In this document: positions 1 through 64,000 of the stretch, one piece after another
Layout: each line of letters opens with the position of its first letter
Numbering within the stretch: position 1 is the first letter of the stretch
NCBI GenBank assembly: GCA_965113315.1
Contig: OZ220370.1
From: Podarcis vaucheri
Lineage: Eukaryota
Length of the DNA: 64,000 nucleotides
Direction: 5' to 3' (one strand)
Made by a program: the position numbers and the translations under genes
Notes under the pieces: generated by a model
What the model was told of the DNA's origin: nothing
Databases searched by the model: none
The model's input: the letters and a program-made list of their open reading frames with translations, nothing else

Positions 1-511
1 CTTTGCTGGAAGAAGTTTAAGAAACGCCCACTGACGGATTCTGCCAGCGATTGAGACAGCCACGGGTGAGTGGCTGCTCGGACAGGAAAGGTTCACTCAG
101 GCAACCCAGCCAGGTGCTGGGACAAGCTTACGTATGAGCAAGCCCTGGAACCATTACACTTCTGCAAATGGAATTGTAAAAATACTGCATCTCTGGAAAT
201 TTCTGATATGGCAATTTCAGGAGCTAGAATTTGTGGCATTTTTGTTGGCAATAATGAAAGTATTGCCTGACCATGGAGTTTGAAAGTTTTCTTCATAGTC
301 ACAGTAGCAGTTCCAAGACATTAAAAGTCACTGGCCAGCATGAAAAAATCTAAAAAGTGAGTCTAAAAAGCAATGAAGTATTAATTCCAAAAGAGCCAAA
401 GGAGGGCATTCTCAAATATCTGACTCTTTCAGTTGTCCTTTTTACTGGAACACAAAGATATGATCATACTGGTAGTATTTCTGCTTTTTATTTTCATAAC
501 AAAACAACATT

Positions 512-552
512 TGCAATTCTCTCTCTGAGCCTCAGAGTGTCACTGTTGGCCA
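512..552 (+). promoter_or_regulatory. Pcdh promoter CSE / CTCF-type site of exon 1 (core CACT)
   Basis: TGCAA at 512 and CTCAGAGTGT-CACT-GTTGGCCA with the core starting at 541 (29-nt offset). The same architecture precedes every variable exon in the window. Confidence 0.8.
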
Positions 553-817
553 GCGTGGTGCCAGAAAAAAGGATGGAGATCTAGTTATGCTTCTCCTACA
601 AAGTGAGTGTTTCATCAGTTCTGTACAGACTGGATGAAGAGAAAAACACAAAGGCGTTGCAGTCTGGCTGAAAAAAAGGAAAAGGCTCCCAATCCTCACA
701 ATCTAAGAAAGAAGACAGTTTATATTTACTTACAGAGATTTCCTCTGTGTTATTGAGAAACTGATCTGGTCACTACAAGCTGCAGAAAAGGAGGCAGAAA
801 ATTTCTCAGTGATCTGG

Positions 818-3238
818 ATGGACAAAAGGCAGGAAGAGGATGGCAGAACATTCAGAAGGCAAGTACTGCTTCTCTTATTTTTGCCTTTCTCCTGCTGGGC
901 TGCCTCAGAGCAGATTCGCTATTCTATCCCTGAGGAGATGGCAAAGGGTTCGATTGTGGGGAATCTTGCCAAAGATTTGGGACTGAATGCCAGAGATCTA
1001 GGAAGGCGCAATCTGCATGCTGCCTCTGTGAACAAAATGCAGTATTTCAGTATAAGTGCAGACAATGGAAATCTTTATGTGAATGACAGAATTGATAGGG
1101 AGGAAATATGTGGCACAACTCCACTCTGCCTTATTAATTTTGAAGTGGTGATGGAAAATCCTTTAAATGTTTTCCATATAACAATTCTTGTACAGGATAT
1201 TAATGATAATGCACCACATTTCCTTGGTGATATAATCAACTTGGAGATAATAGAATCAACTGTTCTAGGAACCAGATTTCTCCTTGGGAAAGCAGAAGAT
1301 CCTGATATTGGGTTGAACTCTCTCCAGAATTACCAGCTGAGCTCCAACCAGTACTTCACCTTGGAAGTAAGGGAGAGAAAAGATGGAAATAAATATGCAG
1401 AATTAGTGCTAAGTAAAGTTATGGATCGAGAAAGTGAACAGACTATTCACTTGATCCTTACAGCCTTGGATGGGGGCGAACCAAGAAAAACTGGGACTGT
1501 CCAGATACGAATTAATGTCACAGATGCCAATGACAACCCACCTGTTTTCACTCAGGAGGTGTACAAAGTCAATATACCTGAAAATGTTCCTGTTGGGTCA
1601 CTTGTGCTCCAGGTTGTAGCCTCAGATAAAGATGAAAGCTCTTATGCTCAGATCAGGTATCAGTTCAGCAACATACCAGCAAGCAGCCACAAGAAATTCA
1701 GTTTGGATCCAATTAATGGCATAGTCACTCTTACAGGACTGCTCAACTTTGAGGAAACTAAAGAATATACCATGGCAGTAGAAGCCAAAGATGGTGGCGG
1801 ATTGGTGGCACAATCCAACATTGAAATAACTGTACTTGATGAGAATGATAATGCCCCAGAGGTGACTTTAGCCTCCATGTTCAGTCCTGTTCCTGAAGAT
1901 TCTCTGCCAGGAACTGTTATTGCTCTGATCAATGTGAATGACAAAGATAGTGGAGATAATGGGAAGGTTACTTGCTATTTACAGGATGATTTACCCTTCA
2001 AAATTCTTCCCTCATCTAACAATTACTTCAAGCTCCAGACCGACAGTCCTTTGGATAGAGAAATAGCTCCTGCATATAATATTACAATCACAGCCACTGA
2101 TAAAGGAACTCCACCTCTTTCCACACACAAAACAATCTCTCTACAGATCTCAGATATCAATGATAATGCCCCTACCTTTCAGAAGCCATCCTACAACATC
2201 TATGTGCCAGAAAACAATCCTTCAGGTGCCTCCATTTTCACCATCAAAGCCTCTGATTCTGACATGGATCAGAACTCACGGATCACATACTCCATCCTCA
2301 ACAGCAACATTGAGGAGCTTCCCATCTCCTCCTATATCTCCATTAATTCAGAGACTGGCACTATCTATGCTCAGAGATCCTTTGACTATGAACAATTCAG
2401 AGAGTTCCGGCTGCAAGTGAAGGCCCAAGATGGGGGTTCTCCGCCTCTCAGCAGCAATGTGACCGTCAGGGTGTTTGTTCTTGACAGGAATGATAACAGC
2501 CCTCGTATCCTGTCCCCCTCACAAGAAGCCAAGGTCTCAGCCTTGTTTGAGATGGTGCCTCGTTCGGCCGAGGCAGATTATCTTGTCACCAAGGTGGTGG
2601 CCGTGGATGCAGATTCTGGACACAACGCCTGGCTCTCCTACCACCTGACTCAGGCCACTGAGCCGGCACTCTTCACGGTTGGTTCTCATACTGGAGAGAT
2701 CAGGACCGCCAGGGCCTTTGTGGAGAGAGATGCTGTGAAACAGAGACTGGTCATTATGGTGAAGGATAACGGGCAGCCGTCTCTCTCGGCCACCATGACT
2801 CTGAACCTGGTGTTTGCTGAGAACTTTCAGGAGGCCCTTCCGGAAATGAAGAGCCAACCCAGCAGCTCGGAGTATCAGTCTGACCTGCAGTTCTACTTGG
2901 TGCTGGCCTTAGCTGTGATCTCCTTCTTGTTCCTCTTGACTGTCATTCTGGCCGTTACAATGAAGCTCCGTCACTCAGGGCATCCCAGGTTCCTACAGTG
3001 CTTTGGTCCGGTTCCCCATTCCAAGAATGGTGCCATCTTCCCACCCAACTTTGAAGATGGGACTTTGCCCTATTCCTACCAGCTGTGTCTGTCTTCTGAG
3101 TCCAGGAAGAATGAGTTTACCTTCCTGACACCAAATATACAGATTGCAGAGAATATTCTTAGCAGTGAGAAACCTGCTGTGCCTTTTACAGGCAATGTAG
3201 GAAACAATTTTGATTCTGCAGTAGATAATGGAGAACAG
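818..3238 (+). CDS. PCDHGB: Protocadherin gammaB-like variable exon 1 (type A)
   Basis: ORF 809-3256, first ATG at 818. Signal peptide, then [15 protein letters not shown], six cadherin repeats (DRE/DxND/DxD motifs), TM, and [15 protein letters not shown] typical of gammaB. Phase-0 donor CAG|GTAAGG at 3238/3239. Numbered orthologue cannot be assigned. Confidence 0.93.
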
Positions 3239-4414
3239 GTAAGGCTTGTTTTCTGAAGTTAAATGCCATTATCCATCATTCTTTGCCATTAGTGACATTG
3301 TCACAGTGTTTTTTATCCAGCTAATGTGACTGCCTTTTTGTTTTTCACCATATAAATGAATAGTTTGGCTCTTACATCATTTGGCTTTCATGAATCAGGA
3401 TGCTCCTTTTCGCTCCATAGGGAAGCTGCACATTGCATCTTCGAGCCATGCCCTTGAAACCATCTGGTAGAACTTATCTTGCTGTCATTTGAACAACTAG
3501 TATCTACTACTTTCATTAAATTAAATAAAGAGAGGAAAAGAACTTTGCTTTTCACATTACTTGGCTTTGGGGGGGGCAGCAATTTTGGCTGTAGAATCAA
3601 AGGAGGGCACCTTGCTATATAGCAGAAAATACTGTCACTGTTATTAGTATTACTAGCAATTTTTTTAAGCAATAGATTTTAAAGACATACACTTTTGAAA
3701 GGTGTCTGTAAATTATGCTTTAGTTTCCTCTCCATAAAATCAAATTAATTATAAATTTGTTCATTTATACTGCGTGAATTTTCAATTTAATGAACTGCAG
3801 CTTCCATGAACTTCAGTAGATTGTTTGAATCTAGGTTATGAGTGTGAATTATGCTGTTTATATAATTTCACTTAGATATTATGCAATGAATTGCTGCCTA
3901 CAATTCACATCAAATATCATTGTGTAAAGTATTTATACATAGTTCAGATCCAGAGCTTTCCTGTTTCATTCAATGAAGAGGAAAGTTCCAGAAACATCAG
4001 ATTGAATTGCCTTATCAAACTAATGACGTCTACATTAGTTTAGTCCACACATTTTTCTTATTTTAATACTGGAATACTTATTTTAATACTGGAATTCAGT
4101 ATTAAAATTCAGAGTGTGGAGAATTAAAGCCTAGCTACATCTAGATACCAGTATTCCATTTAAATAGTCCACAATGCACATGTTCTATGTAGGTTAGAAA
4201 CCTAAGGAACCTATAGTGGGCGCAACATGGCATAAAAGGATGCTTAGCCTCACAGCGTCCTTACTACTTTGGGTGGATCTGGAAAGGAGAACTAATTATC
4301 TCATATTCCTTTAAGTGAAACCACATTGCATTAAAGCTCTTTCTGAACAACTGTCTGAAAGACAAACAGGGGGTCAGATAATGTGGGATATTTTCTTAAA
4401 TACATGCATTGTGC

Positions 4415-4865
4415 ATTTATTTATTTTTAAAATTTATTTAAAACAAAAATAAAAGAATTACATACAGTCAGAGAGTTATCTTCAAATACTCCACAGAGCT
4501 TTGCTAAAGTGTATATTCTAAAATCATTTCAATCTCAACAGAAACAAAATGGTACATAATAACCTCCATCTCTTTGACTGTTGATCACAACTACAAATAT
4601 ATATTGTATCAGCAGCAGTGCTAGTCTGCAGGGATTATACAAAGGCAAGAAGGAAGGAGGAAAAATAAAATAAAATATGTGCTTCATGCACACCAAACTG
4701 TGCTGTAGGCCAAGGCACCGTTCTGCCACATTCCTCATTGTTTGTATAATCTATAAAGTCATCCAAGACTGCATAAAAGTTATCATATTTCCCCTGGCCT
4801 CTTGCTATCTTCAATTTCCATGTCAGTTTTTTCAATAATGCTACCTGCCAGATTGCACTGCCTGT
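4415..4865 (-). mobile_element. L1/Tx1-like LINE 3' fragment
   Basis: Minus-strand translation WQVALLKKLTWKLK...FYAVLDDFIDY resembles an L1-clade ORF2 C-terminus and is followed by an AT-rich 3' end. Confidence 0.5.
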
Positions 4866-4947
4866 GTCATGTATTTCTGTCTCATGATTTAGACAATAAT
4901 AATGATAGTTACATGATATTTATATGTTTCAAAAGGCATTGCATATA

Positions 4948-5064
4948 ATGGGTCAGATTCAGAATTAGTTATCCTTGGACCAAGTTAGTAAAGTAAGACT
5001 AATTTAAGTCAATTCTATTTAAGTCTGGCTACTTTAAGTATGATGAAGTCTGGATTTGACACAT
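4948..5064. repeat. Short palindromic (hairpin) interspersed repeat
   Basis: Imperfect inverted ends ATGGGTCAGATTCAGA...TCTGGATTTGACACAT. Related copies at ~27917-28040 and ~56335-56455. Confidence 0.4.
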
Positions 5065-6361
5065 TATCTTATAATTCTTATATAAGTGAGTTCCTGTCAG
5101 AGGCAAAATTCATACCATGGGATTCCTGGTTCACAGTTTTGTTCTTTACATGAGACCAGCTCAATATACATGAAGCATGTTGAATTCTTGAACTGCTCTA
5201 CCAACATGTTAGCTATGCTGCTTACATGACATGAATGCATGAATAGATGGATAACTGTATTTCTGATCATAGCATTGTGGGATATCTTAGCAGGTTCTTG
5301 AGTTACTTACGCCTGCAATGAACCACCCACTCCAACTCCCTGCTGGGCTCATGGCCAGTAGGGCAGATGTGAGGATGGAGGAGTGTTCTTGCCAGGGTTG
5401 GTGCTAGCTGTTGGAAGGAATTAGGGGACAGGACCATGACTGACAATTGCAGTGTGCTCAGCTACCACATAAACATAGAAAAAGAAGTTTAAAAATGGAG
5501 GGCTCAGAACATTTGAGGTTCAGCATAAAACACCCAGGGCTAATTTATGTAGTTTTGTTCCTTTATTAAATGAAGTTGCATTAACAGCTGGAGACGATAT
5601 GTAGCTTCCTAAAATACTGAAAGGACCATTTTGATTTCTGAGTAGCTTTCTGGTTGTCCTGTCCCACCCCCACTCCCCGCCGGAAAAATAGGGGATTCCA
5701 TATTGTTTGCATATGTAGAGGGGATGACCCATATCTGTGATATTGTGAAGTAGCTGGGGTGTTGTATAAGGTCAAAAGCACGCACCACAAAGTAAATGAA
5801 ATCAGCAAAGTGTCTATCGTAACTGCACAAATGGGCAGGTGGGGAAAATGGCAAAGGTAAATACTGACACAGTACATCTGTTGAAGGAGAAAGCTACACA
5901 AACAGACCAGAAATCGTGTGGACATAAGGTGACAAAATAGGACTTGAGATGTGGCACTATTTTCAGTGAAATTATGTAAAGATAAACACACTTTTCAGAC
6001 ACGTCCTTAGGCTTTCCACACACAGTCTAAGATGCCTGTAAATACCTAATACAATATTTTTCTAATTTGTTTAAAAGTCTTTTATTATAAATAACAATAT
6101 CATTCTCATACTTCAGTCTGCTATTCTGATTTTTTTTCTAAAGAAATTGTGGAAATAGTGCTATAAATTCATTACTGCTTTTTCTTTGCTGTAAATATTC
6201 ACTTGAAGCTGATTCCTTTTAACCTATTTGAATGGTGAACAGATAACACTTTCTAACAGGCATATTCACATAACCTGTATGAGAATATGGTCTGAGTCAT
6301 TACATAAAAATACTACTATGTCATGTCATGAATTAGGAGAGAAAAATCACTGGGAAAAGAT

Positions 6362-6403
6362 TGCAGTTCTTGGTTTCAGACTCACAGTGTCACTGTTGGA
6401 CAA
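6362..6403 (+). promoter_or_regulatory. CSE/CTCF-type site of exon 2 (core CACT)
   Basis: TGCAG at 6362; CTCACAGTGT-CACT-GTTGGACAA with core at 6391 (29-nt offset). Confidence 0.8.
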
Positions 6404-6600
6404 GGCGGCAATCCAAGGGCAGCTGAAGTTCCACTGATGCTTTCTGCAGAGAGATCTCTTTGTCCCAAACTGCACATCGGGAATACCAGCAGCTGGAAAA
6501 CAGAAAACACTGCAGCATATACAAATTAAGCCAAAGGATCCATTTCTTTTTTTACTGGGGGAAAATCTGAAATCCTGTGCTCATCAAAGAGAAGAGGAAA

Positions 6601-9030
6601 ATGAAGATGAGAGGAATCCTTCATGGAGAGAGCTTTCAAACACCAGGAAGGCATATTACCCTTCTGATATTATCATCTTTGTTTTGTGGAGCAGTTTTGG
6701 AAGAGGTTAACTATTCCATCCCTGAGGAGATGGCAAAGGGGTCTTTGGTGGGAAATCTTGCCAAGGATCTAGGACTGAATGTCAGAGAACTGAAGAGCAG
6801 AAACCTGCATATCATTTCTGAAGGTAAAAAGCCATATTTCACTATCAATGCTGAAAATGGAAACCTGTATGTGAATGAGAGGATAGATCGTGAGGGGATG
6901 TGTAGAGAGAGCACACACTGCATTATAGATTTTGAAGCGATGGTTGAAAAGCCATTGAATGTTTTCCATGTAAGTGTAGCAATTCAGGACATTAATGATA
7001 ATGCGCCACAATTCTTAGAAGCCAATATTAGACTGGAAATAATTGAATCCACATTGCCAGGTGCTAGATTTCTCCTTGGGAAAGCTGAAGATCCTGATAT
7101 TGGGATTAATTCTCTCCAAAACTACCAGTTAAACCTAAATCAGTTCTTTGTATTAGAAATTAAACACAGTCTAAATGGCCATAAAAATGCAGAGTTGGTG
7201 CTGCAAAAACCTTTGGATCGGGAAAGTGAGCACTCGCTTCAGTTGATCCTTACAGCTCTTGATGGAGGTGAACCCAAAAAAACTGGGACTGCCCAGATAT
7301 GGATTAATGTCACAGATGCCAATGACAACCCACCAGTCTTCACTCAAGAGGTTTATACAGTTAGCCTGAGGGAAAATTCCCCTGTGGGGTCCCCCATACT
7401 CCAAGTAAAAGCCTCTGATAGGGATGAAGGTTCAAATAATCAGATCCATTACACATTCAGTAAAGTCCCAGAAAAAGTCTATGAAAAATTTAGACTAGAT
7501 CCACAAAGTGGAACAATTACAATTAAGGAGACCCTTGACTTTGAGGAAACAGAGAAGTACACTATGGCAGTTGAAGCAAGAGATGGAGGTGGATTAGTGG
7601 CTCACTGTAATGTTGATATAAAGATTATAGATGAGAATGATAATGCTCCAGAAATTATTCTAGCCTCCTTATCTTCTCCAATTCCCGAAGATTCTGTTTC
7701 TGAAACAGTAATAGCTCTCATCAACGTAAAGGATAGGGATTCGGGAGAAAATGGAAAGATCACCTGCCACTTACAAAGTAATGTACCATTTAAAATAGTG
7801 TCAACATCTAAGAACTACTACAAAATCCTTACAGACAGTCCTTTGGACAGAGAAAAAGCCTCAGGATACAACATCACAATCACGGCCACCGACAAAGGTA
7901 GCCCCCCTCTCTCCTCCAACAAAACCATCTCCCTGCAGATTTCAGATATCAATGACAACCCCCCTGCCTTTGAAAAATCAACTTACAGTGTCTTTGTGCC
8001 TGAAAACAATCCCTCAGGTGCCTCCATTTTCTCCATCAAAGCCTTGGACCCAGATCTGGACCGTAACTCACGTATCACTTACTCCATCCTCAACAGCAAC
8101 ATGGAGGAGCTGCCTCTCTCCTCTTATGTCTCCATCAACTCTGAGACGGGAACTATCTATGCACAGCGCTCCTTTGACTATGAGCAATTCAGGGAGTTTC
8201 AGATCCAAGTGAAGGCCCAAGATGGCGGCTCTCCCTCTCTCAGCAACAACGCCACCGTGTGGGTGTACATTTTGGATCAGAACGATAACAGCCCTCGCGT
8301 TCTGTATCCTCTCCCGGGTGTTGAGGGCTCTGCCTTATTTGAGATGGTTCCTCACTCGGCAGAGCCAGGCTACCTAGTGACCAAAGTGGTGGCTGTGGAC
8401 GCGGACTCTGGGCACAATGCCTGGCTCTCCTACCAAGTGCTGCAGGCCACGGAGCCAGCCCTCTTCACCATTGGGACCCACACGGGAGAGATCAGGACGT
8501 CACGAGCCCTTCTGGAGAAAGATGCTGTGAAACAGAAGCTGGTCATCTTGGTGAAGGACAATGGGAAGGCTCAGCTCTCAGCTACTGTGGTCCTCAACCT
8601 CGTGGTTGCCGAGAACTTCCAAGAGGCACTTCCGGAAATGACTAGGCAATCCAGTGACATAGAACATCATTCTGACCTCCAGTTTTACTTGGTGCTGGCT
8701 TTGGCATTGATCTCATTTTTATTCCTCCTGACGGTGATACTGGTCATTGTCATGAAACTTCGACAATCAGGAAATCCCAAATTATTCCAGTGCTTTGAAC
8801 CTAATGCTTTTTCTAAGGCGCAGGTCATATTTCCACCAAACTATGAAGAAGGAACTTTACCTTATTCCTACCAACTCTGCCTATCGTCAGAGATGAGGAA
8901 AGAGCAGATCTCTTTCCCAAAACCCCATATCCAGGTGGCAGAAAACTTGCTATGCAATGATAGCTCTCAGGTGGTTCTTGTGGATGGCAACTGTGGGGAT
9001 GCCAATGCCAAAGAGGAGGTTGGTGAGCAG
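6601..9030 (+). CDS. PCDHGB: Protocadherin gammaB-like variable exon 2 (type B)
   Basis: ORF 6577-9198, first ATG at 6601. [17 protein letters not shown]1-6, [20 protein letters not shown]. Donor CAG|GTAAGC at 9030; 810 codons. Confidence 0.93.
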
Positions 9031-10229
9031 GTAAGCTTTGCTTTCAGAAACAGCATTGCTCCTTATAAGAATAAAACTAATATTTTTATTTCATTTTACT
9101 ATATAAAGGGGTCAGGAAATGGAAATTACATTGTTAGCAGCCATTGTCCTGATTGTGAAAAATTTTCCTTACACATAGCTTTTAAGTTGCAATGCTAGAT
9201 GCAACATAAATTCTGAGGCATACAATAACGGCAGAGTGAGTCTTCCTCTCTGGAATTAAAGGAAATGTAAGCATGCATGCAGCTTGAGTGTTCAATCTTC
9301 CTGTGGGATATTAGCATGTCACCATACATATATATATATATATTTATTTATACATCCCTCATCAATTAAAAATAAGGATTTGTACTTTTTCACTCACACA
9401 AAGCACTGTTTATTTGCCCTGTTATGATCAACTTAACTGAAGAATGTATATAACATGAATGCTTCCTATTTATTTGTAGTATAATTTTGGGCTGTGTGGG
9501 GCTTCTCTGGAGGATTCATAAAAAGAAGTTGTGTGAAATAACAGCAAGCACAGAAAAAGGCACCCCAATTTATCCATGGGTGCAAGAACTTCTGTAGGGA
9601 TATTTAGTTTAGATAAAATAAATTACAAGAAGGGAAGTGAGACAGCTGTATAGAATTATGAACGAGGTTGAGAAAATGAATGGAGAGATCCCTCTCCACC
9701 ATATTACCGGAGCCTGTGGCCATTGGGTGAAGGTAAGGGAAACTGAAAGAATAAAAGGATGCACTTTGCCAATGGATCCTCTCATTGTCTTATATGATTA
9801 CTTTAAGGATTTAGAACAACAGAAGACAGATAATTACTCCAACAGTTACTGTCTGTGGCCAGAGCAACTATTTGTTATAATTGTGGGCAGGGGGCAGGGC
9901 TAAAAACACTAACTTCAGTAGAGTGGATTACTACAGCATGGAATATTTTATCAATGGTTCAACTAATTAATACAGTAAAAATCAGAGAGGGGAGGCAGTC
10001 TGATAACTTTCTGTGTGTAATTTCATAATTTATTGGTGCAATGAAGTTCAAGATAACGCAGACCCACATACTTTATTTGGATCTTTATGAAGGCTATATA
10101 CTTTATTTGATTTCATAATAGGAATTTAATGATAATTGTATGCCTAGCCATTTTGTTTTTATATAAACCATTTCTAAATAATTTGCTTATTTAAACAAAC
10201 AAACAATGGAAATCACTATCACAAGGTGC

Positions 10230-10435
10230 ACCGATGGTCACCTACTTGGGTGGTTTTAAAGGGGGATTAGAAAAAAAAAATCATTGTCACATTGGCTATA
10301 TTATGTCTAGTACCAGACACCTCTGACTGTGAACCAAGGGCAGAGCTTTTGAGGGGCATCTGGCTGGCCACAGTGGGAGAAAGGATGCTGGACTCAATAG
10401 AGCTCTGGCCTGATCCAGCAGGGCTCTTCTTATGT
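10230..10435 (+). mobile_element. Degenerate CR1 LINE 3' end
   Basis: GGTTTTAAAGGGGGATTAGA...TGGCCACAGTGGGAGAAAGGATGCTGGACT...CTGATCCAGCAGGGCTCTTCTTATGT. Paralogous copies at ~22340-22495 and ~33650-33845. Confidence 0.6.
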
Positions 10436-10910
10436 TTTTATGAAATAGAATGGTGTGCAATGTTTCTGTGTGATAGACTAGCAGATGAAAAACTAGAAGC
10501 ATGTTGAAAATTAGGCAGCACTCTGGTTGTGATCCCTTGGAAATGTCAGTTCTGTTCAGTGGGGTTCCAGTTTCAAGGGAATATATGCCAGGCAAAAATA
10601 TTTGAAGAGGATACACATCTCCAGATTGGGTTTATGGTTTTGTAGGCTGTTCTATGGAGCAATAAGAGGAGCTATTACCTTTAATGCGTACAAACTGAAA
10701 GTAAATTACTTTAGTTATTTTCTAATAAGACCTGTATCATATACTATTTCAATTAGACACTATTGATTTCTTCGAACACTTCTTGTCTCTCCACTGTTCT
10801 CAGTTCCCAAACTTCACGATGCTATTATCATAATATGAAATCATGTGTAAAGTGCCAACAAACATTTTATCCTGTTGGATCATGCCTAGCTTCCGTCAAG
10901 GTATTCCTTT

Positions 10911-11063
10911 GTGCCAAAAGCTGTTTAGTCATGCTGGCCACATGTCCCGGAAAGCTGTCTGTGGACAAATGCCGGCTCCCTCGGCCTGAAAGAGAGATGA
11001 GCGCTGCCACCCCATAGTCGCCTTTGACTGAACTTAACTATCCGGGGGTCCTTTACCTTTTTT
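10911..11063 (+). mobile_element. Sauria SINE / Bov-B-like 3' fragment
   Basis: TTAGTCATGCTGGCCACATG...GAGATGAGCGC...CCTTTACCTTT tail. Matches the reverse complement of the full element at 32358-32713 and is absent from the homologous spacer at ~35470. Confidence 0.75.
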
Positions 11064-11614
11064 ACTGCTGGTAGAGCAGCTACAGCCATTGGTCCTGCAC
11101 TTGTGCTGTCTTCCTGCTTTGATCACAGGGGAGCAACTGCTAAGCAAGTACATTTGTATAGCACCAACAGGTAGGAGGCAGTGGCAGAGTCTGATGTAGA
11201 ACCAATACTAGCGAACACACTTCCATTACCTAGTGCTGTCTAGGCAGGAGCTGCAAGTGTTGCATCTTATCTTCAACAGACAGAGAGAGAACTCTTGGAA
11301 TAGTAAGTTACTCTTGGAATTCCTACCCAACACTGAGAAGAACTTGTACTCTGTTCCATAAATGTTGATAGACATCCAACAACATAGAAGAGATAAAAAA
11401 TAGAATAATTTCAGTAGGGTGTTTATATTAATTCTATTTAAGAAAAAAATACAGGAGACTTACAGCTCTCGTTTTACTATATAACTGGATATTTACATAT
11501 TAATAATAATGTTTCCGTACTTCCAATAAAAAATGTGCATAACCTTCATGTAATTGCAGTATTAGATACAACCCCAATTTTCACAGTACCTCTGTCTATT
11601 TTCATAGAACACTA

Positions 11615-11657
11615 TGCAGTTCCTTGAGTGGTCCTCTAAGTGTCAGTGTTGGCCAAT
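11615..11657 (+). promoter_or_regulatory. CSE/CTCF-type site of exon 3 (core CAGT), followed by CCAAT
   Basis: TGCAG at 11615; CTCTAAGTGT-CAGT-GTTGGCCAAT with core at 11644. Confidence 0.78.
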
Positions 11658-11927
11658 ATGAGAGCCAGAGAGAGGATAGACATCCATTGATGCTTCCTAG
11701 ACTGCAGTAACTCCCATCACTGCTATTCAGATCAGGCCAACTGAAGAGCACAGTGACAGGGAACTCTTGCAGAGAAGGAAAAATCTCTTTTGCTTTGCAC
11801 AAATATAAGAACAAGGGCAGTTTATTCTTCCTCAGTGATACCTCATGTTGTTTCCTTCATCATTGTGAGAGCTTGAGCATAGGAAACTGAGAAAAGGAAG
11901 CAGCCTGTTTTTGAGAGAACCAGCCAG

Positions 11928-14348
11928 ATGGAGAGAAGGCACCCAGGGAATGGCAGGGCACTCACAAGGCAAGTACTGCTTCTCTCTCTCTTGTCCTTTA
12001 CCTGTTGGGCTGCATCAGAGCAGATTCATTATTCAACCCCTGAGGAGATGGCAAAGGGTTCCGTTGTGGGGAACCTCGCCAAGGACCTGGGACTGAGCGC
12101 CAAAGAACTAAAACATCGCAATCTGCACACTGTGTCTGTGGCTAAAATGCAGCACTTCAGTATCAATGCAGAGAATGGAAACCTCTATGTAAATGACAGG
12201 ATTGATAGGGAGGGGATATGTGGCAAAAATCCAAATTGCTTTGTTAATTTTGAAGTTGTAGTAGAAAACCCTTTGAATATTTTTCATGTGCTAGTGGAAA
12301 TCCAGGATGTTAATGATAATGCACCCCAATTCCTGAATAGCAATATCAATTTAGAGATCCTTGAATCCACTCTGCTAGGCACACAATTTCTCCTTGGGAA
12401 AGCAGAAGATCCTGACATTGGGATGAACTCACTCCAGGATTACCAGCTGAGCTCCAATCAGTACTTCACTCTGGAAGTTAGAGAGAGAAAAGATGGAAAT
12501 AAATATGCAGAATTGGTGTTGCAGAAATCTTTGGATCGGGAAAAAGAACAAACCCTTCACTTAGTACTTACCGCAATGGATGGGGGTGAGCCTAGGAAAA
12601 CTGGGACTGTTCATATATGGATTAATGTCACTGATGCCAATGACAACCCGCCTGTTTTCACTCAAGTGGTGTACAAGGTCAGTTTATCTGAAAATGTTCC
12701 TGTTGGGTCACTTGTTCTCCAGGTTGCAGCCTCTGATAAGGATGAAGGTTTATATGCCCAAATCAGGTATCATTTTAGTAACATACCAGCAACTGCCGAA
12801 CGGAAATTCAAGCTGGATCCCATCAGTGGCTCAATCACCCTCTTGGAGCAACTGGATTTTGAGGACAACGATGAATATACAATGACAGTTGCTGCAAAAG
12901 ATGGAGGTGGATTGATGACACATTCTAACATTGAGCTAAGGGTTCATGATGAGAATGATAATGCCCCGGATATGACCTTAGCCTCCATGTTCAGTCCTGT
13001 TCCTGAAGATTCTCTGCCAGGGACAGTGATTGCTCTGATCAATGTGAATGACAGAGATAGTGGAGATAATGGGAAGGTTACTTGCTATTTACAGGATGAT
13101 TTACCCTTCAAAGTTCTTCCCTCATCAAACAATTACTTCAAGCTCCAGACAGACAGTCCTTTGGACAGAGAAATAGCGCCTGCATATAATATTACAATCA
13201 CAGCCACTGATAGAGGAACTCCAGCTCTTTCCACACACAAAACGATCTCTCTACAGATCTCAGATGTCAATGATAATACCCCTACATTTCAGAAACCATC
13301 CTACAACATCTACGTGCCAGAAAACAATCCTTCAGGTGCCTCCATTTTCACCATCAAAGCCTCTGATCCCGATATGGACCAGAACTCACGGATCACATAC
13401 TCCTTCCTCAACAGCAACATTGAGGAGCTTCCCATCTCCTCCTATATCTCCATTAATTCAGAGACTGGCACCATCTATGCCCAGAGATCCTTTGACTATG
13501 AACAATTCAGAGAGTTCCAGCTGCAAGTGAAGGCCCAAGATGGGGGTTCTCCCCATCTCAGCAGCAATGTGACCGTCAGAGTGTTTGTTCTTGACAGGAA
13601 TGATAACAGCCCTCGTATCCTGTCCCCCTCACAAGAAGCCAAGGGCTCAGCCTTGTTTGAGATGGTGCCTCGTTCGGCCGAGGCAGATTATCTTGTCACC
13701 AAGGTGGTGGCCGTGGATGCAGATTCTGGACACAACGCCTGGCTCTCCTACCACTTGACTCAGGCCACTGAGCCGGCACTCTTCACGGTTGGTTCTCATA
13801 CTGGAGAGATCAGGACCGCCAGGGCCTTTGTGGAGAGAGACGCTGTGAAACAGAGACTGGTCATTATGGTGAAGGATAATGGGCAGCCGTCTCTCTCGGC
13901 CACCATGACTCTGAACCTGGTGTTTGCTGAGAACTTTCAGGAGGCCCTTCCGGAAATGAAGAGCCAACCCAGCAGCTCGGAGTATCAGTCTGACTTGCAG
14001 TTCTACTTGGTGCTGGCCTTAGCTGTGATCTCCTTCTTGTTCCTCTTGACTGTCATTCTGGCCGTTACAATGAAGCTCCATCACTCAGGGCATCCCAGGT
14101 TCCTACAGTGCTTTGGTCCTGTTCCCCATTCCAAGAATGGTGCCATCTTCCCACCCAACTTTGAAGATGGGACTTTGCCCTATTCCTACCAGCTGTGTCT
14201 GTCTTCTGAGTCCAGGAAGAATGAGTTTACCTTCCTCACACCAAATATACAGATTGCAGACAATATTGTTAGCAGTGAGAAACCTGGTGTTCCTTTTACA
14301 AGCAACAGTGGAAACAATTTTCAGTCTGAGATGGCTAATGGTGAAGAG
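11928..14348 (+). CDS. PCDHGB: Protocadherin gammaB-like variable exon 3 (type A)
   Basis: ORF 11928-14468 with full EC1-6/TM/VCD. Donor GAG|GTAAGA at 14348; 807 codons. Confidence 0.93.
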
Positions 14349-15547
14349 GTAAGATTTGTTGTCTGCAGTTACATGCATGGTACACTCTGTAGTTCTTTAC
14401 CGTTAAGTGACATTTCAATACAACCTTTTACACTGCAGGTGTACCTGCCTTTTTCAGTCTTTAGTTAGTTTTTCATATAGAAATCAATAGGTGGGGCTTT
14501 ATTTTGTATGTTCATTTTAATTATTTATTAGCTTTCTATACTCCCTTTCATCCAAAGATCACATGGCAGCTTGCAATATAAAAGCTCTCATGTGTCATCA
14601 TCTTTCCTATCTGTTCTAAGTAGCTGAGGCTAAACCACCTGGTGCAATTAGCTATTTCGTAGTCAGTTGAGGTATTCCATTTTCTACTTTCAGGGCATAT
14701 TGCAATTTTTTGGTTTTTGTTTTGCTGGTGTATTCTTCAACATTTGACACAATAATAGTGTATTAATAGTCTATGTATACTGGATTGTCCACACATCATT
14801 TTTCTTTATTACTTGTTTTGAGCTGCCTCCCCAGTGTTATTGCATTTTTGAAGAGAACAGCTGTCATTGCATTAGTCCTTAGCACATAGCAAGGTAACAA
14901 AATCTAAACTAGGTAATAAGATTTACATAAACTTACATGAAAAATAGCACTACTTGCTAGTTAAACTATTGCCATTTGTAGGGGCACTACTGTATAATGA
15001 AAGCGGGACAAAGAATAAACCAGAGCATTGGTGTTATAAAAAGTTGCAGGATTTCAGCAGGAAAATATGGGACACTCACTCACATTAGTCACAAAGCGGC
15101 TTATTGTACCATAAACAATAACACAGTAGAACATCACAAGCACAATAAAAATCATATAAAACAATAAACAAATCATCAGTAAAGTAAAACAACCACCTTT
15201 TAAAATACACTTTTAACAAAACAAGTTTAAAAATAGGCTAAAGTCATATTATAAAATTCACAAAGCATTACAGCTCTCATAGTCCACAAAACAATATCAA
15301 GAACATTAACAAAGAACCAAAAACAAAATAAGCATTCATACATCATCATGAGTCACAATAAAAATGGCATGGGGGGGGGGCTTATGATTTACTTAAATCT
15401 CCCTAAAGCTAGGCTAGTTATAAATCTCTTTTTTTCAAGATTTGTTGGGGGGGGGGTTCGTTATACACATACACACACAACGCACATGTATACCTTGCAT
15501 AAAGTACGTTGTGCCATGATGAATGGACAACTACAACATTCACCCAG

Positions 15548-15604
15548 TTATTACTATTGCTATTGTTATTACAGTTATTACTATTACTATACTATTATTA
15601 TTAT
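15548..15604. repeat. Degenerate (TAT/TAC)n trinucleotide microsatellite
   Basis: TTATTACTATTGCTATTGTTATTAC...TATTATTATTAT. Confidence 0.7.
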
Positions 15605-16023
15605 CACCCAATATAATGTATCTGTATCGTTTTTAACCTGTAGTGAGCTGCAGCAATCTGGATTTATGTTATAAATTGATTTTAATCTAGTACTAGGCTG
15701 CTTATATTTACAAGTCTGAATAGGTTGCCTATAGTTTATATTGAAGATCATTGTAATCCGCACCCACAACACCGGTGGTTCAGATACAGAATTTCCCTAT
15801 TCCATTCAATAGCAAGAATTGGGTTCCTCTCCTTAAATTGTTGGCATTTAATTGAAGATTGGCTGCAACATGTAACCCATTATTTTAATACAGGACTTCA
15901 TCTGTAATGTGGATGCAACATTTTTTGTGCATCTTTGAACTCCACAGAAAATGCATTTGCTTTAATTTTTTGGAGATGTAAATGGTTGTGCATGTTCTCA
16001 ATGCTGCCTCCGTGGACAGTTGG

Positions 16024-16812
16024 GAAAAACATTGTACAAAGTACTTTGACATCATGGTTCAGATCTAGAGTTTCCCTGTTTCATATAACAGTGAGGATTG
16101 AATTTCACTGATCAAATTGTTGGTATTTAATTGAGCACTGGATGCAATGCTTAACCCATTGTTTTAATGTAGGAGGTCATGTGTAATATGGATGCAACCT
16201 TTTATGTGTATCTTTGAACTCCACAGAAGACGCTTTTGCTTTAATCTTTCGGAGGTGTAAATTGTGCAGCATGTTCTCAACGCTGCCTCTGTGGACAGTT
16301 GGCGTGGGCATGGTGGCACCATTCTCTAGGCCTCTGTTTGGCATGGCAGTATCTGGCCTTCTCCTTCTAGCTTCAAACAAGGCAGGATCTATCAGTTCCC
16401 AGTTGGGGCTGAATGGTAGTATTTTGTTCTTGTTGCTAAATTGGCCTAATGAGAGGATGAATGACAGGAGCTTTCTCATCTGCTAGGCAGTCAATAATTA
16501 AAGACTGGCTGTAATTGGACCCCAGCCATTCTTTTTAAATGTGCCACAACTGGCATGTGCTATGTAGGTTAGAAAACATAAGGATCCTATAGTGAGCAGC
16601 CCAAGACCTGAAAGGAGAGTTACCCAAACCAACCTTCATGGCATTCTTACTAGTTTGGGGGAATCTGGTGATGGCAATTACTCGTCTGTACTGATGACTC
16701 ATTGACTGTAGCACTTACTGGCTCAGAGCTGATGATACCTAATGGTCTTCATTTGCACTCAGTGGAGCTGAAGAGAAAAGACCAGTTTCAGTATTGATCT
16801 AATACTTGGACC
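16024..16812 (+). repeat. Near-identical intergenic duplicate of 26642-27440
   Basis: Long runs of identity between the two spacers, e.g. GAACTCCACAGAAGA...CTGCTAGGCAGTCAATAATT...GGATCCTATAGTGAGCAGCCCAAG. Confidence 0.85.
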
Positions 16813-17240
16813 CTGGGGGGTGGGCATCAAGGGAGAAACGTCATCCTACTTCTGAGGTAGTTTGTCTGTCTTTGGTCCCCACCATGCACACAGGCACTAT
16901 GGCAGTGGTCACATCCTGGGATATGACTTTGACTGACTGGCTAAAGCAAGTGAGGGTAGCTGATGGGTCTCAAACCCTCAATGAGTTAGGGACTTTCTCT
17001 GCATGTGAAGACAAGTTCTGGTGGATTGAGCAGACAAAATAATAGTGGGTTCAGCAATCAAGAAGGTGGTTACTGCACATGCCATAGAGGGAAGTGAGTG
17101 GCAGATCACTTCCTCTTCAACCTGGGAAGGTAACACATTTAGGAGAAGGAAAACTCTGATCCAAAACTCTGCTGCCTTGCAGGCTATCCCCTACAGAAAT
17201 CCAGAGTGTGGTCCGTAAGACAATTGGATGTCATCTGCTA
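16810..17240 (+). mobile_element. Probable RTE-clade LINE 5'-region fragment
   Basis: Begins where homology with the 27440 spacer ends. Contains GGAGAAGGAAAACTCTGATCC, which I recall from RTE elements. Confidence 0.35.
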
Positions 17241-17579
17241 ATAATTTATAATTAATCCTTGATTGTGTGACAATCTAGTGAGCACTTGTTTGTATCTATT
17301 ATGTCTAAGTTAACTTCACCCCTAAAAGCTGAGCGATTTTGTTGTTGTCTCCCAACTTGTTGAGATAAGATGTCTTCTGTTTCTCTCTCTCATCACTAAT
17401 CATCCTGTAGATAGTTTCTGCATGAATGAAGCATTTGAACTCCAGAAACTGAAAGTGATTATTCCAATCTGATTCATGCTGAAAGGTCTACTAACAATGG
17501 GCAATTATGCACCAGAAGAGTGGCACTAACATCACTTTGTGGGTGGAAACCAGTGGAGGCCGACCAGGCCGTGCAGAGG

Positions 17580-17581
<2 letters not shown>

Positions 17582-17625
<44 letters not shown>
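17582..17625. repeat. (GT)n microsatellite
   Basis: About 22 perfect GT units. Confidence 0.95.
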
Positions 17626-17627
<2 letters not shown>

Positions 17628-18333
17628 CAAGCTGCATACTCAGGATCCCTTACATACTATTGGCTTACAAAAAAACCTAAAATGTTATTGTTCTGTGTAA
17701 AGAAGAGGGTGATGAGCCATACCTGTGAGACTGTGAAGTAGATGTGCAAGGTCAGAAACACACATCTCACAGTAAATTAAGTTAACACTACAAATCAGAA
17801 AACTATCTACCATGACTGAATTACTGGAGCACATGGATGTGGGGGGAACAATGGCAAAGTTGAGAGCTGCTAAATAAATCTATTGAAGGGGTTGTCTACA
17901 CAAATAGACCAATATTCTGAGCGCTAATACGAGGTGAGATGACAAAACTAAGCATGAGATGTGGGACTAATTTCAGTGATAAGCAATGTAATACAAGATG
18001 CTTCCTTAGGATATACACTCAAACACAAGAAGATATATACCTCTAAAAGCAGACATTCTTGTTTCTAAGGTTCATGTGAAGGTCTAACTATAGGCAATAA
18101 TACATTTTCCTCAATTTCTAAATAGTCCCATACTATAAATGATAATGTTTAATTGTGCAGCCTGTAATTCCATTTTTGTCAGCAGCACTGCAAATTAATA
18201 AGCTTGGAAATAATTGTAAATAAAGAGGAAGGTCACATATTCTGTTTAAAAGCCTGCCTTGAGTCATCACATATAAACACCAACAGAGACCTTCTGTGAC
18301 ATGTATTGGGGAGAAAAATCACTGGGAAAAGAT

Positions 18334-18375
18334 TGCAGTTCTCTGCTTCAGACTCACAGTGTCACTGTTGGACAA
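18334..18375 (+). promoter_or_regulatory. CSE/CTCF-type site of exon 4 (core CACT)
   Basis: TGCAG at 18334, core CACT at 18363, then GTTGGACAA. Confidence 0.8.
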
Positions 18376-18619
18376 GGCGGCAATCCAAGGGCAGCTGAAG
18401 TTCCACTGATGCTTTCTGCAGAGAGATCTCTTTGTCCCAAACTGCACATCGGGAATACCAGCAGACGCTGGAGCAAACGTTTCAGCTGAGAAAGAAAAAA
18501 GAAAACACTGCAGCATATACAAATTAAGCCAAAGGATCCAGTTCTTTTTTTACTGGGCAAAAAAATCTCCTGTCTTGGTGGAAATCTGAAATCCTGTGCT
18601 CATCAAAGAGAAGAGGAAA

Positions 18620-21049
18620 ATGAATATGAGAGGAATCCTTCATGGAGAGAGCTTTCAAACATCAGGAAGGTATATAACACTTCTGATATTATCATCTTTG
18701 TTTTGTGGAGCAGTTTTGGAAGAGGTTCACTATTCCATCCCTGAGGAGATGGCAAAGGGGTCTTTGGTGGGAAATCTTGCCAAGGATCTAGGACTGAATG
18801 CCAGAGAACTGAAGAGCAGAAACCTGCATATCATTTCTGAAGGTAAAAAGCCATATTTCACTATCAATGCTGAAAATGGAAACCTGTATGTAAATGAAAG
18901 GATAGATCGTGAGGAAATATGTGGGGACAGTGTGCACTGTCTGATTAATTTTGAAGCTGTGATTGAAAATCCTTTGAATGTTTTCCATATTATTGTAGCA
19001 ATTCAGGACATTAATGATAATGTGCCACAGTTCTTAAAGGAAATCATGAGGCTTGAAATTGTTGAATCCACATTACCAGGTACAAGATTTCATATTGGGA
19101 AAGCTGAAGATCCTGATATTGGGATTAATTCTCTCCAGAATTACCAGCTAAGTCCAAATCACTATTTCGTTCTAGACATACGACAGAGAGAAGATGGCCA
19201 TAAATATGTAGAATTGGTGCTGCAGAAACTTTTGGATAGGGAAAATGATCACTCCCTTCAGTTGATCCTGACGGCCCTGGATGGGGGTGAACCCAGAAAA
19301 ACTGGGACTGCCCAGATATGGATTAATGTCACAGATGCCAATGACAACCCACCAGTTTTCGCCCAAGAGGTTTATACAATTAGCCTGAGGGAAAATTCCC
19401 CTGTGGGGTCCCCCATACTGCAAGTAAAAGCCTCTGATAGGGATGAAGGTGTGAATGCCCAAATTCATTATACATTTAGTAATATTCCAGAAAGAGCCTA
19501 CCAAAAATTTGACCTAAATCCACAAAATGGAATAATTACAATTAAAGAAGCCGTTGACTTTGAGGAAACAGAAAAGTACACTATGACCGTTGAAGCAAGA
19601 GATGGAGGAGGATTAGTGGCTCACTCTAATGTTGATATAAAGATTATAGATGAGAATGACAATGCTCCAGAAATCATTCTAGCCTCCTTATCTAGTGCAA
19701 TTCCTGAAGATTCTGTTCCTGGGACAGTAATTGCTCTCATCAACGCAAAGGATAGGGATTCAGGAGAAAATGGAAAGCTCACCTGCCACTTACAAAGTAA
19801 TGTACCATTTAAAATAGTGTCAACTTCAAAGAACTACTATAAAATCCTCACAGAAAGTCCTCTGGACAGAGAAAAAGCCTCAGGATATAACATCACAATC
19901 ATGGCCACTGACAAAGGTAGCCCTCCTCTCTCCTCCAACAAAACCATCTCCCTGCAGATTTCAGATATCAATGACAACCCCCCTGCCTTTGAAAAATCAA
20001 CTTATAGTGTCTTTGTGCCTGAAAACAATCCCTCAGGTGCCTCCATTTTCTCCATCAAAGCCTCGGATCCGGATCTGGACCGCAACTCACGTATCACTTA
20101 CTCCATCCTCAACAGCAACATGGAGGAGCTGCCTCTCTCCTCTTACGTCTCCATCAACTCTGAGACGGGAACTATCTATGCACAGCGCTCCTTTGACTAT
20201 GAGCAATTCAGGGAGTTTCACATCCAAGTGAAGGCCCAAGATGGCGGCTCTCCCTCTCTCAGCAACAACGGCACTGTGTGGGTGTACATTTTGGATCAGA
20301 ACGATAACAGCCCTCGCATTCTGTATCCTCTCCCGGGTGTTGAGGGCTCTGCCTTGTTTGAGATGGTTCCTCACTCGGCAGAGCCAGGCTACCTAGTGAC
20401 CAAAGTGGTGGCTGTGGACGCGGACTCTGGGCACAATGCCTGGCTCTCCTACCAAGTGCTGCAGGCCATGGAGCCGGCCCTCTTCACCATTGGGACCCAC
20501 ACGGGAGAGATCAGGACATCACGAGCCCTTCTGGAGAAAGATGCTGTGAAACAGAAGCTGGTCATCTTGGTGAAGGACAATGGGAAGGCTCCGCTCTCAG
20601 CTACTGTGGTCCTCAACCTTGTGGTTGCCGAGAACTTCCAAGAGGCACTTCCAGAAATGACTAGGCAATCCAGTGACACAGAACATCATTCTGACCTCCA
20701 GTTTTACTTGGTGCTGGCTTTGGCCTTGATCTCATTTTTGTTCCTCCTGACGGTGATACTGGTCATTGTCATGAAACTTCGACAATCAGGAAATCCCAAA
20801 TTATTCCAATGCTTTGAACCTAATACTTTTTCTAAGGCGCAGGTCATATTTCCACCAAACTATGAAGAAGGAACTTTACCTTATTCCTACCAACTCTGTC
20901 TATCGTCAGAGATGAGGAAAGAGCAGATCTCTTTCCCGAAACCCCATATCCAGGTGGCAGAAAACTTGCTATGCAATGATAGCTCTCAGGTGGTTCTTGT
21001 GGATGGCAACTGTGGGGATGCCAGTGCCAAAGAGGAGGTTGGTGAGCAG
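18620..21049 (+). CDS. PCDHGB: Protocadherin gammaB-like variable exon 4 (type B)
   Basis: ORF 18596-21106, ATG at 18620. Donor CAG|GTAAGT at 21049; 810 codons. Confidence 0.93.
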
Positions 21050-22811
21050 GTAAGTTTTGCTTTCAGAAACTGTGATGTTGGCATTACAACCTTGTTCCTT
21101 GTATGAGCAAAACTAGTATTTTTAGCTGTCTTCCTCTTAACTGCCTGATTTACTAAATGAGAGAACTAAAAAAAATCAAATTATATTACTAGCACCAGCT
21201 GTTCAGACTGTAGAAAACTTTTTTTACAAGTAGTCTTCAAATTTCAATGACAGAGGCAAATTCAATGCTGAGTCTGAAAATGCCGTTCAGGTGAGTCTTC
21301 ATGAATTATGGAATTAATATCCTGTTCTTCCTTCTAGTAATTTTCTTCCTGTAGATTATTAAAATATCACTATCATTATATACAGTAGTTATTTTTTAGT
21401 TCCTCCTAGAGGTTAAATATGTGGATTTTTACTTCGTTCACTCACATAGTTTATTCATCCTGTTCTGATTTGAGTTAACTGAAAAATGTGTAAAACATGA
21501 AGGCTTCCTATTTGTTCATAGTAGATCTTTTGGATTGTTTTGAACTTCTCTGGAAGATTCATGTAGAAATAACTTGTATGAAATGCAGAATGCTCAGAAA
21601 AGTGCAACTAAGATGGTCAAGTGGGTAGAACAACTTCTATATTCGGGAAAAAATGCAATGCTTAACAATATTTAGTATAGATCAAAGACAAGGGAGAAGC
21701 GATGTGAGAGAGCTGGTCCTGCCAGTGCCACATTTCAACCATATCTACAGGACAGCAAGTAATTTAAGTGGGAGGTGCAAGGCAACCAATGCTAGGATGC
21801 AACATTTTTGTGGGGCATGTCCTGAAATGAAAGGTTCCAGGTGGATATAATAAGGGAAGCTGAAATAATAACAGGATACACTTTATCAACGGTTATTCTG
21901 ATTGTTTTATTCAGTTGCATTAAGGGTTTAATACTAGCAGAGTAGTAGTCCAAGACTTGTTAACTATAGCAAGAACAACTATTTGGTATAAGTTGACTGG
22001 AGTGTGCGGTTAAGAACACCAGCTTTACAGGAGTGGAGTATGGGATATTTTATCTATGGTTAAACTAATGAATATGGTAAGAGTCAGAGTGCGGAGACTG
22101 ATAACATCGTTGTGGAAAAATACAACATTTTCATACTTAATTTGCACAATAAGGTTCAAGATAATACAGACGCACACACAGTGTTAGAAACTTTATAAAT
22201 CAGTATGCTTTCTTTGAGTGTATAATATAAAACTATTGAAACTTGTATTCAGCCATTATTTTTATTTATACAGAACAATCACACATACTTTACACATTTT
22301 AATAAATAAATAACTTATGGGAATTGCTCCCACAAAAAGCTGTGTTGGCCACTAACTTGGATGCGTTATAGACAACTTCATGGTGGCCGCAAGTCGTGCT
22401 GACTCGAAGTAGGATGCCTCCAAATGCCACAGTGGGAGACAAGTTGCTTAACAAGAAAGGCCTTGGGTCTGATCCATCAAGGCTTTTCTTATGTTGTTAC
22501 ATTTTAATGAAAGGAATTGTGTGCCCTGATGTTGTGTGATAGACTGATGGAAAAAGGACTATAAGCATGTTAAAGTGAGGCAATGCTTGGGTATGTAGCT
22601 TCCATTCAACAGGGTTCAATTTCAGTTGGACAGACATCAAGGCAAAACATGTTTTCAATAGGCTGTATATCTCCAGACTGGGTTTTGAGTCTTGTGACCT
22701 GTTATGCGCAGCAATCAGAGGAGCTGTTGCTTTAATGTGTACAAACTGAACGCAAATAACTTGCAATTTGCTAAAGGGAAAGTACTGTACATTGCACAAC
22801 ATGGTTTTCCT

Positions 22812-22852
22812 TGCAGTTCCTTGAGTGGTCCTCTAAGTGTCAGTGTTGGCCA
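22812..22852 (+). promoter_or_regulatory. CSE/CTCF-type site of exon 5 (core CAGT)
   Basis: TGCAG at 22812, core at 22841. Identical to the exon 3 and exon 8 CSEs. Confidence 0.78.
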
Positions 22853-23124
22853 GTATGAGAGCCAGAGAGAGGATAGAGATCCATTGATGCTTCCTAGACT
22901 GCAGTAACTCCCATCACTGTTATTCAGATCAGGCGAGCTGAAGAGCACAGAGACAGGGAACTCTTGCAGAGAAGGAAAAATCTCTTTTGCTTTGCACACC
23001 TATAAGAACAAGGGAAATTTATTCTTCCTCAGTGATACCTCATGTTGTTTCCTTCATCACTGTGAGAGCTTGAGCATAGGAAACTGAGAAAAGGAAGCAG
23101 CCTGTTTTTGAGAGAACCAGCCAG

Positions 23125-25545
23125 ATGGAGAGAAGGCACCCAGGGAATGGCAGGGCACTCACAAGGCAAGTACTGCTTCTCTCTCTCTTGTCTTTTACCT
23201 GTTGGGCTGCATCAGAGCAGATTCATTATTCAACCCCTGAGGAGATGGCAAAGGGTTCCGTTGTGGGGAACCTCGCCAAGGACCTGGGACTGAGCGCCAA
23301 AGAACTAAAACATCGCAATCTGCACACTGTGTCTGTGGCTAAAATGCAGCATTTCAGTATCAATGCAGAGAATGGAAACCTCTATGTAAATGACAGGATT
23401 GATAGGGAGGGGATATGTGGCAAAAATCCACTTTGCTTTGTTCAGTTTGAAGTTGTGGTGGAAAACCCGCTGAATGTTTTCCATGTAACAGTAGAAATCC
23501 AGGATGCTAACGATAATGCGCCCCAGTTCCTGAATAGCAATATCAATTTAGAGATCCTTGAATCCACTTTACTAGGCACTCGATTTCTCCTTGGGAAGGC
23601 GGAAGATCCTGACATTGGGATGAATGCCCTACAGGATTACCAGCTGGGCTCCAATCAGTACTTCAATTTGGAAGTTAGAGAGAGAAAAGATGGAAATAAA
23701 TATGCAGAACTGGTGTTGCAGAAATATTTGGATCGGGAAAAAGAACAAACCCTTCACTTAGTACTTAGTGCAATGGATGGGGGTGATCCTAGGAAAACTG
23801 GAACAGCCCAGATACGGATTAATATCACCGATGCCAATGACAACCCTCCCATTTTCACTCAAGAGGTGTACAAGGTCAGTTTAAGTGAAAATGCTCCTAT
23901 TGGGTCCACGGTGCTCCAGGTCATAGCCTCTGATGATGATGAAGGTTCATATGCCCAAATCAGGTATTATTTCAGCAACATACCAGCAACTTCCCAAGAG
24001 AAATTCAGTCTAGATCCCATTGGTGGCATAATCACCCTCTTGGAGCAACTGGATTTTGAGGAGAACGATGAATATACTATGACGGTTGCTGCAAAAGATG
24101 GTGGGGGATTGGCGACTCATTCCAATATTGAGATAAGGGTTCTTGATGAGAATGATAATGCCCCGGATGTGACCTTAACCTCCATGTTCAGCCCGGTTCC
24201 TGAAGATTCACCATCTGGAACCTTAATTGCTCTGATCAATGTAAATGACAAAGATGCCGGTGATAATGGAAAAGTTACCTGCTATTTAAACAGTGATTTG
24301 CCCTTCAAGATTATGTCCTCATCTAACAATTTCTACAAACTTCTGACAGTCAGCCCTTTGGACAGAGAAAAAACTCCTGCATACAATATTACAATCACAG
24401 CCACTGACAAAGGAACTCCGCCTCTTTCCACACACAAAACAATCTCACTACAGGTTTCGGATATCAATGATAATGCCCCTACTTTTCAGAAACCATCCTA
24501 CAACATCTATGTGCCAGAAAACAATCCTTCAGGTGCCTCCATTTTCACCATCAAAGCTTCTGATCCTGATACGGACCAGAACTCACGGATCACATACTCC
24601 ATCCTCAACAGCAACATTGAGGAGCTTCCCATCTCCTCCTATATCTCCATTAATTCAGAGACTGGCACCATCTATGCCCAGAGATCCTTTGACTATGAAC
24701 AATTCAGAGAGTTCCGGCTGCAAGTGAAGGCCCAAGATGGGGGTTCTCCCCCTCTCAGCAGCAATGTGACCGTCAGGGTGTTTGTTCTTGACAGGAATGA
24801 TAACAGCCCTCGTATCCTGTCCCCCTCACAAGAAGCCAAGGGCTCAGCCTTGTTTGAGATGGTGCCTCGTTCGGCCGAGGCAGATTATCTTGTCACCAAG
24901 GTGGTGGCCGTGGATGCAGATTCTGGACACAACGCCTGGCTCTCCTACCACCTGACTCAGGCCACTGAGCCGGCACTCTTCACGGTTGGTTCTCATACTG
25001 GAGAGATCAGGACCGCCAGGGCCTTTGTGGAGAGAGACGCTGTGAAACAGAGACTGGTGATTATGGTGAAGGATAACGGGCAGCCGTCTCTCTCGGCCAC
25101 CATGACTCTGAACCTGGTGTTTGCTGAGAACTTTCAGGAGGCCCTTCCGGAAATGAAGAGCCAACCCAGCAGCTCGGAGTATCAGTCTGACCTGCAGTTC
25201 TACTTGGTGCTGGCCTTAGCTGTGATCTCCTTCTTGTTCCTCTTGACCGTCATTCTGGCCGTTACAGTGAAGCTCCGTCACTCAGGGCATCCCAGGTTCC
25301 TGCAGTGCTTTGGTCCTGTTCCCCATTCCAAGAATGGTGCCATCTTCCCACCCAACTTTGAAGATGGGACTTTGCCCTATTCCTACCAGCTGTGTCTGTC
25401 TTCTGAGACCAGGAAAAATGAGTTTGCCTTCATGACACCCAATGTTCAGATACTAGACAATATTCTTGGCAGTGAGAAACCTGCTGTGCCTTTTACAGGC
25501 AACAGTGGAAACAATTTTCAGTCTGAGATGGCTAATGGTGAAGAG
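23125..25545 (+). CDS. PCDHGB: Protocadherin gammaB-like variable exon 5 (type A)
   Basis: ORF 23125-25671. Donor GAG|GTAAGA at 25545; 807 codons. Confidence 0.93.
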
Positions 25546-26052
25546 GTAAGATTTGTTCTCTGCAGTTACATGCATGGTACACTCTGTAGTTCTTTACCGT
25601 TAAGTGACATTTCAATACAACCTTTTATACATCATATGTACTTGCCTTTTCATTTTTCAGTCTTTAGTTAATTTTCCATCTAGATTCATGAATCATCATA
25701 TTCTTTATATATAGTAAACAGCTGAGGCTAAACTACCTGTTGCAGGTATAGTCTATTTTCTCCATTGCATTTTGAGATTTCTTGTTCAATCCTAACCATA
25801 TCTACCCAGATGTGAGTCCTGTTGAATTCAGTGTGACTTTCTGTCAGGTAAGAGTGCTTAGGATTTAAGCTTTGGAATTTGAATAGTGGGAACATGAAAT
25901 TAAATGAAGTGAAATGGATATATATATTGCTTATTTAATCTTATGAGTGGGTGTGGAATGTGCCGTTTTTATTATATAATTGAGAAGGTATACTTCTTTC
26001 TGTATGGCAGTTGTGTGCTATTGAGTTCAATAGGGCTTACTCCCAGATTGTG

Positions 26053-26303
26053 CAGTCCTACCTTGGAAGTCAAACAGAATCCATTCTGGAAGTCCATTTG
26101 ACTTCCAAAACCTTTGAAAACCAAATTGTAACTTCTGATTGGCTGTAGGAAGCTCCTGCAGCCAATCAGAAGTCTCAAAACCCCCATTGGACATTCGGGT
26201 TCCAAAAAAATGTATGCAAACCGGAACAATCACTTCCGGGTTCGCGGCATTCGGGAGCCAAAACTTCCGAGTTCCAGGGTGTTCGGGATCTAAAGTACGA
26301 TTG
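26053..26303. mobile_element. Tc1/mariner (Tigger-like) MITE
   Basis: Degenerate TIRs CAGTCCTACCTT...AAAGTACGATTG followed by TA. Internal hairpins TTGGAAGTCAAA/TTTGACTTCCAA and CTTCTGATTGGCTG/CAGCCAATCAGAAG. Confidence 0.6.
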
Positions 26304-28716
26304 TATTCCAGCTTTCCAGCATAAGTAGCTTGAACATTAAATAATATAGTAAATGAGGAAGATAATTATTTTCTGATCATTTCATGACATGGGGTGGGAG
26401 CAATGTGCTGATGCTTCTATTTTATAATCATAGCCCCCTTCTTTCTTTCCTTTTGAATCAAGAATGGTCAACTACAACATTCAATTACTGGGGTACAATG
26501 TATAATTTTTCACCAGTAGTGCATTTTAGCTACTTGGATTTAAAATAATATGATATGGCTTCACTAGGTCTAAAATGATTTTAATTTCGGATATACTAGA
26601 GTCCTTACAAAAGTCTGAATAGGCTACTTGTGGTTCATGTTGAAGAACATTGTACAAAGTACTTTCACATCATGGTTCGGAGCTAGAGTTTCGCTATTTC
26701 ATTTTACAGTGCAGATTGGATTTCACTGATCAAATTGTTGGTATTTAATTGAGCACTGGATGCAATGCTTAACCCATTGTTTTAATGTAGGAGGTCATGT
26801 GTAATGTGGATGCAACCTTTTTATGTGTATCTTTGAACTCCACAGAAGATGCTTTTACTTTAATCTTTCGGAGGTGTAAATTGTGCAGCATGTTCTCAAC
26901 GCTGCCTCTGTGGACAGTTGGCGTGGGCATGGTGGCACCATTCTCTATGCCTCTGTTTGGCATGGCAGTATCTGGCCTTCTCCTTCTAGCTTCAAACAAG
27001 GCAAGATCTATCAGTTCTCAGTTGGGGCTGAATGGTAGTATTTTGTTCTTGTTGCTAAATTGGCCGAATGAGAGGATGAATGACAGGAGCTTTCTCATCT
27101 GCTAGGCAGTCAATAATTAGAGAATGGCTGTATTTGGACCCCAGCCATTCTTTTTAAATGTGCCACAACTGGCATGTGCTATGTAGGTTAGAAAACATAA
27201 GGATCCTATAGTGAGCAGCCCAAGACCTGAAAGGAGAGTTACCCAAACCAACCTTCATGGCATTCTTACTAATTTGGGAGAATCTGGTCATGGTAATTAT
27301 TTGTCTGTACTGATGACCTCATTGACTTACTGGCTCATGGCTGATGATACCTAAAGGTCCTCATTTGCACTCAGTGGAGCTGGGAAGGAGGGCACTGAAG
27401 AGAAAAGACCAGTTTCAATATTGATCCAATACTTGGACCCAGAATGGCGACAACTGTTTAATGTGTCTGGCAGAAAAGACAGTTCCTAGCCTCCATCTTG
27501 GCATTAAGTATGTCATCACTGAGGTTGTAGAAGTAGTATAATTTAATCATATGTAGATCAGACTTGTAAATAAATAAGTTGTGGCACATAGTCAAATCCA
27601 TCCACTGTGTCTGGCTTCATGCTGGGGTGTGGAAGCAAACATAGACCACACTTTTTACCTGTATTGTGTAGTTCAATCATGTTTCAGTATGCATGATATA
27701 AAATCCGCCACCAGGTCAAGACTAATTGGCAGTGGTCTTCTAGAGTAGAGCGTGGATATTGATTATTTAGCTGGAGATACATTAAAGCCCTTTATGCACA
27801 ACTAGTTGATCATATTTATTTTATAGTTGTAAACTGCTTAGAGACTGCTTTTGCTGAAGAAATGTGAATTGTGGCTATCTTGGAAGGTATATGTATTATT
27901 TAGGGTTATGTATATAATGGGCTGGATCCAGACTTGGCCATACATAGAGCCGAAGCATTGAAATCAACTTGACAAGTTACTGAGTTAAACCACATTGATT
28001 TTCGTGGATCAGCTATAACCATGACTAAGGCTGTTATCCAAATCCTGGCTTGGGCGACATGAGGCATAACAGAGCAAGGAGACCACTGTCACATCCGCAG
28101 CATTGCTGCTGGTCTGGGCAGAAGGTGGAGGGGCACCTCACTTGGACCCACATCAGGCCCAGTGCCATCCCGGGACAGTAGTGGGACTGGCTCCTGCCTC
28201 TCCCTGTCCTTGTCCCCTTTCAGAATTTTTCATCAGCTGCCATGAGTGGAGATCCCACTGGCATGACTTCTAACCACGCATACATTTGGCAGAGGGAACA
28301 GGCAATTCTGCCCCAGCAGAGTGACCCCCTGTGGGTAGAGGCCAGTGGAGGCTGGTAGGGCTTGGCTGAGGAACAGCTCCAGCCAATCCAAACCCTACCA
28401 CCACCAGCGCAGTGCAAAAGATTGCAGGCTAAGTCTGGAGCTAAAGCTGAGTAAAGATCCTCAAATATCCAGGATTTGTCAGAACAGCAACATTACTTAT
28501 AATATATATAAGTATAATATATATATTATAATATTATATAGTATTAGTGCAATTATTCCACATACTGCAGGAAGAGCCTTGTGGCTTACTTAAAGGAACC
28601 TGCTGAGTTCATGCCAAATGCAGGACATAAACTGCATTACTATTCTGTTTCTTACACTACACCAGCTGAAGACACTTAAAACACATTGAACGCTTGAATT
28701 GCACTTAATTCAATTT

Positions 28717-28860
28717 ATAAACAGAGGTTGGATGGCCATCTGCCATGGATGCTTTAGCTGAGATTCCTGCATAGCAGGGGGTTGGACTACATGACCCTTG
28801 GGGTCACTTCCAACTCTAAGACTCCATCATTCTATCTCTCCTTCCTTGGAGGTTTTTAAA
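28717..28860 (+). mobile_element. CR1 LINE 3' terminus (apparently permuted)
   Basis: CAGAGGTTGGATGGCCATCTG...GGGGGTTGGACTACATGACCCTTGGGGTCACTTCCAACTCT...ATTCTAT, then CTCTCCTTCCTTGGAGGTTTTTAAA. Confidence 0.75.
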
Positions 28861-29251
28861 ACCTTGAATAAAATTTCCTCAATTCTCCCATCGTCTTTTT
28901 CTTTATACACCGTAACACTTCATAGAGAAATCCACTAGAGTAATACAATTTTTCTCATAAAGAGGTTTACAGATTGATATTCTTGGTAACAATTGTAAGT
29001 GCTGTAAATTGAGGAAATGACTCTATACTGTGTTTTTATTGCTTGTTCTTTACTGCAAATACTCATTTGAAGTTGATTTTTTTTTTACCTGTAATACTAG
29101 TGAAAAGATAACACAAACAAAACACAAATATTTCTGCTTTATAACAGAAGAGGCTTCACATATCCTGTATCAGAATGTAGTTTGAGTCATTAAATATAAA
29201 TACCACCATGCCATGTCATGAATTAGGAGAGAAAAATCACTGGGAAAAGAT

Positions 29252-29293
29252 TGCAGTTCTCTGCTTCAGACTCACAGTGTCACTGTTGGACAA
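29252..29293 (+). promoter_or_regulatory. CSE/CTCF-type site of exon 6 (core CACT)
   Basis: TGCAG at 29252, core at 29281. Confidence 0.8.
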
Positions 29294-29536
29294 GGCGGCA
29301 ATCCAAGGGCAGCTGAAGTTGCACTGATGCTTTCTGCAGAGAGATCTCTTTGTCCCAAACTGCACATCGGGAATACCAGCAGACGCTGGAGCAAACGTTT
29401 CAGCTGGAAAAAAAGAAAACACTGCAGCATATACAAATTAAACCAAAAGATCCAGTTATTTTTTTTACTGGGCAAAATAAAATCTCCTGTCTTTGTGGAA
29501 ATCGGAAATCCTGTGCTCATCAAAGAGAAGAGGAAA

Positions 29537-31966
29537 ATGAACAGAAGAGGAATCCTTCATGGAGAGAGCTTTCAAACACCAGGAAGGCATATTACCCTTC
29601 TGATATTATCATCTTTGTTTTGTGGAGCAGTTTTGGAAGAGGTTCACTATTCCATCCCTGAGGAGATGGCAAAGGGGTCTTTGGTGGGAAATCTTGCCAA
29701 GGATCTGGGACTGAATGCCAGAGAACTGAAGAGCAGAAACCTGCATATCCTTTCTGAAGGTAAAAAGCCATATTTCACTATCAATGCTGAAAATGGAAAC
29801 CTGTATGTGAATGAGAGGATAGATCGTGAGGGAATGTGTAGAGAGAGCACACACTGCATTATAGATTTTGAAGCTGTGGTTGAAAAGCCATTGAATGTTT
29901 TCCATGTAAGTGTAGCAATTCAGGACATTAATGATAACATCCCACAATTCATAAAGGGCAATATTGGGCTTCAAATAATTGAATCCACATTGCCAGGTGC
30001 CAAATTTCTTCTTGGGAAAGCTCAAGATCCTGATATCGGGATTAATTCTCTCCAAAATTACCAGCTGAGTTCAAACCACTATTTCATTCTTGAGATTCGA
30101 CAGAGAGAAGATGGCCATAAATATGCAGAATTGGTGTTGCAGAAACCTTTGGATCGGGAAAGTGAGCACTCACTTCAGTTGATCCTTACAGCCTTGGATG
30201 GGGGTGAGCCCAGAAAAACTGGGACTGCCCAGATATGGATTAACATCACAGATGCCAATGACAACCCACCAGTCTTCACTCAAGAGGTTTATACAGTTAA
30301 CCTGAGGGAAAATTCCCCCGTGGGGTCCCCAGTACTCCAAGTAAAAGCCTCTGATAGGGATGAAGGTCTAAATGCACATATTAGTTATATTTTTAATAAC
30401 ATCCCAGAAACAGCCCACCAAATATTTGAACTAGATCCACAAAGTGGAACAATTACAATTAAGGAAGCTCTTGACTTTGAGGAAACAGAGAAGTACACTA
30501 TGACTGTTGAAGCAAGAGATGGAGGAGGATTAGTAGCTCACTGCAATGTTGATATAAAGATTATAGATGAGAATGACAATGCACCAGAGATCATTCTGGC
30601 CTCCTTATCCAGTCCGATTCCAGAAGACTCTGTTTCTGGAACAGTAATTGCTCTCATCAACGTAAAGGATAGGGATTCTGGAGAAAACGGAAAAATTACC
30701 TGCCACTTACAAAATAATGTACCATTTAAAATAGCATCAATATCTAAGAATAACTACAAAATCCACACAGACAGTCCATTGGACAGAGAAAAAGCCTCAG
30801 GGTACAACATCACAATCACAGCTACTGACAAAGGTAGCCCCCCTCTCTCCTCCAACAAAACCATCTCCCTGCAGATTTCAGACATCAATGACAACCCCCC
30901 TGCCTTTGAAAAATCAACCTACAGTGTCTTTGTGCCTGAAAACAATCCCTCAGGTGCCTCCATTTTCTCCATCAAAGCCTTGGACCCAGATCTGGACCGC
31001 AACTCACGTATCACTTACTCCATCCTCAACAGCAACATGGAGGAGCTGCCTCTCTCCTCTTACGTCTCCATCAGCTCTGAGACGGGAACTATCTATGCAC
31101 AGCGCTCCTTTGACTATGAGCAATTCAGGGAGTTTCAGATCCAAGTGAAGGCCCAAGATGGCGGCTCTCCCTCTCTCAGCAACAACGCCACCGTGTGGGT
31201 GTACATTTTGGACCAGAATGATAACAGTCCTCGCGTTCTGTATCCTGTCCCAGGTGTTGAGGGTTCTGCCTTGTTTGAGATGGTTCCTCATTCAGCAGAG
31301 CCAGGCTACCTAGTGACCAAAGTGGTGGCTGTGGACGCAGACTCTGGGCACAATGCCTGGCTCTCCTACCAAGTGCTGCAGGCCACAGAGCCCGCCCTTT
31401 TCACCATTGGGACCCACACAGGAGAGATCAGGACATCACGAGCCCTTCTGGAGAAAGATGCTGTGAAACAGAAGCTGGTCATTTTGGTGAAGGACAATGG
31501 GAAGGCTCCACTCTCAGCTACTGTGGTCCTCAACCTCGTGGTTGCTGAGAACTTCCAAGAGGCACTTCCAGAAATGACTAGGCAATCCAGTGACACAGAA
31601 CATCATTCTGACCTCCAGTTTTACTTGGTGCTGGCTTTGGCATTGATCTCATTTTTGTTCCTCCTGACGGTGATACTGGTCATTGTCATGAAACTTCGAC
31701 AATCAGGAAATCCCAAATTATTCCAGTGCTTTGAACCTAATGCTTTTCCTAAGGCGCAGGTCCTATTTCCACCAAACTATGAAGAAGGAACTTTACCTTA
31801 TTCCTACCAACTCTGTCTATCGTCAGAGATGAGGAAAGAGCAGATCTCTTTCCCAAAACCCCATATCCAGGTGGCAGAAAATTTGCTGTGCAATGATAGC
31901 TCTCAGGTGGTTCTTGTGGATGGCAGCTGTGGGGATGCCAATGCCAAAGAGGAGGTTGGTGAGCAG
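29537..31966 (+). CDS. PCDHGB: Protocadherin gammaB-like variable exon 6 (type B)
   Basis: ORF 29327-32020. The ATG homologous to exons 2 and 4 is at 29537. Donor CAG|GTAAGC at 31966; 810 codons. Confidence 0.92.
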
Positions 31967-32029
31967 GTAAGCTTTGCTTTCGGAACTGTGATGTTGGCAG
32001 CACAGGCTTGCTCCTTGTAGGAATAAAAC

Positions 32030-32144
32030 CAGACCTTTCTTTTTGTCAGAATGCACCAGCACTCAGTTCTGGCGCCTCTCAGCTAGGCTCTTTTGCCATT
32101 ATAAGAGAACAAAGTAGGCACCTCTTTGCCTAGACAAATTGCAC
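32030..32144. mobile_element. Short MITE-like insertion
   Basis: About 120 bp absent from the homologous intron start after exon 4 (CTTGTA|TGAGCAAAACT). Repeated GGC[G/A]CCTCT units; ends in GCACTG. Confidence 0.45.
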
Positions 32145-32357
32145 TGAGTAAAACTAATATTTTTAGCTTGTCTTCCTCTTACCTTCCTGATTTAGTACAT
32201 GAGAGAACTAGAAAAACATGAAATCATATTACTAGAACCTGCTGTTCAGAATGTAGAGAATTTTTTTTACAAGCCTTCAAGTTGCAATGGCAGGGGCATT
32301 TTCAATGCTGTAGCTGAAAATTATGTTCAGGTGAGTCTTGATCTTGTTATGGTTTAA

Positions 32358-32713
32358 AGGTAAAGGTAAAGGGACCCCTGACCATTAGGTCCAGTCGTGG
32401 CTGACTCTGGGGTTGTGGCGCTCATCTCACTTTACTGGCTGAGGGAGCAGGCGTACAGCTTCCGGGTCATGTGGCCAGCAGGACTAAGCCACTTCTGGCG
32501 AAACCAAAGCAGTGCATGGAAACGCCGTTTACCTTCCCGCCGGAGCGGTACCTATTTATCTATTTGCACTTTGACGTGCTTTCGAACTGCTAGGTTGGCA
32601 GGAGCTGAGACCGAGCAACAGGAACTCACCCCGTCGCGGGGATTCAAATCACCGACCTTCTGATCGGCAAGTCCTAGGCTCTGTGGTTTAACCCACAGCA
32701 CCACCCGTGTCCC
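32358..32713 (-). mobile_element. Full-length Sauria SINE
   Basis: (ACCTTT)n tail seen as AGGTAAAGGTAAAGG. Body includes CCGTTTACCTTCCCGCCGGAGCGGTACCTATTTATCTA, with a tRNA-like head. 14-bp TSD TTGTTATGGTTTAA (32344-32357) / TTGTTACGGTTTAA (32716-32729). Confidence 0.92.
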
Positions 32714-32879
32714 TGTTGTTACGGTTTAACTTCTAGTAATTATGAATGAAATGGAAGAGTGCGGTGAATTTGAGTTTTCCATACTAATGTAGATATCAAT
32801 AATAAGGTAACAGCAATTCAATGCAAGACCCCATGTAAGAAAGTGCAAAGAAATCTTTTTTTCACATATTTTGTCATCA

Positions 32880-33470
32880 GCGGTGACTGACTAGGAACAA
32901 GATCCTGGAGTCATAGTGGATAGCTTGATGAAGATATTGACACAGTGTAAAACAGATGTGGAAAAGGTGAAAACCATGGTAGAAATTGTTAGGAAAGGAA
33001 TTAAAAATAAAACTGAAGAATGTTCAGGAAAGAGCAAGCACAATGACAGGTGGGTGGAGTAATTCCCCTATGAAAAAAGGTTATGACATTTTTTATTTTT
33101 AAGTTTAGGGGAGAAAAGGCAAATAAGGAAGGACATAACTGAGAGGCATAGATTTCAGCATAGTGTGGAAAATGCAGAAATAGAAAAGTTTTCTCTCTCT
33201 CATAACTAACAAGAGGCTGTGATAGCCCACAGCCTGAATGGCTTTAAAAGAGGTTTACACAAATTCCATGGCTACTAACCATGTTGTCTAGGTTCTGCCT
33301 CCACTGCCAGAGGCTATATGCCTGTGAGTATGAGGTTCATGGAATCACAGGTGGTGGCTGTGCTGTTGTGCTCATGTTCTGCTTGGGGGCTTCTCATGGG
33401 CTTCCGGTGGTCTCCATGAGTGCTGGACAAGCTCCACCTTTGGGCCAATATTGCAGGCTTCTTCTTATGT
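32880..33470 (+). mobile_element. Decayed CR1 LINE fragment
   Basis: Degenerate CR1 ORF2 3' part (GATCCTGGAGTCATAGTGGATAGC...CCCCTATGAAAAAAGGTT...GGCTTTAAAAGAGGTTTA), ending GCAGGCTTCTTCTTATGT. Confidence 0.6.
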
Positions 33471-34154
33471 TATGTTTCTTTGTTCTTTATAACAATGTAA
33501 GTTATAGTTCACCTTATAGTTCAGCTATGGAATTTGCTACTACAAGATGCAGTGATCACCCCCAACTTGGTGGCTTTAAGGAGAATGAGATCATATGAGG
33601 GCTCCTACAGGAAAAATGGCAAGATGTAAATTTAATAAAGAAATTTATGGTGGATAGAGCCATCACTGGTTTGTAGTCATGGTGGCAATATTACCTCTAG
33701 TCCCAGAGGCATTGTGCCCCTGATTTTAGTTGCAGTGGTCCAAGAATGGAGCTTCTGAGAGGAATCTGGCCAGCCACTGTGGGAGACAGGATGCTTGACT
33801 GGATAGGTCATTGGTCTGATTCAGTAAGACTGTTCTTATGTTTTCATGGAATGGAATTCTGTGCATGGGTATGCTGTGTGGTGTTGTGAGACAGATGAAA
33901 ATTTAATGAATTTAATTAATGGGGGGAAATTGCATCTTGTGGGCTATTATACAGAACAATAATAGGGGCTATTACCATTAATGTGGACAAATCAAAATCA
34001 AACTACTTCTGTTATTTTCCAAGGAAACCTCTACAGTATCATAAAATCCTTCTGAATTAGATATCTTGATTTCTTGTATCACTCTCTTACTTTGTCTTTC
34101 TATTGCTCTCAGTTCCTGGCCGTCATAATGTAATTATCACAATCTTTTCATTTA

Positions 34155-34482
34155 CAGTGGTGCCCCGCAAGACGAATGCCTCGCAAGACGGAAAACTCGC
34201 TAGACGAAAGAGTTTTCCGTTTTGGAGGTGCTTCGCAAAACGAATTTCATATGGGCTTGCTTCGCAAAACGACAATGTCTTGCGAGTTCCTGCTGGCTTT
34301 TTTTCCCTTCCCCCCTTTTTTCTAAGCCGCTAAGCCGCTTATCAGCTGATCCGATCAGCAGATAAGCCACTAAACGCCGCTAATAGCGCTAATCCGTCAA
34401 GGGGCTTGCTTCGCAAGACGAAAAAACCGCTAGATGAAGAGAATCACAGAACGGATTCTTTTCGTCTTGCGAGGCACCACTG
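34155..34482. mobile_element. Young Tc1/mariner (pogo/Tigger-like) MITE, 328 bp
   Basis: 22-bp TIRs CAGTGGTGCCCCGCAAGACGAA / TTCGTCTTGCGAGGCACCACTG (1 mismatch). TA TSD on both sides, internal repeats of CGCAAGACG, CpGs retained. Confidence 0.92.
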
Positions 34483-35748
34483 TAATGTATTTTCATATAC
34501 TACTTAATTGCCAAAGTCTCTAATCTAGCAATCCTTTGACATCCTCCTTCATCTAGAGCATATGAGTTCAAATATACCAGTAATGGTGTGTACAAACTGC
34601 ATGATAATGTGCATTCAGTGCCGGATTCAGATACGCCTTTTGGGGGTGCTGTGCACACGTCATCCCGATCTCAGCCCTGTCCCACACTATTTGTCATTTT
34701 AGGTGTGTGCTTCTGGAATGGTTATAATCTGTTTTGTGCCAAGATTGTACTTCTCAAGCACTTGTTGCATGCATGTGTAGACCAAGAATGCTTTCTTAGG
34801 TCACCTCCTATTGGAGCAGATCTACTGATGTTGCATGGCTGTGCCACTGCAACTCACCTTGTTTAACCTGTCTGTGAATGAAAGAGGCAAAAACAAAAAC
34901 GGAGCAGTACAGCAACTTAGCTCTCTCCATAAACATATGTATATCAACACATCAGTTTCCAACCCCCTCTCAAAAGACTGAAAAATATGTGCTTTTTAAA
35001 AGGTATGTGAAAATAGGAAGTACTGATGGGGAGGGGAACACAGAACTTCATTACACACTAGTTTGAAAACATGCCCACCTGTGTACAGACAGCACAGAGA
35101 GTAGCTGCTACTTTGGATGATGTTATTGCACAAAGGTGTGTGAAATTGCAAACAACCAGGTCTTTTTTCCAGTAGCACCTCTCCTGAGCGTTCCGGCAGA
35201 CCTGGGATGGATTGGGACTTGGCGTGGTGAGTGTTTTGGGCTCTTTTTAAGGTAGTTGGTGTGGTGTGTGTTTTTGATGGCTCCCAAAAAGAAGCTCAAC
35301 AACTTTGGGAGTTCCTGCACCTCTCTTTGTAAAAAAGAAGAAGCACTGCAAACAACTACGTACAAAGTGAGGGGGGGGTGATTTCCCCTGTGCATTTTAG
35401 AGGCTACATGTGTACACAGCCTATGATGTCCAACAAACCTATTTCACGCTGTTGGATCCAATACCATGCCAAGCGCTGGTAGAGCAATTACTGTAATTGT
35501 TCCTGCATTGGTGGTTAGATCCTGCTCTGGCCACAGGGGAGCAAATGCTGCAGAAGGAGCTCTGCATGGCACCAGCAAGTAGGAGGCAGGAGGCAGGGTC
35601 TGCTATGGAACTAATACCAGTGAACAGGTTTTTATGACCCACCACTGCCTAAGTAGAAGCGGGAGAGATCTTAACATTGCTGCTTATTGTACCCTCAGTA
35701 AACAGGCGCTGTCTAAATAGAAGCTGTTTATTGTACCCTCAGTAAACA

Positions 35749-35796
35749 GGAAGGAAGGAAGGAAGGAAGGAAGGAAGGAAGGAAGGAAGGAAGGAA
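35749..35796. repeat. (GGAA)n microsatellite
   Basis: About 12 GGAA units. Confidence 0.95.
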
Positions 35797-36705
35797 GATG
35801 CATGGGATTCTCTGAAAATGTTCCTTATTTGGCAGATTGTAAAGATTCAACTGTAAGGACTTGTAAGGAAACTATAATCAAAAGCACAGAAAATAGCACT
35901 TCTGAAAGACAGAGGGAGCAGACGCTAGATGAATACTGTTATATGAGTCAGCATTGTGATGCTGTGGCGCAAAAGAGCTGGACCATGTGTAGTTTGCATT
36001 TACAGGAGAACTCTTGGAGTAGCCAGATTCCTACTAGGGACCGAGAAGAACTGTTCTGGACACATGCATTCCATAAATGCTGATTGACAGACATCTAACA
36101 ACTTAGGAAAGATTCAAAAAAGAATTATTCCAGCCCTTCTGCTGAAGAAAATAATTATAATAAATAAATTTTCAGAAAATGTTTAATTAAGCATCCCTTA
36201 GTTTGCATTTTTCATATAATTTTTTTTTTTAGAATGTTTTACTTTGAAATTATTTTACAAGTTCCCTCCCCTCATAATGTTTTGTGAGGAATTCCTAGTA
36301 GATGCTATGATGTATTGAGCCTTGAAAAGACACACATATTTCCAGTAAAAATGTTCTTAAAATACTATATATATTTCGGAGTCAATGTTCCAAGAGCTAG
36401 GGGAAATGCATAAAAACATAAGATTTTCATGATTTTCATCTAACATTAGGATTCCTGTGTACAAATTCCCATACTTGTTTATGTGGTAACTGTGCATATT
36501 ACATACCTATGTAGAAAACTTAATCTTACCAAGGAAGGTTTAACTGACTTGTTGGTTATTGGGGTTCTCTCCTTTTCTAGAGAATAAGAATCCACTTCTA
36601 CGCTTACAAGGCATAACTTGGTGTTTCATGATAAATTAAAATAAATAGTCACTTTGTTTTGTTTATCTGTGAAACAGTGTGCACATCAGCAGCATTCCAG
36701 CTTAT

Positions 36706-36850
36706 GTGGGATAGCTCAGCCAGTAGAGTATGAGACTTTTAATCTCAGGGATGTGGGTTTGAGCCCCATGTGGGACAAAAAGATTCCTGAATTGCAGGGG
36801 ATTGGACTAGATCACCTTCGTGGTGCCTTCCAAATCTGTGATCCTATTAT
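36706..36850 (+). mobile_element. tRNA-Lys-derived SINE with CR1 3' tail
   Basis: GGATAGCTCAGCCAGTAGAGTATGAGACTTTTAATCTCAGGG...GGGTTTGAGCCCC is tRNA-Lys-like with a decayed B box. It is joined to AGATTCCTGAATTGCAGGGGATTGGACTAGATCACC...CCTTCCAA, which matches the CR1 tail at ~28760-28820. Confidence 0.85.
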
Positions 36851-37033
36851 ATGTCTTGTGTATTGACGCAAATAAATGCATTAAATATAGAGCAAGGAAA
36901 CACGAGAATGACATTCAGTGATAAAACAGGTTAGTAATTAATTTGTGCATTGTATTTAAATGTTTCTCATTATACACACACACACACATGGAGTTGGATA
37001 TACAATGAGAATCGAAACAAAAAATGTAGTGTG

Positions 37034-37073
37034 TGCAGTTCCTGGCTGTGACTCTGAGTGTCGCTGTTGACCA
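37034..37073 (+). promoter_or_regulatory. CSE/CTCF-type site of exon 7 (canonical CGCT)
   Basis: TGCAG at 37034; GTGT-CGCT-GTTGACCAA with core at 37062 (28-nt offset). Confidence 0.88.
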
Positions 37074-37260
37074 ACCAAGGCTAAGAAATACACTGAGAAA
37101 TTCATCCTTCCCAGATGAGCAGCTCAGCTCAGAAAATGCTGAGAGATCAGAGTTTCAGTGAACATTTTTGCGTTGGGAATCTCAGCTGCAAGTCCCTTTC
37201 TGGCAGCACTCCGTCATCCTGAATCACAGATCTCCCCAACAGCTTCATATCAGACCAGGA

Positions 37261-39672
37261 ATGGCAACAGCAAAGTATCCTCAAGCTTGCAAAAGGAGAG
37301 TTTTCTTTTTATTTCTCTTTGCTAACATCTGCCAAGCCATCACCAGACAGATCCAGTACTCCATTCCTGAAGAAACTGAGAGAGGCTTTTTGGTGGGGAA
37401 TATTGCAAGGGATCTTGGACTAGACGCAAAGGAGCTCTCAGATCGTGGAATTCGCATTGTTTCCCCAGGTAGGACTCAGTATTTTGCTTTGAATTATAAG
37501 AGTGGCCATTTGCACACCACAAAGAGAATAGACAGAGAGGAGATCTGTGGTCAGGAAGAGAAATGTATTTTGAATTTTGAGATTATAGTTGAAGATTCAA
37601 TGAAAATTTATGGAGTTGAAGTGGAAGTCACAGATATCAATGACCATGCGCCCACCTTCCCGTCAGAGAAACTAGTGATAAATATCAGTGAGAATGCAGC
37701 TTTGGGGTCCCAGTTTCCCCTCTTGGAAGCTCAAGATCCTGATTTAGGAAACAATTCTCTACAGGGGTACAAACTCAGCAACAATAGCCATTTTTCTTTG
37801 ATTCTCCAAACATCAGTTAAGGGCAAACAATATGGAAAAATTGTGTTGGAAAGACCTCTGGACCATGAAAAAGAAGCAGCTCATAATCTTATCTTCACCG
37901 CATATGATGGTGGTGATCCAGTCAGGAGTGGCACTGCACAGCTGCACATTACAGTCTTGGATGCGAATGACAATGCACCCATTTTTAGCCAACGCATCTA
38001 TGAAGTGAGCGCAAGGGAGGATTTACCTCTAAGAACCATTGTGGTTACATTAAAAGCTACTGATCTGGATGAAGGGACCAACAAAGAAATGACATTTTCG
38101 TTTGCAGAAATCACGGAAAAGGCTTCCCAGATATTCCACTTAGATAAACACACAGGTGCACTAACTCTCATAGGAAGTTTAGATTATGAGGACTCTGCTC
38201 TTCATGAAATTGAGGTCCAGGTCCGTGATGGTGGAGGTCTATTGGACAGATCAACTGTCATAGTATTTGTTACTGATGTAAATGACAATGCACCCAAACT
38301 GGAAATAACTTCACTTATCAGCTCCATCCCTGAGAACTCTCCACCAGCGACTGCAATAGCCCTTCTCAATGTGCAAGATGAGGATTCGGCAGAGAATGCA
38401 GAAGTCACGTGCTCTATCCCCAGCAACCTCCCCTTTCTACTGACAAAAGCCTATGGCAACTACTACAGTTTGGTGACAGCAAGAGCCCTGGACAGAGAGC
38501 AGGTGGCAGCCTACAACATCACTGTCACAGTCACAGATCACGGGACCCCTCCACTTTCCACATCGATTGTTATTCCACTTGAGATTTTAGACACAAACGA
38601 CAACCCTCCACGCTTCCTGCAGTCCATTTATACTTCTTATTTAATGGAGAACAACCCAAGAGGGGCCTCCATATTTTCCCTGAAGGCTGATGATCCAGAC
38701 TGTGGAGAGAACTCCAGAGTCACTTATTCCATCATTGAGCACAACATCAGTGACTCCCCAGTATCTTCCTTCCTCTCCATTAACTCTGAGACTGGGATTG
38801 TCTATGGCCTGACCTCCTTTGATTATGAAGACTTTCGAGACATTCAGTTCCGTGTAAAGGCTCAGGATGGAGGTTCTCCCCCACTCAGCTCCAGCGTCTC
38901 AGTGACTCTCTTCATCCTGGACCAGAATGACAACGCTCCCCAAATCCTGTACCCCTCCCCTCCCACTGATGGTTCCACAGGGATAGAGCTGGCCCCTCGC
39001 TCCTCAGAGCCAGGCTACCTGGTCACTAAGGTGGTGGCCGTGGATGCGGACTCTGGCCAGAATGCCTGGCTCTCCTACCAGCTGATCAAGGCCACTGAGC
39101 CAGGGCTCTTCACTCTGGGGCTCCACACGGGAGAGATCAGGACGGCCCGATTCTTTCTGGAGAAAGATGCCCTCAAGCAAAGCCTGGTGGTTTTAGTCAA
39201 GGACAATGGGCAGCCACCTCTCTCTGCTTCAGCCACTCTGACTGTGGTGCTGGCTGACACCATCCCTGCAATCCTCTCAGACCTGAGCAGCATCTCAGCT
39301 CCCTTGGAGCCTCCATCTGACCTCACCTTCTACCTGGTCCTTGCAGTGGCTTTTGTCTCCTGCTTGTTCTTCATCTTCCTCCTTGTGTTACTGGCAGTTA
39401 AACTTCATAGGTGGAGATATTCACAGTCTGGAACTGAGAAGTTTAGTGGAGTTCCAGTTTCACAGTTTGTGGGGATTGACGGAGTCCGAGCATTTCTGCA
39501 CTCCTACTGCCAGGAGGTTTCTCTCACTACAGACTCTAGGAAGAGCAATTTCGGATTTCCCAAGGGAAATATTTCCAATACTATGACCAGTCACCAGCCC
39601 TGTGAGATAAATGATCCCTTTCTCATTGCTGAAGAGATTGCAAACAGTAATGGGGATTCAGCCAATATACAG
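37261..39672 (+). CDS. PCDHGA: Protocadherin gammaA-like variable exon 7
   Basis: ORF 37168-39723, ATG at 37261. [43 protein letters not shown], and the gammaA VCD motif [27 protein letters not shown]. Donor CAG|GTGAAG at 39672. Confidence 0.92.
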
Positions 39673-41581
39673 GTGAAGTCTTGCTATCAAATCAAAGGTT
39701 TTTCACTTTATATTTTCAGTTAGACATTAATGCCATTTATATTATTTGTTTTGCACTTGTTCTGAAGAAATGGAACTGGAGACATATTCTCTCATTTATA
39801 CTTGTTCTCTTCAGATAAAATGAGGTTTGGGAGTTCACATAGTTCCCTTTTTGTATATGTGGTTGTTTCTGTCGCAAGCAAATGCGTGTAGAGATAGGAG
39901 AATTGTAAACAGCTTGTCCCACAAGAGCTTAAGTGCTTAAAGAGCAACCATGAGACAAATATTAGAGATATTCATATATTTTCTTGTTCAGCAATTTTTG
40001 CATGATTGTGATGGTTATCTTGTTTAAATTGAATGCTTCTTTCAGAGCTTCTTTCTTGACCTTCTTGCCTCTTGGAAAGGTTATTTAGTTCTCAAATAAT
40101 AGCATCTGTGGAAAATCTAGGCTTCCCAAAATATTTGAACTTTTATTTACTGCCCTCTAATTCTGTGTCTGAAATAGTTTATGTCTTTACTCACATGGAT
40201 AGATCAGTTGTGTGTTTACTAAACAGGGTCAATAATCTATCTAATTAGTATTTTCCAGCCTTATGAGCAGTAGGTGGTAACTCAGGTGTTTCTCAGCCTA
40301 GTTTTATTAGATGTTTTAAAAAACTGGAGATATCAGGAATTAAACCTGTATACTAAGTAAGAACTCATCTAGTTTATTGGCCAAGTATGTGAGCTGATAG
40401 GCATGAGATCTGTAATTTGAATATTGGCTCTTGCCACAAACTTTGGTGACATTAAATGATTTATTGCATTTAAAAATGGAAATAGATCCCTTGGATGGGA
40501 CAGCAGAAGCAGAGTTGCAAGAAAAATCCTAACCCACTTCATTATTTGCACTGAGAAGACGAAAGGTCCCATTGATACTGTCTCTGCAACCATGGTCATG
40601 ATCCTGCTCCCCCAGTGACATCTATTTCCATTAAGAATGCATTTTCATTCAATGTAATAAAACATTTAAAGCCACATATACTTTTGCTCTCATTAGGCAT
40701 GTTACTTTTTCTCATTCTCAGCTGCAAATCTGTAATACCAGTGCAATAAATAACACTGGCCTAACACTCAGAAGTGCCATATAATGGCCAGGTATTGTCT
40801 CTGCCAGTGGGGAATGGCTCCCTGCTCTTTCCCTTCCATTGGTTCAGTCTCCCAGAATTTCATCATATAGAAAACAATGGTGTGTTAAATGTTTGTGTAG
40901 TAGGATATTATAACAAGGCAAATTTATTTCACATTTTGAGCAATAATATTTGGCCTCATCTGAGAGTCTAAAGAGGTCAGACAGGTATTTTAATAAGTCA
41001 ATGATGATACACAAAGCAATCCAACCCCCATTTCCACTGAGCTAGGGAACAATGGGGTTGGATTAGGCAGAGACGTCCCCCTGCCTGGCTCTCTCGGCTC
41101 AGCTGACATCACCTTCTACTTGCTGGATGTGCAGGAGCCAATGGAGAGCCCCAAATGGGGCATTCTGAGGGCAGGGGCATGGCTGAGCTGGCCCAGTAAA
41201 TGCTGTATCCTGAGCCAGTCTTGCTGCAGTCATGCAACAGACTCGGACCAGGTCATTCTGGATCTCCATATTCTGCTATGGCTAAACGGTGGGAGGGGGG
41301 TAGTTTTGATGTGTGTCCTCCTATAGTTACCTCGGGTTAGCTCAAGCCATATGTATATTTATCATCCTTGTATTTTGTATGATTTAAAAAAAAAACTTTC
41401 TGCAATATGAATGAGAGAAACTATGAGAGCAATGAAAATCTTTCAGTTCTGGATGGAGTTGGATAACTTTATAAAGAATGTCAGGCTCTTGTTGGATATG
41501 TCTGAACACGGCACAAGGCCTGTTTGCATTTCTATGATTTGTCTTAGGAGCAGCAAAGAGAGTTTCCTTGTTCGCTGAAAT

Positions 41582-42180
41582 TGCATGGGGGTGCCACACA
41601 GGACTGTTTTAGCTGTTGACAGGAAGTTACAACTCAATCTCTCCCCACCACCCAAAGCAAGCTACCTCCTAAAGACCACGGTGGCATATTTTCAATAAAA
41701 CCTGCTAACAAAATTGCTCACATCGGTCCTATTTATACCTCAGAATCAGAAGATCTCCTTTTTACACCTTAGACTTACAATTCTTTTATCACTCTGTCTC
41801 TTTTATCTGTTGACATTGGCAAGTCATTACCACTCCTTGAAGATTCGCCACTTTTTCCCTGAGGAAATGGAGGAAGGCTCTTTACTTGGAAGTATCACCA
41901 AGGATCAGCAACTACTGGTGATAAAGAAACTCTCAAACCATGAAACCACCCCACACTGTTTACCATGACAGGATTCAATTCTCTGCTTCAAATTAATGGC
42001 ACAGTTTATTTGTGCAACACAGATATGTAATATGGTGGGGGAACGTTAAATATACTGGTTATATCTGTACACAAGTATATATATTAACAATGTCACCATA
42101 TTACCAATAAAAAATGGACATGAGTATCATCTTCATGTAAGCGAAACTGCAGTCCCAGATGCAATCTCAATTTTCACAGT
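41582..42180 (+). pseudogene. Highly decayed Pcdh variable-exon relic (promoter, signal, EC1 start)
   Basis: Degenerate CSE: TGCAT at 41582 and AGCT-GTTGACA at 41611, with the 29-nt offset kept. Hydrophobic leader, then KIRHFFPEEMEEGSLLGSITKD. Downstream remnant LHVSETAVPDA resembles the start of EC2. Confidence 0.65.
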
Positions 42181-42713
42181 ACTATCTAAAAAGCCACTGA
42201 AAGTAGCTCTAGCCTCTGTGTTCCTCTGCTGTCTTCTGACCCCTTTGCTGAAGACCTTGGAGAGAGCCACTGGCCTCCTCTGGGAGCTGCAGCCTCCTCA
42301 GTCAAAGTCCTAGTGCATGAAGAAGCTACACCCATTATTGACAAGGAAGGCAAAAGAGGAATCTTCCTTTGAATATGTCTGCAAAACGCTAACTGCCATC
42401 TCTGCCCACATCTACCATGAACTGAGGTTACTGAGAAGAGTAGCAGGGAAAAGAGAGCCCATTCTTCACTTTGTTGCTGAAGAGAACTGAGTGAAGTGGG
42501 GGGGAATTATCCATAAGTTTATCCACACCTAGTATCTCAAAGGGCCTTCTATTGCATTTAAAAAGGGATAGTTTGTGCTTCTTTTGCATGTATGTGTAAG
42601 GGGAATAATGAAAATCTGCCAGAGCCACCGATCCCATTTTGAAAGGGAGCTGGATTGAGGCCACTTAGAAAATAAATGAAATCTATTCATAACCAAACAT
42701 TATGAGTGTAGTT

Positions 42714-42887
42714 ACAGGTAGGTATATTGGTCTGCCGTAGTCAAAACAAAATTTAAAAAATCCTTCCAGTAGCACCTTAGAGACCCATTAAGTTTGTTAT
42801 TGGTATGAGCTTTCATGTGCATGCACAAAGAAGTGTGCATGCACACGAAAACTCATATCAATAACAAACTTACCGTAGTTGGTCTCT
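42714..42887. mobile_element. Penelope-like element-derived hairpin insertion
   Basis: About 50-bp inverted arms (AGAGACC..TAAGTTTGTTATTGGTATGAGCTTTCATGTGCATGCAC / GTGCATGCACACGAAAACTCATATCAATAACAAACTTA..GGTCTCT). Perfect 15-bp flanking duplication ATTATGAGTGTAGTT (42699-42713, 42888-42902). Confidence 0.75.
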
Positions 42888-43130
42888 ATTATGAGTGTAG
42901 TTTGTTTTATTTTTGTTTTATTTATATTGCTTTTTTGGACCTGTACCCCACCCTGGAAGCCTTTGTTGCTGAAGGTGTGGACAATAAAAGTAATATGCTA
43001 AACAAAGGTGAAACAAGGAAAAACTTTTTCAAATGCTCCACTTGCAATTGGCTAAAGAAAAAGTTCACATTGTGGAAACGTGCATTATTTTAGCTCCATC
43101 TTTCTCTGTTATGGTGAACATGGTTTTCCT

Positions 43131-43171
43131 TGCAGTTCCTTGAGTGGTCCTCTAAGTGTCAGTGTTGGCCA
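43131..43171 (+). promoter_or_regulatory. CSE/CTCF-type site of exon 8 (core CAGT)
   Basis: TGCAG at 43131, core at 43160. Identical to exons 3 and 5. Confidence 0.78.
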
Positions 43172-43443
43172 GTATGAGAGCCAGAGAGAGGATAGAGATC
43201 CATTGATGCTTCCTAGACTGCAGTAACTCCCATCCCTGCTATTCAGAGCAGGCCAACTGAAGAGCACAGAGACAGGAGACTCTTGCAGAGAAGGAAAAAT
43301 CTCTTTTGCTTTGCACACCTATAAGAACAAGGGAAATTTATTCTTCCTCAGTGATACCTCATGTTGTTTCCTTCATCACTGTGAGAGCTTGAGCATAGGA
43401 AACTGAGAAAAGGAAGCAGCCTGTTTTTGAGAGAACCAGCCAG

Positions 43444-45850
43444 ATGGAGAGAAGGCACCCAGGGAATGGCAGGGCACTCACAAGGCAAGTACTGCTTCTC
43501 TCTCTCTTGTCTTTTACCTGTTGGGCTGCATCAGAGCAGATTCATTATTCAACCCCTGAGGAGATGGCAAAGGGTTCCGTTGTGGGGAACCTCGCCAAGG
43601 ACCTGGGACTGAGCGCCAAAGAACTAAAACATCGCAATCTGCACACTGTGTCTGTGGCTAAAATGCAGCATTTCAGTATCAATGCAGAGAATGGAAACCT
43701 CTATGTAAATGACAGGATTGATAGGGAGGGGATATGTAGCAAAAATCCACTTTGTTCAGTTTGAAGTTGTAGTAGAAAACCCGCTGAATGTTTTCCATGT
43801 GCTAGTGGAAATCCAGGATGTTAATGATAATGCGCCCCAGTTCCTGAATAGCAATATCAGTTTAGAGATCCTTGAATCCACTCTGCTAGGTACACAGTTT
43901 CTCCTTGGGAAGGCGGAAGATCCTGACATTGGGATGAACTCACTCCAGGATTACCAGCTGAGCTCCAATCAGTACTTCACATTGGAAGTTAGAGAGAGAA
44001 AAGATGGAAATAGTTATGCAGAATTAGTGCTAAATAAACCACTGGATCGGGAAAATGAACAGACCCTTCACTTAATCCTTACAGCCTTGGATGGGGGTCA
44101 GCCTAGGAAAACTGGAACAGCCCAGATACGGATTAATGTTACTGATGTCAATGACAACCGACCTGTTTTCACTCAAGAGGTGTACAAGGTCAGTTTGAGG
44201 GAGAATACTCCCCTTGGATCTCCTGTGCTTCAGGTTTCAGCCTCAGATAAAGATGAAGGTACAAATGCCCAAATCAGGTATCATTTCAGCAATATACCAG
44301 CAAATGTCCAATTGAAATTCAGACTGGATCCAATCAACGGTATAATCACTCTTATAGATCCGTTGGACTTTGAGGAAACTGAAAAATATACAATGATGGT
44401 TACAGCAAAAGATGGTGGCGGATTGTTGACACATTGCAATATTGAAATAACTGTGCTTGATGAGAATGATAATGCCCCAGAAGTGACATTAGCCTCCATG
44501 TTCAGTCCTGTTCCTGAAAATTCTCTGCCAGGAACAGTTATTGCTCTGATCAATGTAAATGACAAAGATAGTGGTGATAATGGAAAGGTTACTTGCTACT
44601 TAAACAATGATTTACCCTTCAAAGTTCTTCCCTCATCTAACAATTACTTCAAACTCCAGACAGACAGTCCTTTGGACAGAGAAATAGCTCCTGCATACAA
44701 TATTACAATCACAGCCACTGATAGAGGAACTCCACCTCTTTCCACACACAAAACAATCTCACTACAGATCTCAGATATCAATGATAATGCCCCTGCTTTT
44801 CAGAGATCAACCTACAGCATCTATGTGCTAGAAAACAATCCTTCAGGTGCCTCCATTTTCACCATCAAAGCCTCAGATCCCGATATGGACCAGAACTCAC
44901 GAATCACTTACTCCATCCTCAACAGCAACATTGAGGAGCTTCCCATCTCCTCCTATATCTCCATTAATTCTGAGACTGGCACCATCTATGCCCAGAGATC
45001 CTTTGACTATGAACAATTCAGAGAGTTCCGGCTGCAAGTGAAGGCCCAAGATGGGGGTTCTCCCCCTCTCAGCAGCAATGTGACCGTCAGGGTGTTTGTT
45101 CTTGACAGGAATGATAACAGCCCTCGTATCCTGTCCCCCTCACAAGAAGCCAAGGGCTCAGCCTTGTTTGAGATGGTGCCTCGTTCGGCTGAGGCAGATT
45201 ATCTTGTCACCAAGGTGGTGGCCGTGGATGCAGATTCTGGACACAACGCCTGGCTCTCCTACCACCTGACTCAGGCCACTGAGCCGGCACTCTTCGCGGT
45301 TGGTTCTCATACTGGAGAGATCAGGACCGCCAGGGCCTTTGTGGAGAGAGACGCTGTGAAACAGAGACTGGTCATTATGGTGAAGGATAACGGGCAGCCG
45401 TCTCTCTCGGCCACCATGACTCTGAACCTAGTGTTTGCTGAGAACTTTCAGGAGGCCCTTCCGGAAATGAAGAGCCAACCCAGCAGCTCGGAGTATCAGT
45501 CTGACCTGCAGTTCTACTTGGTGCTGGCCTTAGCTGTGATCTCCTTCTTGTTCCTCTTGACTGTCATTCTGGCCGTTACAATGAAGCTCCGTCACTCAGG
45601 GCATCCCAGGTTCCTACAGTGCTTTGGTCCTGTTCACCATTCCAAGAATGGCGCCATCTTCCCACCCAGCTTTGAAGATGGGACTTTGCCCTATTCCTAC
45701 CAGCTGTGTCTGTCTTCTGAGTCCAGGAAGAATGAGTTTGCCTTCCTGACACCCAATGTTCAGATGGTAGACAATATTATTGGCAGTGAAAAACCTTTTA
45801 CAGGCAACGGAGGAAGCAATTTAATTTCTGAGATGGCAAGTGATGATAAG
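43444..45850 (+). pseudogene. PCDHGB: Pcdh gammaB-like exon 8 (type A), frameshifted in EC1
   Basis: One unit of CTTTG-CTTTG (present in exon 5) is missing at ~43750, giving a stop at 43762-43764. The remainder is open in another frame (43709-45892). Donor AAG|GTAGGG at 45850. Confidence 0.85.
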
Positions 45851-47135
45851 GTAGGGTTTATTCCAGAAGATTTTTCATTGCACGCTGCATGATCTTTTAC
45901 CATAACTGACACTGAAACATTATATGGAGGAGGAGAATTCATTTTCTCTGACATATATGTTTACTGAAAAATGAGTTATTTAAATCTGGAAAGCAGTAGC
46001 TCAGCCTTATTTATTGGGCCCCTCATGAACCATCTACTGATTTATGCATGATAAAAGAGTAAGGTTTACAGTGTCAAGGCAAAAATATCTAAGCATTGGA
46101 TCCAAGTAGCTTTGCTTTACTCAGTTGGACTACTAAACCAGTTCTGTGGTATTTATGACGTTGGAAGTTTACAGTAGGATCCCATGCATGTCTACTCAAA
46201 AGGAACTCCAGGTGAAGTGAACATGTATAAGACTGCAGTCTTAGTGTCTTGGACTTTCAAAGTAATGATGTCCATAAGGAGTAGCTTTATTGAGGTTTCC
46301 AGAAGTAGTGTGCAGAAGTGCTGAACGATTTAAGAATAATTATATTTAGGATGCATCTGTCTGCAAGCTTCTTGCTTGCTTCCACTCCTCTTTCCTGCCA
46401 TATCCTCAGGTGCACACAAATGGCAATGTGCTGGCCATCATTTTATGTGTGGCTTTGCCTTCTCCTGCCCTCTCTCTTCTCCCATCACCCAGCCTTCAAA
46501 TTAGCTAAGCTCTATAGAGCAGCTAGTTGTAAGCTGGAGCTCTGGGGGCTGGAAAAGTATAGGGGAAGTTTTTCAGGGATTCCCATCAAAAGTAATGACC
46601 AGCATGCTGCTTTAGCTGCAAACTGGCAATTTCTTTCTTCATTTGCAGTTGCTTCCTCATTTGGGGCAGGGGTTGGGCTTTGCCATTTTTCCGTGTTGTA
46701 GGGCCAAGCTGATCTCTTAAATACTGTTTATTAGGACAACTGGGGAGGGGAGAGGAGAAGAAACATAAGCATTGGATGCAACCCAAACATATTTGTTATG
46801 GTATAAACTTTAGTGGACTCAAGTCATTGGGACTGGAAATATTCATTGAAGAGTGTGCTATAAATACTGTAAATCAAAATAAGGCTAAATGTAAGAGTGA
46901 GAACAAAAACACCACATTGTGATTCCATTTTCTGATACATCTCATCTATACCGGAAGTTCTATTTATGGCATAGTGCCATTAAATTATAATTTTGTTTTA
47001 CAATTTTTCATTCTATTGCCATTCTTCTATTTGCACTTTGTCAACTATTCTTCTCCTTGAAATACTCAGTCCACCCAATCTATCTCTGTTCCATTCATTT
47101 GTTTCTTGTGGTCCTCTTATCATTTTTTTATCTTC

Positions 47136-47289
47136 CTGGGTTGCCATATTTTGAATAGAAAAAAGAGGACACATTTACTAACCTCTACTTTTAACTAATG
47201 TTTTAATGTATGTAAAATGACGACTCTCATTTTACATACCCATGAAAAAGAGGACATGTCCTGGCAAAAGAGGACATATGGCAACCCTA
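47136..47289. mobile_element. hAT-like MITE
   Basis: TIRs GGGTTGCCATAT / ATATGGCAACCC, three subterminal AAAAGAGGACA repeats, and an internal perfect hairpin TATGTAAAATGA-n6-TCATTTTACATA. Confidence 0.75.
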
Positions 47290-48292
47290 TGACATGGATT
47301 CAATTTTATTTCTTTTATTTCTTTGTTGCATCCTCCTAGGTTTCTGTGTAGACCATCTACAACTGTTTCCTTTTAAAGCCTGTCTTTAAAACCCTGCTCA
47401 AACCTGTCATTTGGTTGGATTTGCAATTGTTCTCCAGATGCGTTCCAGACTTACTGTAGCAATTTTTGCATACAACTCGAATGCACTGTGACAAAACTTA
47501 GCATTTTTATGGCAGCAAAATATCAGGTCACATGATTACTACACCCATCCTATTCCGGGAATCAGAGGCAACATCAAACCAATGAAACCACCATCTCATC
47601 CCAATCCTGGCCATTCTCTCATAGCAGATACTTAAGAGCATTTAACATAAACGTGTTGCCCCCTAAACACACTTTCAGAGTTGTAATCTAAAAATGCTCT
47701 CTTATACATTCCTTCTCTGTGTTACTTATAGTGAGGATCTTAATTTATCAGTGCTTATGAGTAAAGAAGTAGGATTAACTGATTAACTAACCAGAAGCAG
47801 CAGGTTATATGGTGCAAGCATAGGTTTCTGTGTTTTTAGGAGATGTGTATATAAGGGAGTATTGTGGCCTGAGAAGGTGCTCTTTCCTCTCACAATTCCA
47901 CCCCTCCTGATCATCAAGAGAATGAATTCCATGCAATGTATCTGGGCCACTCTACTTTCTGTGTTGCTCCCACCAGTGTTCCCCCACTGAATCAAAATAT
48001 CATATTGTAGGAAATAGAGAAAGCAAACTAATCTAAGGCAATGTACCTCAGACTTAAAGACTCCTTAATAGATTGTTTTATAACTTTTTTCATGAAAATA
48101 TCCAAAGAGTGATACGGCACAATGTTCTATACAATGTCTGAATTGCTCCTACAACTGGAAAGTTTCTTCTAATGTTCACCATAAATCTCTCTTCTGGCGC
48201 TGAACCTTCTTTTTTTCTAACATAGTTTTGAAATTTGACTTTGTTTCCTCTCTCTATCTTTGTTTCTCTAAGTTAGCACAGACAGTTCCATC

Positions 48293-48480
48293 ATCTGCTC
48301 CTCCGTCTGACCTCACCTTCTACCTGGCCCTTGCAGTGGCTTTTGTCTCCTGCTTGTTCTTCATCTTCCTCCTTGTGTTACTGGCCATCAGGTTGCACTG
48401 ATGGAGAAATTCTCACCTGGTTGAGTTGGGGAGTGTGAATTTCAGTGGCGCTCCCATCTCACAGTTTGTGGGGATCAATG
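48293..48480 (+). pseudogene. Isolated gammaA-type TM/VCD relic
   Basis: CCTCCGTCTGACCTCACCTTCTACCTGGCCCTTGCAGTGGC...GTGTTACTGGC is nearly identical to exon 7 at 39310-39395. In-frame TGA after the TM; ends at SQFVGIN. Confidence 0.85.
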
Positions 48481-49156
48481 CATTGGTGATAGATGTAGTA
48501 TAAATGTTTTCAACTTTGCCATATTGGCAAGCTGTTGTATCCTCTGCATATGCATCTACATGCCTAATTGTTAGCGGCACATTTCCTCCCTTATTTGGAA
48601 AATGTACTGAAACATTGTTGTGAGTAGTCAAAGTCAAAAAAATCTACTGGTCTTGAGGGAAGAGTTTCAGAAAATTGCCCATTGGCATCAAACATTTCAG
48701 GTACAAGAATCCCATGAACACAGACCATCTTTACTGGACTGAATCTACAAAAAAGTGATCCTTTCCTGTTTTTTTCAAAAAAATACTTTTTTACAAATAC
48801 CTTTTTTAAAGAAATAAGGAGTGTGGATATATATATTTTTAAAGCAATTATTATTTCAAAAAAGAAGGCAATATAAGGGATGAAAATCCAGAACTTTCAT
48901 CTAATTAAAATATAATATTTTATGTATATAAAGTGATTTTCTTGCAAATGGCCTGTGAGGGATATTTTGTTGAAAACATTAAAATTGTGAAGGGGTTGTA
49001 CACATCCATCAATATGGTCAAGAACTTAGTACTGTAATACATAACACAATTCCTTTTAGTCACTAAATGTTGCTTTCAAAGTATTAAAATGTTTTTTTAT
49101 GGAGAGGGAAAGCATATATTTCAGTTCTTCCGGTTTATTCTTGGAGCTGATTCACT

Positions 49157-49199
49157 TGCAGTTCTTCAGTTGGAACTCACAGTGCCGCTGTTGGCCAAT
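49157..49199 (+). promoter_or_regulatory. CSE/CTCF-type site of exon 9 (CGCT), followed by CCAAT
   Basis: TGCAG at 49157; GTGC-CGCT-GTTGGCCAAT with core at 49186. Confidence 0.88.
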
Positions 49200-49415
49200 T
49201 TGGGAATCAAAGAGCTATTAGGGATCCGCTGTCAGATTGCTACTTACCAGCTGCAGAAAGAACAGACTACAAAGACCTGCCTGCTGTTACTGAGATGAGG
49301 AAACAAATGTGATACAAGCAAACTGAGAGGGAAATCAAAGGAATCAACTTATTCTTCTGAATACCTGTATTTTGGACAAAAATATATATTAGCTCACCTG
49401 CTCATTAGCAGAAGA

Positions 49416-51848
49416 ATGGAGATGAGGATGGAAGTTATTCCTAGAGAAAGCTTCAGGGCATTCAGAAGCCACATTTTGCTTCTACTATTATTGTTTTTCC
49501 TCTGCTGGGAGATCTCAGAGTCAGTTCACTATTCCATCCCTGAGGAGATGGCAAAGGGATCTTTTGTGGGAAATCTTGCCAAGGATCTGGGACTGAATGC
49601 CAGAGAACTGAGGAATAGAAACCTGCATATCATTTCTGAAGGTAAAAAACCATATTTCAGTATCAATGCAGAAAATGGAAATGTGTATGTGAATGAGAGG
49701 ATAGATCGTGAGGGAATGTGCAGAGAGAGCACACAGTGCTTCATTAATTTTGAAGCCTTAGTTGAAAATCCATTAAATGTTTTCCATGTAAGTGTAGCGA
49801 TTCAGGACATTAATGACAATATACCACATTTCCTGAATGACAATATAAGGCTTGAAATAATTGAATCCACATTGCCAGGTGCCAGATTTCTCCTTGGGAA
49901 AGCTGAAGATCCTGATATTGGGAAGAATTCTCTTCAAGACTACTAGTTAAGCCCAAATCAGTTTTTCACATTGGAGGTTCAGGATAGTGTGGATGGACAT
50001 AAATATGCGGAATTGGTGCTGCAAAAACCTTTGGATCGGGAAAATGATCACTCCCTTCAGTTGATCCTTACGGCCCTGGATGGGGGTGAGCCCAGAAAAA
50101 CTGGGACAGCCCAGTTATCGATTAATGTCACAGATGCCAATGACAACCCACCAGTCTTCAATCAAGAGGTCTATGAGATCACCGTGAGGGAAAATTCCCC
50201 TGTGGGGTCCCCCATACTCCAAGTAAAAGCCTCTGATAGGGATGAAGGTCTAAATGCACATATTAGTTATATTTTTAATAACATCCAAGAAACAGCCCAC
50301 CAAATATTTGAACTAGAACCAAAAAGTGGTACAATTACAATTAAAAAAGCTCTTGACTTTGAGGAAACAGAGAAGTACACTATGACAGTTGAAGCAAGAG
50401 ATGGAGGAGGATTAGTGGCTCACTGTAAAATTGAAATAAAGATTATAGATGAGAATGACAATGCTCCAGAGATCATTCTGGCCTCCTTATCTAGTCCAGT
50501 TCCTGAAGACTCTGCTTCTGGGACAGTAATTGCTGTTATCAGTGTAAAGGATAAAGATTCTGAAGAAAATGGAAAAATTACATGCCATCTACAAGGTAAT
50601 GTACCATTTAAAATCTTATCCTCATCTAACAATTATTACAAAATTCTCACAGATAGTCCTTTGGACAGAGAAAAAGCCTCAGGATACAACATCACAATCA
50701 CGGCCACCGACAAAGGTAGCCCCCCTCTCTCCTCCAACAAAACCATCTCCCTGCAGATTTCAGACATCAATGACAACCCCCCTGCCTTTGAAAAATCAAC
50801 CTACAGTGTCTTTGTGCCTGAAAACAATCCCTCAGGTGCCTCCATTTTCTCCATCAAAGCCTCGGACCCGGATCTGGACCGCAACTCACGTATCACTTAC
50901 TCCATCCTCAACAGCAACATGGAGGAGCTGCCTCTCTCCTCTTACGTCTCCATCAACTCTGAGACGGGAACTATCTATGCACAGCGCTCCTTTGACTATG
51001 AGCAATTCCGGGAGTTTCAGATCCAAGTGAAGGCCCAAGATGGCGGCTCTCCCTCTCTCAGCAACAACGCCACCATGTGGGTGTACATTTTGGATCAGAA
51101 CGATAACAGCCCTCGCGTTCTGTATCCTGTCCCAGGTGTTGAGGGCTCTGCCTTGTTTGAGATGGTTCCTCACTCGGCAGAGCCAGGATACCTGGTGACC
51201 AAAGTGGTGGCTGTGGACGCAGACTCTGGGCACAATGCCTGGCTCTCCTACCAAGTGCTGCAGGCCACAGAGCCGGCCCTTTTCACCATTGGGACCCACA
51301 CAGGAGAGATCAGGACGTCACGAGCCCTTCTGGAGAAAGATGCTGTGAAACAGAAGCTGGTCATCTTGGTGAAGGACGATGGGAAGGCTCCACTCTCAGC
51401 TACTGTGGTCCTCAACCTTGTGGTTGCCGAGAACTTCCAAGAGGCACTTCCAGAAATGACTAGGCATTCCAGTGACACAGAACATCATTCTGACCTCCAG
51501 TTTTACTTGGTGCTGGCTTTGGCGTTGATCTCATTTATGTTCCTCCTGACGGTGATACTGGTCATTGTCATGAAACTTCGACAATCAGGAAATCCCAAAT
51601 TATTCCAATGCTTTGAACCTAATGCTTTTTCTAAGGCGCAGGTCATATTTCCACCAAACTATGAAGAAGGAACTTTACCTTATTCCTACCAACTCTGTCT
51701 ATCGTCAGAGATGAGGAAAGAGCAGATCTCTTTCCCCAAACCCCATATCCAGGTGGCAGAAAACTTGCTATGCAATGATAGCTCTCAGGTGGTTCTTGTG
51801 GATGGCAACGGTGGGGATGCCAGTGCCAAAGAGGAGGTTGGTGAGCAG
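49416..51848 (+). pseudogene. PCDHGB: Pcdh gammaB-like exon 9 (type B) with a single nonsense codon in EC2
   Basis: GAC TAC TAG TTA at 49938-49949, where paralogues have TAC CAG. The two ORF halves are in the same frame. Donor CAG|GTAAGC at 51848; 811 codons if read through. Confidence 0.85.
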
Positions 51849-52858
51849 GTAAGCTTTGCTTTCGGAACTGTGATGTTGGCAGCAGAGGCTTGCTCCTTGT
51901 AGGTACTATGAGCTACTGTTTTTAGATCATTATCTGCTCAACTGTCTGGTGCTTTATATGGGAAGAACCAGTACTTAGACCTGCCTGAATGGCATGCCGC
52001 TGAGGCATTCTGAACATGCTTACTTAGCACATCCAACTGGTACTTGGATTCACGGCACTCTTACAAGTGAGTCATTCCTAAATTAAGCTGAGCATCTTAT
52101 TTGTCTGCCTTTCTTGTGATCTGGCTATATCAGTGTAGCTATAGATTGAATAATTTCCCTTGTTTTTTACCAGTCTGTTGAGTAGATTAATTCTATCCAT
52201 ATGGTTTTCTATCCCCGAAAATTAATAGCATCTAATAGAATAGCATTCTCCCACACATATGCCATCCTAGCAGAAGCATGGATAATATAACTACATGTTG
52301 TGAACTAGTAATACACAAATATAGAAGTCAGCATTTTATGACATTCCCTTATCATGGACATTTTGTTTGGTTGCATTTATTGCTGGTTCACACATTGCTG
52401 GTTCACACAGCCACATGGCTGTGATTGAGAATAGTCTGGGCTGTTCATGTGTCAACAACAGATATTATGTGGATCATATGTGTGCTGGGATCACAGCACC
52501 TGGAAAAGAACTATGAAATATGCTCCTTAGCAAGAGAGCCATCCATGTTCACATTTCCTGTGGCATGTTTTACAATCAGAATATGGAATAAAACCTTGAT
52601 AAGAGTAAAGGTAACTTCATTTAAACCCAATATGTTCGAGGAATTTCAGTGACCTTTTATGGGAATGGAGTAAAAATCTAATGAGCCTGGGATTCTTTTC
52701 GTGTTGTATTTTGTACTTCACCTGAGGAGACCACCTCAGTTCACTTTCCTTATCTTCCTCAGGGTTTGACCTTTGAGCTCCAAATGAAAGGAAACCTATC
52801 TTAAAATAAACATAGTTTTTTTAAAATCTGCCATTCATCCAAGGTGAATTGGCAGAAT

Positions 52859-52916
52859 GATATAGATATAGATATAGATACAAATGATATAGATGATTAG
52901 ATACAGATATAGATAT
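52859..52916. repeat. (GATATA)n-like simple repeat
   Basis: GATATAGATATAGATATAGATA... Confidence 0.8.
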
Positions 52917-53013
52917 GTAATGCATTCACTTTTCCTGACATTTGCACAGGACAATGTCCAAACTGATAATGCTCAAGTCAAATAATGGCCTTTCTTGCAT
53001 AGTGAATATAAAG

Positions 53014-53230
53014 CAGGGTAGCCAGCCTTTTTTGTCCAGTAAGCACATTTGGAATTTGGAGAGAGTGTTGTGGGCACCAGCCACAAATGGCTGCTATAGG
53101 GGCGTGTCTTGACACAAAGTGGCTGCCATGGAGATGTGATGTAACACAAAAGAGATGCCTAGGGTGTGGCATAATGGCTTCAGTGCAGGAGAGGCTGAAT
53201 CCATGCAACAGAAACTGAGTACAAAGAGGG
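53014..53230 (+). mobile_element. Possible hAT (Charlie-like) element left part
   Basis: CAGGGTAGCCAGCCTTTTT-type terminus and repeated CACAAA(A/G)TGGCTGC units. Confidence 0.35.
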
Positions 53231-54385
53231 TTTTTTATTATTATACCTGAAAAGAATCGTAACACAAGTAAGGCGCATGGGGTCCTGTTTGCCAGCCCTG
53301 CAGTCAGCTGACTCCATCCACTGCACTGAGCTCTTAGAAGCCTCCTCACAATTGAGAACCCTGATAATGAAACACCCTTACAATACTGCAATTCATTGTT
53401 CAGTCATAACACCCAAGCCAGGTTAAAACCTATGCACATACGGCTGTAAACGTGTAGGTTCTTCTTCCCAATGCTCCACTGAATATGCAGATGTTGGACA
53501 GGGCCAGAGGCAGCACAAACATTGGGGAATGTGCATGAATTCTACACATAAAGGAATAATCAGTGAACAACCATAGAAAGAGGCAGTGAGGTGGGCATCT
53601 CTTGCTGAAATGACTCATTTTCCTTTATCTAGACCACTGAGCTCACTGTGAATCATTTACTTTATCATTGTTTCTGTTTAGGTTTGTTTCCTAGTAATAA
53701 CTTTGATTTTCATTGGCTGCTCTCATGATCATATGTACTTGGAAGTATGCTTCACTAAAATCTATTGGACTTCCTGACATGTAATTATGCTTAGCAGAAT
53801 GAAGTAGTGAAGTACTACCGTTCTAAGAGGAGCTCATAACAATCTGAGAAGCGTGTTTGTTATATCCACTTTCATTAAATAAGGTAGCAATTTTACTTGA
53901 TTAGCTTTGCTTTTTAAAAAGTTACTATTTTTTTAGCTGTCAGGAGATAGGGAAGTGATCTCTTCTTGCTAATTAATAGTATATTGATGTTGGCCACAAA
54001 CCTCCACATAGAAATAGGGATCTCTGAAGAGGGTAGTATCAGGAGACATTTTCAATGCTGCACTTGCGTGAAATCTGTTTAAAATAATCTGTTCATATTT
54101 TAGAACTCTTTGTGTACTACCCCAACCAATATTTTGGAACCCAACTTTACCTGTGCCCTGTTATACTTCCCACCAACATCAGACACGTGAAAGTTTATTG
54201 CGGTGACTTAGCAATAAAAGATAGGCAGTCTACACATACTCAAAAGTGTGTTCCTCGTATTCTGGGGCTCTTTAAAATGGTGTGGCCAAATCATGGTCAG
54301 CTCTAACAGTAATTAAAGGGACAACTGTGGCTTCAGTAGCAGAGTGCATGCTTCTTCTGCACAAATGAGATGAGATCTCATATAA

Positions 54386-55872
54386 GAGCTCTTTCAGAGA
54401 GAGGTGTACATTGTTTTCACAATATAGGTCTCAGTATTTTACTCTGAAGCTGGTCATTTACACACCACAGACCAAATATATGGAGAGGAATTTGTGGCCA
54501 TGTAGAGAAGTGTGTCATGAATTTTGTGATTATATATGGAGGGGTCAATGAAAATTTATGGAGTGGAAATTGAAACGATAGCTATTAATGACAATGGGCC
54601 CAGGTTCCCATCAGAAGAAACAGAAACAAAGGTTGGTGAGAATAAAGCAAGAGAACTCCAATTTGCCATCTATAAGGCACAAGACACTGATTTGGAAACC
54701 AATTCTCTCTAGAACCTCAAAATCAGCGAAAAGAATAATTTTTTCCTGGACATGAAAATAGCAGCTGGAGGTGCCAGATATGTTGAACTGGTGGTAGAAA
54801 GAATTCTTAACCACAAAGAGGAAGCTGCTCACCATCCGCTCCTCACAGTATATTAAGGAGGAGAGTCAGAAAGGTCTGGTACTTCAGAAACCTTGATGCA
54901 ATGACAGTGCCTTGGGCTTTAAACAAGCCTCCATTATACAGTGAGTCCAGGCTCAATATGGAGATTGCCAAGATTTGTTATCCTTGTTACCTATGTATGG
55001 CTATGCTCTTTAATTAGCCATATCCTCACATATTGTACTGCCAAAGAAAACCCCCCAAAGAAATCTCTCTCAAGATGACAACAGAAGCCATCCTAAACAT
55101 GCAAAATCAGGATTAAAGAATCCATGGAGAAATCCTGTGTTCGGTTCTGACAGTCTCCCTTTCAAACTGAAGAAATCGATCAGCAACCATTACAGTTTGG
55201 TGCCAGGTGGTGGCTGTTTCTGTGCGTCAGGCAGACTGAAGAGGATATGGGAGCTGTTGCTTCAGCAGTGAAGGAACTTAGACTTGGAGCTTATACAGGA
55301 GCTAGAGGAACCATCCCTTCCAGGATCTCAGGCAGGACTTGTTTCCATTTGATTCCTTCTCATGAGTAGCCTCTGCAGCGGCTAGCCAGGCACTGCGGCA
55401 ACTCTTATGTTCCTGCCTGGTTCACCTTCTTCTCTGAGCCTGTGGCCCCCAAAGAGATGAGGAAGATTCTGAGAGCCAGCCAGGATCTCAGCTATCCAGT
55501 CCTGGGGCAGGGTTGTGAGGTCCATGAAGAACAATGTATCCAGACCGAGAATAACTTATTAAAAATGAGATCAGTAATTTGTCTATATAACTCTATTAAT
55601 TCTGTCTGGGGTTATTTATGCCTGATGTTCTTTCATTTATGAAAAGTTCCAGGAGATTAAGTTCCATGGAGAGCCAAGGATGGAGGTTCTCCACCACTCA
55701 GCTCCAAGGTCTCAGTGACTCTTTTCATCCTGGACCAGAATGACAGTGCTCCCCAAATCCTGTACCCCTTCCCTCCCACTGATGGTTCCATAGGGATAGA
55801 GCTGGCCCTTCACTCCTCTGAGCCAGGCTACCTACCTGGTCATTAAGGTAGTGGCCATGGATGTGGACTCAG
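54386..55872 (+). pseudogene. Decayed gammaA-type variable exon (EC1-EC3 start and EC5-EC6 remnants, interrupted)
   Basis: 54386-54946 aligns to exon 7 EC1-EC2 (e.g. TCAATGAAAATTTATGGAGT) with stops and indels. ~55540-55872 aligns to exon 7 EC5-EC6 (GGATGGAGGTTCTCCACCACTCAGCTCC...GAGCCAGGCTAC), with a 4-bp duplication (CTAC)2. Unrelated DNA lies between. Confidence 0.85.
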
Positions 55873-57030
55873 ACATATATTCCTGTATGGCCCATACTGA
55901 TTTTAGGAACATATTTCAAACTCTGTGATTTTGTCATCAGTGACTACAATTATCATTTGCAACTTGTCTGTTTATATAACGTTCTTGCCTATCCTCAGTC
56001 TCTGTAGATTGAATAGGATATAAGGCTAGAAAACAAAATTGTTGCAATTATTGCAGAAGTATCACATGCAATATCCTAGAGAGAGATGGGCAGGCGGTGG
56101 GTCAGGATCTACTGATAGATCTTTGGGTGATTTTCAGCAGAATGGCAAGGGTTTCTGGCTCCCAGCTTAACAATAACAAAAAACTTTTTTTTCACCTAAA
56201 TTAGGCTGCTGAAATGAGGAAAACTAACCAGGAGTGAACTTTTGTGTAGAATGATTGTAGAACAGTTCTGTTCTGGTACTGAAAACACAGTCCTTGGCTC
56301 AGAATGTGCTCAGAAGAAGCCTGTTGTTTAATTCTATGGGTGGTACTCAATGCTAGTCCTACTCAGACCTATTGAAGTTGATGGACATGACAAACTTAGG
56401 TTCACTTATGTCACTGAGTCTACCTCAGGGTAGGACTTAGTTGACTACAACCCTATGTCTTTTGCACCTGGTTCTGACTGATAGATTAACCTGATGTCTG
56501 CCCATTCCTGTCCTATGAAATGAAGTATTGTGGATTCAGAAATTCTAGTGGGTGGGGAGCAAGGGCCCAGCACTTGTAGTTGTTCCCCACATGACAGCTC
56601 TTCATAATGACTCCCACCCCTTTCTGCCTCAGTTTCTTCCTCTAATCATAAAAAAGAGGTTGGCAGTTTGGCACAAAAGCTGGTACTATGGGCATTGCCT
56701 TTAGACCTTCTGAAGAATTTAAGGTTTTGCTGTGGGGGGCTATTGTGAAGTAAACCCTCTCAATTAAGTGCTGAGTGCTATATTTCTGCCTCAGAAACTT
56801 TGTTTATGAAGTTCTTGAGACAAAGCCCACTGATAAGTTAAGGTAATAACTTCAGAGTGTTTCCTGTATGCACCATATGTGTGTTCACTCTTGCACATAC
56901 TGCCTTAGGGAGAATTGTGAAATGCACACACAACCAAATAATTGCATAAACCTGTGCACATCTAGAGAGAAATGTTGCTACCCTGTCAGCCTCTGAACTC
57001 TTATCAGCATGTTGTGCCAGTAGGTGCTCC

Positions 57031-57073
57031 TGCAGTTTTCCAGCAGAGACTCAGAGTGCCGCTGTTGGCCAAT
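57031..57073 (+). promoter_or_regulatory. CSE/CTCF-type site of exon 10 (CGCT), followed by CCAAT
   Basis: TGCAG at 57031; GTGC-CGCT-GTTGGCCAAT with core at 57060. Confidence 0.88.
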
Positions 57074-57301
57074 ACGGGATAAGGATAGAAATCAGGGGTC
57101 CATTCACTTTTCCTGTGATGTAACAATTACTGAGTTAAGTTCTGCAAATCTGAAGGAGCTGGAATTGAGGGACAACAATATAGCATCCTACCAAAAATGG
57201 ATCCCTCACTGTTGAGACTGCATCACGGAACGATGCCTGCTCCTGACAACAACTTCTTGCAGCATGAAAGAAACTTGAAGACCCGAATCAGAAAAGAAAA
57301 G

Positions 57302-59743
57302 ATGCAAACAAAGCAGCCGAGGAAATGGCTGAAGATCACAGGGAGCAGGGAGCCACTCCGGCGGCAAGTACAGCTTTCCTTGTTATTCTCTTTGTTCTGC
57401 CTGACAATGTCGGAAGAGGTCTGGTATTCAATTCCTGAGGAAAGGGAGAAGGGTTCTCTTGTGGGAAATCTGGCCAAGGATTTGGGTCTGAGTAAGAGAG
57501 ACCTGGTGAAGAGGAAGCTCCGTATTGTTTCTGCAGCTAATGCTCAGTTCTTTACTGTGAATGAGGAACATGGAGACTTCTATGTCAGAGACCAAATAGA
57601 TCGAGAAGCAATCTGTGGGAAATCACCACGTTGTGTCCTTAACTTTGAAACTGTGGTTGAAAACCCTCTAAATGTTTTTCATATAAGCATCACCATAGAG
57701 GATATTAATGATAATGCACCACAATTTTTAAAAGATGATATCAAGCTAGAAATAAGTGAATCTAGCTTGACTGGAGCCATATTCCCCCTTGAAAGTGCTG
57801 AAGATCCTGATGTTGGGATAAATTCTCTGCAAAATTACCAGCTGAGCAGTAATCAGTACTTCACCTTGGAAGTTAAAGAAACTCCAGATGGAAATAAATA
57901 CCCTATTTTAGTGCAAAGCAAACCTCTGGATCGGGAAAGTGAGCACAGCCTCCACTTGATCCTTACAGGCCTGGATGGTGGAGAACCAAGAAAAACTGGA
58001 ACAGCCCAAATATGGATTAATGTCACTGATGCCAATGACAACCCACCTGTTTTCACTGAGGAAGTCTATAAACTCAGCCTAAAAGAGAGTGCCCCTAAAG
58101 GATCGTTAGTGATCCAGGTGAAAGCCTCAGATGCAGATGAAGGTCCTTATGCACAAGTAAGATACAGTTTTAGCAATATCCCCACTAAAGCAAGACAGAA
58201 ATTCAACCTGGATCCTGAAAGTGGAGCAATTTTAGTTAGGGATACTTTAGACTTTGAAGAATCCAGAAGCTATATGATGTTAGTGGAAGCCAAAGATGGT
58301 GGTGGACTACTGGCACATTGTAAAGTTGAGATTGATGTTCTGGATGAGAATGACAATGCTCCAGAGATTTTGCTAACATCTATCTTTAGTCCAGTTCCCG
58401 AAGACTCTTTACCAGGAACTGTGATAGCTTTGATCAATGTGGATGATAGAGATGAAGGAGAAAATGGGAAGGTTACTTGCCACATACAATATGATTTGCC
58501 TTTTAAAATTCTTTCTTCATCTAACAGTTACTACAAGCTACTTACAGAGAGCCCCCTAGACAGAGAAAAAGCCTCAGGATACAACATCACAATCATGGCC
58601 ACCGACAAAGGTAGCCCCCCTCTCTCCTCCAACAAAACCATCTCCCTGCAGATTTCAGACATCAATGACAACCCCCCTGCCTTTGAAAAATCAACCTACA
58701 GTGTCTTTGTGCCTGAAAACAATCCCTCAGGTGCCTCCATTTTTGCCATCAAAGCCTCAGACCCGGATCTGGACCGCAACTCACGTATCACTTACTCCAT
58801 CCTCAACAGCAACATGGAGGAGCTGCCTCTCTCCTCTTACGTCTCCATCAACTCTGAGACGGGAACTATCTATGCACAGCGCTCCTTTGACTATGAGCAA
58901 TTCCGGGAGTTTCAGATCCAAGTGAAGGCCCAAGATGGTGGCTCTCCCTCTCTCAGCAACAACGCCACCGTGTGGGTGTACATTTTGGATCAGAACGATA
59001 ACAGCCCTCGCATTCTGTATCCTGTCCCGGGTGCTGAGGGCTCTGCCTTGTTTGAGATGGTTCCTCATTCAGCAGAGCCAGGCTACCTAGTGACCAAAGT
59101 GGTGGCTGTGGACGCGGACTCTGGGCACAATGCCTGGCTCTCCTACCAAGTGCTGCAGGCCACGGAGCCGGCCCTTTTCACCATTGGGACCCACACGGGA
59201 GAGATCAGGACGTCACGATCCCTTCTGGAGAAAGATGCTGTGAAACAGAAGCTGGTCATCTTGGTGAAGGACAATGGGAAGGCTCCACGCTCAGCTACTG
59301 TGGTCCTCAACCTCGTGGTTGCCGAGAACTTCCAAGAGGCACTTCCGGAAATGAGCAAACCAGCCATTGACTCTAAGTATCAGTCTGATATGAATGCCAT
59401 TTTAGTTATAGCCTTGGCTTTGGTCTCATTCTTATTCCTTTTTACAGTCTTAACAGTTTTAATACTTAAATGTCGGAGACAGAGAAGCCCAACAGTGCTT
59501 GGATCCTACAATACTGACTTGTACTCTAGCTTGGGACACAAATTTTCCTGCAATTACAATAATGGGACATTGACATTGCCCTATTCATATGAAGTATGCT
59601 TAGCGTCTAAGGCAGACCGGAATGAGTTTGCCTTTCTGAAACCAAACCCCTCAGTGGCCACAGATGATCCCATTCTGAAGGATGATTCTGGAATTGGGAA
59701 TGAATCTCTGGGTGAAAATCTCATCCCTGATAACAGTGTACAG
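57302..59743 (+). CDS. PCDHGB: Protocadherin gammaB-like variable exon 10 (divergent; unique TM/VCD)
   Basis: ORF 57197-59767. The start is uncertain (ATG at 57197, 57233 or 57302); 57302 gives a normal leader length. [15 protein letters not shown]...[24 protein letters not shown]. Donor CAG|GTGAGA at 59743. Confidence 0.9.
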
Positions 59744-60323
59744 GTGAGAATCACAGATGCATTTTAAGACCTAGACTGCAAGGCTGTAATATTTACGTTT
59801 TCTAACCTGTTTGTTCAGAGTGAAGAAAAGCAGCTTGGTGGCACCCAGAATTCACCTGCATTTCGAACACTGCTTAGTTAAGATCCTTCTTTTTTAGGGG
59901 GGAGGAACCCTGATGAATAATATAAGCAAAAGGTAGTATCTTGGCATAGAATATACAGTAGTCTTCTGCACCTATAAGGTATGGATGTTTCCATAAAGTG
60001 AGATATTTTCATGGAACCTGGTAAGCTTGAACTTTCCTTTAGATTTGAGGGTAATGGACCCAAGAAGACATTTAACAATGTCAGAATTGTCCCTTTATTC
60101 TTCAAAGGTAACAGGACAATCATTCTATCGCAAGTATGTAATTTCTTCTTTGGTACAAATTTGTTGGGTTATGTCTGCCCTCTACTGATCAGATGTTATA
60201 CTGCAGTTCTGGGTTTAGCATAGTGTTCCTAGACTTTATTACAAGCGCAACCAACTTAATAATATTTAGCTACAAATCAGTTTTACTTTGTGTTGATTTT
60301 AAATACCTTGTCTTATTTGTTGC

Positions 60324-60326
<3 letters not shown>

Positions 60327-60357
<31 letters not shown>
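60327..60357. repeat. (GT)n microsatellite
   Basis: About 15 GT units. Confidence 0.95.
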
Positions 60358-60359
<2 letters not shown>

Positions 60360-61246
60360 GAATGCTGTCACAATCTTCTCTTCTTCAGGCTAAACATACC
60401 CAGTCGTAGGGCTTGTCTTTCATACCATGGACCATATCTACGTTGCCCTCCTCTGAACCTGTTCCAATTTATCTAAATTCTTCTAAATATGTGATGTCCA
60501 GGACTGGGCATAGTTCTTCAGATGCAATATGAGTAGTACATGAGTTTTGTTTGTTTTCCTTTTGGCTATATTTCCAAATCTGAAAGGCTGTGCTCGTTTA
60601 AGCAGGTGGCAACAGGTTTTTCAAGGCTTGTGTGTGTGTGACTACTCATTTGTGATTTTTTGAAATTGTAACAAAGGTTTGCCCTCGTTTTTCCAACATG
60701 GTGTATATGGCATGCAGGGTACTTACATTCTGTAACACAGGTGAAACTGTATAACACGAAATTTAAAGTGTTATGATCAGTGATAGGGTTTTGCAAGGAT
60801 ACTGGCTATCAAGGGTGATGGAGGGAAGATGATGGATCAAAGCATGCTATAAATGGGATATGATATTGCATGTTTCTATCTTCCACACTAAAAGAGCGTC
60901 TCCTCCACAAAGGTTGGACAAATACTAAGAAGCAGCACCTATCTCCATTTTTTTTAGTATGTGTGCATCCAGCATCCATCTATCCCCTTGTGATCAAGAA
61001 GATCTTACAGACTGATCAGTGTGTACTACTCCCTTCTGCACATTGCATCTGTTTAGAAATAATAATCTTGAAATGTGATTCTGCCTTTTTAAAATTGGAT
61101 TATAGAAATTGTAAAGAGGCATAAGACTCATTTGAATGGATTGACTACTAAAGATAATATTTGTCATCTGTTAGGACTAAGTCATCTGTAAGCTAGGGAA
61201 ATTGACTGAGAAAGGAGAGGCAGTGATAAAATATTTTTAATATTTT

Positions 61247-61324
61247 GTTGGAAGCCGCCCAGAGTGGCTGGGAAAACCCAGCCAGATGGGCGGGGTATAA
61301 ATAATAAATTATCATTATCATTAT
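61247..61324 (+). mobile_element. L2-like LINE 3' terminus
   Basis: GGAAGCCGCCCAGAGTGGCTGGGAAAACCCAGCCAGATGGGCGG stem-loop, then TATAAATAATAAATT(ATCATT)n tail. Confidence 0.65.
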
Positions 61325-61849
61325 CAAATAAGGTTTCAAGCAGGAGACAGGACCTAATAACATCAGCCATGCCAATAGAGTTCATTCACCTGCCCATAAA
61401 ACACCATTGCCAACAATGCCTTTGTCTGAATAGGCCTGAATCACCCATGAGACAAGGAGAGGCAACAGCCTCAGGTGGCAAGATCTACAGGGGCAGCAGA
61501 TCCCAAAATAGATCTTTATTCCTCCCTTTTTCCTGGTGTAGATATTCACTCACCCCTTCTTCCCTGGCAGGGAGGGGGTGCCATTTTATGGTTTGCCTCA
61601 GGTGCCAAAAAGTATTAGGCTGGCCCATAAACAGGCCATTTGTACTAAAGAACACAAATCTGATATAAAAAATGGCAACATTCAATGGAAGAGCAGGATC
61701 CCCTGCTGGTGACCCCAAATTAACAATACTCTGGCAAAAAGACTTAAACAGGCAGTTCCAGCTTGAAGTTGCTGTACTAGAATTTCTCAACAAGTTTCAT
61801 ACTGTTCTGTTCTGGCTCAGCTGAATCAATTGATTTGCTTCATAGTACG

Positions 61850-62020
61850 AAAACAAGAGAATTCTTTGGCAGCTAACATATGTATTGCGGAATAAGCTTT
61901 CATGGTGGACGCTAGCCCACAAAAACTTTCGCCATAATAAATTTGCTAGGCTTAAAAAGACTGTTGTTTTCAGGCAACAAATTTCAGTCTTTGAGGTGCC
62001 ACAAGACATTTTGTTCTTTT
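61850..62020. mobile_element. Penelope-like remnant
   Basis: ATAAGCTTTCATGG...CCCACAAAAACTT...AATAAA...AGTCTTTGAGGTGCCACAAGAC resembles PLE pseudo-LTR ends. Confidence 0.45.
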
Positions 62021-63084
62021 TATGGGCTTCTCTTGAATCATCAAATCACATGTGTAATTTTGTATCAGGACCAACTTTTTGATATAAAGGCGAGCCACTT
62101 AAAAATGGCAGGCAAAAGGAGACATTTGGCAGCCAAGTTTGGGTGTTACTCAGTTGATCCTAAGATAAATGTGAGTCATCAGTTGCTGCAACAGTGGACA
62201 AATAGAGGTGGCAGCTTAACACAGGATGATGCTTTCTGACTGAACATGTTTTAAAATGCTTCTCAGATTTTGGCAGGAACTACGGGCAATCAATTTCTAA
62301 AGTTATATCTACAATGGTAAATTAGCATTTACTGAATGGCCTGTTGTTGTTAAAATTTGTATACCACCCTTCATCTGAAAGATCACAAGTTGGTTTAATT
62401 AAAACCACTCTGCAAAGAATAATGGAATATGATACCAAAGGCATGAAAAGCAAACTAGTGGATTCCTGATATATTTGTTATTATCTCTTCTATGTAGCTG
62501 AGAATTCACATAGAAAATGTTCTTCTCTCTAGCTTACTCCAGAATGTCAGCAGTTTTTTGTTTGTTGCAGCAAAACCCACAATGACTACCTTAGAGGTTT
62601 ATTGTGGCATACAGGTTGTGTATTTTATTGCTTCAGTTGAGGCTATGTTCTTATCCCTATGCAAAGCATGGGTAGAGAGCGAATTTCCCCCTACCTCTCA
62701 TCTCATAATTCAAGGTCTTCAAAGAAGTGGTCTGCATACAGTTCAAGGCTGACATAAGAAAATACTTCTGTACAAAGTTCATAATTAACTCAGCATCCTA
62801 AGATGTGATGAGATTGCTTTATGAAAAATGGTTGAACCTACATAGATGAAGGCAGTATACCTCAAAGGAACAGCTGGTGCCTTTCATTTCTATGCCTTGC
62901 TTGACAGCTTGCAGAGGTCTTTGCTTTCTGATATTAACAGCAGAATGCTGATATAGATGGATTTTGCTTTGATTCAGCAAGGCAACTCTTGATCTTAGGT
63001 ACCCCAAGTGACTTGTGAATGTTCCAGGGAAATGAACATTTTTATTATGAATTATTATTATGCACACAGGTGTAAAACAAGATA

Positions 63085-63500
63085 CCGTATTTTTCCGTGT
63101 ATTGGACGAGGGTTTTTGACTCAAAAATCACTTCAGAAAACTGAGGTCGTCCAATACATGGATAGTAGCATGGCAGCGGGGAGAAGGGTGGTGTAACGCC
63201 AGCCATTCGGTGGGCTGGAGAGCGGCTTCCCCCGATGCTGCAGCGAGCGGGGAGCGATCTGGGGGGTGTTTACTGCCCACAGATGCGTGGTGGGGAGAAG
63301 CAGCGTGCTGCCAGCCAGCTCTTTGACGGGGGCGCAAATTCACCCAATGCCGTTGCGTGTGGGAAATGATCTAGGGAGTGTTTTCTGCCCACAGCTGCGT
63401 GGGGGAAGAGGCTGAACAACTTTGGGCCATCTCCCCTCATTTTCTTAAACGGAGGTGTGTGTCTTATACAAGGGGACGTCTTATAGACAGAAAAGTACAG
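63085..63500. mobile_element. Tc1/mariner (Tc2/pogo-like) non-autonomous element
   Basis: TA|CCGTATTTTTCCGTGTATTGGACG ... CGTCTTATAGACAGAAAAGTACAG|TA, with a GC/CpG-rich interior. Confidence 0.8.
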
Positions 63501-64000
63501 TAACTTGGTCAGCGATAAACTAGAAAATTGAAAAAGCCACCAGGTGATTCTGAAACTATTGTAGTCATTAGTTGGGTAATAGCCTAATCCTATACATGTT
63601 TACTTGGAAGTAAGGGTGAAAATAGACACAATGGTGTTCAATTTGTAAACAGCTGCTGGGGGCAGTGATCTGGATCAGGACCACAACAGGAGCAAAGGCT
63701 TGAATCTTCTCTCTCTCCCAGCCCCGGTATGGATTGGGCTTTCCTATACTTGTTATTTAGTAAACAAGAAACAATCATGAACATGCCATTGTCGTTCTCT
63801 CCACAAGTGCAACGGATTTTACTCCCAACAGCAAATGTCCACAGGATTGCAACCTTACAGCCCTGTTTTGTAAAGTTCAATGTACTTATCGACATACAGC
63901 CTGTGCAGAATCTATGCAGGATTTGGCTGTTAACCACTTAAAGCTAGCTATAATGCACTTTACATATAAGCTATTGAGAGAGGTTTTGTCAATCGTGGGC

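What the first reader, a model, noticed from the sequence alone, without database searches (positions are those of the whole stretch)
6601..51848. Type-B isoforms look assembled from interchangeable EC1-EC4 cassettes
Seen: which paralogues are most alike switches several times along the exon. The EC1 Cys loop [22 protein letters not shown] is shared by exons 2 and 6 (9 is close, 4 differs). EC2 [15 protein letters not shown] is shared by 4 and 6. DRESEHS occurs in 2, 6 and 10 versus DRENDHS in 4 and 9. EC3 [23 protein letters not shown] (30365-30435 vs 50247-50317, near-identical DNA) is shared by 6 and 9. EC4 [16 protein letters not shown] is shared by 2 and 4, and FKILSSSN by 9 and 10. Known: clustered Pcdh trans recognition uses antiparallel EC1:EC4 and EC2:EC3 contacts. 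Inference: short-tract gene conversion here is reshuffling recognition-surface modules into new combinations, not only homogenising, which would generate new neuronal identity codes in the germline.
Basis: partly seen in the sequence, partly recalled or inferred. Interest (0 to 1): 0.75.

Follow-up and report, generated by a model that had tools for sequence, protein, structure and literature searches.

The report
Lizard protocadherins swap recognition loops
Four neighbouring nerve-cell self-recognition genes of a wall-lizard-type genome are patchworks in which short stretches covering the loops that set binding preference were likely copied from one gene into another, giving new loop pairings that would alter cell identity tags, although the clearest hybrid here carries a stop codon.

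Summary
The patchwork is real. Four lacertid protocadherin-gammaB exons (2, 4, 6, 9) reject one tree: a no-recombination simulation never reached the signal (0 of 2000), and EC2 and EC3 prefer incompatible topologies.

Other lacertids give two swaps a direction. Exon 9 took about 200 bp of EC3 from exon 6. P. raffonei has the same hybrid; 4 of 5 exon-9-type records have another EC3. Exon 6 took its EC2 beta4-beta5 loop from an exon-4-type gene; Zootoca's counterpart lacks it. These are published specificity loops, in domains said to be seldom converted.

Corrections: tracts are sub-domain patches, not whole-EC cassettes. The exon 9/10 EC4 motif is not conversion evidence. Exon 9 has a premature stop here. 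New binding specificity and selection are untested.

Protocadherin gene conversion is known; directed EC2/EC3 loop transfers did not appear in my searches, but Noonan 2004 was unavailable. The scan noted a similar mosaic in octopus protocadherins. Verdict: new variant of a known kind, interest 0.5.

The parts
6601..9030 (+). Exon 2: Pcdh-gammaB variable exon (signal peptide, six cadherin repeats, TM, cytoplasmic part), ends at a GT donor
18620..21049 (+). Exon 4: gammaB variable exon; exon-4-type genes are the likely donor of the EC2 loop now in exon 6
29537..31966 (+). Exon 6: intact gammaB variable exon; likely recipient of an EC2 tract and donor of the EC3 tract
49416..51848 (+). Exon 9: gammaB variable exon with its own promoter flank and signal peptide, an exon-6-type EC3 core and a premature TAG
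49944..49946 (+). Premature TAG in exon 9 (EC2). A contig of run X1 matches it exactly; both contigs of run X4 (another organism label) read C at 49944
50187..50426 (+). EC3 tract received by exon 9 (outer limits; inner limits about 50202-50393; core 50215-50317). Covers the Phe-X10-Phe loop, not the last EC3 strand
30305..30544 (+). Matching EC3 donor stretch in exon 6 (core 30333-30435)
30008..30142 (+). EC2 tract in exon 6 that groups with exon-4-type genes (informative sites, codons 162-206; best-scoring part 30038-30125; 28 identical bases 30098-30125); covers the beta4-beta5 (DE) loop
19121..19208 (+). Matching EC2 stretch in exon 4
6815..7001 (+). EC1 tract shared by exons 2 and 6 (partner 29751-29937), 3 mismatches in 36 polymorphic sites; direction not settled
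7714..7805 (+). EC4 stretch shared by exons 2 and 4 (partner 19733-19824); weak, partly ancestral
58553..59354 (+). End of EC4 to EC6 of exon 10, homogenised to the type-B exons (about 2-3% apart, against 19-30% in EC1-EC4): the classical homogenising conversion

Best explanation
Exons 2, 4, 6 and 9 are tandem protocadherin-gammaB variable exons that are patchworks of about 90-240-bp stretches, likely copied between paralogues by germline gene conversion, so that EC2 and EC3 specificity loops now sit in new pairings that are predicted to change or weaken self-binding. SHOWN: the incongruent tracts with shared synonymous sites, the near-identical 3' halves, and the presence or absence of each tract in counterparts from other lacertids. 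INFERRED: non-allelic homologous repair between misaligned neighbours 11-20 kb apart, probably helped by the near-identical stretches that the genes share. INFERRED: the exon 6 to exon 9 transfer postdates the Podarcis-Zootoca split, and the exon-4-type to exon 6 transfer is older. INFERRED from mouse and human structures: the EC2 beta4-beta5 loop lies beside the partner's EC3 Phe-X10-Phe loop, so each swap mismatches a co-adapted pair. In exon 9 an acidic EC2 loop (QDSVDG) that faced a basic loop ([10 protein letters not shown] in the unconverted type) would now face NNIQETAHQI. UNTESTED: whether hybrids bind themselves, cross-bind their donors or are selected. I think it most likely that these are incidental products of concerted evolution, some kept (exon 6, intact and shared with a P. 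muralis model) and some decaying (exon 9 here).
For: Runs tests; tract scan; 0 of 2000 single-tree simulations. Domain partitions fixed by Ca-linker motifs: EC2 rejects 24|69 (p-AU 0.019), EC3 rejects 29|46 (0.013) and EC4 rejects it too (0.039). e6/e9 differ at 0 of 21 synonymous sites in the EC3 core against 61.5 of 203 in the rest of EC1-EC4, while their upstream flanks do not align. In flanking columns exon 9 groups with all 5 exon-9-type records (100/96); in columns 271-330 it and the P. raffonei record group with exon 6 (97/88), and the exon-9 clade is rejected (p-AU 1e-5). Exon 9 differs from exon 6 at 4 of 60 residues there, fewer than Zootoca's exon-6 counterpart does (8 of 60). Exon 6 groups with its Zootoca counterpart in flanks (100/99) but with exon-4-type genes in EC2 columns 176-215 (99/96; p-AU 6e-6). 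Zootoca P0121 joins an exon-2-like EC2 start to an EC3-EC4 that reads the same as its exon-4-type gene P0125. Loop roles: PMC5001838, PMC7082078.
Against: Segments for searches were chosen after seeing the alignment, so those p values are optimistic. The EC2 tract fails Bonferroni in the pairwise scan (0.18), and only 1 type-B child/minor-parent result passes in the triplet test. Cross-species evidence is protein-only, orthology is not fixed by synteny, and the only Podarcis exon-6 counterpart (P0012) is a model stitched across genes. Three of five subfamilies tested show no significant tract in EC1-EC3 (0 of 15, 0 of 6, 0 of 3 pairs). Most named mouse gammaB7 specificity positions do not differ among the four exons (7 of 11 mapped positions invariant). 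Exon 9 is broken in this assembly.
Confidence: 0.8

Rival explanations
1. The hybrids arose by unequal crossing-over in a birth-and-death array, through one or two successive crossovers, with parent genes later lost, so 'donor' and 'recipient' are partly hidden paralogues rather than conversion partners.
For: Gene content varies. Runs X1 and X4 hold a second exon-9-type sequence (10 differences in 113-118 bp, where exons 2, 4 and 6 differ at 25-29) that is not found in G000. Two exon-4 lineages cross species lines. Zootoca P0121 looks like a single-breakpoint hybrid.
Against: The exon 9 and exon 6 tracts are internal, with the recipient's own sequence on both sides. That needs two crossovers about 200 bp apart or less, which conversion gives in one step.
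Confidence: 0.13
2. There was no exchange: the shared patches are ancestral states kept by some paralogues, or convergent changes at selected interface loops.
Against: Synonymous identity in the EC3 core (0 of 21 against about 30% elsewhere). Seven shared synonymous sites in the EC2 block. Exon 9 is closer to exon 6 than Zootoca's exon-6 counterpart is. The unconverted exon-9-type EC3 differs at 29-30 of 60 residues.
Confidence: 0.05
3. The mosaics are assembly or polishing chimaeras among similar exons.
For: Such clusters are prone to misassembly (PMC1852091 passage). No contig spans the whole of exon 9, and exon 6 junctions were not checked against reads.
Against: A P. raffonei record from another assembly has the same exon 9/exon 6 junctions. 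The two EC3 copies differ at 10 positions over codons 264-328. Run X1 has contigs that match exon 9's own EC2, EC3-tract and EC4 pieces with 0 differences (X1 may be the source sample).
Confidence: 0.02

Closest known systems
Regional gene conversion in vertebrate clustered protocadherins (fugu PMC1852091; anole PMC2764143; Xenopus PMC4978886; Noonan et al. 2004, known to me only through these papers and recall)
   Same: Tandem variable exons with homogenised EC4/5-EC6 and raised GC3 in the homogenised part (0.58-0.67 in EC5-EC6 against 0.29-0.46 in EC1-EC4) and divergent N-terminal repeats.
   Different: Those papers describe homogenisation of the 3' repeats and say EC2/EC3 'seldom' undergo it or 'appear not to be subject' to conversion; the anole was scored as low-conversion. 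They used per-domain dS or GC3, which cannot see pairwise tracts. Here internal EC2 and EC3 tracts move between particular pairs and can be given a direction.
Engineered domain-shuffled and residue-swapped clustered Pcdh chimaeras (Rubinstein et al. 2015 as cited in PMC5106212 and 10.1101/493106; beta6/beta8 mutants in PMC8901172)
   Same: Mixing EC1-EC4 parts of close paralogues; five interface residues are enough to switch beta6 to beta8 specificity, and partial swaps give intermediate binding.
   Different: The lizard hybrids are natural, germline and sub-domain, and none has been assayed.
Dscam1 isoform specificity evolution through promiscuous intermediates (PMC11272049)
   Same: Homophilic self-recognition paralogues that must gain new specificity without losing self-binding.
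   Different: That study follows point mutations after exon duplication; here whole loops are replaced in one step.

Membership tests
Clustered protocadherin gammaB variable exons | Single large exon (about 2.4 kb) with signal peptide, six cadherin repeats, TM and cytoplasmic start, ending at a splice donor | tested here: met
   2430-2433 bp exons with GT donors; Pfam Cadherin_2 + 5 Cadherin + Cadherin_C_2 for exons 2 and 6
Clustered protocadherin gammaB variable exons | Tandem array of same-strand variable exons followed by C-type-like exons | tested here: met
   32 variable exons used from 264 kb, and five more divergent exons downstream; the C-type label for those is by position and recall
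Clustered protocadherin gammaB variable exons | Closest solved and annotated relatives are gammaB isoforms | tested here: met
   Best PDB hits gammaB4, gammaB2, gammaB7, gammaB3; lacertid and anole gammaB records
Clustered protocadherin gammaB variable exons | Splicing to shared constant exons and expression in neurons | not tested
   Database counterparts carry a common C-terminal tail; no RNA holder was listed and no RNA was laid
Clustered protocadherin gammaB variable exons | Isoform-specific homophilic trans binding through EC1-EC4 | not testable with these tools
   Needs cell aggregation or SPR
Interparalogue gene conversion | Local tract of excess identity between one pair, including synonymous sites | tested here: met
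   EC3 e6/e9; EC2 e4/e6 by informative sites and trees
Interparalogue gene conversion | Recipient keeps its own sequence on both sides of the tract | tested here: met
Interparalogue gene conversion | Non-reciprocal transfer without change in gene number | tested here: inconclusive
   The donors keep their sequence, but a second exon-9-type copy in runs X1 and X4 is absent from G000; needs phased syntenic DNA
Cassette-type diversifying system (whole-domain interchangeable modules) | Breakpoints at domain boundaries | tested here: not met
   EC3 tract starts 12-17 codons into EC3 and ends 13-24 codons before its end; EC2 tract lies within codons 162-215 of a 140-248 domain

The most novel reading that the evidence does not exclude
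In lacertid lizards, germline conversion repeatedly moves the two facing specificity loops of the protocadherin trans interface (EC2 beta4-beta5 and EC3 Phe-X10-Phe) between paralogues. This creates new self-only binding isoforms in one step, and hybrid and parental forms coexist as extra genes or alleles, so that neuronal identity codes differ between close species and perhaps between individuals.
Probability: 0.3. Interest if true: 0.75.

Novelty: new variant of a known kind. Interest (0 to 1): 0.5.

Why it matters
The working view is that conversion homogenises EC4-EC6 and spares EC2-EC3, which diverge by point mutation, and EC1-EC3 are used for phylogeny on that assumption. Directed loop transfers inside EC2/EC3 are a counter-example and show that per-domain dS misses them. 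They also supply natural before-and-after pairs (unconverted and hybrid exon 9; Zootoca and Podarcis exon 6). These make an open question testable: how a strictly homophilic receptor gains a new specificity without losing self-binding or cross-binding its paralogues.

Tried and rejected
Whole-domain cassette model: rejected, breakpoints are internal.

FKILSSSN (exons 9/10) and the DRESEHS/DRENDHS split as conversion evidence: rejected as ancestral or too short.

A third donor elsewhere in the genome: none found. The closest matches to the EC1, EC2 and EC3 queries are the four type-B exons, and the unconverted exon-9-type EC3 has no match above 76% among 150 scored of 412 candidates. These searches give lower bounds.

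Mosaicism as a cluster-wide rule: not supported. Significant EC1-EC3 tracts occur in 2 of 6 type-B pairs and 4 of 21 type-A pairs (three of these run from the start of EC1), and in 0 of 15, 0 of 6 and 0 of 3 pairs of three other subfamilies.

Lock-and-key co-transfer of EC2 and EC3 blocks, as noted for octopus in e1-9545755: not seen; the lizard hybrids uncouple them.

Contig depth over the EC3 tract is about twice single-locus depth in runs X2 and X4; I do not count it, because depth is not copy number.

No RNA holder listed; expression not examined. Exon 6 junctions were not checked against reads, and no dimer prediction was obtained.

Rows dropped before trees: P0057 and P0027 (stitched models), P0122 (partial) and exon 10; exon 9 and P0095 were also left out of the flank tree.

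Literature searches listed no paper on lacertid protocadherin conversion or on natural EC2/EC3 chimaeras. Noonan 2004 is not held; Wu 2005 and Rubinstein 2015 were not read; any of these may already list rare EC2/EC3 tracts. The interface-residue lists in the supplement of 10.1101/493106 and in figure logos were not seen, which limits the structural mapping.
Full report
SETTING. The window holds ten same-strand protocadherin variable exons. Exon 6 is 97% identical to a Podarcis muralis model and 90% to a Zootoca vivipara gammaB record; the best solved relatives are mammalian gammaB isoforms. So this is the 3' end of a lacertid Pcdh-gamma cluster. Across the window and 200 kb of flanking DNA, and in genome-wide searches, these four are the only close members. 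Exon 9 has an in-frame TAG at 49944 and exon 8 a 5-bp deletion. Codon numbers below are columns of the type-B alignment; EC1 38-139, EC2 140-248, EC3 249-353, EC4 354-458.

IS THE PATCHWORK REAL? Yes. The 41 quartet-informative sites in codons 1-430 form 15 runs against 27 expected (p=6e-5; one site per codon p=3e-4; 22 synonymous sites p=0.008). All 12 sites that pair exon 4 with exon 6 fall among 13 consecutive sites in codons 162-206, and 7 are synonymous. With domains fixed by the calcium-linker motifs, EC2 rejects the tree 24|69 (p-AU 0.019), while EC3 and EC4 reject 29|46 (0.013, 0.039). A GENECONV-like scan over 269 polymorphic sites finds e6/e9 in EC3 (103 bp, 1 mismatch in 30 sites, Bonferroni 0.001), e2/e6 in EC1 (0.002), e2/e4 in EC4 (0.048) and e4/e6 in EC2 (0.18, not significant). 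Simulating one tree with the observed regional rate profile gave 0 of 2000 data sets with as high a tract score or as few runs. In the EC3 core, exons 6 and 9 differ at 0 of 21 synonymous sites, against 61.5 of 203 in the rest of EC1-EC4 (segment chosen after inspection), although their upstream flanks do not align.

DIRECTION FROM OTHER LACERTIDS (protein records only; 15 lacertid records compared). Five records are exon-9-type in EC1, EC2 and EC4. Four of the five (two P. muralis, P. lilfordi, Zootoca) have an EC3 middle that differs from exon 9 at 29-30 of 60 residues. The fifth (P. raffonei P0095) has the same exon-6-type EC3 as exon 9. Flank trees unite exon 9 with all five (100/96). The EC3 tree moves exon 9 and P0095 beside exon 6 (97/88) and rejects the exon-9 clade (p-AU 1e-5). 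Exon 9 is closer to exon 6 there (4 of 60 residues) than Zootoca's exon-6 counterpart is (8 of 60), so the transfer is likely younger than the split of the genera. The tract runs from between codons 261 and 266 to between 329 and 340 (window about 50187-50426).

Likewise exon 6 groups with Zootoca P0026 in its flanks (100/99) but with exon-4-type genes in codons 176-215 (99/96; p-AU 6e-6), where P0026 keeps the outgroup-like loop. A third case lies in Zootoca: P0121 has an exon-2-like EC2 start and an EC3-EC4 that reads the same as its exon-4-type gene P0125. Caveats: these segments were chosen after seeing the alignment; orthology is by similarity, not synteny; P0012 is a model stitched across genes; and 90% clusters may hide other copies.

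ARTEFACT? Unlikely. The P. raffonei hybrid comes from another assembly. The two EC3 copies differ at 10 positions in codons 264-328. Run X1 has five listed contigs of 116-190 aligned bases that match exon 9 with no difference, including the stop and part of the tract; X1 may be the source sample, and no contig spans the exon. Runs X1 and X4 also hold a second exon-9-type sequence that is none of the window's exons (10 differences in 113-118 bp against 25-29) and is not found in G000. Hybrid and unconverted forms may therefore coexist, as alleles or as separate genes; its EC3 was not seen. In X4 position 49944 reads C, so the stop is not universal. Exon 6 junctions were not checked against reads.

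The units are not EC cassettes: both edges of each tract lie inside a domain. FKILSSSN in exons 9 and 10 differs at 4 of 24 nt and resembles mouse gammaB7. DRESEHS/DRENDHS is a two-base difference. The EC1 loop and the exon 2/4 EC4 motif are partly ancestral, though EC4 loop types are also distributed differently across counterparts in other species. The pattern is not cluster-wide: 2 of 6 type-B pairs and 4 of 21 type-A pairs give significant EC1-EC3 tracts, three other subfamilies none of 24 pairs, and the triplet test passes only one type-B result after correction.

STRUCTURE. The EC2:EC3 interface joins the A-B-E-D face of EC2 to the C-F-G face of EC3 (PMC7082078, passage). PMC5001838 (passages) names the EC2 beta4-beta5 loop and the EC3 Phe-X10-Phe loop as diversified elements. 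It says the latter wedges beside the former in beta isoforms and is helical and chemically diverse in gamma isoforms, while the EC2 loop is less isoform-specific in gamma than in alpha. The exon 6 tract covers the first loop (RQREDG). The exon 9 tract replaces the second: [10 protein letters not shown] in P0060 against NNIQETAHQI, a shift from net +3 to -1 opposite an acidic QDSVDG (contact inferred by homology, not modelled). Position 253, named in both structure papers, changes from K to N. Against a strong effect, 7 of 11 gammaB7 positions that I mapped from the papers are invariant among the four exons. Five interface residues can switch mouse beta6 to beta8 specificity and partial swaps are intermediate (PMC8901172, passages), so a changed preference is plausible but its kind is unknown. 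Tracts are visible only where paralogues differ, so their overlap with variable loops is not evidence of selection.

MECHANISM. Most likely non-allelic gene conversion among neighbours 11-20 kb apart, the same process that keeps their EC5 within 2-4% and has pulled 800 bp of exon 10 into the type-B sequence. Rare tracts reaching EC2/EC3 make new loop pairings. One such gene is intact and shared with a P. muralis model (exon 6); another is broken here (exon 9). Unequal crossing-over with loss of parents is the main rival (0.13); retention or convergence (0.05) and misassembly (0.02) are unlikely.

COMPARISON AND NOVELTY. Conversion in protocadherin clusters is established. Passages read: fugu, EC2/EC3 'seldom' homogenised and EC1-EC3 used as unconverted (PMC1852091); Xenopus, EC2/EC3 'appear not to be subject' to conversion (PMC4978886); anole, low conversion (PMC2764143). 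These used per-domain dS or GC3. Also read: PMC5106212 abstract, sections 7, 9, 10, 17 and passages; passages of 10.1101/493106, PMC7811963, PMC11272049 and PMC8787164. Searches listed nothing on natural EC2/EC3 hybrids or lacertid clusters. Noonan 2004 is not held, and from recall it allows exceptions in EC2/EC3, so the novelty is one of directed, datable examples rather than of process. An earlier scan note (e1-9545755) reports a similar mosaic in octopus protocadherins with blocks travelling together; here EC2 and EC3 blocks are uncoupled.

VERDICT. Real, partly as described; a new variant of a known process; new identity codes remain a testable hypothesis (about 0.3). Interest 0.5.

Noticed in passing
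window 43444-45850: Exon 8 (type A) has a 5-bp deletion at 43749/43750 relative to exon 5 that shifts the frame at the end of EC1, and a 9-bp deletion near its 3' end; with exon 9's stop, two adjacent exons are broken.
   Followed up: partly
window 54446-55834 and 48300-48485: Decayed gammaA-like relics: EC1-EC2 and EC5 pieces near 54.4-55.8 kb, and a TM-region fragment at 48.3 kb that resembles exon 7.
   Followed up: no
window 57302-59743: Exon 10 is 19-30% divergent from type B in EC1-EC4 and has its own TM and tail, but about 800 bp (58553-59354) is nearly identical to type B: homogenisation between distant paralogues with sharp edges.
   Followed up: partly
window 11928-14348, 23125-25545, 43444-45850: Type-A exons 3, 5 and 8 share near-identical 5' ends and EC1 but diverge in EC3; exon 5 has a distinct EC4 while exons 1, 3 and 8 share one with upstream genes.
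   Followed up: partly
L005-L006 (G000:C27, exons starting near 6828115 and 6839112): Two upstream gammaB exons share a tract over codons 190-314 (end of EC2 to mid EC3; 13 mismatches in 158 polymorphic sites, Bonferroni 0.005) yet differ in EC4: a possible further EC2/EC3 exchange, not polarised.
   Followed up: no
window 49901-50018 and 50450-50600 (runs X1, X4): A second exon-9-type sequence is present in reads but absent from the assembly: an allele, a copy-number difference or a collapsed gene.
   Followed up: partly
P0012, P0027, P0057 (database models): These P. muralis models are stitched from parts of neighbouring exons (type-A start, type-B body) and could be mistaken for natural hybrids.
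   Followed up: partly
L007 (G000:C27 about 6816720-6818180, minus strand): A 487-codon ORF that looks like a LINE-type reverse transcriptase fragment lies between variable exons (family label from recall).
   Followed up: no
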